A stretch of 59,667 bases of DNA, the filler included, from Perkinsus olseni (Eukaryota), in the NCBI GenBank assembly GCA_013115125.1. It is 7 parts of 7 records of this genome, joined end to end, with 100 filler letters (N's around TTAATTAATTAA, not from the genome) between each part and the next. Parts side by side here need not be neighbours in the genome. Positions count along the whole stretch, not along the records: positions 1 to 8,492 come from JABANN010000966.1; positions 8,593 to 17,066 come from JABANN010000967.1; positions 17,167 to 25,632 come from JABANN010000968.1; positions 25,733 to 34,166 come from JABANN010000969.1; positions 34,267 to 42,699 come from JABANN010000970.1; positions 42,800 to 51,204 come from JABANN010000972.1; positions 51,305 to 59,667 come from JABANN010000973.1. One strand, given 5' to 3'. Below the pieces are notes generated by a model that saw nothing but the letters and a program-made list of their open reading frames with translations, searched no databases and was not told the DNA's origin. A program made the position numbers and the translations under genes. The stretch's first letter is position 1; each line of letters begins with the position of its first letter. Positions 1 through 59,667 of this stretch are shown here, in pieces.

Positions 1-44
1 ATTGCACCCAGCGCGCGGCCCAAAAATGCGACTCAGCAAGCATA

Positions 45-292
45 GTGTACGAGTCGTGCTCGTGTACGAGTTGCCAGTGTATGAGATTCGCGTGTACGAA
101 CTTTAAGTGTACGACTCACTACATGAACGAGTATTATATGTACGAGTATCATGAGTACGAGTATTACGTGTATGAGTCTCAAGTGTACGAAATGACGATG
201 TATGAATCCAATGAGTGAACGAGTATTCAGTGTACGAGCCGTGTACGAAGCGATAGTGTACGAGTTTTCGGTGTACGAATTGTAATACACCC
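45..292 (-). repeat. Array of 16 GTGTACGA-like cores at ~15-bp period with variable spacers; putative Mutator/foldback-type transposon terminus
   Basis: Cores start at 45, 62, 77, 92, 107, 123, 138, 153, 168, 183, 198, 215, 230, 241, 256 and 271. Spacers are mostly 7 nt and differ from each other. The array ends at 292, reading GGGTGTATTACAATTCGTACAC on the minus strand. The transposon assignment is inference. Confidence 0.6.
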
Positions 293-619
293 ATGTTGTA
301 TGCCCTCAAGGCATATCCAAAATTACATCACATTTTTAATGCAGTGTGTCGGGCTTGCAGCTTGTACATGGCGACGCCTGGACTAGGCAACATGGTGCCT
401 CATCATCCGGGCTAGTTTGCTGAGGAAATCCTGCACTATGTGATCGATGTCACAGCAACGTTGTCACCTGTGATGATACAGAGCTATTCAGTCCAGTCGC
501 ATCTTGTCTAGGTGCAGGTCTTGGCGTGCCGGCATTGCCGACAGCCGGCAGTCTTGCCACTACACTACAGCTCGCTCGTACACGGCGAGCTGCCGCCGCC
601 GCGGTATAGTATTGCCTAT

Positions 620-897
620 GATCACGGCTCTTTGCTTGTGAGAGAGGCTCGCGACTTCGGTGACCCCGCCCATGGCATGTGGAACATCTACCCGACGGAG
701 GAATTGAACATCTACACAGACGCCTCCTCCATTGCGTTCGGCGCCGTGTTATGCATAGGCAGAGACCGTATTTGAGGACGGCACTTGGCTTATGGCTTCT
801 CCGAGAAAGCACGTGGCACATTAATATCACTGAGTTGAAGGCTGTGATAAGGGGGCTTGAAAGCTGCTATATCAACTTGGAAACTCTGAAGAAGTGA
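620..897 (+). pseudogene. Retrotransposon RNase H remnant (DIRS-like or LTR), frameshifted
   Basis: LNIYTDASSIAFGAVL in one frame and WHINITELKAVIRGL in another. YTDAS and HINxxELxA are retroelement RNase H motifs. A stop and a frame change lie between them. Confidence 0.65.
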
Positions 898-3027
898 TCA
901 TCGTTAGTATAGCAGCCATACTATAGCTAGTTCGTTATCTTGTGGCATCAATTAGATTGCCCGAACTGAAGAAGCATCCGCCAAACGCGATGGAGGGTCG
1001 TTGCATGTCAATTGCGAACTGATACCGGACCCATACCATCCCGAACATACTCTGATCCGTGGCCCAGCTACCATTAGCTTCGCGGGAGAGCTTGACTCAA
1101 TTTTGTTGTGTTTTTTGAAGCGACGTGGGTTGTATCTACAGATTGCCAAAACAAGCCACACAAGCCTTTGATGAGCCACACTTTGTTGAAGGCACACACG
1201 CCGAGGCGTGTGCCCAAATTTCTTTGGCAGAAATTTAGAATGTCTCGAAAAGTGATTCAGTTCCGCGAATATTCAGCGGGTTGGCCTGATACCTGCGGCT
1301 CCAACGTTTTGAGGTTGCTGTACCGACTCGATCCTCAGATTCCTTTCGCCCTCTAAGCTAAAACTGGAGTCGAAGGGAGTCGCTAGTGTGCATGCGAGGG
1401 TGGCGAATTTGATCGACATCAACCCGGAGCTTTCCCATGGTGAGTCTGCTGTTGATAAAAGTTCGGGATAGTTTCTCGTTCTTCGTCCACGACAAATGCT
1501 TATGGCCAACTGGCTCGGGATACGCGCTCTCTTACCTGTTCGTACCAGCGAATCACGGCTGGGGTAGCTTGCGGTTGAATACTGTGAGCTTCACGGCGCT
1601 GCTAAACGGAATGGGTATCTCACAGTGTAAGATATTCATCATATCTTGTAGCTAGATGGCTCGTTGATTCTAGCATCTTCATAATGTTTATGGATGCTTT
1701 GACGGATACCCGGTGGGATTGGATTTTTCAACCGGGAATTGTGATTGTTGTGCAGAAAACGTTTGCGATGCTCTAGAGAAAGCCTTTGTTGAAGCGAACC
1801 CCCACTGCCAAGAGGTGAGTACCACACCATCCGATACTCCTGAATTGCTCCTAACAGGTAATCACTCGAACATTGACAGGAGATGCCGTTGCCGAAAGTG
1901 ATGTGGAAAATGACGAAGTTTTCACAGAACATTACGAGAAGTTGAAGGTTGGAGATTCCTGTGTGTCCCTCTACCGCTAACATGCTGGTGCACTTCAGGA
2001 CTGGGCGTGGAGGTTCGGCTCGACTCCTGAGTTTTCCCACAACATGACGGGCAGAGTTGATGGTGTTGCTAATTTTGATGTGAGTGCTTCAACGGGGAGA
2101 CAACGGAAGGATAGTAGACCTCATTGGGAAGCCCTTTCAAGTCGAGTCTTTCGTCGTTACCTTCGAAGTCGCTCGGGACGTGTTCAGAGTGAAGGATATT
2201 CAACTCTCTTCTTACATTGCGAGTTATTTGAGTAGGGGTTCGTGGCTCTTGAAGGGCAACTGTGCGAGGAGCTTTGCTCTCGCGAGATTTGAGAGATCAC
2301 TTCTCGCAGCCAACTTTGCCGCCTATGATGTAACTGTAAGAGTCCTACTCTACGAGGACTCTGACTTCTGAGTACGACACTCCAGTGATTTTCTGACACA
2401 GATTCTATTTGAAATTTAAGTTTGATCATGCAGGTCCATATCGACGTTATCAAAGGTCGTATCATGGAATGTCGTATCTTTACTGATGCTCTCTACCCTG
2501 ACGTCATCGGTATGCTCGAGGAAGCGCTGCGGGGGGCTACGTAAGCCTTCACCAGGCGATCTGGAAGCCTTCGCATCCTTAGGGTTGCTGAGCTGCTCTC
2601 TTGAACCGTAGTGTCTCCTTATCAAAAGAAGCCTTTAGATACTCTGCAGAGTCTATACAAGATGCGCTTGAGTCGTTTGTCGTTAAGGGGAGGAGTTCAG
2701 CAGGTGAAGGCGGCGAGACACTAGTGAAGTCATTTTCACGATGGTTGACTTCTGAGATTTCTAAGGCGGGCTGAAAGCCCTTAATCCGTCGACCCTGGCG
2801 CTCTGCTTCTGATGTGTTTCAAGAGTACGTTCACTGCATTGTCTTTGGTGGAGTCAATGGAGGAGGAATGACAGAAACTTCGCACGAGGAGGTATCACAT
2901 CAACTGAGTCCAACATTGGCCGGAGCGTCGGCCGCTCGGAAGGAAGTCGAATCCATTCATCCGGTGAGCTCGCCCCGAAATACATCGATTGAGCGGTTGC
3001 AATTTCCCCTCGTTGCTCTCCAGAGAT

Positions 3028-3651
3028 ATGCGCTTCATATTCCTCGCTGCTCCAGTCTACGGTGGCATCTTAGGCTCTGCATCACGCAGCTATGAGCCAA
3101 TCCGTCAAATCACCGCTGTCGGCTCCAATATGCAAGCCCAGAGAGAGGTGAGAAAGGAAATCACCCGTGCCGTTTACGACAGGGTGATTGGAGACGTATA
3201 CTCAACGCTCTCGAACAACAAAGTGAATGGGACGAGGCTGACAGCTGAAGCGGTCTTCGACCTCGTTGTCCCCAAGATGGACTTGAACTTCTGGCGAGGC
3301 GCACATGAGAAAGTCCAGCCGGATTTCTCATTTTCTCTCAAATATAGACCTACACCGGAAAGGCGAGTTTTCCAATATCCCGGGGACCTCCGCCACTTGA
3401 GGTCTATAAGGATCCAGACTTGGGAAATACTTAACCGACGACTCTCAATTTGGGACTCCGCCCGACACATACTGCGCTCGAGGTCGACGAAAGCTTTCAA
3501 TGAGAAGTTCGGGGACTTCCTCAAGGCAGGGGAAGACGACTTCAAAAATATGTACTTCATACCTGATGGTGATCGTGGTGGGACGGATCACATCATTCTA
3601 ACCATTGGTGGTAACCTATTTCGTTTGTATCCGAAATCGGCTCCCGAGTGA
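3028..3651 (+). CDS. Intronless lineage-specific, probably secreted protein (207 aa)
   Basis: ATG at 3028 with a hydrophobic N-terminus (MRFIFLAAPVYGGILGSAS). The paralogue at 7872 shares the start and internal motifs (GTRL, FW.G, V.PDF..SL.Y.PT, QYPG). Confidence 0.7.
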   Translation: MRFIFLAAPVYGGILGSASRSYEPIRQITAVGSNMQAQREVRKEITRAVYDRVIGDVYSTLSNNKVNGTRLTAEAVFDLVVPKMDLNFWRGAHEKVQPDFSFSLKYRPTPERRVFQYPGDLRHLRSIRIQTWEILNRRLSIWDSARHILRSRSTKAFNEKFGDFLKAGEDDFKNMYFIPDGDRGGTDHIILTIGGNLFRLYPKSAPE

Positions 3652-4699
3652 AACACTGATGACGATTAAAGTGTGATTGAGAAAATGTGCCGTAATGTCC
3701 TGTTAGTTGTGTAAAGGCAGATATCTCTCTTTGGTTGAAGTGGACGTTACAATGTCTGGGGGAAGAGTAAAGCATCTGTATCACATTTGTGCGCACACTC
3801 GAGACCCAGTAAGTTTGCTGTATGGGAAAGCATCTAAGGTTGAAGCAAGGTCCTGCTGAAATCTACCGCCACGAATCAAGTACAGGTTCGGCTGCCGAAC
3901 TTCGGTGGGGGCCCAAAAAACACACTCGAGATAGACAGGTGTAGGCTGGGTTTGACATCGCTGAGTCGCCTTGACCGCTGAAACTTCGAAGCGGGGCTTG
4001 GGTCACGAAGAGAAAGGAGAAGTCGCTAGCATTCCTGGCAGAATCCTCCTGTATCCACAATTACATCACATTATTAATGCTGTGTCATTAGTGATGCATC
4101 TTGTGGATGTCAATATCTGGACTACGGAAGATATTGTCTCATTATACGGGATAGTTTGCAGCAGAAATTCTGCAGCATTTGATCGATGTCACCTGTAACA
4201 AGATAGAATTTTTCAGTCCAATCGCAGCCTGTCTAGGGCAGGCCTTGGCGTGCCCTTAGTCAGCAATGCTCTCTGCTACCCTTCGACAAGGATACTTCCA
4301 ACATCTCTCAGCCAGGAAGGCTTTCAAACCAGCCATAGTATACGCGTCACGTGTTCGCTTGAATATATCCAAGGAAAAGGACGTGAATTTTGTTGCGGCT
4401 AACTTTCGTTGGTTTACAAGCCGGAGGACCAGCCTTGTGCGATGGCAGTGTAGCCACTACCATTTGCAGGCAATAGCATCAAAGGAACTGCCACCGCTGG
4501 ATCTGAAGGGCTGGCCAATCTAGTGGATCTGGACCGAATTGGGCTTGGACGTTCGCTAGCTACTACCCGGTCTTTGGCTGGACGCCTAGTAGTCTCCTGT
4601 TCACGGCGAACGGCCGCAGCCATCTGTATGGATTCTGGGCCCACCTGTGATGAGTCATCACTGATGACATCACAGTGATGTTGTTTACCATCATATCTC

Positions 4700-4945
4700 T
4701 TGGTTTCTGAGAGAGTGGCTCACGTGTATGGCGATCCCGTCGGTGCCATGTGGCATATATACCCAAAGGAACGATTGGACGTCTACACAGACGCCAGCAC
4801 CATCGCGCTCGGTACTGCGTTGTTCATAGGAAAAGATCGTATTCGAAGACGGCCCTTGGCTTCTCCGAGATTCCAAACCACACATCAGCGTCATTGAGCG
4901 GAAGGCTGTGATAAGGGGGCTTTAAAGCTGCTGTATCAATTTGAT
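4700..4945 (+). pseudogene. Second, more decayed copy of the RNase H remnant
   Basis: LDVYTDASTIALGTAL, then HISVIERKAVIRGL* in another frame. Clear nucleotide similarity to 620-890. Confidence 0.6.
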
Positions 4946-6137
4946 ACTATCAAAGACTTCTCGTTGCGTTTCTTTCCTGATGATGATGGAACACGCTGGT
5001 GACCCACGACTCACGTGTCTAATTGATTGCAACGACATGCACAACATATTGATCTGCTGTATTTCTATCAATATTTTTCTCTTTAATCGATATCGGTGTT
5101 GTGTTTATTTCAATTTCGATGACAGTCGGGGACCGGCAATAATAAGCTGCGCGTCAACCAGGCCAGGAGTAATGGTGGCAAGAGGTACCAGGCCGAGGCG
5201 TCGTACGATAGGCATAGTTTATTCGCTGATCTCCATACCAATGATATTTTTGTGATAATGACACGTACCTATGCGGCCTGCAACTACCTCTATTCCATCC
5301 ACAGTGTTCCGATCGGCAGTCAGGTTATTATATACCAACCGTTTGGCGAAGGAACTCTAGCCCGCGATCATACACGACTGCTACAAACTTCAGAACGCCT
5401 TCTGCCGCTGGCTGGTGTGAACATACCCCGGCCTCTCCGTCAGAGATCTTCCACCTCCTACTCCTATGGCGTTTTCGTTGGGGTTACCGTGGAGATACTG
5501 AGTTTTGGACTCTTGGGCGACGTATGCCCAGGCACTCTGTGCGATTCTCTCTACTCTGGTCGTCATCGTTGTCCTTGCGTCACCACGGGGATGATTCCGG
5601 GTTGGGTGGTTAAGCTGGTTATCGAGGCCGAGGTCGACGAAGAGGATCTCAACGGGCAGATTATCTGGCGCAGATACAACGCAAATGGCTCGAGGACGAG
5701 TTTACCATTACCAGCTCAGCTCTCAGTCGCCTCTTCGTTCGACCTTCTCAGGATAGTAGGTTCTTCGATCCTCTTCAGGTTTTTGGGCTCCATTCAATAA
5801 CTCCTCTCCTTGTCAGATCACGTTGGAGTCTGCCTTCATTAAGCCGAGTAGCGTCTCCGGTATCGTCGACAGTACCGTCAACGACGTCAATCAGCATGGA
5901 GGATGCGATCTGGTGATCTGGAACAAAGCCTCTCAAGGCCAAGGCGAGAATGATACTGGAATCAAGCCCCCTAAGAACCATCTGGTTCGCTTATCGCCAT
6001 CTAAATTGCCGGATGATGTTAGGGCCCAGATAATGAACCGAAGGTAGGCTACTGCTCAACTTAGTTGAATCGTGTGAGTCCTTCGCTTGTGCTTCTCCTC
6101 TTAGGTACAACGGCGAGCCAGAGCAGCAGCCTGCTGC

Positions 6138-6395
6138 CAGCAGGCCAACAACCGCAATGGTCAGCAGGCCAACAACCGCAATGGTCAGCAGGCCAACAAC
6201 CGCAATGGTCAGCAGGGCAACAACCGCAATACTCAGCAGGGCAACAACCGCAATGATCAGCAGGGGAACAACCGCAATACTCAGCAGGGCAACAACCGCA
6301 ATGATCAGCAGGGGAACAACCGCAATACTCAGCAGGGGAACAACCGCAATGATCAGCAGGGGAACAACAACAATGGTCAGCAGGGGAACAATCAG
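6138..6395. repeat. 24-bp minisatellite, 10 full units plus a partial one
   Basis: Unit CAGCAGG(c/g)(c/g)AACAACCGCAAT(gg/ac/ga)T repeats from 6138 in steps of 24 bp. Confidence 0.95.
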
Positions 6396-7871
6396 GTAGG
6401 CAGCAGACGAGAAGTTGAAAGTAGGGTATTCCTGTACGCCCCTTTTTTGCAAGCATGCGTCTACTGCCGGACTGGGCGTGGAGGTTCGGCTCGACTCCTG
6501 AGTTTTCCCACAACATGACGGGCAGGGTTGATGATGTTGCTAATTTCGATGTGAGGGGCTTCATGGGGGGGGCACTGCAACGGAAGGACATCATTGGGGT
6601 TCCCTCTAGGTCGGGTCTTTCGTCTCTACGGTCGGAATCAGGCATGTTCAGAGTGAAGAAGGTTTAACTTTCTTTTTGTTCTGCTCATTGCGAGATGTTA
6701 GAGTATGGAGTTGGGGCTGTGCGCGGGGCTTTGGCTTCGAGAAGTTGGAAAAATCACTTCTCCCGCTCAACTTTGCCGCGTATGATGCGACTCTGTTCAA
6801 AATCTAAGTTTGATCATTGCAGGTTCATCTCGACGTTATTAAGGGACGTATCGTCGAATGCCGTGTCTTTACTGATGCTCTCTACCCTGACGTTATTGGT
6901 ATGCTCGAGGAAGCGCTCCGAGGGGGCTACGTAAGCCTTCACTAGACTAGCTGGCGGTCTTGTTAGGAGTTGTCGAGCTCCTCTTGGCCGGTGATCAACA
7001 GGTACTCTGCAGAGTCGATAAGAGAAGCGCTCGAATCGACTGTGGTTTTCGGGAGGACTGCGGCGGGCGAAGGCGGCGAGATACTGGTGAAGTCCTTTTC
7101 ACGATGGTTGACTTCTGAGATTTCTAAGGCGGGCTGAAGGCCAAGAATTCGTCAAGCCGGCCGCTCTGCTTCTGATGTGTTTCAAGAGTACGATCACTGT
7201 AATGTCTCTGGTTGAGTCAATGGAGGAGAATTGAATGAGAGCTTGCACAACAGTACACTGGACAGCGGGATCGCCGCGATCCGATCGCGCCCCTGGACGA
7301 CGATCTGTGTGTTGTGGGCTCTACTCGTTCGCTCTAGGTACCGAAGAAGTACTCCTTGTCTTCCTTACCTTGAAGGGGCATCGTGCCTGCTGGTTGCGTA
7401 CCCTGACAGACTCTGTGCGTATCCTGCTTGGTTGGTTCATCCCTCGGCCGTCGTAACAGAGCAGAGCACTAGATCAACGCCATTCTATTCCACTTATATT
7501 TGCTAATTCTCATCTCGCGTTGGTTGCTCGGCAGCTCAAGCGCTATGTTGAATACACGTATCGGCGATACGTTGTCGCTACCGGGTGGAAGCACGTGTTG
7601 CGGTGCCGGAGAAACCAGCCTCCCGATGAGGTCTTCCTCCCCGGTAACCATGCCCGAATGGTGGGCGAGAAAAAAAGAGAGTCTCTGAGTTAATCGGTGT
7701 TACTGCGTGAAGGGAAGCGTCACGCCCGCTGACTCCGATATTGACGGAAGATTCGGCCGCCCGGAAGGTTCTTGAATCTCGCTCATCCTTAAACACGGTG
7801 AGCTCGCCCCAAACTGTATCGTCAGACCGATCGAGCGGTTGCGGTTTTCCCTCTCTTCCCCGTCTTCGCTT

Positions 7872-8290
7872 ATGCGCTTTATCTACTTCGCTGCTGTGTT
7901 GGGTAGCATCCTGGGCTCTGTATCTTGCAGTCTCAAGCCTATTTTTGAAGAAAGCGGTTTGGGCCCATATGCGCATTGCGCATTGCGCAAGCCCGCCTAG
8001 ATGCAATACGCCAGAGCAAAGCGAGAAATGCAGTCAGTCGTGCCGTTTACAGAAGGCTGGCTGGAAGAGGATATTCAACGCTGACAGCGTTACGCTGTTG
8101 AACAACACAGCGGATGGGACGAGACTGGTAGCTAACGCGGCCTTTGACTCTGAGTTCAGAAAGGTGCGCATGAAGTTTTGGCAAGGGGAAAATAAGAAAG
8201 TCGAGCCGGATTTCTTATCTTCTCTCCGCTATCTACCTACACGGGGTTGGCAGGATTCTCAATATCCCGGTAACTTTTTACAACAGGTGA
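7872..8290 (+). pseudogene. Paralogue of 3028-3651 frameshifted by two 14-bp palindromic insertions; 3' end lost in low-quality sequence
   Basis: Removing the insertions within 7969-7990 and 8077-8098 gives one frame: MRFIYFAAVLGSILGSVS...GPYAQARLDAIRQSKARNAVSRAVYRRLAGRGYSTLLNNTADGTRL..., collinear with the intact copy. Confidence 0.8.
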
Positions 8291-8325
8291 CGTGGCCCCC
8301 GGGGGGGGGCCCCCCCCGCCCGGGG

Positions 8326-8401
<76 letters not shown>

Positions 8402-8492
8402 GGGGCCCCCCCCCCCCCCCGGCGCGCGCGCATTACATTATCTTCTGGTATCGTGCTCAAAACGTGTCAATGGAGCCGATTTTTGAAACGAG

Positions 8493-8592
8493 NNNNNNNN
8501 NNNNNNNNNNNNNNNNNNNNNNNNNNNNNNNNNNNNTTAATTAATTAANNNNNNNNNNNNNNNNNNNNNNNNNNNNNNNNNNNNNNNNNNNN
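8493..8592. other. Artificial contig linker
   Basis: 44 N + TTAATTAATTAA (stops in all six frames) + 44 N. Confidence 0.99.
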
Positions 8593-8703
8593 TATGGCGC
8601 GCGACGATTTGTACGTACAGATGTCAATACGTACGGATGAAAATACGTACAGATGTATGGTAACCTTTCCCTGGGCATACAGCATGGCGCTAAACCCCCG
8701 TCC

Positions 8704-9366
8704 ACCCAGTGTGACCAGATACTTCTGCTGGCTCGTGAGCGGTACATAGGTAAGGGGTGCCTTGTATAGCGTTGGATCACCGGCTCCGAGGAGAAGCTCT
8801 CCTTGAGTTGGTATCGAATGCGGCAGGCTCCTTAGGTAGAGAGCGAAGGTTTTACTTGTTACTTCTCCTTGCAGCTGGTCCATGAGGGAGTGGTAGCCAG
8901 GCGTTACAACCCTACCAAGACCAATGCTGTGAACTGGGGTTAGCACATCAGGGGGTGGATCTTGAAAATTTACAAGCCCGAATGTGATACCATCAACGCT
9001 CATCGGGCCAAATCCAAGATTCCCACTGTGTGGAAAAATATGGACTTCCGTTCCGTCTTCGAACTTGAGGTCCGTTATAGGGCCAACCGTACAGTGCGGG
9101 CACGCATAAGCGCCCGTTGAGAGCAGGGAGCTAGCACCAGGGTAGGTGAGACCGTCGTACCACTCTGCCCAAGTGAAGAATAGAGCGGATGATCCAGTGC
9201 CGATCTGGGCCCAAATCTGCTGATTATCCACCAATAGACCACCGGTTAGAGCATAACCATATCTGGGTAAGAAGCTATACGCGGTATTCACTCTGAGTAC
9301 TTGGCCATATGCGCCCGAGAATACCCAAATTCCCACCCGAAGGGCGAGTGCGAAGGTTCCGCGCAT
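8704..9366 (-). pseudogene. A1 (pepsin-like) aspartic protease copy; first catalytic Asp replaced by Gly; C-terminal lobe missing
   Basis: Close paralogue of 12567-13661 but reads QIGTGSS instead of QVDTGSS. Homology stops after YLVTLG at ~8704, before the second DTG. Confidence 0.8.
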
Positions 9367-12300
9367 CACGAAAACTCGTAACTAAGAGAGGCCGCTATCA
9401 GAATCCCGTTGTTCAGCGAGGGGTTTTGCAGAGCGACGTTGTAATCGATCGTGTCACTGGTAGACAGAGGGCTGTCTCCCGGACCGGGAGTCCCGGTTAT
9501 CCTAGACTTCATTGACATGGCTTTATGAATCGTAGTCCATGAGGTAGCATGACTTCGACGAAGCGATCCAGACGGAGACGTAGTCACTCGAATGTCTGAG
9601 CCGTTATAGCTCCGCGTACGCTGGACAGACAGTGAAGGCGGATCTAACGTGGATTGATAGTAGACGCCGGAACGTGTGGAACTTGTCACTGGGGACGGCT
9701 ATGTCCCTTCGTGATGTCACTAGGAGTCATCACGGGAATAGCATACGAATCGTGGGGATCGATCGCGGCAAATCCAGGAGGCCATTGTTGCCGAGCGAAG
9801 GAGGTCTAGCATCGACAACTCACAAGGCAAGGTTTAATCTCCACTGTCATTCTCTGCTCGTAGTACACTGCTACTTTTTCCACAGTCGTCAGTGCGTGAC
9901 GCACGGCGCATCAACACCAACGTATAGACGTGACGTTGCTAGCGTCACCCTTGCGCGCTACCCGTGCTGCCTCACTGAGTGGTCAGCCGGTATCATTATA
10001 CGCCTGTCATCGGCATCCACGAAGCCTGAATCCCCGAGAGATGAGCGATAACCGAATCGATTACACAAACTCAATGCGCTTCCGTTGAGGCTGGCGTTGC
10101 GTGGTCGGCGTCACGAGGGGACGGGATGCAACAACATGATTCTGTGCATCACTATTAATATGCATTACGCCCTGCCTCTCCACGCGGATTCTCACTACGA
10201 GTCGGTGGGATCGATCCATCAGTCTTCCGAGTCGGAATTTCAGATGGCCTGGGCATCATAACCAGCGCCGCGTTCCAATCCTTCTGCGGGGCCTGGCGTG
10301 CGTTATCGTTGAGAATCCACTCGACTTGGTGGTCGGGATTGCGGTCAGTATCGTGGCCTGAGAGAGCCAGCGCTGGGATAACGGGTCCCACAGGTGTCTG
10401 TATTAGGCTTTCTGCTCCAGGTCCAGTGAGAATGTGGAATCGTATCAGCTGAGCTCCGATATTGAGAATTAAATTAATCCAACCCACGCTGCATCATTGC
10501 TTGGTACTCGCTGAAGCACCGAGGTGTGGTGCTTCTTGTAATGTGCAGGACACGCCTACAAGGTCCCAGGCGTGCGCCGTTCCTCTAATTTTTCGTCAGC
10601 CATGTCATTCAAAGAGCAGCTTACGTGACGAGTTCTAGATGACAGATACAGTTAGGGTTCGCTCACGACGATGCCGAGAAGAAGTATGAGGTTGAAAGCG
10701 ACCCAAGCACCCTCTACTATGTTACGAGTTCGCTGCTAGCTAGTAATTGGTTACATTGTGGCGGATAGCATTCCCATGTAATCTACGATCCAGGTTTGTT
10801 TCGAAATGGCAGCACCCTCGCGTTCGTAGCGTTAAGCAGGTGTCGCCAACTCGAGGGGCTAATTCGAGCCTTCTCTCCCGCACTTCACGAACATGGTGTT
10901 TCAAGGACGATTCCGTTACTCGTGACCGCCACGTGTCCGCCAGAACGTCAAGTAGCTTGGCCGGCGTAAAGGACCGGTTCTCCCTCGTTTCGATGCTTGT
11001 GGCCTCCACGGAGTGCCCCCTCAGTGATGAGTTCAACCCTCGTGACTACGACACTGGTAGCAGCATTTGGAGACAGCTCAAATGCATAGTGATTTGTTTG
11101 CAGTACCCTGCCTTCATTTCCCGTTGAACGGAGACGCCCTCGACCCGACGGCATTATCGGGCTACACGGAGGCGGAAAACTTCTACCTAGGTCTCACCTG
11201 AGGGTCGAGGTTCCGAAGGGTTTTGCGATCTCTGCCGATTCAGCTCCGCACGGCACTAGAGCATCTCGCGGAAGGAGGGACTCTGGTGAGGTCCGAGCAT
11301 TACCTCCTATCATCCTTTTCGCGTCGAGCTGATCACACGGATTGGGCAGGTCGTGCATCGGGCAAGCGGATCGGGCGTGGATCGGACACGGGTTGCTTTA
11401 CAGTTGAAGTATGTGCCAGCAAAACAACGCGAACGTCATTTGCTGAATTGAGTGGCGTCGTGTTAAGTATCAAAACCCTCGGCAAAACGGGACCACGGGG
11501 CATCGAGTCGAGAGCAGCTCTTCCCTTCCATCCCAGCTGTAGTACTCAGTAACCGAAGACCTCAAATGATTGCGCAGCTTTTGAGTTGTGCAACAAGGGG
11601 CTATGAGGGGTGAACCCTCAATCAAGTCGACTCTCTGTAGCGTCCGAGAGAGCACTCTCTACGTAATTCTCCAATCCAGCATAGACGAGATCAGGTGAGT
11701 TTTCGCCTTAGGCGGTAACGATTGCAAATGAGTGGAGGAAACACTGAGGGACTGTCGATAGCGCAAAGGCTACCGAAGGCCAAGACGCTTCACCTAGTCA
11801 TTCGAACGTACAGGAGGATCCGATATGGTGGGCGCTTCGGCGGCTCTTCGAAGCAGCATCGGCCAACTCTTGGAGTAGCTCTCAACTCCCGCATGGAGCC
11901 TCCAGCCAGGGTAAAGCAGTATGTGAGTGCATTTCGAGCACCGACCGACTTGCTTTGGGACCAACTGATTTGGTCTGGGCTTTCCGTGACTGCTCTGGGG
12001 CCCTAGTATTTTGGTCTAGACCAGGACTGCTAACGGCATACCTCGAACGTGAGAGTATCGGGAGCACCATGTGGGAGAGTTTGACCGAGCCCCGCCTCAA
12101 GCAAATGACTCAAGATGCCATCAAGATTGATAACTTACTACTAAGGCATAGGCCTAATGACTTCGGCGACTTCTGACACGGCTTGGCCCGAGCAAGAGAA
12201 TCTCGCTCGCAGTTGGGCGCAAGCTCGCTAAGTGCGACAAGACAGACAGGGAGATAGGTTACGCAGTGCGTAATACGCACCACCCAGAATCGGACATTCA

Positions 12301-12566
12301 TCGGAGAAGTTCTCCGGGAGAACATCATAGTCGGACCGAATCAATGAGGACAATGAGTACCGACCAAGACACGACAAGATATTACTGATCTCACTCATCA
12401 TGAGTTTACTCTTACAACTCTACATGGCAAATCCACGCCAACGCCCCGTTGGCTCGCTGACTACGGGTACTCAATGGAAAAAAGTTTCATCATTTACCAG
12501 AACATGAAAAGATCTCGCTGCATGCTAGAAGAGAGTCCTGAGAGGGAGCCTTCCTTGACCTTACCG

Positions 12567-13661
12567 TTACTTGAGGTCAGCGATTCCAATTCGCTGTTGA
12601 CTCGGCTGGAACTCGAAGTACTTGCCGACCAAGATGAAATGCGGTAAGGTCCAAGTGCTTCCCGAGCCCTTTTTGATGGCAACCGTGCAGAAACCACCTC
12701 CTGTATCGCGGGCGTAATACAGACCACTTAGAAGAACAGGGGCGCTGCCTGAGGGGCCCAAGCCGAGCTCTATGGGTGGCAGGTACACGATGTGGTGGCA
12801 ATTGATTACGCAGGCCCCGAGTATAGGGATGTAGTCACAGTCGACTCTGAATCCAGCAGTAGCTGATGCTTGGTCGGTGATGGCCTTCAGGGTGGCATCA
12901 AAGTGGGTAGGGGGGATGACCAAGCCTTGTGTCCCAGTGTCTATGAGAGCAGGTTGGTTGATACCGATAGACTTGGGGCCCGAGCCGACTTGTAGAGTAC
13001 CCAGCGTGACTAAGTATTCCTGCTGGCTCGTGAGCGGTACATAGGTAAGGGGTGCTTTGTATAGCTTGGGATCACCGCCTCCGAGAAGAAGCTCTCCATA
13101 AGTCCGAATCGCGTTTGGAAATCTCCGTAGGTAGAGAGCGAAAGTCGCACTTGCTACTTTTCCTCGCAGCTGGTCCATAAGGGAGTGATAACCAGGCGTT
13201 GCCGCCATACCAAGACCAATGCTGTGAACTGGCGTTAGTACATCAGGGGGTGGATCTTGAAAATTGACAAGACCAAATGTGATACCATCAATGCTCATCG
13301 AGCCAGATCGAAGATTCCTACTGTGCGGGAATATATGGACTGTCGTTCCGTCTTCGAACTTAAGGTCCGTTATAGGGCCAACCGTACAGCTCGGGCACGC
13401 ATAAGCGCCCGTTAGGAGCAGAGAGCTAGCACCAGGATAGGTAGCACTGTCGTACCATTCTTTCCAAGTGAAGAATAGGGCGGATGATCCAGTGTCGACC
13501 TGAGCCCAAATCTGCTGATTATCCACCAATAGACCACCGGTTAGAACATAGCCGTATCTGGGTATGAAGTTATAGCCAGTATTCATTCTGAGTACTTGGC
13601 CATATGCACCTGAGAATACCCAAATTCCCACCTGAAGGACGAGTGCGAAGGTTTCGCGCAT
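12567..13661 (-). CDS. Secreted A1-family (pepsin-like) aspartic protease, intronless, 364 aa
   Basis: Signal-like N-terminus MRETFALVLQVGIWVFSGAYG. Both catalytic motifs are present (VDTGSS, LIDTGT), plus GELLLGGGDP and C-terminal YFEF...RIGIA. The ATG is conserved in the paralogue. Confidence 0.92.
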   Translation of the reverse strand: MRETFALVLQVGIWVFSGAYGQVLRMNTGYNFIPRYGYVLTGGLLVDNQQIWAQVDTGSSALFFTWKEWYDSATYPGASSLLLTGAYACPSCTVGPITDLKFEDGTTVHIFPHSRNLRSGSMSIDGITFGLVNFQDPPPDVLTPVHSIGLGMAATPGYHSLMDQLRGKVASATFALYLRRFPNAIRTYGELLLGGGDPKLYKAPLTYVPLTSQQEYLVTLGTLQVGSGPKSIGINQPALIDTGTQGLVIPPTHFDATLKAITDQASATAGFRVDCDYIPILGACVINCHHIVYLPPIELGLGPSGSAPVLLSGLYYARDTGGGFCTVAIKKGSGSTWTLPHFILVGKYFEFQPSQQRIGIADLK

Positions 13662-14664
13662 CGCAAAGGCTGCTAACCACAAGAAGCTGCTAACAGAATC
13701 CACTGGATTCAATCCAGCCGCCCAGCACGACAAGCAGCCCAACAACAGTCGAACTCTGAGTTGATGAGGAACGGTCAAGAGATCGCGAAGTAACGGTGGA
13801 GCATGCACCTGATGCTAGCTTTATGTAGTTCGTTAGTCGGTCCCGCACCGCAAGCAGAGCGAGAAGCCCTCATAATGCATACGTGCACTGCATGCGGATC
13901 AATCTATTGTGCGTTGTTGTCTACCCAAGCCTGTCGGCAATGAGAATTTTAGATCGAGCCCGCGCTGTAGGCAGGCAGGCACAGGTGCGTAGGCTACACA
14001 ACTGTGTCCACCTGCCTCTGGCATGGTAAGATCGATCGGAGTGGACTCACTGCCACTTCCAAGAGAGGGCCAACCGCGTTAGTGATTCACTGCTGCCATG
14101 CTGTTATCATACAGCCGCTGTGCACCTAGAGACAGCAGTGTAGTAACTAAAGACTGAACAGGGTTACTAGGCGTACAGCATTACGAGCTCGCTTTCGCCG
14201 CCAACAGATCGTAATGATCGAGACCATCACATCTTATGGTTGTTCGGTTGCTAGACTTTTACTTGCTGTAGTAGTGAACGCCATTGAAGTGCTGTGGCCT
14301 TGGCCGTACAGATACAGATTACTGCACACAAACTTTTGTGCGCCCATTGCCTCTGCGTATTAATTTCACTCACGCCGATTCTCCCTCGTAGGGTGTTTGT
14401 GTGAGTATGAAGTCCAACGCCGACAGTACGGTTTAGTTAGACTAGATCCGATAGCTACGAAGGGTTGCTACCAGGCTTTCGTCGCCATATGAAGGATTTG
14501 TAAAATACGATGCTCCCGTATAATGACGAGACACAATGAATAGAATCTGTACCGTTTCAGCAGTGAGATCGAACTCTTTCCCCAGCTGTAGTACTCAGTA
14601 ACCGAAGACCTCAAATGATTGCGCAGCTTTTGAGTTGTGCAACAAGGGGCTATGAGGGGTGAAC

Positions 14665-15031
14665 TGTTACCAGTCATGGCAAACCCAAGTACTTAAGACT
14701 TCTCAAGAGACTGTTATTAAGAGTACATCGTCATTAATCAATGGGCAACGCTAAGCTAAGATATGGGGACAGATGTCTTGTGTGCTGAGTGGTCAGGGAC
14801 ACTGGCCACCAGACACACAACACTGTTGCAGATGCCCTAGGTACTGTGCTTAACACAACAGCACAGAGTAAGCCGAGAGGCAGAATTGTACTTGCGTACA
14901 CCGCAACAAAATAGCTATGGTGGAATAGATCAACTTGGCGACCTATAGAAACATAGCAATACGGAGTTACACTGTACAGTACTCAAGGCAGAGACATCAC
15001 AGCAATGAAGGCAACAACATCACAGCAAACA
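14665..15031. mobile_element. Solo LTR-like insertion (367 bp)
   Basis: Absent from the paralogous site near 11610 (GGGGTGAAC|CCTCAATC). Ends are TGTT...AACA, flanked by TGAAC and CGAAC (5-bp TSD, one mismatch). Confidence 0.7.
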
Positions 15032-16328
15032 CGAACCCTCAATCAAGTCGACTCTCTGTAGCGTCCGAGAGAGCACTCTCTACGTAGTTCTCCAATCCAG
15101 CATAGACAAGATCAGGTGAGTTTTCGCCTTAGGCGGTAACGATTGCAAATGAGTGCAGGAAACACTGAGGGACTGTCGAGTGTCGACTCGAGGGTCTGAC
15201 GTCTGAGGCAAACGATATCATCATCCTTGTGGTGTCACCACGATGGTGATCGCAGTGAATGAACACGTTTCAAGTGGGGTATCGGGTTCGTGCTTCTACA
15301 TGCGGAGCGCAGTATTCACGTCGTAAGTGTGTGTGAGCCTAACCCTGTTAGGGGTTCTCTGACTGAAACTGAACTCATTGCAACTGAAGGCCAAGAAAAA
15401 GTCGTGTTGTCTCCCGCGCGCGGTGGCTGACCACTTTAGATGAAGCCCTGACCAACTTGATAGGACTCCGTAGCAATGTGATCTAACGAGGGGCCAATTC
15501 AGTCAGGCTTCACAACAGCACCAGCAAGAATGGAAGATTCACGATCGTCGACAGCGTGTACCTTGAAGATAGCTTCATGCAAATCGTGGATAGCGCAAAG
15601 ACAACCGAAGGCTAAGATGCTTCATCTAGTCATTCGAATGTACTACCAAATCGTACTACCTATCGTACCTAGAATCGAAGTAGCCCAGCAGCGAGGGTGC
15701 AATGTATGGAAGTCAGAGAAGAATCGTACGCATAGGGATATGGTAAGCGCTTCAGCACCTCTTCGGAGCAGCATCGATCAGCTCTCGAAGTAGGGCTCAA
15801 CTCAAGGCTGAAGCCTCCAGCCAGGGTAAAGCAGTATGTGAGTGCGTTTCGAGCGCCGAGCAAATTGCTTTGGGACCAACTGATTCGGTCTGAACTTTCC
15901 TTTACAGCTCTGGGGTCCTAGTATTTTGGTCTAGACCAGGACTGGAAATGGCGTACTTCGAACGTGAGAGTATCGGGAGCACCATGTGGGAGAGTTTGAC
16001 CGAGCCCCGCCTCAAGAACACGACTCAACATGCCATCAAGTCTCAAGATTGATAACTTACTACTAAGGCCTAGACCTGATGACTACTGACACGGCTTGGC
16101 CCGAGCGATAAAAGCTTGCTCACAGTTGGGCACAAGCGCACTAAGTGCGCAAAGACAGACTGGGTGACAGGTGACGCAAGACCCATTGGTGGGCATTCCT
16201 CAGGGAACGCCACAGTCGAGAAAAATCAATGATCTTCGGTTTCCAGGTCTGCCGGGTAGACGGGCAGGGCTGGCCATGGCTCTGCCCGCGCGTGATCCAC
16301 ATGCATGGACGCGGAGCATATGAGGACC

Positions 16329-16425
16329 GCTGTTAGGAATTCTTAGGACTCCTAAGAATTCCTAACAGCTGGTCCTACTATCGTTAGTGCTCCTAAGTTA
16401 GGAGCACTAACGATAGTAGGACCAG
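16329..16425. repeat. Two abutting perfect palindromes (20+1+20 and 28+1+28 bp); long-armed excision scar
   Basis: 16329-16369 and 16369-16425 are exact inverted repeats with 1-nt centres. The two centres reconstruct one 8-mer, CTTAGGAG. Confidence 0.9.
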
Positions 16426-16796
16426 TCCGCGATTGACGAACACGATAGGCCGGAAAGGCCAATATATGAAGGGCAACAGTTGCCCGGCAACTACTAGAAT
16501 AGCTAACTCGTAAGAGCGATCAACTTCGCATACACGCGATATGTGTACGCATATACGCCGAACCTAGACGGCTCTACTAGCAACTCTAACGAGGATGACT
16601 CATCGTCGATGGGTACCGACCAAGACGCGACAAAATTTTACTGATCTCGCAACTATACATGGCTTACCCACGCCAACGCCTTGCTGGCTCGCTGACTATG
16701 AGTAATCATTGGAAGTAAAGTTGTATCATTCATTGTATTTTGAGAAGATATCGCTGCATGCTAGCAGAAAGTCGTGTGAGGCAACCTTTCTCGACC

Positions 16797-16994
16797 TTAC
16801 CGTGATTGGAGGTCTGCGATCCCAATTCGCCGTTGACTCGGCTGGAACTCGAAGTACTTGCCAACCAAGATATAATGCGGTAAGGTCCAAGTGCTTCCCG
16901 AGCCCTTTTTGATGTCGAGCATGCAAACACCACGGCCTATAGCGCGGGCGTAGTACAAACTACTTATAAGTAGAGTGGCGTTGCCTGAGGGGCC
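16797..16994 (-). pseudogene. 3' fragment of a third aspartic protease copy, interrupted by an insertion
   Basis: Translates as GPSGNATLLISSLYYARAIGRGVCMLDIKKGSGSTWTLPHYILVGKYFEFQPSQRRIGIADLQSR*, matching the C-terminus of 12567-13661. Confidence 0.85.
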
Positions 16995-17066
16995 TAGAGG
17001 TGGGCGAGAGTACGGGTACGGTTTGGTACGGAGTACGGTACGGGTACGATTACGGTTCCGTACCCG
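16995..17066 (+). mobile_element. Putative hAT-type DNA transposon terminus, truncated by contig end
   Basis: Protease homology stops exactly at TAGAGGTGGGC, which resembles the hAT (T/C)A(A/G)NG terminus. Clustered TACGG and CCGTAC motifs follow. Confidence 0.5.
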
Positions 17067-17166
17067 NNNNNNNNNNNNNNNNNNNNNNNNNNNNNNNNNN
17101 NNNNNNNNNNTTAATTAATTAANNNNNNNNNNNNNNNNNNNNNNNNNNNNNNNNNNNNNNNNNNNN
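17067..17166. other. Artificial contig linker
   Basis: N44-TTAATTAATTAA-N44. Confidence 0.99.
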
Positions 17167-17597
17167 GAGCCTCCGTGGACATCAACACTGAGGTAACGGA
17201 AATCGTCTTTATTGACGTTGTATTCCTTCGTCTTGGCGTTAACCGTCACGTCCGTAGCGACGCTGCCGTACTCGTCCAAGTTGAAGTCACCGGAGTAGAT
17301 ACCAAATTTGGCAGTCTTGCGGGTATCGAAGAAGTCACCCGGCATAATATCAGTTATATCACCGACGTCACCCAATGCCCCCGACATGAAGTCCGTCATC
17401 TCATGGTGGACGCCACCCATACCCTGATGGTACAGATGATACAACATCTGCAGAGGGTCCAACAGATCGTGGCCGTGGTAATCGTCGCCAGAAGGAGGAT
17501 GAGGCATCTTCGTAGGCAGAATGGACTCCTCGGAGGTGTTATGGTCCTCGGCAGCGGCCTGCCACACACCAACGTAGAGAAGTGCAGAACGGAACAT
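17167..17597 (-). CDS. Hypothetical secreted protein, 5' part only (truncated by contig edge)
   Basis: ATG at 17597, signal-like MFRSALLYVGVWQAAA, frame open to the gap, His/Met/Asp-rich segment. Confidence 0.6.
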
Positions 17598-18111
17598 ATG
17601 CAAAATACTGTAAGACAGAAAACATTGTACACCGTAAGGTAGGATATCTAAGTAGTACTTAGTAAGTACACACAGACCACAGTCCGACCACTACTTTGGT
17701 TGAAAAGCAGTTAGGCTGCTCAGTAGCGTTAGTGAATTCCGATAATCGTTGGACCGACGGGTACACCGGACGAGCCGTTTCAGATGTGATATCCTTCGCT
17801 CGCCTCGACGGTTTCCAAGATACGCCGACGAAACGAAACCGCAGAGCAGTTCTTCACGGTCAGCTTCCCTCCGGCGGATGTAAAATTTCGCCAAGTATTT
17901 GGAGGGTTTCATCTCCATGGCTTTCTCGTGGCGTCCTATGCGCCGCCTAAGCCAGTTGTATTGCATGGGAACTCGTCTGGGCCTCAATTACTTTTGAAGA
18001 GGGCATCACCGAGAGTCGACGCTTCCATTATCACCCGACTATTGGTCTTTTTTCCATCATTAAAGCTCAACACCAGATATTGGTAAGATTAAATACTCAT
18101 CAGAAACATCA

Positions 18112-19990
18112 TCATCTGTTCAACTTCTTAGCTTGGAACACACCGTATCTGCAAGGAGCCACTCGACTTAAAACACAGTGGGACATCCCCACTGCATGAC
18201 TCCGTCCCTAAAGGCTTCGTGCATCCTCTCTATAGTGACTATCTCACGAATAGTCGACCACCACACTCGCGGCCTGAAAACAAAGGATTCTCAACAGCAA
18301 AGGGAAGGCTGGATGTAAACTCACCCGCGGAAAACGACGGGCCAAGGCCACCAAACCCCGACGAAGATTGAGTGCCTCCAGCTTGGGAGCGTCTGAGGCG
18401 TCCAGTCTCCCGACTTCACCTGCTGCATCGAGAGCCTCCTCCTAAAAGGTCGAATCAGCTGGCTCATCCCTCATGAAGGAGCAGCGCTCACTTTCGCAAG
18501 ATATCTCCGTACTCCTCGATGGAGATGAACATCGGATGAGACCATTCTTCGTAGAGAAAACGGAGAAGCCATCTGAAGGGGAGAAAATAACGCGACCCAG
18601 CCAAGAGAGAGTTCCAACCTTTGATGCTTCGTCAGAGACTTCCGCTCATTTGTTTCACACCAGGTCGCAATTATCAGTCGTCCACCGGGCTTCAACACTC
18701 GACACATTTCCTCGACGTACCTTGGCAAAAAGCGTCACTGCGCCACGAAATTACACTCACTTTTCCTTATCCGGAACATGTTCGCCGCACTCGCAGGACC
18801 AAACCAAATCGAAGGACTCTTCAGGAAACTCCATTTGCAGGGCATCCATCTTCCTGAATACCACCAGCATGACCGCGCGCCACGAAATTCACGGCGAGCC
18901 TCGCCTGAAGGTCACGTTCTCTAGTCTAGCCTCCTTGGTGATTTGAGTGGCTCTCTCCACTTGCGCATCCGATAGGGTGATGCCCGTCACCTGCTCGCCA
19001 CATATAAGGATACAGAGACACCTTCATCACAGCATCCTCACCTGCACGGCTTTGCCGTAGCGTTTAGCCATTATACGACTACTACCGCCGATACCACAAC
19101 CAACGTCCAGTATCCGAAGAGGCTCTGAAGCTGAATCGGAGCTCACACTTGTTGAGAAAATGCGACGACCGTGCCACCAAGGCTGATCCGAATGCAAACT
19201 AGAATTGCAACTATGTCAAATGCGAAACGGGACTTCCGCGGCTCCCACTGTCGAAACCCCTCACAAGAGGCGATGACCCTGAGCCCAATTAAGTTCGGGC
19301 TGGGCTATCCCGACGCCGGAGCAAGCCAAAACCTCAGCCGTGCCGTTGGAGGATTCCGCCAACATCACACGGCCATCCCATCCCATCCCATCCCATCCCA
19401 TCCCATCCCTCCTCACCTGTCTTGGCCAATTCCTTAACAGCAGCATCGAACCCTCCCCATTGGAGTAGTTCACCCACGAACGTTAACTTCTGCTCCTTGA
19501 ACATGGTCGTCCTGAGGGAGAGAGTGTTGCCGTAGCCGACTAATTAAGTTCACCTAAACGATGCCGCTACGACGAGGATGACACACTAAAGGCGCGGCGT
19601 CGTATTCATCCTCACAGTGCAGCAGCTATGCCCGTCATCATCATCATTGACACAATCCGGATACACCAACCGCATCAGGACACCTCTTATTATTCCAGCA
19701 GGTACACTTGACCAGGGACTCTATGAAACCATCATCACGATGGAACCATCCCTTGGCCTCCTCAGTAGTATACGCCCCTAGGTGGATATGCTCTCCCCAG
19801 AAGCTCTCCACCAGTCCTGTAGAAAACACTCCATTGCGGCAGCCTTCGCTTTGGAACGCCCTCACCATCGTTCGTCCACTTATCGTACTCGTCGCCAACA
19901 CCACCGTCGGGCCGATACCTGCCCATGACAACATCAATTGTTGACGAACCCGAGAGAGCATCAACGAATTTTACAGAAGTTGCACAGACA
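18112..19990 (-). CDS. Multi-exon SAM-dependent methyltransferase, cyanobacterial-type MPBQ/MSBQ or gamma-tocopherol MT family; 5' end not resolved
   Basis: Exon peptides in order: GVGDEYDKWTNDG, LVESFWGEHIHLGAY, LRILDVGCGIGGSSRIMA, VTGITLSDAQVERA, MDALQMEFPEESFDLVWSCECGEHVPDK, YVEEMCRVLKPGGRLIIATWC, FLYEEWSHPMFISIEEY, DWTPQTLPSWRHSI, MHEAFRDG, YGVFQAKKLNR*. Confidence 0.85.
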
Positions 19991-21479
19991 CTTGCACTGA
20001 CACGGATGTGCAGGAAAATCATTAGCGAGTGCCATGGCCACCAAAGGGGCCATGCCGTGCCTGATGCATCATCACCGTCGCCCACTTACGGCCGCGACCC
20101 CTTCTGAAGCAATGTCTGATAGGCCCACTTGGAAGCTAGGGCACAGGCGGAGACGGCCAAGGAGGGGAGATGATGATGGACGACTGTGAGGTAAAGTGGG
20201 ATGAGTAGCCACATGTTGTGCAACCTGCAGGGGGGATGGTCCACCAATCAGCCGATGGTCGATAGAGACTCACCCAGAGTATTCCAAGGCCGCCTGAATT
20301 TCCCGTTGAAGAGGTTTGATCGAACCACATACCAACAGCTGGGCCATCGGAACACTGAGAGAGGCAGCGAGGGCCGCTGCTGGTGACAGGGACATTAATT
20401 ACGGCCAAAATCAAAAAACTGCGACCATGGTGGTGGTGCTGCTGCTGCTGAAGAGCACATGTTCATGTTGTCTTCTCCAACAGGACGTCTTCTCCGCGTG
20501 GCTGTGCGGAGATACTCCTGGAGTGCTGCAAGCTAGGGCTGTTGGCGCAATGATGATGCCACCTGCATGATGATACCCAATACATGCCGCCGTAAAGGGG
20601 CTCGCAATGGGGGTACTACTGTATGTTGACCCATACCAGTATGGCGAGGCTGTAGCGACGTGTGATATACGATCCATGGGGGCTCCCTCCAGGATAAGAC
20701 ACACTCTCCCGTGCAGCCGATCGACAGGCTCAAGAGCATAGCAAGAAGCGAGCAGTAGAAAAGGCTAGTCATTCCACCGACATGCCATGATTCTGATAAG
20801 CCTCAGTTACCACAGAGAGCCGCACATGGACGCGGACGGTGGACTCCTGTGTTGTTGAGCCCTGGAAGGGAAAGGCCGCCAAGAAGCAGCCTGCAATTGA
20901 GAACCCCAATTAACCCCCACATCATGAATGATCCTCACCTCGGAGCTGGTCAGAGAGAGAGTCTCCGCTCCCTCTAGTGCACAGCTGGGACAAGGTGTAG
21001 TCGCCTGGCGCCGGAGGGACGAAGAATCGACAATTACCCAGGTACATGAAGGAACAGAGCATGCGTGTCGTGCATGCCAAGGAGCGTTGCTAGAATCTTC
21101 GAGGACGTCTCGGCACAACTCCCAATAGAGGTCGAACCCCCAAAAGCACTCGGGGAGTAACGTTGTGGGAGTTGATCTATTGTTCTCGCGGGCAACCCAC
21201 ACGATGCCAACTAGAGTTGACGCCAACGGGCCGGCCCTTACTCAGCCCGCCTCGTGGCCACTCGAGTTCCTCGTATCCTGATGTCGATCATGGGCCAACG
21301 TGAAGGGTCTGTGATGGCCAGGTGGAAGCCGAAAGAACATCTTAACGGAACTTTCGAGTCTGCCGCTGTCAGAAGGTCGGCCAAAACGGGCTGAAGAAAA
21401 AACAAATCGAACTGGTTCACCAAATCCCAACGTCAGCTGAAGATCAAGTTACAGCCTACTACGATGCCATTTTTGTCTA

Positions 21480-22772
21480 GAGCCAGCATCGACCAAAGAT
21501 ACCACATCCAGTCAGACGAAACAGCAGTCCCCATCTCACATAGCCATTATCATGCTCGGTAACCGGAGCGCCTCCCTTGGCTTCACCCTGCAGTATGATG
21601 TATTCCGGATTGGAGTCGTCTGTGGGAGGACACAATCGCCAAGAACAAGCCGCTGCCCTCAAGGGTGACACTCCTACCTACGGCAAGGCTCAATTCACAG
21701 CGTTTACCAAAGAGAGCGCTCAACTCGAATTTACACGTAAAACAGCGGAGGCCTCATCGACATACTGTAGTCGCTGAAAAATCGGGAGGCACTGCCAGGA
21801 ATATCAACGACGATGTTCCGTGTAATGATGAAGGTTATACTGCTTTTGCACAGAGGAGTGACGGACAAGATGCCAGACCAAGCTGCTACTGCGGCTGCTC
21901 TTCAGTACCGAAGCAGTACTACCGCTTCAATTTGTGAGACTCTTGAGCGAGATCGGGGATAAGGCCCATAACTATGTAGACCCTATGGTTCTCTAATGAT
22001 GTTAGAAAGGTCGATCGAACCCTCCAGGCCGGCAATAAAAGCATTGCTGGCCCACCCTACCGCCTCGACGGCCGTGATCTCCCCATTCACGTACAGCTGG
22101 GGTCGTCGGAGCCCTCGAGATAGCGAGCCGATACTGCTCCTGGATGGCATATACCGACCAAATACAACCACTTCGAATGAAAGCTTCAAACGCCCCTACA
22201 CCACCCACACCGGTACAGTTGCTACTAATAACTTACTATACTAAAACTGGCTACATATAGTAACTATAAAGACCCTCGTCCCACCGACACTCCCATCTCT
22301 GACAACTGACAACTCCAGCCACAGCACCATCAGCAGCACAGAAACCGTCACTTAGGCCACAGCGGCATGGAACCCTCACGAAGATGCCAGGCCTTGTCAT
22401 ATTTTATCCTCCACTCCATGAACCTTGCCAAGCCCGCAGCTTGCAGACTATGTTCCGCCTTCAGGCACGCATACTTGATGCTCACCAAGTCCCGCGATAT
22501 TCGGTCGAAGGAGGTCAGCCGAACTGGTATGAACTCCACCATTCCATCGACTATCGAACTCTCAAGGAACGTCCCTCCTGAGGAAGCCAGGCTGAGCTTC
22601 AACGCTCGGGCACCGCAAAGACCCGAAAACGGCAAGCCGACCAGATGCAGAGCAGCATGCAGCAGGGGCCCGGGGGGCAGGGCTAGGTTCACCAGCGCCA
22701 TCGAGGACGTCGATACTACGAACATCGACAGCCATTTGAAAGCTCGCAGGATCATCCTGACCAGCATAATGG

Positions 22773-22804
<32 letters not shown>

Positions 22805-24520
22805 CCAGGCCGCTACTACTTCCTCCGGGATGCTCTTGCCCACTCGATGATTTCGGCTGGGCCATGCTGTTGTGGGTCGTAATAGACCACCAATGATGGT
22901 CTGTCATCGGGCAAACCTCGGAAGGTTATCACTGCGCAGCGAAGTAGCGTCTTCTCTAAAGGATCGCAACGGGCCGACCTACGAACAAGTGACTAGGCTT
23001 CGACCCACTCAGATAGAAAGATACCCTCGATCGCTACGATCTTCAATCTAACACTCCGGCCGATCAGTATAGACGACATAGCATCACTTTCAACCATCCC
23101 AGCAGAGATCAGGTCATGTCGAATCATCGAGAAGCCTTGCACAATCATCTGTATACTACAACAGCAATGAGTACCGATTAATAAGCCCAGTAACAGTGTA
23201 ACGAGGCACATTAATCAGTGCTCTGCTTCTTACTAGAGCTTCTTATCTAAATACGTTTGCTCATTACTTGCACCCAAGGAGCCGTTGAGTTAAGACTAAT
23301 GGCTTGCTGTCCACAGCAACAACCTCGCACTGCCCTTGCTACCATTCATTCTCCAACCACCGCGCCAGTCGTACTCGTCCAGCCTCCCTCACCAAGTCCG
23401 CTACATCCAACTCGTCATTCAAACCGATCAGTCGATTTATCAGCGGGAACTGGCCAAGTCGTCCCTCTCGGATAGTGTAGACGACAGGCTGAGACCTCGG
23501 GAGAAGGTGATGACGGAAAAAATAAAGTCGAGCGACCGACATGTGGGTGAGAAGATCTCATCTGCCACCGAGTAACAGCGAGGACTATCGGTGATTGCTC
23601 GTACCAGTATCGCCCCTCAAAGGCTCCTTAGAACGTCCTCTTGGATGGAATAAACTAATGGATTTGGCCGAGCTTTGGCCGAGCTTTGTGAGCCGAGTGC
23701 GAATAGACAAGAAGCCGTCATCACGCGTGTTGCTCGGCATCGCCCTTAGAAGGAACCCAACAACATTCCCAGCCTGTCAAGTCGAAAAAGCAATAATGTA
23801 AATGCTCGTCGTCGGCTGTGTGAAACGGCGATTTCAGTAACTAGTGTCTGGTGCTGCTGCTGCACTTAGGCGATTTTACGGTTCAAGTCCAGCGCCCGGT
23901 GAAGACTGTTGAAGAACTCCTTAGCTGATATTACGTACGACGCAAAATTCATGTTGGCAACGAACCTGACAACAATCGATCTCCTGCATCATCACTGACG
24001 GCGTCTCTCACATCTCAGCGGCCTCCTCGGCAGTCACCAACTCGATGCCCACTAATTTGCATATACTGTCCAGCGCAGTCTTCAGCTGGGCGGGCTCCTT
24101 CAAGAGACGCTCTCCACTAGCACAGCCATCAGTAGCACCTACGAACATGCTCACCGCGGCCACGGACTTGGCAGGCTCCTACGTTTGAAGCTCTCCAGGC
24201 AAGCGACTTGGAAATCTCCCTGCTCTCTGAGAAGTCGGCCGAGGTTCTTCACGGCATTCTCATGCTGTTGAATGGTATCTTCACTCTGAATAATAGTATG
24301 ATTACAATCGACCAGCCGTTTCACTATATAACACTTCTTACATCAGCAGCAGTGACCCTTTCCGAATCACCGTTGGGGTCTACTACCGGGATGGCAGTGT
24401 TAATGACACTTCCCTGCCACTCCTCGGGGACCAACTGACCGTCCTCAATCGGCATAGTAACGAGTAAGTCAACTAATGATAGCAAGGTGCTTCGAACAGT
24501 AGTAAAAAGCTTAGTCGCTG
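21480..24520 (-). CDS. One or more multi-exon hypothetical protein genes
   Basis: Protein-like minus-strand ORF blocks (21983-22189, 22348-22767, 22993-23150, 24324-24460) separated by short intron-like segments. No motif recognised; boundaries uncertain. Confidence 0.4.
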
Positions 24521-25632
24521 CGCAGAGTAAAAACGGACGGCCTGGAGATCGAACCTGGGAGCTTGTAAACAGCGCAGAGTAATTTTCGCTCGCCCGAAAA
24601 CACAACAGACCCACAGCGAGTCGTGTTGGTATCGTACATCACAAGAAGATGAATGTCAAGAAGGCCACTTAGTATCATTAAACAATACACCAACCAACAC
24701 TGAGTGAAGGAACTGTCTCATTACACTGTGGACACGACAAAGTCGGGGCTAGGGAGCCACCGTGCAACCTAAAGAGGAGGAAGATGGATGGACTTCGCAG
24801 ACCTCAGATCTATGGATTCGTGTGGATTGATACAGCCCGGTTCGAAGTTGGCATGAAAACGAGCCGAGGTACCGCTAGAATTCCCATCGAAAAGGGATCT
24901 CTGGCAGGGCCATAAACTTCACGTGCCCGGCCTGCCCATCCATTTCCCGGTCGAGTAAAAACTTCGACCAGTTCGTTTGAAATGTTGCCATCAATCCGCT
25001 CTCGCCTTCAACCGATGGTCGCCCACTTTGAGCAGATCTTAGCCGATTTTAGGAATTGTAAATAAGACCTCCACAAGGCCAAACAACACACATGCCCACT
25101 TCGAGTGTCTTTGCCGGTCGAGGTAAGTCAACCGAGGTCAATCTATTCCAATGAGGCCTCGGAGTTTTACAGGCGATCCGATGAGCAGCTATTCGTCATA
25201 TTTTAGCTCAAGTCCAGAGATACTGAAGTTGGGCACGAGAAACTTTACATCGAGTATGCGGGTTGAATCGAGTTTGGCAAGTTGGGTTTGATTAGACAGT
25301 TTGTCTGGGAGAGAGCATTGAACTTTGCGACAAAGTTTGAGTAGATTAAACATCGTCTTGCGAGGACCAACAAGACTCTGGGTTGCTCCGATCGCAGTCT
25401 GGCGGTTTTTGCGCAGGACTAAACCATCTCCCGGTCAAAAGAAAACTCTTGTTACGAGAGTTCGGGCAAAAACAGCCAGACTACGATCGGAGCGACCCAG
25501 AGTGCCGCGGCGAAGAGGAAAATACTTTAATCGGCAGTATTATCGCCATAGTATTTCTACTCTACACCTTTTCCCGAGCAAATAAAATGTTTTTTCGTTT
25601 GACTTAAAAGGGCACGGAAAATCGAATTTCAT

Positions 25633-25732
25633 NNNNNNNNNNNNNNNNNNNNNNNNNNNNNNNNNNNNNNNNNNNNTTAATTAATTAANNNNNNNNNNNN
25701 NNNNNNNNNNNNNNNNNNNNNNNNNNNNNNNN
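25633..25732. other. Artificial contig linker
   Basis: N44-TTAATTAATTAA-N44. Confidence 0.99.
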
Positions 25733-25846
25733 CATTTCGATCATACTAGCCTTCCTTAAGCTGAGGGCTAGCCATCGAGAACTCATTATTGGAGTTGTTC
25801 TATTCAATACTCAGTAATCTTCTTGTCAGTTGTTTGCTATTAATTC

Positions 25847-27415
25847 ATGTTTGGATTCGCTATTCTCGCGGGTGCTGCTTCTATCGGTGTTATGGCCTCC
25901 GCTTCCTCTGAGGTCGTCCCCGATGGGTGGTGTGAGGATGATCATCATGTTATGATTTACGAGAATTGTTATAAAAATCTCATCTCGTGTCATTTCCTAC
26001 CAACTGATGGTATAAAGATGATCGACTATGACGCAATGATGAAGGGTTATTGGGACTTCCTCATCTCTGCTCAAGATTTGGGCACTGGTGAGTATTCGGT
26101 ATTCCGGGCTAGTTCGAGCGACGATACTGATAGAGAGGTCATGATTAATGCCAAGGCCGATTCAATCGCTTCCGCCACTACTGGTTTCTACACTGCGAGT
26201 TTTCCCCCGGCGTATATTTGGGCTGTCGTTGACAACGAGATCAGACTCTATGGCACTCCGGAGACTAAAGACCTTAAGTTGGGCCTTGGTTTGGGTGATT
26301 ACAAGGTTTTGGAGCCAGCTTCGAGTGATCATACCTGGTCCTCAATTAATTGGTATCAGAATGATGATCATCCGTACTTGTATGCTGTTGATGCTAAGAA
26401 CAATCAGGTCTACCAATGGGATCCGATATCGGATGGTGTTGAAACTGCGTCGAAAAAGCTGGTCGCGGGTAATGCTGATGGTAAGGCAATTGATGATGAT
26501 GAGCATTTGTATTATCCCCAAGGAGTGCAGTCTATGCATGGTTACATTTACATATCCCAACTCGGCAATGGTGAGGACTCAGTGAATCAGTATCGTGTCG
26601 TAAAGTGGGAGCCTTCGAGTACGAAGAGAGAGTTCAAGTTCAACTTCAAGATGAATGGACGCTTTGGTTTCTTGACTTATGACGAAGATGGTTTACTCAA
26701 CACTATCAGTTATCGATACGGTGATGATGCTATTTATACTCAGTGTGCTGAGGTCCCCGATGGAGATGCCGTCATACTTGGAGGAGGCTGCGGTACTGGT
26801 CATGATACTAATCAGTTTGTTAATGCTGACGATGGTGTGTTCGGTATGAGTTTCTACTGGGGTTACACAATCTGGGATTACAACGCAGATCCCGACAGGT
26901 TCGTCTTCTGGCCCATACCCGATGTTACTTGCCCAACCACTACGACCACGACTACCACTACTCCTACCACTACCACTACTCCTAGTACTACTACGACTAC
27001 CACTACTCCTAGTACTACTACCACAACTATCACTACTCCTAGTACTACTTCGACTGCTGCCACGACTACTGAGGCATCGCCTTCTACTACATCTTGTGGC
27101 AAGAAGGAGTGTAGCGTCGGTGATGAGCAGTGTTCGTCGTATATACCCGGTAGTTACTGTAAATACTGGGAAGTCCCACAAGTTTGTTCCGGTTCCAATA
27201 TGGAATGCTCATGTGATAAGGTCATAACCACAAGCACTACAACAACTGGAATGATGCCGACAACTTCTACCGCACCACCCACAACTCCCTTCAATTGTGA
27301 GAATGGTGATGCATACTGTTGCTCTCAGTACACTGGTAGTTACTGTAAATACTGGTCCTATCCATCAGTATGCTCGGGTACTAATATCCCATGCTCTTGT
27401 GATGTACAAGCTTAA
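25847..27415 (+). CDS. Secreted or surface protein: NHL-like beta-propeller, Thr-rich linker and two Cys-rich modules (522 aa)
   Basis: Signal peptide; NHL-like segments (LYAVDAKNNQVYQW, LVAGN, LYYPQGV, YIYIS, YRVVKW); poly-Thr/Pro linker; two GD..C.....GSYCKYW..P.VCSG.N..CSC repeats. Confidence 0.85.
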   Translation: MFGFAILAGAASIGVMASASSEVVPDGWCEDDHHVMIYENCYKNLISCHFLPTDGIKMIDYDAMMKGYWDFLISAQDLGTGEYSVFRASSSDDTDREVMINAKADSIASATTGFYTASFPPAYIWAVVDNEIRLYGTPETKDLKLGLGLGDYKVLEPASSDHTWSSINWYQNDDHPYLYAVDAKNNQVYQWDPISDGVETASKKLVAGNADGKAIDDDEHLYYPQGVQSMHGYIYISQLGNGEDSVNQYRVVKWEPSSTKREFKFNFKMNGRFGFLTYDEDGLLNTISYRYGDDAIYTQCAEVPDGDAVILGGGCGTGHDTNQFVNADDGVFGMSFYWGYTIWDYNADPDRFVFWPIPDVTCPTTTTTTTTTPTTTTTPSTTTTTTTPSTTTTTITTPSTTSTAATTTEASPSTTSCGKKECSVGDEQCSSYIPGSYCKYWEVPQVCSGSNMECSCDKVITTSTTTTGMMPTTSTAPPTTPFNCENGDAYCCSQYTGSYCKYWSYPSVCSGTNIPCSCDVQA

Positions 27416-27725
27416 TGGTGATGATGATTTAATAACCGACTAATACTCACGCGAAGAGTATTTCTCTTCGACTTTAGCCAAATGTGTTTCTTCTTTTCTT
27501 CTTTCTATTCTATTCTCGCTGCCTCTGTTCTCATGAAATCAGTTGTTGCCTTTCGTGTGTCGTTTGTGTCTGCTGTTGTGTTGCATTTTTCGGCTGAGGG
27601 TTGCGGAGGGGGTAACTACATTAACATAATGATGGACCGTCTAAGGCGAGTCTTGGTAGGACAACTCAAAAAGGCTGAAAACAGCGCGAAAAAGAAACAG
27701 GTGAATCTTGTAACAGCCTAGGTGT

Positions 27726-30700
27726 TCACGATGAGTTTATCCGTAAAACTTGCCAACCTCGGCCGACCACCACCAGGCCGCCATCGAGGACATCCACAGC
27801 ATTCGGTTCCGTTGCTATACAGCGAGTACTGCCGCTGCTGCTCATGAACGATTCAGTCTCATCATTATGAGCCGCAGATGACCACATCTTTACTCGTCGA
27901 TCCCACCCGACAGAATAGATATCCTGAAGAATCAGAGCGGTTGTTGTTTCCAATCAACGTTCTTCGTTCCAAAATCTGTTAATTGGTGATGGTAGTGATT
28001 ATCGCTGATGCGTGAAGAGCATGAGTCCAAGAATGGGGTAAGAATTGAATAACCGTCCTTTTCTATCATGAGTAGCCCAGCAGTCCAACCGTGGGTGGAA
28101 GTGCCTCCCTACCTCGGTATGCTCATCATCCCGGTTCCGGAGTGCCGCCACAGCAAGAGCACGCACTCCAGCAGCGAGATGGGCTACACTCATCCTCTGG
28201 AGGAGAATCATACGTCGCACGTCGCTGATTACCAAATCCTGATCATCGCCACCGCTCACCAACCTCCCTAAAGACCGGCATCAGTGACCAGCAACACAGC
28301 AGCAGCAGCAGCAGCAGCAGCAGCTACCCCCGCTGATCCACGCCAGGGCGTTGACCCCCGCAGCATGAGCCTGGAGACACCTATTGTCACCAATCCGTAC
28401 GATGTTCCCGTCAGCATACCCCCCGAGTGACGGTAAATCGTCCATCACCGACGGGACTATCACCGACAGACACGCGCTGGCTCGGTGGTACCTTGGCAAC
28501 AGCAACTCGACCATCCATCATCATCACTATGGACGCTACCGTGAGCGGAAGTGCAAACTCCCCGGTCGTCCACGAGCGCCCCAGACGTAACCAGCGCTGT
28601 CACCGAGTAGGATTGATACGCCCTGATTCGACGGATTACTCGGATAGCAATGGAGTAAAGCACCCGGGTTCGATCCCTGCATCCTTCATTTGCGATGGGT
28701 TATATTAATAACTTCGCCCACCTCAGTGTGAACTTCGATCGCTGCTGCCATCAGGCGTACGCTACCGCCATCATCATCGGGCATGATCTGCCCGCCATCC
28801 TCGACCCAGAGGGACATCTTGCCATCCTTCTCAGCGACCACTCGATAGAGGAACCATTGGCTTCGAGCTCCTCCCGACACCACGAAGTTGCCGCAGGACG
28901 CTGAGATGAAGGAGAGGTGTGGTAGGAGAAGGTCCTCCGCATGAGGGTGTTCCTCAAAGGATTGTTCGCGATGGAAGGACCGCAGCAACATGGTCGCTGC
29001 AACACAACTGGTCCTGTCCCCATACGCTAGGCTTGCGAGAGGGCGTGTGAGTAGCTATTGGACGCTTGTGAGGATCTCTGACTCGGAGGGGTGTATACCG
29101 ATCAATGACCGCCGCACGGATTAGCTAACAGGTGGGACGATGAGGTTGGACCTGCTTGTTGTTGCGCGCGCCTTATCAGATGAGCCACGAGAGAAGCTCC
29201 ATGACACCATCACCAACGCGTCTCCGAGCGACCTCAGTATCCTTCGCCTCAACCCACCCGCGTTGCGTGGGCACAGGCCTTCACATTCCCAGAAAATACC
29301 GAGTAATCCGACACCGCCACCGGCGACGAGTACCAACCCGAGCATCGTGACAGTAGATCGTCCACCTCCTACCTATGCACTTCACTGGCCCTATGTGCAG
29401 GTCCAGGGTCTGCGAACACCGCCAGTCCACAGCTTTCCCCGCTTCCGAAAACGTCGGTGAGTAGACCTTGATGCTGTTGTCTTCTGAGCAGGTTACGAAG
29501 GACCTGATGGAGCTCATGGACCCTTTGATGGTCCCAGCCCGGTCACCTTCGATCCTCGCCAACACCACAAACGCCGTGAATCGTCCGGCCATGATCGCCA
29601 CTGAACTGACTTCCCTCTTCCATCCAGGACTGGCCCCACTCTGACAGATTCGGGATGGCCGGTGGGACGACGAAGAAACAGCGTCTGGGTGTCACAACTG
29701 AATGCGTCGTTGTAGGATTCCTCTCGCCTCTACCTAGCTGGGTAGTCTAGCGTGTTGAATTTATTACTCAGTTATAACCACTGTAAAGACCGCTGTAAAC
29801 GACTCTGATTTCCCAATCTAAGGATAACTACCTCTGGTGATATTGAACTCCCACTTAGCGGTATCTGCATAGACGAACTTAGCCTGTCCTTCGTTAAAGG
29901 CGAGGTCGTAGGGCCGACGTTGACCACCACAATCAATCTGATCAACGCATGAGGGCATCACTGAGCCCACCACACAATCACGTGGAAACTAGGGAGTCGG
30001 GCGAATGCCGTTCATTCGCTCGAAACCCTTCGTTAAAACCAAGACTGTAGCATGGTAGTAATCAGCGACAGTGATTCCGACAAAAGCCGACTTAGGGGCC
30101 TTCTCAGGCGCTCAGAGCCGAGGCCTAGCAGACGAGGTCGGACCTCCCCGGAAATGATTTCCTCTCTCGACGGGCCAGTCAGACGACGATCGTTTCCACT
30201 CGCCGGATTCCACCACCGATACGGCACAGTCCTTGACTCAGTGCGAACGTGCCACGCGTCCCTCCCACGGGCAAGTGAACCCTCCCCATTATCACCTTCC
30301 ACCGTTCGACAAGAGAGTCGGCGTCCCACACCAGAAAATCAGTCCCGCTAAAGCCCCAGGCCAGGCGTGACGCTGATGGCGATGGTCTCCGCACTCCCAA
30401 TACATGCTGTATAGCCGCTACCCGTATGGTGTAGATCGGTTGAAGCTGATCAACGCCCAATAACAGTGACCGCTGAGCCCGCCGACTCACCGTTATCGAT
30501 CCATTCTCTGTCTGCTGCCACACGCACGTCACCAACGTTCCATCATTTCCACTGCACAGGACCTCCTTCCCACCACCACCCGATCGACTCGCCACTCGAA
30601 CAGATGCCACCCTTACTTTACTGCCGAATAGCCGAGACTCGTACGGGGCGGTACCGTCCCTAGGGACCACCCACAGTGCACCACTGGCGGTTCCCAGCAG

Positions 30701-32122
30701 TACGTGGTTCGGCAAAACGCAGCAGCTGGTCTTCCGGCCAGGGACTGTGTAGCGCCCCAACACCCCTTCCTTCTCCGACGCGATAGTCACATCACCAGTC
30801 CGGTTTACAATCACAACTTCATCGGTGGTCACATCCGTAGAGATACCTCCAACTTGCTGCTTGACAGCTCCATGAATCGTGCAAGGCCCCTCGAAAGTGT
30901 CCTTGTTAACAACATGGACATCCCCAGAAACCAGACCGAACCATACCCGATTTCTGGACACTCCCGCTGCCACCACAGGGGCTCCTGGAACGACATACCG
31001 GAGGCTGGGCAAGGACTGGTCACCATCGTGAAAAGTGTAAACTTGACCGAAATTCGAGACGACGCAGATCCGCGTAGCGCTGGCATCAGTAAACCCCACC
31101 CAGCGTATCCAGTCTTTACGGTCGGTGGATGGCAGGGCGATGGTGGTCCGGTCTAGGGACTCTGGATGGCAGGTAGCGGAGGATATGTCCCAGCACTTAA
31201 CAGAGGCATCCTCTCCTGCAGAAATTGCGAAAGGAGTGGTATTGAGGGTGGAGATAGTGAGTGCTCGGACACCATGACCGCCATGACGATGGCCGTAGAA
31301 TTGCTGTAGACATTTTCCGCTTTTTCTATCAAAAACTCTCACAATAGCATCCTCACACGCAGTTACGATTCGACCATTCCGTAGTAGTGCAGCCCAGACC
31401 CGACCACCATGACCGGCATAGTTGCCAACGGCCGTACCATCGCTCAGCCGCCATAATGTGGCATTGCGATCGTCAGAGGAACTCAAAACCAGCGTACCCA
31501 GCTCGTCATCATCATACACCCTCACACTGAAGACCGAGCCCTGATGAGCTTCCACTTCACGGAAGGCTCCCGGGCGATAGGGCTGCCAGACCGGGCAGGC
31601 CCACCGAACGCTACCGCCAACCACAACGATGTCGTCCTTGCGGGGGCCCAGGCAGTGGATCCAACTGCTGTACAGAATGGCTCGAGATGGTGCTTGCTTT
31701 CTCTCAGTGATAGTGGCAGTGGTAGCGTCGATGGCAAGCAGCTCATTGTGCATAGTGGACACGTAAATGATGCCATTGATAGAGAGACCACACAGGACCC
31801 AGTCTTCGCAGTCGACCTTTACTGTGCTACTCAAGCCCGTCACCGAACCGGTACTGTCCCGGCTGATCTTGCCGTACACTAAAAGCGTCGTCGCCCAGAC
31901 TATCAAAGTGTCGTCATGGCAGAGCCGTAACCCGTGGATATGCTCGTGGCTGAAGAGTCGTTGCGTGTGTACTGTACGAAGTTGTTTGCCTTCGGTGAAG
32001 TGCAAGTAAGGCCCCATGGCAACGGCTGCGATCATTCTCAGCGGATCTCTGAGGTCCTCAACGGCCAGGATCGGGCCATGGTAGGCTATGGTTTCGAGTG
32101 GCGACGTGTCTGTTCTTGCCAT
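27726..32122 (-). CDS. WDR6: Multi-exon WD40 protein, WDR6/Trm734-like (partner of tRNA 2'-O-methyltransferase)
   Basis: Large first exon with WD repeats (AHQGSVFSV, SSSDDRNATLW, GHGGRVW, TACEDAIVRVFD, SAGEDASVKCWD). Later exons carry TCSEDNSIKV, SGGARSQ, VRLMAA, AHAAGVNAL, SGGDDQ and YSVGWDRRVKMW, in the order recalled for the WDR6 family. Confidence 0.72.
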
Positions 32123-34166
32123 GGTACTGGGCAGATCTGGGAAGATCCTGACTAGAGTTCGCTGGACTACGGCGACTGAGCTCAACAACAAGCGAGGAGA
32201 GAAAGGCTCTTACAACAAAGGCACCTCGGTCAACAGCAAATGGGGAACATCTTCAGGTGGAAAGAAAATAATACCTGCCTCGCTCAAACTTTGTAAACTA
32301 TTTCTGAAAGTCAGATTCGATTCTGGAATTGATTTTTACACGTAAAATGCGGTTCCTGAATCAATTCCAGGTTTCAGACTTGCTTTGCTGAACACCGCCG
32401 CAGCCCCGCTCGACACTCATCACTCTCGTAGAAGCTCAACGCTTTGGCAATCTATCGGCGCTGGTGCCGTGTTCTTGATTCTTGGAATTCGCTGCCTCCA
32501 TATGTCTACCCCGAAGAACACAACAGACTCGAGTCTATCAAACATGCTGTATCATTGCTTGACCTTTTTTTGCTAAAAAAAGAAGCCCAACGCTGTGATA
32601 AGACCTCTCTAATGACAACAAACAACTCTATTCGAGTTCCACTTGACGGGTGAGCGACTGAAGTGTGCCGTTAAGGAAACAGCAAGATTTATCAAGAGAG
32701 CAAGCGACGCCTTTTTTGGTGTCGTTGACCAGCATCACTGTGATGGTGGTTCAAATACTGTATGTAAAAGCCAACCTTGAGGGGTTGTCCTCCATCGCCG
32801 CCCCTTCCGATCACTATTGGTGCTTCGACGTAGCCGGGTCCAACACTGATGAAGTACGGCAGCGAGTGACGGTGAACTGCATGGACGAAGAAGAGGTAGT
32901 TTGGCGGCAATGAGGATGGTTACAGTGGGGCTACTGTGTAACCCCTCGGTAAATAAACTAGTTTTCACGCACAAAATTATTCCTACCAAATATAGGATTG
33001 ATTTTCACACGTAAAATGCGGTTCCACAGTCGACTCTAAGTTCCAGAATTGGGGGCGTTGAAAAGACCGGCCCTGAGCTCCAGGATTGAACTTAGCCAGT
33101 GTGACCAAGATGAACTTGGGAGTCTTCTTAAACCTCGGAAGAAATCTATTGAACACCCGTACTTCCGTGTCGGGGAAAGTCCAGCGGTTCTGAGTATTTG
33201 CCCTGAATTTTGGGCGCTACTCAGCCAGTAGCAATGCCGTACCTCGACAGTCTTCGAGACATCCTCGGTTTCGAAATTTTAGTCGACGTATCAAAATCGG
33301 TAGTTCTTCTGGTTCGACCTCTCCGCGAAGGGTGACCTATCGCTAAGGGTTCTTCGAGCTGGCCGTGATGATAACCCTCACCGTACCATGGGTGGACTGC
33401 AAACGTCTTACTGCGATGACAGTGAACAACATCCTGTCAGGTGAGTGGCTCCCGAGGGAAGGCCAATTTAGTAATACACTTTAAAGACCTGAAAAAGGAG
33501 GCCACTATTGTGCGGACTACTGTTAAGAAAATGAAAATGGAGCCGAAGTATACTGATGAAGATAACGGAAAATGGGTAACAGCTCATCGACCTTGGCTCC
33601 AAGAGAAGGGCCCGCGTACTGCTATCAGGTGCCATTGATAGCGTTCGAGTGTCGGGGCTGCGAAATTACCAAGTGGTATCCGGAGAGAGGGTATACTGCT
33701 GTTAGCGAAGGAGGTGAGTAGTGCATGGCCTGTCGTTCGACACTTTGCGGTGCAGGTACGGTCTTTGATGACGTAGACCTTAGTGACGACTGGTGTGATT
33801 ACGATGCTGATAATGATGAAGCCGTCGGTGTTTATGACTTAGAGTGGAAACTAGAACGACAATAGTTTCTGCTTCGTCACTCGTTAGTGTACCTGTTGGG
33901 GAGAAGAAATGAAAGGGGGGCTGCCCGGGTCTCGTCCGGGTCTCGTCCTTTGCAACGGGCAAGTCCATCGTGTGGTCCAATCGACCACGCGAACAATGTC
34001 GAGGGGGGGGGGCGCCACGCAATCGGGGGGTTTTGGGGGGGGGGGGGGGGTTTTTTTTTTTTTTTTTGGGGGGGGGGGGGGGGGGGGCGGGGAGAAATTT
34101 TTTTTGGGTTTGTGGGGGTGTGGGGGGGGGGGGTGTTGGGGGGGGGGGGGGGTTGTGTTTTGGTGT

Positions 34167-34266
34167 NNNNNNNNNNNNNNNNNNNNNNNNNNNNNNNNNN
34201 NNNNNNNNNNTTAATTAATTAANNNNNNNNNNNNNNNNNNNNNNNNNNNNNNNNNNNNNNNNNNNN
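34167..34266. other. Artificial contig linker
   Basis: N44-TTAATTAATTAA-N44. Confidence 0.99.
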
Positions 34267-34310
34267 CACCACCACCACCACCCCAACCCAAGCCGGCTGA
34301 CCTCAGATGG

Positions 34311-35340
34311 TTGCGGTATATTTGTTATTTCCAACCTCATCTGCGGGGTAATACCAACTCCTGGCACACAATCCTACCCCAACAATGCTTCCAACATACC
34401 AATGCTAAAGTACTCCACCTTCAACAACAACAACAACAACAACCTTCGAATGGTGTTTATGTCTTGGCGCGCGCCCAGGTGATCGATTTGGAAGGATGTG
34501 AAGGAATGGTGGTAGGCCTATTGGACAAGGAGGGTTGGTTGTTGGGGCAAGGTGTGGTGAAATATGCATCATCGGGTCATGGTGGTCATGGTGGTCATGG
34601 TGGCGTGATGGATGTGTGGGTACCTAAGGATTGTGGTATTAATGAGGATGATGTAGGTTGCATTGTGAAGGGAGATATTACTTGGTCACCAAGGGAATCA
34701 GCATATTATACTAATACGAGTAGTAATAGTAGGTTATGTGTACTCGACAATAATACTAATAATGATACCGATTATAAGGAGTATCCTGAGAAATATTTCT
34801 TGCCATATTCATTGAAAAGGGAACCAACAGCCCGAGGCTCCAATCCTAGAACCAATCTCAAGAGGATAAGGTTACTCCATAACAACGTCTCTACTACCAC
34901 TACTACCGCACGATAACGTTTCATCACATAAGGAATAATAGTAGTTGAGTTTAATAATAATCATGATGATGATCATAACTATAGGGTGGATTCCCTCTTA
35001 TTCATAATACTACATCGATACCAACAGCAGCAGCAGCAGCAGCATGATGATTAGTAATAGTGGTATTAACGAGTTCTATGCTTCACTACTACTACTACTA
35101 CTGCCAATAGTACTCATAATCCATCTCATTATAATCATCATTAAAGGTATGCTACTGTTTAAAAGCAGTATAGTGGTAAGTGCCCCTCCTCCTCCATCTA
35201 TACCACTCTTCACCGTCTTCGTCGTCATCATCTCTTTCAGGATGCTTTCCTCAATAATACTACTTTACGTATGATATTGGTATTTGTATTGGCGGCGGGG
35301 TCCTCCATAGTGCTCCTTCTAACCAATCTTATCATCACTT

Positions 35341-35413
<73 letters not shown>

Positions 35414-36407
35414 CAGTCGCTACAACAACAACAACAACAATCATCATCATCATTATCATACACCTTGTTTGATAGGGTAATAGTTATACATTTCTTGCTG
35501 CTCCCTCGAATACGCTGGTATATTGGCCTCAGGAGTCCTTTATCCCTTATCTTAGGTGTTTACAACATCTTGATGTCTCCATCCATACTCTGTTATTGAT
35601 AAAGATAACAATATCATCTATACGCTCTTTACAGGAGCCAGGAGTATTACTACAGGCTACTGCTATTCTACATACACGTTTCAGTTTAGTCTATCGCTCC
35701 GCTACGCATGCTTAATCATAACATCATCATGATACTCCTCATGTGCCTCCCTGTCCTATCGTTGTCGTCGTCGTCCTCGTGGACGATGATGATGATGTTG
35801 TTGTTATCAAGTATTGCTGTTAGTATTAGTAATAATAGTAGTATCGGGTAGGTAACCTTTATTGAACATGGCAACGGGTACTACTACGACGAGTACGAGT
35901 AGGGTACATGAGCAAGACATCAATGACAGGATGATGTGGAGGATGAGGAAGATGGCAATCTTGAATACAACCAGAATACAACATCAACGACCGGAGCCCC
36001 TACCATGGTAATACCGGATGGGGTATCATCATCATCATTACTGTGCAAGGTTACTATCAACAGGAAAGCTGAAGGAAGGGGCTACTTTATACATGCCTCA
36101 TAATGGCTATGCTGCTGTGCATTATTGTGATGATGATGATGATGATTACTATTGTGTAGAGTATGATGAAGATCTGAGACCATGGGAGACCATGTTATAT
36201 AGGGTGAATGCAGCAGCCAGCAGGATACAATCTGTATACCGCTCATACATTCAACATGTTAAGGTAATGTGTACCTCTCACTACACCTATCATTACCATC
36301 AATAGGTGATACCGGAATATAGACACAGATTGCAAGCTGCTATCATCATACAAAGATGGTGGAGACGATATCTCTCACGAAAGGTAGTATAATAATGGGA
36401 GTGGACA

Positions 36408-36439
<32 letters not shown>

Positions 36440-37107
36440 ATCATAATCAGACATGGAGACTAACGGCAGAAGCTCACAAGATATCAAGGTTGTGGCGCAA
36501 GTCAGTAATGTGAGCATGATTCATGATAATATTGTATATATCATTATCATCCAAGGCATTATTGTGTTGCAACGAGTAGTAGTAATAACTACGTCATATC
36601 GGCATAAGTCTATTGGTGTTATGCCGCTTCTCATTATAGCCTTCTTGGTGGTGGTGTCGTTGTTCTTAGTCTATTGTTACTCGTATTATGAACTCACATT
36701 ACCTTGTGTAATTATGGTATTAGCTGGCAATGAACGTCGAGCTCTCGAACAGCTTTTACAAGGTGAAATTGGACAATTCCGTAGTGAGATTGGTCTAGAC
36801 AAAGCCGCTAAGAAGGACGATATGGTCTCATCAAAATGGTTACCATTGTAATATATCAACTCAACAACAACATGAAGATGAAGAAGAAGCTATAGTATTG
36901 TCATTAGTGTTGTCATCATCAGATTCTTGTATTGTACCACTGATAAAATATTCAGGAGTGGATTTCAGAAGAGATTGGCGACTATCACCGTACGAGAGTT
37001 GATCAAACTACCGAAGGCCAATCCACATACCATATGTAATAACAACAATACTACCACGCATCGCCAGCAACCTATTTCGTGTCTTAGTGGATCTGACACC
37101 ATTACAG

Positions 37108-37139
<32 letters not shown>

Positions 37140-37314
37140 CGATCGTGATCATGATGCTAGCGACTTTGGTAGTAGCAGCAGCAGTAGCCGCCGCCAACAA
37201 CGACGACGACGATCGTATTATTGTACTCCTATACAACTAGCAGTCACCGCAAGAGATGCCGAATACGGAGTTAATGTCTTACAAGCGTAGGATAGTGTCA
37301 TCATAATCGTTATA

Positions 37315-37362
<48 letters not shown>

Positions 37363-38095
37363 TATAGATTATTAAGTATGCCCGCTTGCAAGGATAGACC
37401 AGCGGTGATGGCTACATGTGATGGATATACGCCCTTACAATTGGCTATGTTACGGAAGAATTCTAAGATGATTGAATTATTAGTAATAATAATATTGATA
37501 ATAGATAATTATAGTACATACTTCAACATAATACTAATGATGACGTGTTGTTGTTGTTGTTCTCTCAGAAACCATTAACTATGGCGCAACCAACACAGGT
37601 TAGTTTACTGAATGATGAAGAGCGTGGACAACGTGAGTATCTCATCCCTCAACAGCAACAACAAGAAGAAGAAGAGGGGGAGAAGGAAAAGAGAAATCAC
37701 GAGAATACAATACAAAATTGCGATGTTGATGATGAGGATGATATCAGCCCCCCATCAACATTACATGATGATGTTGTATCATTGACGCACTCTCCTGCTG
37801 GCTCCTCGTCTCTCGATGGGGGTGGGCGTAGTAGTGGTTATAAACGTGGAAGTGTCAGAGCCACGGCTGCTAAAAGTAAACCCGATAAGACTACTACCTT
37901 AAGAAGGAGGAAGAGGTATAAAGTAGATGAGGAGGAAAAGAAGATGGACGAAGCACGAATAACAGCAAAGGGCACAAGGACTGTCAGTAGTCCTCGACCT
38001 GTAATAAGAGATCGCTCCATCATCATCAATGACGAGGAGTCGTTACCATTAGAGTCTGATGATGAATACCAATGGAAATAGCAGTATTGGCAGCG

Positions 38096-38126
<31 letters not shown>

Positions 38127-38892
38127 TGGTAGTGTTAGGAAAAGGAGAAAGATATCACCAAGTTCAAGAAGTCGGTATCATCACGTATCATCATTCATCA
38201 TCATCACGTATCATCATTCATCATCATCATCAGTATTATCGCTCATCATTCCACTCAGATCACAAGTCTAATGTATCATCATCATCATCATCACCTGCTG
38301 CTGCTGCTGCCTGCTGTTCTATCTGTCGTAAATCTGACCACACCAACGCCACCACCACCAACACAGGATTCATGAATAACAATAAGAACCGGTAGTAAAC
38401 CTCTGGGAAGCGTTATCGACGAAGAAGAAGGATAAGGATGTATGAGCATCATGCTATTGACTACGATAATAGTAAAAGGATCATAATATCCTCAATGTCG
38501 TTCTAGCCAGTTACCATGACAATGATGATGATGATGATACTCGGTTGTTGTATGTACTTAGGTTGTTGAAATGTGAGAAATGTGGTAGATATGCTCATAC
38601 TACTTGTTATAAAGGATTCGTCACAAAAGGAGGCTCAGCAACAACAGCGACTACCAACAACAACAACACCACAGTGTGCTGCCTCTCTTGTCGTGCAGTA
38701 ATTATATGATACTGGAGAGCATGATGATGATGATACTATTGTTGTTGTTGTTATTGTAGGCATCTTCCCTATCATGTAAATGTGGATTATGTGGACTGGA
38801 CGATAAGTCCGGATCATTGATGATATATCGTAGTGATTTGCCGGGGCAGTTTGTCCACATGCGTTGTGCATTATTCCTCAAACCTGATAGAG

Positions 38893-38940
<48 letters not shown>

Positions 38941-39429
38941 AAGGAGAACAAGAGTAATGCCATAGGTGCCATTCATTCTTGTTGCAGTTACGTGAGGACG
39001 CTCAGGCATCAAATGATAAGCTACAAATAATTGGTAATCTGATGAAGATTGGCCGACGTCGCCAATGTCTCATATGCTCTAAACCGGGTGCGGTAGGTAC
39101 ACAGGCTCCCTCCTTCTTCTCCTCCTCTTGTTGTTGTGGATCAGGTACGATGTGGATATCCTGGTTGTACTGTTCGATATCATCCCAGCTGCCTTGATCG
39201 TGCTATTGCTGCCGGTGAGACTAATGATACGTATAAAAGGATTATTAGAGGTCCTGGGACTAAGCAAGCCGTGAGTTCTGCTATTGTGGACGAGAACTTT
39301 GAGAGGATGACTAAATGTGGCCATACTTATCTAAGAATGTGATAATCAAAACTACTAGCACTAATCGTCAGTTTTCACGACGTCCAGTAGTTCTACGATT
39401 GTACTATTATTCAACCCATGATCATCATG

Positions 39430-39464
<35 letters not shown>

Positions 39465-39804
39465 GATCATCATGAACATTACTGTCATTAATGTCTCCTT
39501 CGAGATTCTGCTCGCAACACAAGGATAAGCTATGCATATGTGGTAAAAGGATCGAGGATGGTGAAGAGACTGTGGATTGCCGTCTTAAAGGTATTAATCA
39601 TTATCATCATCACCACTACTACCACCACTCAGACGATGGATGCGTATATGGTACGTTACCTAAGGGATGTATGGACATAAGGAGGGACCTTCACAAAGGC
39701 GATGATGATGATGACAGCAGCAGCAGCAGCAGGAGCAGCAGGAGGAGCAGCAAGGATGGTTTCTGCCCACACTGTGATACTAGTCATATTCTCACCAATA
39801 CTCA

Positions 39805-39844
<40 letters not shown>

Positions 39845-40015
39845 GTTATCTTTGTTGTTGTTGCTGTTGCTTGTATGATGATCGAAGTGTCGTTGTTGAT
39901 GGCAGGTGAATTCTGCATATCATCATCTGGTAAACTCCCTGGTGGTCCGTGCTGTCCCACTTGTATTTTCTGTGTCTATGCGTACCGTGATAGGTAATAA
40001 TCCTTCTCGCTGCTT

Positions 40016-40058
<43 letters not shown>

Positions 40059-40883
40059 CTGCTGCTTATTATTATAATCACCACCGTCCGCTATTAGACT
40101 CGTAGCCATCGTCATTTCAGGACTATATCATCCGACGAGGAATCGGGAGGGGAGGAGTTGGGATTGTACGATGCTGATGCGCATGCAGCCGTCTTACCCA
40201 AATATAGACCTGATAATGATAGGATGAATAGAGTTGCTGTTGTTGCCAAGAAGAGAAGGAGGAATCATAAGAAAGAAACAGAAGCAGAACGATCGTCGAT
40301 GGGATGTAACCCTACTCATGTATCATCAATTGATACTACAAAGAAGGCAATAATACCGGTAGGTGTCGTTATGATGATAGGTGCCTCACGACCATGCTCG
40401 ATCATGATGACCATCATGTTAGGATGATACAAGGATGGCCACTACAACACATGATGAGACATCAACCGATAATATCAAATCATCTCCAGTATATCATCAA
40501 CCCACCGCAGTTGTTACATCATCAGCATCAGTGCCTGCTGCTGCTGCTGCTGGCGGTGGTGGTGGTGTCACCCTTCCATTGGAGTCCTTAGTTCGTAAAT
40601 CTGCTGGTGAAGATTTGGTAATAATTGGGTTGTGGTAATGATACTGCTGTTGATACTTGTCTTGTATTAGGCTCCCTGGTTATTGATAGACGTATTGTCA
40701 AGGAATGGAGTGGAAAGTTTAACAGATTTGAAGATGTTCCTTTCATCATCTAGATGTGCATTCATGATACCCCAGCCCCTCAGAAATGTAAAACATCAAA
40801 GGAAGCAGCAGCCGCAGCCACCACCCATCACACTTGTCTCAGGAATTGCGATATGGATGCTCGACCGTTATCAACCTCTGTAA
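34311..40883 (+). CDS. Large multi-exon protein with IQ motifs, ankyrin-like repeats and several PHD-like Cys/His fingers; exon structure unresolved
   Basis: IQ: AASRIQSVYRSY and AAIIIQRWWRRY. Ankyrin-like: TPIQLAV and DGYTPLQLAMLRKNSKMIELL. PHD-like: CSICRK...LLKCEKCGRYAHTTC and CLICSKPGA...CGYPGCTVRYHPSCL. May be more than one gene. Confidence 0.6.
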
Positions 40884-41024
40884 TGATGAAGATGATTTAT
40901 AATATAATATTTGATGATAATATGGTAACAGTATTTTCCGTTGGGTAACATGTTGCATTATGGTTGTCAATTCTATTATAACCCAAATACTTTCTATAAT
41001 TGGAAATCATTATTAATATGAAGT

Positions 41025-41521
41025 TCACTCATCAACTGTAATAACGCCGGCTGCGTACGCGACACAACTATCATTTCTACCTGATTACACATGATTAAAC
41101 ACAAGACGACTTTGATGATCGTACTAGGTGCTGATGGTAGGATTGTTGACTGATTGTAATCGACAAACTTGATAATATGCTCTTCCCTAAAGACCCGATG
41201 ATAATTGTAGAAGGAGGAGCAGGCTGCTTACTTAACATTCCTGAGGATCTCTAATAGAACACTGATTGGGTGTCTCCCACATATTGTGTTACCCGTCATT
41301 TGTAGGTATCTTAAGATAATTATCATAATAATATTCAATACGTATATAGTTAACAAATACTCTAGCTGGAACTCATTGTACTATCACCTTTTGAAGCCTT
41401 CGAAATCTTGTTTTTCTATCAAAGCCATACCCTCACGATCCATCGCTTCAATCCCAGCGTTAACGGGATGTTCCTCAGACTAAGCAGAAGCACATCGGAT
41501 TAAGCATGAGGGGGACGATGG

Positions 41522-41554
<33 letters not shown>

Positions 41555-42600
41555 TTATTACATCGAATACCATAGTCTTGGGGAACTTAGTCTACAAAAG
41601 TGAACATCCTGTTGTTATTCTCAACATCGTATTACCTTGTCCCTCTGTAATTGAGTATATCTAAATCTAAGACCCCAATGGCAGAAGTCACTTGATATAA
41701 TAAAGAGCGTCCCTGTGGTAGTGATAATAAGAACAATACAACTAGTCTATTAACAATATTATTACTACCTGGATCTTTGAAATACTTGGCTAGTAATCTA
41801 CCAACAACTCTTTCCACATTAGGAGATAAAACACCAACGATAATCGGTACAATAGTTAAATTATCTCTAACGCCCTAGAATAGTAATAATGATCCTTGAT
41901 GGCTGACTTTGTTATTATATTACCAGTCGATGATGAAGTTGATGGAATATTAAAGGTAGTTGCATCTCGATGGAATGCTCATCCTCATCCTGAATACTAT
42001 CAACATCATGATCATAATCATCATGAGCATCATTAGTGGGTATTGTTATAATAATAATAATAACCACCTGTTCTTTGGTGAAGACTCTGCCGAATTCACT
42101 ATCACTGGCCTTAGACAAACCTCTCAACTCTCCTAAAACATCTTCATCCAACTTCAATGGACCAAATCTAACATATCATCATCATCACCACCATAGCGAC
42201 AACGATGGTGCTACTCCAGTATTACGGAGTATCATATTCCTTGATGTTTGGGTCTGGTAGAGCACAATTATCCAAGTATTGATGATGTGATGGTCCGAGT
42301 ATGAATACACGATTCACCTAACAACGGTACTGATCATAATAATAACAATGATAATGGTCAGAAAGACATAACACTGTTAGTAGTAGTCGTAGTAGTAGAT
42401 CAGCGTTAGTAGTAGTTGCACTCACATTGTTGGATATTGTAGAGTAAGCACTTGCAGCTACCGAACCACAATAACGATAACCTAGAATAGTAATAATACA
42501 ACCAACAACAGGAATTGTGGAATATTAATCAACTACTCCTACTACTACTACTACCAGCGTGGGGTGTTATGATAGCTTTAGTCTTTCTAGCAGCAGGAGA
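41025..42600 (-). CDS. MEMO1: MEMO1-family protein, multi-exon, 5' end truncated or unresolved
   Basis: Exon peptides: KAIITPHAG, YRYCGSVAASAY, RVFILGPSHHQY, FGPLKLDEDV, DEDEHSIEMQLP, TIVPIIVG, FIISSDFCHWGLRFRYT, IEAMDREGM, TGNTICGRHPISVLL, DSCVAYAAGVITVDE*. Confidence 0.92.
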
Positions 42601-42630
42601 TGTCGTCTGTTGCAGGAGACTTGTTGTTGG

Positions 42631-42698
<68 letters not shown>

Positions 42699-42699
42699 G

Positions 42700-42799
42700 N
42701 NNNNNNNNNNNNNNNNNNNNNNNNNNNNNNNNNNNNNNNNNNNTTAATTAATTAANNNNNNNNNNNNNNNNNNNNNNNNNNNNNNNNNNNNNNNNNNNN
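42700..42799. other. Artificial contig linker
   Basis: N44-TTAATTAATTAA-N44. Confidence 0.99.
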
Positions 42800-44612
42800 G
42801 AGGCACTCCAACGAACAACATTCACCAACCCACATGGTTGCCCTGCAGGGGATGGCCCGACTTACGCTACAACTATACCGACCTACGCTACGGTCTATAG
42901 AACGATTTTGTAGGGAAGAACGACCCTCCCGCCACACATTCTAGGTGCCACCGTAAATTATTTGTTGTGGTATAGCAGCTTCCAGCAAATGTCGCTTGTG
43001 ATACGCCTTGTGAGAGAAACAATTAAGGGCAAACCCCGATGTATTGCCAGAACATAAAAATGCCGGTCAAAAGCCTGGAAAGATAAAAAGCTCACTCATT
43101 GCTCAACGGACGAAAAACCCAACCTGTGCAATGATTGAGCAAACCTGCACGATCGTGTTTATCGCGACCAAAATGTCGAATTCCGCTAGAATAGAGCAAA
43201 GAAACTCAATTTGCCGCTCTCAACAAAATTATTTGCTGCAACGAATAATCGGTTGCCGGAATCTATTCCAGAACTTGCCCCATTGTAGAAACGGTTGCCG
43301 ATTTGTAGAATGAGAAGCAGCAAACGCACTTGGACAAGAAATTGTGAGATCAGGGAATTGAAGGAATCGGCAAATGAGCAAGAGCAGCAAGAAGTTGCGC
43401 TTGCCCAATTCAATTACAACGCTCTCGAGGGGAACAAGCTATGCACGCATGCACAAGACGATCGGCGCATGATGAGTAACAGCGACCATCTGAGGCCCGT
43501 TGCGTTGCAGCGTCAAACTCGAATGTGTATTGTCAAAGTGACATCGAGCACCTAAATTCGACAATGTCAATGTTGGGTGTTCGATGTTATTCTTGGATAG
43601 ATCCCATTGCGGATGATTTAAGAGTGGCGAACTTTCCGATAGGAAATGCCCTGGCTAAAAATTTATGGGAGAGGCGGATTCAAGCCATGCGACTGAAGTG
43701 AACCGGCGTGAACCAACAAGCCAAGAAAACGGATCAAAACTCAGCCAAGTGCTGCGCTGAGTAGCTCGACCTGATAAACAGCCAACTTGCTGCCAGCTGT
43801 TGATTTTTTGCCTGGCCGAAGACGGCCGAGAGCGAAAGAGAGAGTGGCGCGATCACAGCTTCCTAGCCAAAACTCGTCAACTCGACTCTTTCTGACCTGT
43901 CAATCAAACCTGGGGCCATAGGATTGCTATCCACCAATAGCTGGGGATTGCACGTCCAAAATCCAGGCAGTGAAACTACACGGGTGACGGAGAGTAGGCA
44001 AATTGCCCACCCTTCGATATCGTCATCATGCGACCAACTCAAGAGAGAACAACAGAATGCTCACCATTGTTCGCAAGTCCGTGCCCCGTCACCCGCGCGC
44101 GAGGGCTGTCTCTAGCCGAGGGAGTGGCTCAGCTTGAGAGTACTACGAATAGACACTACTATAGCTTCTTTCTAGGGGCTCTGTGTTCGGAATCCGAGCT
44201 ACGGATGCCTTTGCCGAGTAGGTCAACCGAGATAGTGCACGCGGATCTCGGCATATGGAGTTTACGCGCGTTGACCTCGCTATGAGCGCGGCGCGTGAAG
44301 TTCACGCGTTCACGCCGTGAACGCGCCGCCGACGCGTGACGCGCGTGCTACGACCTCCGTCGGTTTCCCGTTAGGAAGGCACATGATTAGCCGAGAGGCG
44401 AAGGACCTCTTAGTATGGGGTTGTTCAGCCGAACTTTCGTACATTTCTCGTGGTTTGAGAGTCAGGATTCACGTTCACACGCCGTGATTGCGGAGTGGGC
44501 TCATTCAACAGCTTCTGTCAAAATCCATCACCATTGATGGCGTGCTCACTTGGCGTGGGTACCTTGGAGGTCGCGTGGATTAGCTCGCTGTTGGTCTCGA
44601 GATTCCGGTATT

Positions 44613-45473
44613 ATGTCCGCATGCTTACGATGTCACCACCGGACCATCCTCGAGGAGTGTAATCTCCACTGCACCTCAGAGGGTCGTACCACAAACGACA
44701 CGCCAAAGCCCCTATCGTCACCCAGGAGTCTCCCGATCTGCGGTCTCTATATTGGAAAGGCTCTTCTTCAAATGATCCTGCTTATTCTCACTGCGAGCAT
44801 CTTCTGCGCCCTTTTCGATCTGGGGCTGATGGTTGCGAAAAACTTCATCATCGAGGCTTATATTTCAAGATGGAAGATGGAGATGCGAAGCTTCAGTATG
44901 GGTCCTCCACCGGCATGGTTGGATGATCCTCCAGAGGACTTCCTCCACCTACCCCCCGGCTCAGACGAGTATGCCAATTTCTCGCTATCACTGATGGTCC
45001 AAAATAATCCATACTGGTTGAAGGTCGAAGTCTTTTCTGTGAATATGATGGTTTTTGGTCACAACTTAGCCAGTTTTTATGCCGAGGGCGCTGCTATCAG
45101 CGAAGATGGAAAACTCTCCTTAGCTCAGAAGGTCCCCCTAGATAGTGTTTACGAGGGTGCATACCTTTGCCTGCGCTATTTATTCAGCACGGAGCAGCTA
45201 GTACCCTTGGAAATCTACTTCGAGGCCGAGTTCTCATTCTTCGGTCACAGAAGTAACACATTTGAGTTAGCAACGAAGGTTAATTTCGAGGCTTCGGCCG
45301 GAGGCAACTATCGTGATCATCACACGCTGAGCCCATGGGAAGAAGTGATGGCGCGAAATTGCTGGCAGGACTACCACTCAGAAAGAGCATCCATCTTGCG
45401 AGTACCGCATTTCGGCGAGGTGATAGCTTTCAGGGCGAACTATAGACCGGCCTCGCAATTCATCCTACTGTAA
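44613..45473 (+). CDS. Lineage-specific single-pass membrane protein, paralogue 1
   Basis: ATG conserved across three copies. Hydrophobic segment MILLILTASIFCALFDLGLMV is followed by a beta-rich region. High similarity to 48320-49216. Confidence 0.65.
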   Translation: MSACLRCHHRTILEECNLHCTSEGRTTNDTPKPLSSPRSLPICGLYIGKALLQMILLILTASIFCALFDLGLMVAKNFIIEAYISRWKMEMRSFSMGPPPAWLDDPPEDFLHLPPGSDEYANFSLSLMVQNNPYWLKVEVFSVNMMVFGHNLASFYAEGAAISEDGKLSLAQKVPLDSVYEGAYLCLRYLFSTEQLVPLEIYFEAEFSFFGHRSNTFELATKVNFEASAGGNYRDHHTLSPWEEVMARNCWQDYHSERASILRVPHFGEVIAFRANYRPASQFILL

Positions 45474-48319
45474 CCTTCGAGAAGCGACCGGATGGGTCCT
45501 CAGTCGGATAATTTGCGAAGGCATTCTCGCCATCATCAAAATACACCTCGCATGGACTTGCTGAAATTTTTTCATACATCATTGTTCTTCTGAATGGCAT
45601 TCTTCACTCACTCCCTTATCCTTTTCCTCCGAGGCCTCGCGCTCGGGAGTCCCGAGTCGGGAGAGGGTCGATGCTATTACTGATACTTTCTCATCATGGG
45701 CCGTGTTTTGTGTTTGTCTGTTCACCTCTGAGAGGTGAGGTGCTTATAGAGGTGACCTCTCGTGTGGTGGAGGTGGTACTGAGTCTTCCGAGGGTAGGGG
45801 CTCTCGAAAGAGAGACAGATGTCGAACCCATATGCTCTTTACCGCGAGGGTTGGGGCGTCCTCGTAACATCGTCGCGGTCCGACGTCGCCTGCGTCACGA
45901 TTCCTGCGGGAAAGTGCTGTTTCTCAATCGGGGATTGGTCTAGGTTTGGGGTATCCCGAGCGTCAACACAGCTACGCGGTCATCGCCTCCACGAGAGTCA
46001 GCGTGATAACCTATCATCAGTTCCCTTCGACTGATTCGTATTGAGCTTTATATAAACCTTGGAGTGTGAGGATGGCCATCATTGTATGATACCCTACACG
46101 AAACTTGTGTAGTGTAGAGTGGTGCAAACATTGGTCCGTGACGCGCTCGCCCAGGTGGCTAGTGACTCCTAGCTATACCTTAGCTCCGTACTGATATAGT
46201 CTGTAATCTGTCATCGCCTGTCCGTTGTAGTGACTAGCGGCGTCAACCATTGTACGTGTGTATCTGTTAGTTTGGTGAGCGTGCTGGCTCAATTTGCTCA
46301 ATGGCATCCTTCCCGTCTCGTCTGAAGGAGGCGGATATCCCCATCGCGCCCCTTTTGGATCACGCGAGGGTGGATGCGGCCTCCTGGAAGACCGCCTGCT
46401 CCGAACTCTCGGGTAAGGAGGATGGTATCTCTCTGGTGGCGCTATTACTGGTACTTTCTCATGACTGCCAGTTTTTGTGTTCGTGAGTTTATCCCTTGTG
46501 ATGCCAGTAGCCCAGAGTCCCCCTGCCAGGGAATGGAGCCCGAAACCTGGGAAACCAACTTCTAGCACGCCACATACCGCGAAGCAAGTCGTCACTCTGC
46601 CAGGAACTGCGTAACCCGATGGGTTATAATGCCTTTGCAACACTACGGCCGAATATTGGCGACATCTACGATTTGCAAGGCTGCCTAATCATTGATTAGT
46701 AATCAACAACAACAACAACAACCGCCACTACATCCACGCCTCCTACTACTGATAGGCTACCAGCAATGAGCTCACCGCTACTAGTGGTCCACTGATACCG
46801 CCGAGCCCTCAAGTACCACTAGCCCCATGAAAGGTAGCACTTCTAGTGCTGCACTAGTTCGTCTACTATACCCTCCTGTATCTCTACGTAGGCTAGAGAC
46901 TCTAGCACGACCATTGCACCCTGCACGCGGTAGAGGCCATCCTATATCCTAGTGGATATAACCTTCAAATGTCAGTGTCTCATTCTCCCTAGCTAGTGAG
47001 ACTCCAGAAGTCGTAGAAGTTTCCGTCCAAGAATTCTTAGCATACCGGACTCGCCCTTATTGAGAACTTACCGCTTGCCGCAGTGTCCAAAGCGCAATAC
47101 TTCTGCCCACGCTGTGCTCCTGGAATGCTGCAACTGGTGACCTTTCGAGTTGTCCTCGAGGTCATGTCCTCACTATTCGGTCACAGTAGTAACCTTTTCG
47201 AAGACCAACCTCACTTGCAATGCGTCGGAGCCTTCGACTCAAAGGATGGTAACTACGTGGGTTATCATAGCCCGAGCGCGCAGGGTGAACTGTAGCGCTC
47301 AGTTGTCGGGGGGCTTACCATACCGTGGTAACCACAGCAGACAAGTGCTCAAGGTAAGTTATCATTATGGTGTGGTCGTGCCTCCGAACTTCTGAGACGC
47401 TCAAAGACCGATTTACTCGACATACGGTTCACAAGTTTTGCGTTCGTTAGTTCGTCTTTTTTTGCGGCTTTAGTCCGCAATTTTTCCTATCCCCGGGGTC
47501 GAACAAGTATAGGCTCTCTCTTGGCCCAAGAGTTTTGTGAGTTTCACCATCTCTCCCGAAAGATACGAAGCAGCGCTCAACCGATAGATGACGAAGTTAC
47601 GTGTGAGCAGCAATTTCCGTACCTCCTCTGTGTCCCCGTGATCGCGTACCTACTCAGGAGCGAAGATCGTGGCGTTGGATTCTGAGCCTTATTCTCTGTG
47701 ACAGAACTGAACTCCGAGTCAGGCATCTTTAGTGATGCCTTTACTAAGTCGTATGCGAAGGAGTTTAGGCCTACGGTCGAAGATGCGTGGCACTCTCTCA
47801 CGGAGAGATCGAGGCATCACCGCGTCACTGTCGTGATTCGGCGTCACCCGTATTCCGCCATCGGCGCGCGAGGGCTGTCTCTGGCTGAGGGGCTGCCTCA
47901 GCTTAAGATTACCTCGCATAGACACCGCTATCCTTTCTTCTAGGGGCCCTGTGTATTGGGATGCCTCTGCCCAGTAGTGGCCACCCTGATAGTGCACGCG
48001 GAGCTCGGCATATGGAGGGCGTCCGCGTCTATTCTGCTGTGAGCACGGCGCAGGCACGCGCGTGCTAGGGCTACACTATTTTCCGTCCGGAAGGCACAGG
48101 GTGGGCCCAGAGGACAAGGGTTGTTTAGTTTAACTTTCGGATATTTTTCGCGGTTCGTTTCAAAGCCAGGTTTCGCGTTCATCCGCCAAAACTGCCGTGA
48201 GGGCCCATCTGACAGTTCCCTTTGTCAAAATCCATAACCATTGTTGGCCTGCTCGCTTGTCGTGGGTACATCGAAGGTCGCGTGGATTTGCCCACTGTTT
48301 GTCTCAAGATTCCTGTATT

Positions 48320-49216
48320 ATGTTTACATCCTTTCAATGTCACCACCGTACCATCCTCGAGGAGTGTAATGTCGACTGGGCTACAGGAGATCATACCCCA
48401 AAGGACACGCGAAAGACTCCATCATTATTCAGGAGCCTCCAGATTTCCGGTGCCTCTATTGGGAAGGCTTTCCTCTTAATGATGCTGCTCATTCTCACTG
48501 CGAGCATCTTCTATGCCTTCTTCAACCTGGGGCTGATGGTTGCGGAGGACTTCTTAATCGAGGCTTATATTTCAAGATGGAGGATGGAGATGCGAAGCTT
48601 CAGTATGGGCCCTCCACCGGCATGGTTGGATGATCCTCCAGATGACTTCCTCCGCCTGCCCCCCGGCTCGGACGAGTATGCCAATTTCTCGTTATCTCTG
48701 GTGGTTGAAAATAATCCACACTGGTTGATGGTCGAAGTCTTTTTCTTGCAAATAGGCGTTTTCGATGGAACGTTAGCCGTTTTTTTCACCGATGGCGCTG
48801 CTATCAGCGAAGATGGAACACTAAACCTCACCACGAAGACCCCCCTAGCCGATGTATGCGAGGGTGCGTACCTTTGCCTGCGCTACTTATCCAGCACGGA
48901 GCAGCTGGTAGCCTTTCATGTTGTCCTCGAGGCCGAGTTCTCACTCTTCGGTCGCAGAAGTAACGCAGTTGAGTTGTCATCGTGGGTGACATACAATGCT
49001 TCGGTGAGAGACAACTACGGCGATGACCACAAGCTGAGCCCTAGGGGCGAACTGATGACGCAGAATCACTGTGAGCCTTTCTACTCACAAGGAGCGTACA
49101 TTCTGCGAGGAACCCATCCGGGCGAGGTGATAGTGTCCGAAGAGAACCATAGCCCCAAGTTGGAATTCATCCAGCTGGACACGTTGAGCAGCGATCGTAA
49201 GACCTCAATGAGATAG
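48320..49216 (+). CDS. Lineage-specific single-pass membrane protein, paralogue 2
   Basis: Shares IEAYISRW.MEMRSFSMGPPPAWLDDPP.DFL.LPPGSDEYANFSLSL and EGAYLCLRYL.STEQLV with paralogue 1. Both frames are open. Confidence 0.65.
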   Translation: MFTSFQCHHRTILEECNVDWATGDHTPKDTRKTPSLFRSLQISGASIGKAFLLMMLLILTASIFYAFFNLGLMVAEDFLIEAYISRWRMEMRSFSMGPPPAWLDDPPDDFLRLPPGSDEYANFSLSLVVENNPHWLMVEVFFLQIGVFDGTLAVFFTDGAAISEDGTLNLTTKTPLADVCEGAYLCLRYLSSTEQLVAFHVVLEAEFSLFGRRSNAVELSSWVTYNASVRDNYGDDHKLSPRGELMTQNHCEPFYSQGAYILRGTHPGEVIVSEENHSPKLEFIQLDTLSSDRKTSMR

Positions 49217-50396
49217 TCCGTGAGAGAATGCTGGCCTCTAGGCAAGTATACTTGGCATGGGTCCACTAGAAGTCTTTCGTACTTTATCATTACTATGAAT
49301 GGCATTTTTCGCTCACTCCCTGATCCTTCTCCTCCGAGGCCACGCGCTCGGCAGAGAGTCGCCGGTATAGCAGGTACTTTTTCATATCTGACAGGTTTTG
49401 TGTCCATCAGTTCACCTCTCGGGTGGTGGCAGTATTGCTGAGCGTCCTAAGGTGGGGGCTCCTGACAGAGCGACAGGTTTCGGAGAACCTGTATCATCAG
49501 TCTTTCTCCAATCAGCTGCGTCGTTTTGCCAGTGAGGGCCATCGTCATTGCAGGCAAACAATGACTTTGGGATGACTACGTCTCATTTGCAGTACCCGCA
49601 ATCTGAAGAGTCTGTTCCGTGTCGCCGGCATGACTTTTGACCCAGAGCTCGAATGACACTGAAATTTTGTATTTAGGATCTCGTGAAACAAGTATATTGT
49701 TCAAATATCTCACGGACCAAAATTTGGTCACCAAATTCTCGACAATTTCTCGAAATTCTCGTGAAACTTTTTGGACAATTTTTTACTCTGAGGCACCACG
49801 TACCAGCTAATAGTTGATGTAGGTTTTAGTATAACCTCGGAGACTCCAAGGCATCAAGCGATATGAGGCACGCGTGGCTCTCGACGCACGGGAGCTTGAG
49901 GCATCACCGTGAGTCACGGTCCGTGACGCTCATGCGGTCCGAGTTGCCCCAGAGCACGATTCTTTGAGCATCGTTGCCACCTCGAACTCGCTTTTTTCTC
50001 GTTGTTGCCCATGTGGCTTAGTGCGTAAAGGTCGTGGCGACGAGAGTACGGACACGACAAATCTCGGGAGATCTGCTGGAATTGAGAACCTTGGTCATAT
50101 TTCAGTGTTCTAACACGAAAAGCGCAAGAAGGAGCCTGATGCTGAACTCATGATATTCTGTATTAACAAAAGCACCTCATCGGGTTGAGGCCTTGGAGTG
50201 ATTACGCACACTACCGGGATGGTGACTTCACCTTAGGGCGAGACCAACCGGAGATGTCCATCGTATGTTGTTGTCAACGGAATGCGGAGAACAGCACCTA
50301 CCTGTGTGCTTTCGCGTATTGACGAAGTAGAATTTCGATTCTGGCTTGGGAGTTCCACCACCCCTCTCGGATAGACGAAACACCTTCATTCTTCCT

Positions 50397-51080
50397 TCGT
50401 GACAGAACTGAACTCCAACAGCGGCATCACCACCGGAAGTCACAGTGGAAGACATGTCCTTATCCTTCCGGGAGCACCGCCGTGTCACCGTCGTGATTTG
50501 GCGTCACCCATGCCCCGTCACCCGCGCGCGATGGGGCTGGCGCAGGTTGAGAGTACTTTGGATAGACACCACCATTCTATCTTGTACGGAGGTCTGTGTG
50601 TTCGTGTAGCTCTGTCCAGTGATTCCACCCTGAAGGTGCATGCGTGGCTTGGCATGTGGGGGCTGCTGGCGTTGGACTTTGCTATGTACGCGGCACGAAC
50701 ACCGGACGTGCTGCGAGCTCTACCGTTCTTCCCGTCTGGGATGCCTCACGGCGCATGAGCACATAGTAAGTCGTGGCTTTTCAGCTAAACTTTCGGATAT
50801 TTTTCGGGGTTCGAAGTCAGGATGCATGTTTACACGCCGAAAGTGCCGCGTGGGGTTATCTGACAGCTTCTTCTGTCGTAATTCGTAACCATTGATGGCG
50901 AAGTCACTTGACGTGGTGGACGTACATCGAAGGTGGCGTTGAGTAGCTCACTGTTTGTCCTAAGGTTCCTGTATTATGTTCGCATCCTTACGATGTCCCC
51001 ACCGGCCTATCCACTGCACTACAGAGGCTCGAACCCAAAAGGAGACGACAAAGCACCTTTCATCACACAGTAGTCTCCCG
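50397..51080 (+). pseudogene. Third, partial copy of the membrane-protein repeat unit (upstream region and 5' end)
   Basis: Similar to ~47697-48430 and ~44090-44730, including the TTCCTGTATTATG start context. No extended ORF. Confidence 0.6.
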
Positions 51081-51204
51081 ATGTCCATAGTGTGTGGCCA
51101 GCCTGCGTTATTAGTGGCCTCACCATGAGCGGGGCGCGAGCTATAAGCCTGATCGATATGAACAGTAGTTGCGTCACGCTCGTTTTTGCTCATTGAATTT
51201 TACC

Positions 51205-51304
51205 NNNNNNNNNNNNNNNNNNNNNNNNNNNNNNNNNNNNNNNNNNNNTTAATTAATTAANNNNNNNNNNNNNNNNNNNNNNNNNNNNNNNNNNNNNNNN
51301 NNNN
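51205..51304. other. Artificial contig linker
   Basis: N44-TTAATTAATTAA-N44. Confidence 0.99.
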
Positions 51305-51649
51305 AAAAAGCCTGGGCTGAGGTTCGAACCCGAGACTTGTCCCGAGCTCCGCTTTTTTTCGTTACGAAGGCCTAGTGATGATTACTGACATCTATCGGAG
51401 TCGAGTTGACCTACTTTCCGTCCAGGCGCGGCCTCACAGTAGGGCGCGTTAGCAAGAGCTGCCTCCAAGACTTGCCCACAGTGCAAGCATGCATAATCAA
51501 ACCTGCATTCTTCACTCATCTCTCAGAACCCTAGCTCCTGGACTCACCTCTTCTCCCATTCAGTTGCGTAAGCCTCCAGTAAGGACTCCACCTCGACCGC
51601 GTACTCCCGCGTATCAGCGTGCGTGGACTGAGATTCCGACCGTTTCCGC

Positions 51650-54311
51650 TCACAGTAGGGTTGGCTCACCCTCTCTTGTCTCAGAGCGTCGACTATATCG
51701 CACAACACTTCGTTCTTCATGCTGGCCTAAAAGATGCCAATACACAGCGCTCAGTGAAGGCCAGCCCACGAGCTTCTCTGAGCACTGTGCCTCTCTTAGC
51801 AGCTCCCTCCGCTTGGCAACCTCGAACGGGATGTCGTCTAGCGGGACCTGGAGCCCGGAGAGAGGATGCGCTGCACGCCGGCCCAGCTCCTCTAACCTGT
51901 ATACTGCGAGGTAGCGGTCTTGCAAGGAGCTGCCAACATTCTTGGGAGTAGGTACTAGCATGCTTCGACAGGAATGAGACCATCTCTGAGCCAGGCGGAG
52001 CGATGCAGGTTGAGTGAATTTTGTGCAAACCTCACCTGCATGGTCAGCAGCTTCACAGGCCTTCATACCTTCATCCCGGGCACTTCTCAAAGCAGCAATT
52101 CTCTGAAGCGGGAGTGACAACATGAAGAAGCGCAGTTATGTCGATACCAACCTCAGCGACATCGCCCAGCTGTTGTCGGTGGTCCACCAGCATGTGCTCC
52201 TTCACTCGTCGCGTGGACTGGAGGAGCTCTGAGAGTGACACTGTTTCAACTAACCTCCGGAGCAGGAACGGTTGACAGGGAGATTGCTCCCCAATGGGGA
52301 GCACCCTCCCTATCTCCGCGATAGCTGATGGGGAGTCCCCATCAAAGAGGCGTTTCTGCGCAAGGAGCCTCGCAGGCAATGCTGTATTCTCTGCATAAAG
52401 GAAAGTAGACATAAAGAAGTTTTGCATGGCCGCCATGCTATGGCGAACCATTCCAGGATATCGTTTGGAATCCACTACGATGAAACACGACTATCACTAC
52501 TGATGACCTATCAGTGATAGGGAAGGCTGGGAAATTTCCGGCTTCGTCTGGCCAACGAAGTTCTACCGAGCAGCTCCAGGCACTATCGCCCGAGTTGCTC
52601 AAGATGGCGCAGAGATCTGGTGGTTCAAGCAGCCTACCCATGGCCTGCTCGAAGTCTTCCCGAAGATCTCGAGCTGCTGCGTCGGCCAGCCGACCTAGCT
52701 CCTCGAGTTTGGCCTGAAAAGGACGAAGCCAATGATAGTACGTGAGAGGTAAGTAATGAACGGTGGTCAGAGACGAGAGCCCTGGCCGATTCGAAGTCGT
52801 GTGACCGGTCTTCGAGACGAGCTGCAGCTCGTCTGCTTAACGCCTGACATCTGTCCTCAATATCTCCTCTTCCAGAGCAGCAGCCTTGCCGCTCTCCAGC
52901 TCCCTCAGGGACCCATCCATCATCCTCAACTTGGCCTCGCAAACCTCAGTAATCGCCCGCGAACGTGATGATGCTCTCGGAGAGCCCATCAGAGAATAGC
53001 TGTATCTGTTGCCACGACCTCTATCGCGACACTGGCGCTCATCCACCGGCTGATCTAACCTCAGGCAACGCCAGTATCCGACGAACCGAGAAGAAACTCT
53101 CCACAAAAGGGCGGCAGTTCAGGTTGAACTCGGGTGATAATCACGCGGGGATTGCCAGTCACTGGTATGCTATCGAGGTTTGCTGTCGATACGAGTAGTA
53201 CAGCTAGAAGAGGTATTAGCAAATCAAAAGATTAGTCGCGTCAAAAAATTACCAACACGTCCTGGCTCTTACCCCCCTTTCCGATCCGCTTCGCATCGAC
53301 TACAAAGGGCAGCTCGAGTCGTCTCACACCACAATGTTAGGGGAAGGCCGTGGGCCGAACAAAATGACGGCGAGGTGCTAATGCGTGATGACACTGGAGG
53401 CCGCGACGACGGTAGTGAGGTGGTCCTGAAAAACCCCACCATTTCACCACCGGTAAGTATCCGAAAGTTCCGGACCCACCCCTTTGCGTCTTCCGCTATG
53501 CCGCCCTCGACACTCTCTCTAGTGCTACTGCCTCTGAACGCATTCGAATCTTCCGGCCTGGCAGCCAAGGAGGGGGCTGCTGATTGAAGTGTCTCGCTCT
53601 GGGAGCGGGGGTCCGGAGGTGCCTGAGAGAGTTGCTGCAAACTACTCAGGTCACCACCTCGTTGACAATCCCGTCGGCAGAAGCAGCCGAGCGACTAGCA
53701 GAAAGATGTCCGACAGGAATTGTGTGCTCAAGCTGATTAAGTTCTGTCGATATCGACAGTCCTCTCACTGATGGCCGAGAGACGACGCCACTTCAGTTTA
53801 TGCAAGGTGAGTGCTAAGGAGTCCATACCCAACATACCTGTTCAGCATCGCTCCGCTCGTCACTCGCTCTTTTTTTGAACTCCCTCTGGGCCAGTTCACG
53901 CTCGCGTTGCCTCGACGCCTCCAGTGCCGTCTCGAGTCGAGCTGCTCTGTCCGACAGAGACTGCAATTCCTGATAATTCCATGCACAGCTCTGCATCGCT
54001 CCGTCACTCCCGACTTTCGATGCCTCATCCACGAGCAACCGCTGCTCCTCCTCCCTAGCCCTCAGCTTCTCATCCAGGATCCCCGCGATTGCCTCCTTGA
54101 CCATGGTCGCGATAGTTTGGGGATCGATCCCAGCACCTCCGTCAGGCTGCCCAGCCCCACGCGTCACGCTCTGATCAACCTTAGGCGCTTCTTCTGGCCC
54201 AATTCCGTCCACCAATACAGCGGGAGTGCTCTCCTCTGTTGAACCATGCGTTGGACCATTCCTGATCAGTATTGCCAACTCACCTTGCCCTCCGCTCGAC
54301 AGCCGACTCAT
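51650..54311 (-). pseudogene. Fragmented long reading frame with coiled-coil segments, possibly gag/ORF1 of a decayed retroelement
   Basis: Chain of minus-strand ORFs in changing frames (53814-54311, 53269-53640, 52071-52475, 51650-52123) with charged helical stretches. No diagnostic motif, so the retroelement call is a guess. Confidence 0.35.
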
Positions 54312-56843
54312 GGGGGCAATCTGCGGTCTTGCAGACCTTACACTACGGCGTACGCCACTAAGAGACTCGCAGTGGCACTCACATTTCTACAGCATCATTC
54401 TGGTCGGTAGTCACGCGATCTCGGAGAAAACTCTGTGCCCTCTCAAGGGCCTCGTCGACCATCTTAGGGACGGCCCCAGCAAGGGATGTGAGTGGACTCT
54501 CCTACAAAGCGACGAATAATACGTCATTGGTCAGTCAAGGACGGTTACGTCTGCTGGATCAGCTGATGGAGCAGGCAGGCTGACCTTCCAAGGGGCCTCT
54601 TCCGTACTGCCCCGGACGTCAAAGCTCTCCCTCTGAGAAACCGCACTCGGAAAGACGACGAGGCAAATTTTTCGATCTCGCTCAAAAAACGGGCGCCATC
54701 GAGCTGGCCCCGGCTGATCGTTCATCCAGATCCGCTCGTCAATTTTGTTCAGTTACCCCTACAGAAGGCCTACCGCTGCATTGCTGTTGGTGTCGCGCTG
54801 GTGAGCGCCCGGTTCGGCCGTCGCCTCCCTGATCACGGAGACTCTCAAGTGATGCAAGACTTTGGCTGCCCACTTCCTCATGAATGTGCCCGAGTCAATA
54901 ACACTACCATCACCGTCTTGAGGTCGATAGGCCGAGATGGGAGGGGACCAACCAGCACCTACGGATTTTTTCACCCGGACTTAATCGTTCCACGATATAC
55001 CGGGTGCATCCAGGCCCCAACGATACCCAGAGGAGCTACTCATGTTACCGATGATTGTGAAGGGCTCTGGGTCCATGTGGAACTGAAAACTTTGACGGCT
55101 AAAATCAGGCGGCATGATGCCACCGGCATCCCGTCATACGGATGCACTCCCAACGGTGTCGCGGTGATGATGCACACTGTAGGGACACAGTGCAGCGTTA
55201 TCCCTCGTCTCCTACAAGGGGACTTCTAAGCAGCGCTTGGATGAGCTAGTGATAAGATAGCAGAGTGCGTTCAGAACTAGTATTAAGACAGTAAAGAGCG
55301 TTCGAAACCTATCTTGTCATGCGACTTGACGTAGCACTGCCAACACCTTAAGTGACATTCAACACCGGCTAGGACCATCGAAGGTGGGCAACTCGTCGCG
55401 ATTAAAGCATTCTCCCATTGTAACAGACATGAACTGCAAGACTGATCTGTTATCAATTGATAAAAGCTTAGATATAAACTCAGATGCTCATAACTCGTCG
55501 AAGCTCTCGCTCCAGGGACTCCGGGATGTTCTTGAAGAAGACACCCCCATTTCTGTCCCAATGCATCTGGAAACGCCGAAAGATAACGAATACGATTTAG
55601 GGCAGCACGATGACGGACGCACCTCGAGACCGGTAGCCGCATCGACAAGGATCCCCTCAACATGTCGTTCCCGGTTTATGACACCATAACAATGGCCTCG
55701 CTGTGATACGACTTGATAATAGGGTGCCTGGCAAGACACTCGAACTTATTGTCGTTGAACAATTCATGAACTTAAGGTCACTCAACTGAGTGTTGAAAAG
55801 TGTATCAAGATGGCGTCTAATAGAACAGAGGATCATCTGCTGCAGATCGAATGCCTTTCAGAAGGCACAGCAGTGGCATTTTTCCTCCACCGCGTGACGA
55901 AATTAGGCAGTCTATGAGCAACATCCGTATCACGGCTGATGCGGGGGTTGTTCAGCCCTCGTTGCCGTCAGTCAGTCTTCTCGCAGTCAGTTGGAGCGCA
56001 GTTCACGCCTACCGTATTCCTCAATATTCCGACGAAGTCCACTCCTCCACCTGAGTTGATCGCTTCTCCAATATCCCGAGTAAGGCCATCAGGGAGGCGA
56101 CCGTATGTGCGCACTCCCTTGCCGTCGGAATGGATCACTATCCAACTACACACGACGAGCCTGATGGTGTGGCCCGGCCACAGAGCACCGTAAGGGCATT
56201 CAAATGACACGAAATTTCTTCTCGACACTGAGTTGAGTTGGTCCAATACCGAGTTGGAGTTCACTGAACTCAGTTCAGCTTAGAGAATTCCTACTGTAGA
56301 CAGATTCGAGCTTTTCTGATCTGCGGGTATCCGATGGCCGCTTTACTAAAGCAAGTTGCTTTAAGCAACTCTCACAAGTTCTCTACAGCTGACCAAGGCG
56401 ACTCACCATTCGAACTCTGCACTCCCCAAAGAAAATCCACGTACGCGAGGACACTCTGCGATAACTTGCTGAAGTGACTGATAGTACGCTGAAGAGACGC
56501 AGACCGAACCACGGTTGTTCAACCACCTACCCCGCTCAAGAAACAAGTATTAGGATAACTGGTCTATCCCGAAGTTATCCAACTCCAGCATGCATTTACG
56601 ACGCAATAGCGTATCCCAACGTATTCATGCTATATCAGTATGAACTACGAAAACAAACGAAGCGTCGATGAGTCCCGGAGCTTTCTTGTTATTCCAAATC
56701 TTTCGATTTGCTGAAACGATTGTAGTGCTGACATACTTAGTAACGTAACGTCTACACTCTCATCGCGTCTATATACTCTCATCCCAATAAATTTGGGTTT
56801 ACGAAGGCGAGAGTCGTGTCACCAATTCTTCTCTACTCCGGCC

Positions 56844-56959
56844 TTGAGAACTGGCTGTTAGCCAGAGTCTGGCTGACAGCCAGTTCTCAAGTCTGGCTGA
56901 CAGTCAGCTCGCTCGGCCTGAAACAGGGGCTCCTCATTGAAGAGCCCCTGTTTCAGGCC
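56844..56959. repeat. Two near-perfect palindromes (56844-56890 and 56915-56959)
   Basis: The first is 23+1+23 with one mismatch. The second has perfect 18-bp arms around CTCATTGAA. Confidence 0.9.
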
Positions 56960-57339
56960 CAGCCAGCTGAGGTTGGTGCCGGAATGATTGCCGCAGCGGC
57001 TTCCGAGAATCATGGAGCTTAATAAGTCGCTCAATCGGTGAAGGGCGGCAGCGACGTGTCGTGACGGTGATGGCAACGTTGGGCTAGAACCTTACGCGCT
57101 TTAGGTGCAGCAAGCGCTCGAAGCTAATGATTCTATCCCTCAATGGCCTAGTGGTAACGGCTCTGCTCGCAGGGATCAGCATCCTCTAGCTGCCACGGAT
57201 GAGCCTGGCGGGGAATGGTGGAGTAGAGGGCTTAGGGGTCAGGCTGACCCCTAAACTACCGACCTGGTCGGGAGCCTTATTTCGAAAGAGGTTCTCTCCG
57301 ACCAACTGTGACCGAAGAATTGTATAACTCGGTGTGAAT

Positions 57340-58400
57340 CCTTTGACCTCCGAATTGCTGACGTACCCGACCTCCTGTACGTCGCCATTAGCATTAAGAC
57401 CTCTCTGTCCATATCTTTTTCGACGTAGTTTATCATTGTGTTAAGGATGTAGAGAGTAAAGGCCCTTTACGGTTTGAACTGAACCCCCCTCTACTAAAGG
57501 GGGGTTCAGTTTGAACCGTTCAACTTATCACTCAAGTGACTTGAGTCAAGTCAAGTTCTTGTGAGCAGTAACCAGAAAGGAGAAATGTCGGAGAATGATT
57601 GTTTCATTGCTTGGTACCATAGATCGTTACTAGCGCGGTTGAGCCTCCGTATGCTGTACGTATGTGACAGTTATGCACGAGAGAGATATTCGGGGGACAA
57701 TAGTGCCGCATGCTCAAATTGCGACACACGTTCTAAAGGCTTTAGCCTAAAGCGGAGCACCGATGGACCATTGATGAGCCCCCGAATATCATGCTATTGC
57801 AAGTTCAGACATCTTTTGTGCAGTCGACGATACCAACTAAGTCCGCGAAATCATTAGCGTTATTCACCATATCCCGTCGCTGAACAGAGCGATCAACTAC
57901 GGGTTCTGTGTTGACATCACCGATTTTCTCGAATTAAAGAGCTGGCAGACGGATGGGACTTACACATTGTGAGCGCATCATGCAGACATGAGAAAGGCAT
58001 TTGTAACCAAGTAAGACGTCGCCGTGGAGAGGATCGAAGGGTGTCTGTAGCGCTTGTACAGAGCGTGGATACGCAAGATCTGCGAGGACATAGCCAGAGA
58101 ATATCAGACAACAGAGAGACTTCGTTAAAGAGTCTTCAGAGCCCTATGCTCTTTCAAGAACCCTTGAGGGAACGCCGTCGGTGTAAATTTTTTGATCTCC
58201 AAATTGTTGATGTACCCGACGAACCTGGTAAAAAATGTTGCCATTAGCAATAAGACGGTCTTATTGAGGCCTCTCTTTCCACATCTTTCTCGACGGAGTC
58301 TATCATTGCGCCGTGGTTGTAGGGAGTAAAGGAGAGCTCAACTTTCGACTCAAGTCAGATCTTCGTGAGGAGTACCCGGAAATGAAGGTTGTCTGAGTAC
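57340..58400. repeat. Diverged direct duplication (~57340-57600 similar to ~58190-58400)
   Basis: Shared blocks such as ATTG.TGA.GTACCCGAC, GCCATTAGCA.TAAGAC, CTCTCT.TCCA.ATCTTT and GAGTAAAGG. The first copy carries palindromic insertions. Confidence 0.8.
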
Positions 58401-59667
58401 AAGCTTTATTCGATGACGAGTTGCAGTCGCTACAAGTCACCGTGCCTGTTCGTCAGTCGGTCCGGCGATGCAGACCGTCATCCCGGGATGGCGACGTCTG
58501 TTCAAGGTCGGTGACTCTGTGATGAAATGGGTTCGTAATACTTATCCGCTTACCCCTTCGTGGAAAGGTCTAGAGTTGTGACACAACTGTTGTGTCATCT
58601 CCGCGCAACGTCTAGAACCTCGATTTTCACTCGATATTCTTCGTCTCGCCGAGACTATAAGTTATGTCGACTAAAATGCAGCTTAGTTTGTCCGAAATTT
58701 GGGAAGAATCTCGAATCGCCAAGTCAATCATGAGTATGGCACTCATGAGGGGGTGCAAATTATGGCTTTTGGAAGACCTCTGCTGTGACTTCATTGGTCG
58801 AGATCCTCTTGGCGATGCTTCACGGTGGGAGCCCATACGCGGCATCCACTTGAGCGGTCGGTCGTGAGCGTTTGAGGGACTTCATTTCATAATATGAAAG
58901 TCATATCTCAGACTCTCCGTTCGATTCCTATGCTGGGAATATTATGAGCGATCTCCACTAGGCCTGATCGACGCGTTCCATTGACACATCGAGGCGTATA
59001 TCGTGTTTTGGAGTTAACTGAAGCAATCTTTTAATTCCACATCGTGCTCCTCGGGTGAACAGGTTGTAGTACAACCGTCCTAAGCCACGACAAAGTGGAT
59101 TTTTGTTTGCTCAATACGGTCTCCGTAACCGTTGATTCGTGTACCGTTGGAGTACTATATTATGAATTTTGCTTCAACTTGCCCTACCCCGAGATCCACT
59201 AGTCTCGCGTTGGGATAATAGTCGTAGGTTGATATAGGTTTTCAACGCTGAATATCGAGAACTTATTACTAGGTCTTGAAGACGAAGGGGCAAGGCTCGC
59301 GAGATGTGTGGACCGCGAATCACCCGGTGTAGGGTACCCCCTTGTTCATTCAAAAGCTTTGAGGAAACGCATTAGTCGAGATTTGTTGAATACTAGCAAG
59401 TTACAACGTCCCCGGTTCGAATCCCACGGACGTCATTTTTTCCGACAAAACCGTGCAACTTGTGATATGGAGTAGGGTCCCTATGCCGATCGACTCAGAG
59501 TGAGGGTCGGTCCGACTTGGTCGGAGCGGGGGATCATAATCTTGTACGATGACATGGGCCCCCGAATGTGGGAAATTTGAAGTTCAAATTTTGAACCCTG
59601 AGTAGCCTTGAACCACACGAAAGTCGGTGGTCAAACCCATTAGATCGCTAGTTGGGGCTGAACCGCC

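Follow-up and report, generated by a model that had tools for sequence, protein, structure and literature searches.

Motifs of 22 bp with one fixed format, in which an 8-bp word is joined to its own inverted copy, are scattered over a 59,667-nt stretch of Perkinsus olseni DNA, and we consider them to be probably footprints of cut-and-paste transposons with 8-bp target site duplications (TSDs) that were excised in the hAT manner, the break being mended as the inverted TSD copies annealed. This stretch, here referred to as the window, consists of seven contigs of about 8.5 kb each. If the scars are excision footprints, they would preserve a history, rarely found in nature, of transposon movement and DNA break repair in this shellfish parasite.

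A fixed 22-bp format

With X as the 8-mer target, the footprint rule is X1-7 + revcomp(X1-8) + X2-8. A full scan of the window for this format, with k as the length of X, gave 20 exact scars at k=8 and none in 100 second-order Markov resamples (Table 1). The 14 exact 22-mers claimed in the earlier note are all in place among them and obey the rule exactly. Matches numbered 251, 22, 1, 1, 0 and 20 for k=3 to 8 and none for k=9 to 13, while the resample means for k=3 to 11 were 231.6, 15.8, 1.02, 0.07, 0.01, 0, 0, 0 and 0. The lone k=6 match falls in a poly-G/C run. We then combined k (7–10) with left and right offsets of 0–2; among these 36 combinations, k=8 with a one-base offset on each side gave the 20 scars and the others gave a single k=7 match, which is nested within the scar at 6123. 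The enrichment at k=8 is a single sharp peak, found with one-base offsets only. Both spacer bases had also been said to be complements of the outer flanking bases; this is true of the exact copies, but it is built into the motif definition and so adds no evidence beyond the count itself.

Decayed copies are also far above expectation. Those with 1, 2 and 3 broken constraints numbered 6, 18 and 27, against 0.02, 0.2 and 2.6 expected (50 resamples), and the decayed copies noted before at 907, 16592 and 57503 (two broken) and 59504 (three broken) were all recovered. Palindromes with a 1-nt spacer are generally enriched, with 53 versus 2.9 expected for 7-nt arms and 21 versus about 0.4 for arms of at least 8 nt. 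Besides the exact scars, 24 additional footprints, decayed or compound, were found in the window. Scars occupy five of the seven contigs, as previously claimed; the footprints per contig, in order, are 10, 9, 1, 0, 0, 9 and 15 (uneven, chi-square p=7e-6), or about one per kb in four contigs. The full annealing form accounts for 20 exact and about 20 decayed cases among the 44 recognisable footprints. The earlier description of the scar as near-deterministic holds among footprints keeping both TSD copies recognisable, the only ones that our scans detect, but does not extend beyond them, as footprints with deletions escape these scans.

Table 1. Footprints and candidate element in the window (positions along the whole stretch; "new", absent from the earlier list; X1, X2 and X7, contigs from independent reads).
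Feature	Position	X	Remarks
Exact scar	4647–4668	GTGATGAC	
Exact scar	4933–4954	GTATCAAA	New; paralogue homology stops at scar
Exact scar	6123–6144	GCAGCAGG	New; within 24-bp tandem repeat
Exact scar	7268–7289	GGATCGCG	
Exact scar	7969–7990	ATGCGCAA	Paralogue gap exactly 14 nt; paralogous reading frame shifted
Exact scar	8077–8098	AACGCTGT	Paralogue AACGCTCT, gap exactly 14 nt; paralogous reading frame shifted
Exact scar	9476–9497	CTCCCGGT	In X1, X2, X7, 0 differences
Exact scar	12259–12280	TTACGCAC	New; sister: one TGACGCAA; in X1, X2, X7
Exact scar	12302–12323	CGGAGAAC	New; sister: one CAGGGAAC; in X1, X2, X7
Exact scar	13696–13717	GAATCCAG	New; upstream of aspartyl protease coding part; sister GAATCCCG, homology stops there; in X1, X2, X7
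Exact scar	16471–16492	GGGCAACT	In one copy of multi-copy repeat; remaining copies with single 8-mer (loose-end consensus)
Exact scar	17648–17669	CTAAGTAC	
Exact scar	46685–46706	CTAATCAA	
Exact scar	49715–49736	GACCAAAT	New
Exact scar	49906–49927	ACCGTGAC	
Exact scar	56257–56278	GAGTTCAG	
Exact scar	56348–56369	AAAGCAAC	
Exact scar	57531–57552	CTCAAGTC	
Exact scar	58574–58595	AGTTGTGT	
Exact scar	59575–59596	ATTTGAAC	
Scar, 1 broken	45642–45663		Paralogue gap exactly 14 nt
Scar, 1 broken	46836–46857		Decayed-copy scan
Scar, 1 broken	52424–52445		Decayed-copy scan
Scar, 1 broken	57732–57753		Decayed-copy scan
Scar, 1 broken	58885–58906		Decayed-copy scan
Scar, 2 broken	907–928		Decayed-copy scan
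Scar, 2 broken	3886–3907		Decayed-copy scan
Scar, 2 broken	5655–5676		Decayed-copy scan
Scar, 2 broken	7557–7578		Decayed-copy scan
Scar, 2 broken	15228–15249		Decayed-copy scan
Scar, 2 broken	16592–16613		Decayed-copy scan; sister: one ACAATGAG
Scar, 2 broken	47224–47245		Decayed-copy scan
Scar, 2 broken	47518–47539		Decayed-copy scan
Scar, 2 broken	52500–52521		Decayed-copy scan
Scar, 2 broken	55109–55130		Decayed-copy scan
Scar, 2 broken	56506–56527		Decayed-copy scan
Scar, 2 broken	56860–56881		Decayed-copy scan
Scar, 2 broken	57503–57524		Decayed-copy scan
Scar, 2 broken	58250–58271		Decayed-copy scan
Compound footprint	16342–16404	CTTAGGAG	Filler 49 nt = 20 + 28 P-nucleotides, 1-nt overlap
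Compound footprint	44293–44322	GCGTGAAC	Two reverse complements of X between arms; paralogue without insert, gap approximate
Compound footprint	45723–45761	CACCTCTC	Filler 25 nt, P-runs 8 and 6; paralogue: one CACCTCTC, 31-nt gap
Compound footprint	52287–52342	CTCCCCAT	Filler 42 nt, P-runs 9 and 9; middle 22 nt unexplained
Candidate occupied site	22014–24555		2,526-bp element 22022–24547; 10-nt TIRs CTCCAGGCCG; 8-bp direct repeat ATCGAACC

The scarred form is derived and present in independent reads

Opposite eight footprints (7969, 8077, 12259, 12302, 16471, 45642, 16592 and 45723), the 8-mer stands only once in the sister paralogue or in further copies of the repeat, with a gap of exactly 14 nt, or 31 nt for the compound footprint at 45723. 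No alignable paralogue was found with the same scar. The scarred form is the derived state, with the plain 8-mer opposite it. The paralogous reading frame moves from 1 to 0 to 2 precisely at the scars at 7969 and 8077. Alignment was able to supply empty (8-mer) and scarred states at eight footprints, as the earlier note had proposed, but no site was seen both occupied and scarred in the window, paralogues or independent contigs.

Moreover, the scars persist unchanged in independent data. Five of them are spanned with 0 differences by contigs assembled from runs of three studies, with word depths of about 88–158 in the two DNA runs among them, and the scar at 9476 is spanned without a gap by a contig from a sample diverged by about 3% (X10). 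Among 12 of the 30 indels listed, none was a 14-nt presence/absence difference at a scar.

Target-site preference and compound footprints

The scar 8-mers fit (G)TnnnnA(C). The second base was T, or the seventh A, in 22 of 40 cases for the exact scars (p=4.9e-5) and in 38 of 80 when 20 decayed copies were added (p=1.1e-5). In the same 80 cases, a first-base G or an eighth-base C occurred 31 times, and a first-base T or an eighth-base A only 7 times. The published 8-bp target preference of the hAT element Hermes is 5'-nTnnnnAn-3' (PMC10368747; PMC2803484), which the scar 8-mers match.

Four non-canonical footprints consist of paired independent 1-nt-spacer palindromes, each pair implying one common 8-mer. 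The search for such compound footprints gave four in the window and none in four shuffles; at k=6, 7, 9 and 10 it gave 0, 1, 0 and 0. The k=7 match is a low-complexity ATC repeat. The compound footprints call for two separate hairpin ends that have one 8-bp duplication in common. Their P-nucleotide runs measure 6 to 28 nt, and those of 8 to 28 nt show that the hairpins were opened far from the tip.

Candidate element and proposed mechanism

An element with an 8-bp TSD had been expected in the genome, and one candidate with terminal inverted repeats (TIRs) was found in the window. Its TIRs are exact over 10 nt and the flanking TSD is exact over 8 bp, and 20 shuffles gave no such matches. This putatively mobile element occurs once in the window. 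Its TIR starts with CTCCAGG, unlike the hAT consensus CA (PMC4423477, Table 1). No transposase domain was detected by Pfam in 28 of the 40 window ORFs of at least 120 aa, or in the candidate element, where the 10 longest stop-to-stop frames were scanned; the ORFs scanned matched aspartyl protease and WD40 only, and none of the sequences scanned had a Hermes-like transposase, a BED finger or a hAT dimerisation domain. Dada and Merlin-related transposons have been reported in Perkinsus marinus, and the literature searched, as far as available, does not report hAT in Perkinsus. The ratio of scars to candidate elements in the window is about 44 to 1, an excess that implies that excision was very efficient or that the family has been lost.

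The proposed mechanism runs as follows. A transposon with an 8-bp TSD would be excised, and at each element end the two strands of the flanking DNA would be joined in a hairpin with a one-base offset, one strand carrying 7 TSD bases and the other 8. hAT transposases nick with a one-base offset, as known from Hermes biochemistry. Both hairpins would then be opened far from the tip (8 to 28 nt where readable), leaving at each end a 3' tail that begins with an inverted TSD copy. The two copies, perfectly complementary across 8 nt, could anneal to each other, after which excess tail would be trimmed, gaps filled and ends ligated. In this way the 8-mer X would end up as X1-7 + revcomp(X) + X2-8 and be 14 bp longer than before. 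We infer a former element at each scar site, a hAT transposase, the identity of the host enzymes that would act in opening, annealing, trimming and ligation, and, from these 59 kb, the scale across the genome. The hairpin and annealing reading of the earlier note draws support from the k=8 peak, the independent reads, the 8-bp-TSD element, the paralogue 8-mers, the target preference, the compound footprints and the P-runs. The 22-bp product was not found described in the literature searched, and Yu et al. 2004 or Lazarow et al. 2012 may show it in yeast.

Alternative explanations

The same chemistry (flank hairpins, 8-bp TSD, annealing) might belong to another superfamily, either hAT-related by the C/DxxH motif or undescribed, with a Mutator-like element (MULE), P, Kolobok-like or Merlin-like elements as candidates; we regard this as rather unlikely. 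The TIR start of the candidate element and the lack of hAT in the Perkinsus literature searched speak for it, as do the MULE Muta1, which forms flank hairpins and has TSDs of 8 or 9 bp (PMC5499845), and Merlin, which has TSDs of 8–9 bp and related ORFs in P. marinus (PMC8101967). However, the scar 8-mers fit the published nTnnnnAn preference of hAT (Hermes), and matches at k=9 or 10, partly expected from MULEs, are absent. Moreover, Muta1 excision in yeast is more than 90% precise and was called a different footprint pattern from that of hAT (PMC5499845), and the available part of PMC8101967 does not mention a hairpin intermediate for Merlin.

An origin independent of transposons seems improbable. 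Here a host nuclease such as a domesticated transposase would make paired hairpin breaks, or ordinary breaks would be followed by template switching or polymerase-theta snap-back synthesis, in which the opposite strand is copied before return. The great excess of scars over elements in the window would agree with this, and polymerase-theta joining leaves templated inserts at C. elegans transposon and Cas9 breaks; but those inserts are of variable size and accompanied by small deletions (PMC4490562), whereas the scars are fixed at 8 with one-base offsets and neighbouring k values are empty. The compound footprints require two separate hairpin ends with a common 8-bp duplication, the site preference agrees with a transposase family, and a domesticated nuclease must still duplicate 8 bp prior to cutting, which is what insertion does. 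It is hardly credible that the scars are artefacts that arose during library preparation, sequencing or assembly. A rigid, sequence-independent format could come from a deterministic error, and the X1 and X2 contigs have identical boundaries, so that they possibly represent one strain, with one run possibly the source of the assembly. Against this, five scars recur without differences across three studies and the diverged sample has one; copies with 1 to 3 substitutions, far above chance, imply a range of ages; and the scars are confined to one paralogue, unevenly spread over contigs and show a site preference.

Comparison with known systems

Taken as hAT-type excision footprints, the scars are similar to those of Ac/Ds in plants, budding yeast and Candida albicans in their P-nucleotide palindromes, microhomology between opened hairpins and 8-bp TSD. 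Ac/Ds footprints are inserted palindromes with the complement of the element-adjacent base at their centre; the palindrome arms reach up to 20 nt in yeast, and microhomology is used once the hairpins open (PMC5873905). They are heterogeneous and mostly short, with 28 footprint types in 128 Candida revertants (PMC5873905), whereas the Perkinsus scars are one dominant product seen as fixed natural variation at about one per kb in four contigs. Hermes and hobo share the 8-bp TSD, the nTnnnnAn preference and flank hairpins, and the Hermes targets GTGTGAAC and GTGTCAAC are similar to the scar 8-mers GTGATGAC, ATTTGAAC and ACCGTGAC (PMC10368747; PMC2803484). Their hosts, however, are insects, while the scars here lie in an alveolate parasite.

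V(D)J coding joints and Transib differ from the scars in their short P nucleotides. The TSD of Transib is 5 bp, and k=5 shows no enrichment in the window (1 versus 1.02 expected). What they share with the scars is off-centre opening of hairpin-sealed flanks, giving palindromic additions (PMC2803484; PMC5499845). Muta1 resembles the scars in its flank hairpins and TSD length, but differs in its precise excision and TIRs of 145 bp (PMC5499845), and k=9 gives no signal here.

The polymerase-theta scars of C. elegans are likewise small, heritable, located at transposon breaks and a source of natural variation, and that joining, like the one proposed here, anneals 3' tails before synthesis (PMC4490562). 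However, it uses single-nucleotide homology and leaves deletions of about 7–13 bp with occasional templated inserts (PMC4490562), in contrast to the fixed +14 bp inverted triplication of Perkinsus. A comparable catalogue of fixed excision footprints in genomes comes from rice (O. sativa versus O. glaberrima), where 94 putative excisions were found in 63% of two genomes, only 8 of them "perfect" and most with deletions or filler, and hAT transpositions numbered only 9 (PMC4423477). In Perkinsus, by contrast, about 44 footprints of one format lie within 59 kb.

The scar motif and its specificity

A full scan of the window returned 20 exact scars, that is, 22-mers of the form X1–7 + revcomp(X1–8) + X2–8, where X is the reconstructed 8-mer; each is named here by its start position. 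All 14 of the 22-mers listed in an earlier note on this DNA match the form exactly. The same note proposed as a check that enrichment should peak where the length of X (k) is 8, and a single peak was indeed found at k = 8 only. Exact scars are absent for k = 7 and for k = 9–13 and are at chance level for k = 3–6, while 100 second-order Markov resamples gave none at k = 8. Moreover, when the inverted copy was shifted by 0–2 bases on both sides for k = 7 to 10, matches appeared only with k = 8 and offsets of 1 and 1. We also ran a generalised scan of the form X1–7 + filler + X2–8, in which the first and last filler bases are the complements of X8 and X1, respectively. With 8-nt fillers there were 26 matches against 0.8 expected, and adjacent lengths were near chance; the matches with fillers of 1 nt (5 against 0.6 expected, two of the five in low-complexity repeats) and 2 nt (1 against 0.8) are too few for interpretation.

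Near-scars with one, two and three broken constraints (mismatches to the scar rule) numbered 6, 18 and 27, against 0.02, 0.2 and 2.6 expected, and we regard the scars as being of differing ages because such copies exceed expectation. We discarded the poly-G/C matches at 8295, 8315 and 8392, the one at 4660, which overlaps scar 4647, and the one at 16390, which lies within a compound footprint. The 44 retained footprints comprise 20 exact scars, 5 and 14 near-scars with one and two broken constraints, respectively, 4 compound footprints and the host of 16390. They are distributed over contigs 1–7 as 10, 9, 1, 0, 0, 9 and 15 (chi-square p = 7e-6), which is about 1 per 0.8 kb in four contigs, with two contigs having none. 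Of the 20 exact scars, 16 fall outside all ORFs of at least 120 aa. At 4647–4681, 56341–56369 and 57503–57552, extra palindromes or near-scars overlap or adjoin scars, which suggests repeated events at or beside older scars.

Genes and repeats of the window

All statistics are drawn from 59 kb in seven N-spaced contigs of about 8.5 kb each. Contig 4 carries a WD40 ORF of 670 aa with 96% identity to a Perkinsus olseni protein, and the scar-rich contig 2 carries an aspartyl protease ORF with 83–92% identity to several P. olseni proteins. The window yielded neither tRNAs nor Rfam families. Metagenome scans that used as queries the protease and a 30-mer from the multi-copy repeat returned no further Perkinsus DNA. 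Other features are compiled in the table. The poly-G/poly-C tracts at 8290–8430 may reflect an oddity of sequencing or of the contig end.

Coordinates of the candidate element and of other features of the window
Feature	Positions	Description
Candidate element	22022–24547	2,526 bp; exact 10-nt terminal inverted repeats (TIRs); flanking 8-bp repeat ATCGAACC
Tandem paralogues (contigs 1, 2, 6)	1–8492, 8593–17066, 42800–51204	67–88% identity; period roughly 3.3–4.4 kb; contig 2 array includes aspartyl proteases
24-bp tandem repeat	6090–6425	About 14 units; scar 6123 in one unit
Long alternating poly-G/poly-C tracts, then (GC)n	8290–8430	End of contig 1; source of spurious scar near-matches
368-bp insertion	14665–15032	4-bp duplication GAAC, without TIRs; interrupts one repeat copy (uninterrupted copy at 11532–11758, 98–100% identity)
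Multi-copy repeat	16234–16516 (core 16399–16457)	Word depth in DNA runs roughly eightfold over the flanks, and very high in the putative RNA run; numerous contigs have only the 58-bp core in common and diverge on either side
Contig 5	34267–42699	GC 40.7%, against about 51% in the other six contigs; zero scars; packed with trinucleotide repeats (ATC/GAT, ACT, CAG)

Scars as the derived state

Paralogous copies reveal the state opposite a scar. At scars 7969, 8077, 45642, 12259 and 12302 the sister copy contains one 8-mer and the alignment gap is exactly 14 nt. The sister copy of the decayed scar 16592 carries a single ACAATGAG. Scar 16471 sits in one copy of the multi-copy repeat, and for each of three runs the consensus of 7–8 further copies shows a single GGGCAACT. 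Opposite the compound footprint 45723 there is a single, identical CACCTCTC, with a gap of 31 nt. Empty and scarred states were found at these 8 sites, and no scar common to both paralogues was seen; the scar is the derived state. An occupied state was seen at no scar site, either among the window paralogues or in contigs of 4 runs over contig 2. For 4647, 7268, 9476, 15228 and 47224 the paralogue homology stops before the site, so that they are uninformative, and at 4933 and 13696 it terminates at the scar itself.

The two copies on contig 1 also differ in reading frame. When the protein of copy A is aligned with copy B, the frame passes from 1 to 0 to 2, switching at scars 7969 and 8077, a pattern that fits two +14 frameshifts. 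Copy B is probably a pseudogene, twice frameshifted by scars.

Scars in contigs from sequencing runs

The earlier note had called for the scars to be present in raw reads or an independent assembly, and they are present in contigs of runs from three studies. Logan contigs of these runs span scars 9476, 12259, 12302 and 13696 with 0 differences. Scar 16471 is spanned too by contigs of the runs X1 and X2, which look like the same strain, and the assembly may derive from one of the runs. In a fourth sample, differing from the window at 13 of 410 positions, scar 9476 is spanned without a gap. These unchanged scars, the diverged sample among them, together with the decay, paralogue specificity, uneven distribution and site preference of the scars, make it very unlikely that they are artefacts. 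Among the indels listed for the contigs, none of the five contig 2 scars showed a 14-nt presence/absence difference; such contigs drop rare variants, and the result speaks neither for nor against allelic polymorphism.

The diverged run X10 lacks segments of 67 bp (9863–9929) and 72 bp (11514–11585) of the window, with junction homology of 2 nt or none, and has 21 and 7 bp added. We rejected these differences as footprints, since all lack both the scar format and an 8-bp duplication and the 67- and 72-bp ones have no target-site duplication (TSD). A contig of the run that we guess to be RNA spans 12134–12625, including scars 12259 and 12302, with 0 differences and a word depth of about 1,200. 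If this run is RNA, these two scars, which lie shortly after the stop codon of the protease, are transcribed in the 3' untranslated region.

Target preference and compound footprints

Position 2 of the reconstructed 8-mers holds T, or position 7 holds A, in 22 of 40 cases (p = 4.9e-5); inclusion of 20 decayed copies brings the count to 38 of 80 (p = 1.1e-5). Position 1 favours G and position 8 favours C, while T1 (equivalently A8) is rare (7 of 80). In two papers on the hAT element Hermes, the target preference is given as 5'-nTnnnnAn-3' (PMC10368747; PMC2803484), and the targets tabulated there include GTGTGAAC (PMC2803484). The preference of the scar 8-mers is this published one.

The window is generally enriched in 1-nt-spacer palindromes: 53 have 7-nt arms (2.9 expected) and 21 have arms of at least 8 nt (about 0.4 expected). 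A two-sided scan for palindromic runs returned the 20 canonical scars and four compound footprints, at 16342, 44293, 45723 and 52287. In all four, two separate palindromes independently give the same 8-mer, and the two spacers are its first and last base. Their palindromic runs are 6 to 28 nt long and mostly reach past the duplication into the flank. No compound footprint occurred in 4 shuffles, and scans at k = 6, 7, 9 and 10 gave 0, 1 (in an ATC repeat), 0 and 0. An extra segment of about 340 bp at 16230–16600 was rejected as an element, having no TIRs or clear TSD by eye.

Candidate element and transposase search

Exact 8-bp direct repeats flanking TIRs define one candidate element in the window and none in 20 shuffles. 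It is present there as a single copy without a long ORF, and its TIR starts with CTCCAGG, as against the CA listed for hAT in PMC4423477. Relaxed scans for occupied sites with TSDs of 6, 7, 9 and 10 gave 2, 2, 0 and 0 weak matches. The 368-bp insertion on contig 2, rejected as a related element on account of its duplication and ends, is a different, recent insertion type.

Pfam searches of 28 of the 40 window ORFs of at least 120 aa detected no transposase domain, and the candidate element gave no match in its 10 longest frames; the two sets together yielded only aspartyl protease and WD40 repeats. In the accessible portions of the P. marinus literature, Dada (6–7 bp TSD) and Merlin-related sequences are reported, not hAT. 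The literature on Perkinsus transformation and CRISPR offered no usable information about hairpin opening, Ku or Lig4.

Mechanism and alternative explanations

hAT transposases, as known from Hermes biochemistry, nick one base into the flank. We consider it probable that the scars are hAT-type excision footprints with annealing repair. An element with an 8-bp TSD would excise and leave both flanks sealed by hairpins, which would be opened far from the tip. With such long tails, both inverted TSD copies would always be present and perfectly complementary over 8 nt; their annealing, followed by flap removal, fill-in and ligation, would yield exactly the canonical 22-mer. Joining without annealing would instead give compound footprints with two palindromes. 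The enzymes opening the hairpins and joining the ends would be those of the host. The hAT-type hairpin reading was already put forward in the earlier note and gains support from the k = 8 geometry, the T2/A7 preference and the compound footprints, although the family assignment rests on footprint geometry and target preference, not on a transposase. The note's near-determinism holds among footprints keeping both TSD copies only; it does not extend beyond those, deletion footprints being invisible to these scans. We propose only tentatively, and with more doubt than confidence, that Perkinsus mends hairpin-capped breaks almost deterministically, by opening them far from the tip and joining them via the 8-nt inverted TSD copies. 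Weak or missing tip-proximal hairpin opening or classical end joining would perhaps account for this.

Another hairpin-forming superfamily with 8-bp duplications would act by the same chemistry and yield identical geometry, but the nTnnnnAn preference points to hAT and the signal at k = 9 and k = 10 is absent, so that we judge this origin improbable. Excision of the MULE Muta1, moreover, is reported to be mostly precise. Template switching or polymerase-theta synthesis independent of any transposon does not explain the features: it accounts neither for the fixed length of 8 and the symmetric one-base offsets nor for the two-palindrome compound products and the site preference. Such synthesis leaves variable inserts, flanking deletions and minimal homology, whereas here the length is fixed and the flanks are intact opposite the paralogues.

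Significance and comparison with known systems

Excision footprints are normally too short and variable to be recognized without the element, and past cut-and-paste activity becomes invisible once the elements are gone. A fixed 22-bp signature is countable and datable by its decay. Scar counts would directly gauge transposon traffic and the preferred route of double-strand-break repair in a non-model alveolate, free of experiment. The recurrent +14 bp mutation frameshifts genes (7969, 8077) and introduces short palindromes into untranslated regions. Scars could also serve as presence/absence characters separating Perkinsus strains and species, and the scan, applicable to any genome, could show where else repair mostly takes this course. 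If repair is near-deterministic, every excision keeping its flanks would write the same signature; there would be tens of thousands of scars genome-wide, possibly the commonest indel class, which might shift reading frames in multi-copy gene families; together they would form a countable, datable fossil record of a now nearly extinct transposon family.

Transib elements have a 5-bp TSD, and a Transib/RAG-type footprint differs from the present one, as k = 5 gives 1 match against 1.02 expected. Mutator-like footprints (TSD of 8–10 bp, predominantly 9, with long TIRs) differ likewise, since counts at k = 9 and 10 are zero and the candidate TIRs are short. The introners of Amoebophrya, with inverted and direct repeats at intron ends, were rejected as a parallel, being a different phenomenon. 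Hairpin footprints of the hAT type with P nucleotides are already known. As far as the full-text literature searched goes, supplements aside, the dominance of one product, the full inverted-TSD annealing product, is new, and so is how densely it occurs in Perkinsus as fixed natural variation. The 22-bp product may be among the yeast and Arabidopsis footprints of Yu et al. 2004, Lazarow 2012 and Huefner 2011. According to PMC5873905, Ac/Ds footprints are palindromic insertions whose centre is the complement of the element-adjacent base; their arms reach 20 nt in yeast, and microhomologies are used once the hairpins are open. Both the 1-nt-spacer palindromes of Perkinsus and the hairpin route proposed above match this description. 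However, rice has a small and heterogeneous set of natural footprints (PMC4423477) and experimental Ac/Ds spectra are diverse, whereas Perkinsus has one dominant product.

Follow-up and report, generated by a model that had tools for sequence, protein, structure and literature searches.

Two 14-nt scars in a Perkinsus olseni gene as probable excision footprints of hAT-type transposons

A frameshifted gene and its family

We analyzed a window of 59,667 nt of Perkinsus olseni DNA made up of seven unrelated contigs (~8.4 kb each) that are joined by 44 N, TTAATTAATTAA, and 44 N (positions 8493-8592 and five more joints); positions 1-8492 are contig G000:C3304. This contig carries the 5′ part of a gene at 7872 that belongs to a Perkinsus-specific protein family (~210 aa, function unknown; Table 1). 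The reading frame from its ATG closes after 42 codons, with a stop at 7998-8000, and the gene contains two scars, each an exact match to the form X1-7 + rc(X) + X2-8 with a different 8-mer X, just as the original prediction had it. Before, between, and after the scars the gene runs in frames 3, 2, and 1, respectively, with no stop in any of these segments when it is read in the paralogue-matching frame. The scars sum to +28 nt and thus the two frameshifts do not compensate each other. The contig does not extend through the 3′ part of the gene, as it becomes poly-G/C from 8295 and terminates at 8492; the poly-G/C stretch (8295-8420), which truncates the gene, looks like a sequencing or assembly fault.

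Table 1. Positions of the gene, its paralogue, and the scars and related sites in the window
Feature	Position	Strand	Basis
Frameshifted gene, 5′ part	7872..8293	+	Paralogue alignments and frame analysis
Intact paralogue, 207 aa, scar-free at both sites	3028..3651	+	In-frame 18-nt gap beside scar 1
Scar 1, X1-7 + rc(X) + X2-8, X = ATGCGCAA, +14 nt	7969..7990		Exact 22-mer; paralogue gaps; run data
Scar 2, X1-7 + rc(X) + X2-8, X = AACGCTGT, +14 nt	8077..8098		Exact 22-mer, 8-mer differs from scar 1; paralogue gaps
Exact scar, polymorphic between isolates	4647..4668		14 nt left out at 4648 in X7 and X8
Empty 8-mer in window; perfect +14 scar in X7 and X8 (reciprocal polymorphism)	3945..3952		Run alignment
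Empty 8-mer in window; +20 variant in X7 and X8	5707..5714		Run alignment
Long double-hairpin footprint, arms 20 and 28 nt, 1-nt centres, common 8-mer CTTAGGAG	16329..16425		Palindrome and double-hairpin scans
17 further exact 22-mer scars (span 4933..59596)	4933, 6123, 7268, 9476, 12259, 12302, 13696, 16471, 17648, 46685, 49715, 49906, 56257, 56348, 57531, 58574, 59575		Window scan

The gene was aligned to the intact paralogue at 3028 and to a second family member (L002), and each scar corresponds to a 14-nt gap in both. The claim that collapsing each scar to its 8-mer restores one open frame collinear with the 3028 paralogue is borne out by these gaps and by the stop-free segments, except that the 3028 copy has an additional in-frame 18-nt gap at scar 1, which makes L002 the better collinear template. 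Eight family loci were found, and a scar lies inside the family match at only one of them, the focal gene. No Pfam family was matched in a profile search, no Atlas match exceeded 0.83, and the single database homologue (P0001), like a database match to a transposase, is labelled Perkinsus olseni. The family may be secreted, judging from a mildly hydrophobic N-terminus (hydropathy of 1.8-2.25, compared to 1.5-1.7 internally). Five GT..AG joints at window 1438-2639 in the RNA-like run X9 place a spliced gene upstream of the paralogue pair; the same run has no cover over 7203-8290 and on splicing-out of the scars gives no evidence either way.

Scars across isolates and across the genome

Four of the 10 listed sequencing runs were aligned to window 1-8290, with X2 coming from a different study than X7 and X8. 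Run X2 is identical to the window over 7163-8290, with no differences or gaps and with both scars present, though it is possibly the source sample of the assembly. In the divergent runs X7 and X8 scar 1 is absent, 14 nt being left out at 7970. Record 16 of run X7 is 34 letters short over 7720-8290, a shortfall that would be accounted for if the two scars and a further 6 nt were lacking (the indels listed do not show scar 2 separately); the X8 record stops at 8081. Three other sites in the window also differ between isolates, and they do so in both directions (Table 1). In the +20 allele at 5707 the left fold-back probably extends 5 nt past the 8-mer and would have been joined via a flank repeat. 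Three 7-nt indels (X7/X8) at window 4603, 4850, and 5011 gave no clean fit to the footprint model. No hAT element occupied a scarred site in a sister allele among the rows listed for the four runs, a small sample. In a multicopy non-autonomous element, scars occur in single copies and the sister copies are empty. On the basis of the isolate presence and absence in both directions and the empty sister copies of the element, we conclude that the scars are derived and segregating. The earlier claim that they are derived insertions therefore holds, with unscarred paralogues, the absence of scar 1 from X7/X8, and empty sister copies all agreeing.

The window contains 20 exact scar 22-mers, compared to 0 in each of 10 order-5 Markov controls, and a chance origin is thereby excluded. 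Contigs 4 and 5 of the window have none and contig 3 has one. The genome sample was widened to 510,117 bases (60 stretches plus the window, not random by base), in which we counted 101 exact, 52 one-mismatch, and 81 two-mismatch scars; many scars have decayed by 1-2 substitutions. The 101 exact scars have 101 different 8-mers. Exact-scar density varied from 9 in 86 kb (contigs at spaced numbers) to 42 in 200 kb (a later batch), and the scars are clustered (variance/mean of 2.6 over 47 stretches). The samples hold ~100-200 exact scars per Mb, which by rough extrapolation would be 4,000-8,000 per genome. When a fixed ruler was applied to 224 kb, k = 8 combined with a one-base trim at either side yielded 50 exact matches, compared to 0 or 1 in each of the other cells for k = 7-12. 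The scar 8-mers favour T2/A7 (85 of 202 slots, 42% per slot, p = 4e-8), a bias that is significant but weak. Two further features of the window are recorded here: a minus-strand frame at 6061-6645 encodes a Cys-rich tandem repeat, with the scar at 6123 in one repeat unit, and two aspartic protease paralogues lie on the minus strand at 8593-9366 and 12567-13661, with an exact scar a short way upstream of each (9476 and 13696).

The geometry of the scars was examined with palindrome and double-hairpin scans. Among perfect palindromes with arms of 11-31 nt, 30 had a 1-nt centre, and the remaining loop sizes between 0 and 7 had 1-4 apiece. Double hairpins centred on one shared k-mer were found 114 times at k = 8 in the 510 kb, compared to 0-3 times at k = 6, 7, 9, and 10 and 0 times in three Markov controls. 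These 114 footprints comprise 98 at +14 (three fewer than the 101 exact scars, which are dropped by a low-complexity filter in the double-hairpin scan) and 16 that are longer. Five of the 16 are in frame, with spacings of 17, 20, 23, 23, and 41 that yield +24, +27, +30, +30, and +48. Short footprints of the Ac type are not enriched: +8 was observed 9 times, compared to 10 and 13 in two controls, +7 was observed 50 and 51 times, compared to 34-45 in controls, and the classical short forms from +7 to +11 were in all at or near control counts. An excess at +6 was rejected as a specific footprint because the same excess occurs at k = 7 and k = 9. The +14 share refers to recognisable footprints only, precise excisions and deletions being invisible to these scans. 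Two features expected of a footprint were found, namely an 8-bp duplicated target on both sides (at k = 8 only) and palindromes with one-base centres at both flanks, in which the centre is the complement of the lost flank base.

Proposed origin of the scars

The scars are probably excision footprints of cut-and-paste transposons that duplicate 8 bp of target, most likely hAT elements. Insertion would duplicate the 8-mer X on both sides, as is shown for hAT elements in this genome and would apply equally at the scar sites. The transposase would then nick one base into each flank and seal the flanks as hairpins with a one-base tip, a known chemistry (PMC2921059, PMC5499845) whose geometry can be seen in the scars; the left product would read X1-7 followed by the complement of X8..X1, and the right product the complement of X8..X1 followed by X2-8. 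Given arms of up to 31 nt, the host may open these hairpins at least 8 nt from the tip, on the 3′ side, leaving long 3′ tails. The tails, complementary over the inverted 8-mer, would anneal, and trimming and fill-in would produce the exact 22-mer (+14); we infer these last two steps from the products. The longer forms, which are rarer, would come from joins at other microhomologies. A coding sequence that carries the +14 product would stay frameshifted once the element had left. As part of this whole hAT reading, and with the same high but incomplete confidence, the gene at 7872 is a multigene-family member that bears two footprints and is now a lineage-specific null allele or pseudogene. By inference, the gene would have been disabled as soon as the transposon inserted; the second scar may mark a hit on a copy that was no longer functional, or the result of a local hop.

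Candidate sources are present in the genome. Eleven matches to the hAT dimerisation domain were found, and one element (L033) encodes an unbroken 791-aa hAT transposase that is 76% identical to a P. marinus protein. The L033 sequence is collapsed from at least two copies; one pairing of its flanks gives a 16-bp TIR and an 8-bp duplication, and the other is not clean. A second, 4094-bp element (L036) has an 11-bp TIR, an 8-bp duplication, a fragmented frame, and weak zf-BED and Hermes-DBD matches. The duplications of the hAT or candidate elements (ACTGTAGC, CCCAGGAG, and ATCGAACC) include no full match to nTnnnnAn, three sites being too few for a test. A further hAT transposase copy (L016:1380-1800, compared to L009) itself carries a +14 scar and a ~49-nt fold-back insertion in its C-terminal region. 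No site that is filled in one copy and scarred in another was found among the matches listed for 223 scars compared with 714 kb. Merlin was considered as a scar source and no match was found, an absence that is not proven. Two other elements touch the window. Its positions 1-292 hold the right terminus of a non-autonomous multicopy element with 41 matches and a depth ~100x that of the adjoining sequence; the element has GGG/CCC ends, contains GTACGA-rich repeats and, judged by eye, an internal tRNA-like segment, and shows 8-bp duplications at some of its copies. Positions 22022-24547 are a candidate non-autonomous element of 2526 bp with a perfect 10-bp terminal inverted repeat and an 8-bp direct repeat outside it.

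The same hairpin-and-anneal route could be followed by a MULE, or another flank-hairpin transposase, that makes an 8-bp duplication. MULE transposase matches outnumber those of hAT (27 compared to 11), with 15 over the cut-off and several in frames of 700-935 aa, the MULE Muta1 makes flank hairpins and 8- or 9-bp duplications (PMC5499845, PMC5225508), and the multicopy GGG-ended non-autonomous element, which could belong to this group, has a clean 8-bp duplication in three of nine two-ended copies, with 7-8 bp in a fourth. We nevertheless consider this origin improbable. MULEs usually produce a mixture of 8-10-bp duplications, yet the footprints include none at k = 9 or k = 10, and a search of 11 MULE stretches gave no convincing TIR or duplication. 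Muta1 is without target preference and excises precisely in ~90% of cases when duplications are present (PMC5225508), whereas the scars are T2/A7-biased. The lack of 9- and 10-bp footprints, together with the weak Hermes-like base bias, favours hAT over MULE. The MULE-type frames of 700-935 aa sit on G000 contigs C204, C226, C433, C45, and others.

Two readings dispense with a transposon. Short-range template switching in replication, in which X1-7 is copied, the strand is switched, rc(X) is copied, and the polymerase switches back, yields the same letters by a two-switch path, and such events are known in ape genomes (PMC7954356). The copied length in apes is broad (median 12, MAD 4.5, maximum 128), but in the Perkinsus scars it does not depart from 8, with an offset of one base at either side, and the long forms carry two separate hairpins centred on one 8-mer; we regard this path as very improbable. 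A library or assembly artefact might be suspected from the poor poly-G/C stretch just downstream in the contig, yet X2 matches 7163-8290 exactly (with the reservation on its origin given above), X7 and X8 lack some scars and have others, and many scars carry substitutions, so that this explanation can be almost wholly discounted.

The uniformity of the product under the favoured hAT reading could reflect the way in which the host repairs hairpins. An intron-containing Ku gene (L139:4168-5855; N-terminal and core domains, Ku80-like by eye) was the only Ku locus found, and a gene for an SNM1/Pso2-type nuclease is also present, which makes simple loss of classical end joining an inadequate explanation for the uniform scars. 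The available text of PMC8062965 does not address Ku in Perkinsus. Tentatively, and with somewhat more doubt than assent, we propose that Perkinsus repairs transposon hairpins almost only by far-from-tip opening and annealing through the inverted duplication, despite having Ku and a Pso2-like nuclease. Each excision would then be self-marked by +14, thousands of past sites, far above the number of surviving elements, would be readable and roughly datable, a gene would seldom be restored, and nulls that differ between isolates would accumulate in dispensable families.

Relation to known footprints and effect on genes

Hairpins at the flanks, P-nucleotides, and joining at microhomologies are documented for Ac/Ds and Hermes (PMC5873905, PMC2921059, PMC5499845). 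The Perkinsus scars share several traits with Ac/Ds, a hAT element studied in plants, Saccharomyces cerevisiae, and Candida albicans: the 8-bp duplication, microhomology joins, and palindromes whose centre is the complement of the element-adjacent base (PMC5873905, PMC2921059). They differ in that Ac/Ds footprints are varied and mostly short, whereas 98 of the 114 recognisable Perkinsus footprints are one +14 product and +8 is at background. Candida yielded 28 footprint types in 128 clones with a longest P-insert of 3 nt (PMC5873905), sugar beet a 1-bp loss or exchange (PMC5873905, PMC2921059), and yeast Ac/Ds arms of up to 20 nt with microhomology in 88-89% (PMC5873905); excision outcomes in rice were also varied (PMC4423477). 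Hermes/hobo, in the Ac family of hAT, is alike in its flank hairpins and 8-bp duplication and, more loosely, in its nTnnnnAn target preference (PMC10368747, PMC5499845), and one Perkinsus element has a CAGAGA end with weak zf-BED and Hermes-DBD matches, but the Perkinsus target bias is weak and none of the scars is linked to a particular family. Muta1 and other MULEs also make flank hairpins, and 8-bp duplications occur among them (PMC5499845, PMC5225508); unlike the scars, Muta1 has mixed 8/9-bp duplications without target preference and mostly precise excision in yeast (PMC5225508).

A literature search found no paper on such scars in Perkinsus, with subscription papers and bioRxiv supplements mostly outside its coverage, and no genome-wide, near-uniform footprint at such density, with the classic single-locus footprint papers outside coverage. 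Footprints of Ascot-1 and Tam3 reportedly include inverted additions joined at microhomologies, and the +14 product may be among them; those were studied at single loci, whereas the Perkinsus scars are near-uniform, genome-wide, and present at 100-200 per Mb. The chemistry is known, and it is the uniformity and density of the +14 footprint that are without match in the literature found. Footprints of hAT elements are normally varied, short, and recognisable only against an outgroup, and a near-uniform footprint that is readable from one genome would provide a map of past transposition. The scars could also serve directly as polarised markers among isolates of this shellfish pathogen, and they present a natural setting in which to ask what governs the point of hairpin opening. 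The present analysis contributes an intact hAT element with an 8-bp duplication and allele data for the focal gene, and the broken gene at 7872 is one ordinary example of the process. If the far-from-tip repair reading is true, excision would seldom restore genes and isolate-specific null alleles would build up in dispensable families.

The original prediction went further, stating that the repair outcome always frameshifts and could drive pseudogenisation in secreted-protein families. The +14 product does shift the coding frame, and it is the main visible outcome; it is not the sole one, given the 16 longer footprints and the five of these that are in frame. That +14 is a main driver of pseudogenes in such families appears unlikely to us. 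Scars of this kind put the focal gene, the hAT transposase copy, and a partial duplicate of a gene out of frame, and unscarred alleles of the first focal scar segregate, but the focal gene is the one scarred locus among the eight of its family, and only one of four frame switches among 139 query frames has a scar. Nor is there an excess of frame pairs offset by 14 (at least 70 codons on each side), which flank 4 of 148 scars, compared to 5.4% of random sites and to 14.9% expected if hits in long frames were kept; these frame proxies miss short exons and failed to flag the focal scars. The rate of same-frame pairs is 14.9%, the expectation if hits in long frames were kept. Scars lying wholly inside stop-free frames of at least 200 codons numbered 5 of 153, and such frames make up 17.6% of the bases, a comparison that is partly circular. 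This scarcity of scars in long frames fits purging or avoidance of coding hits.
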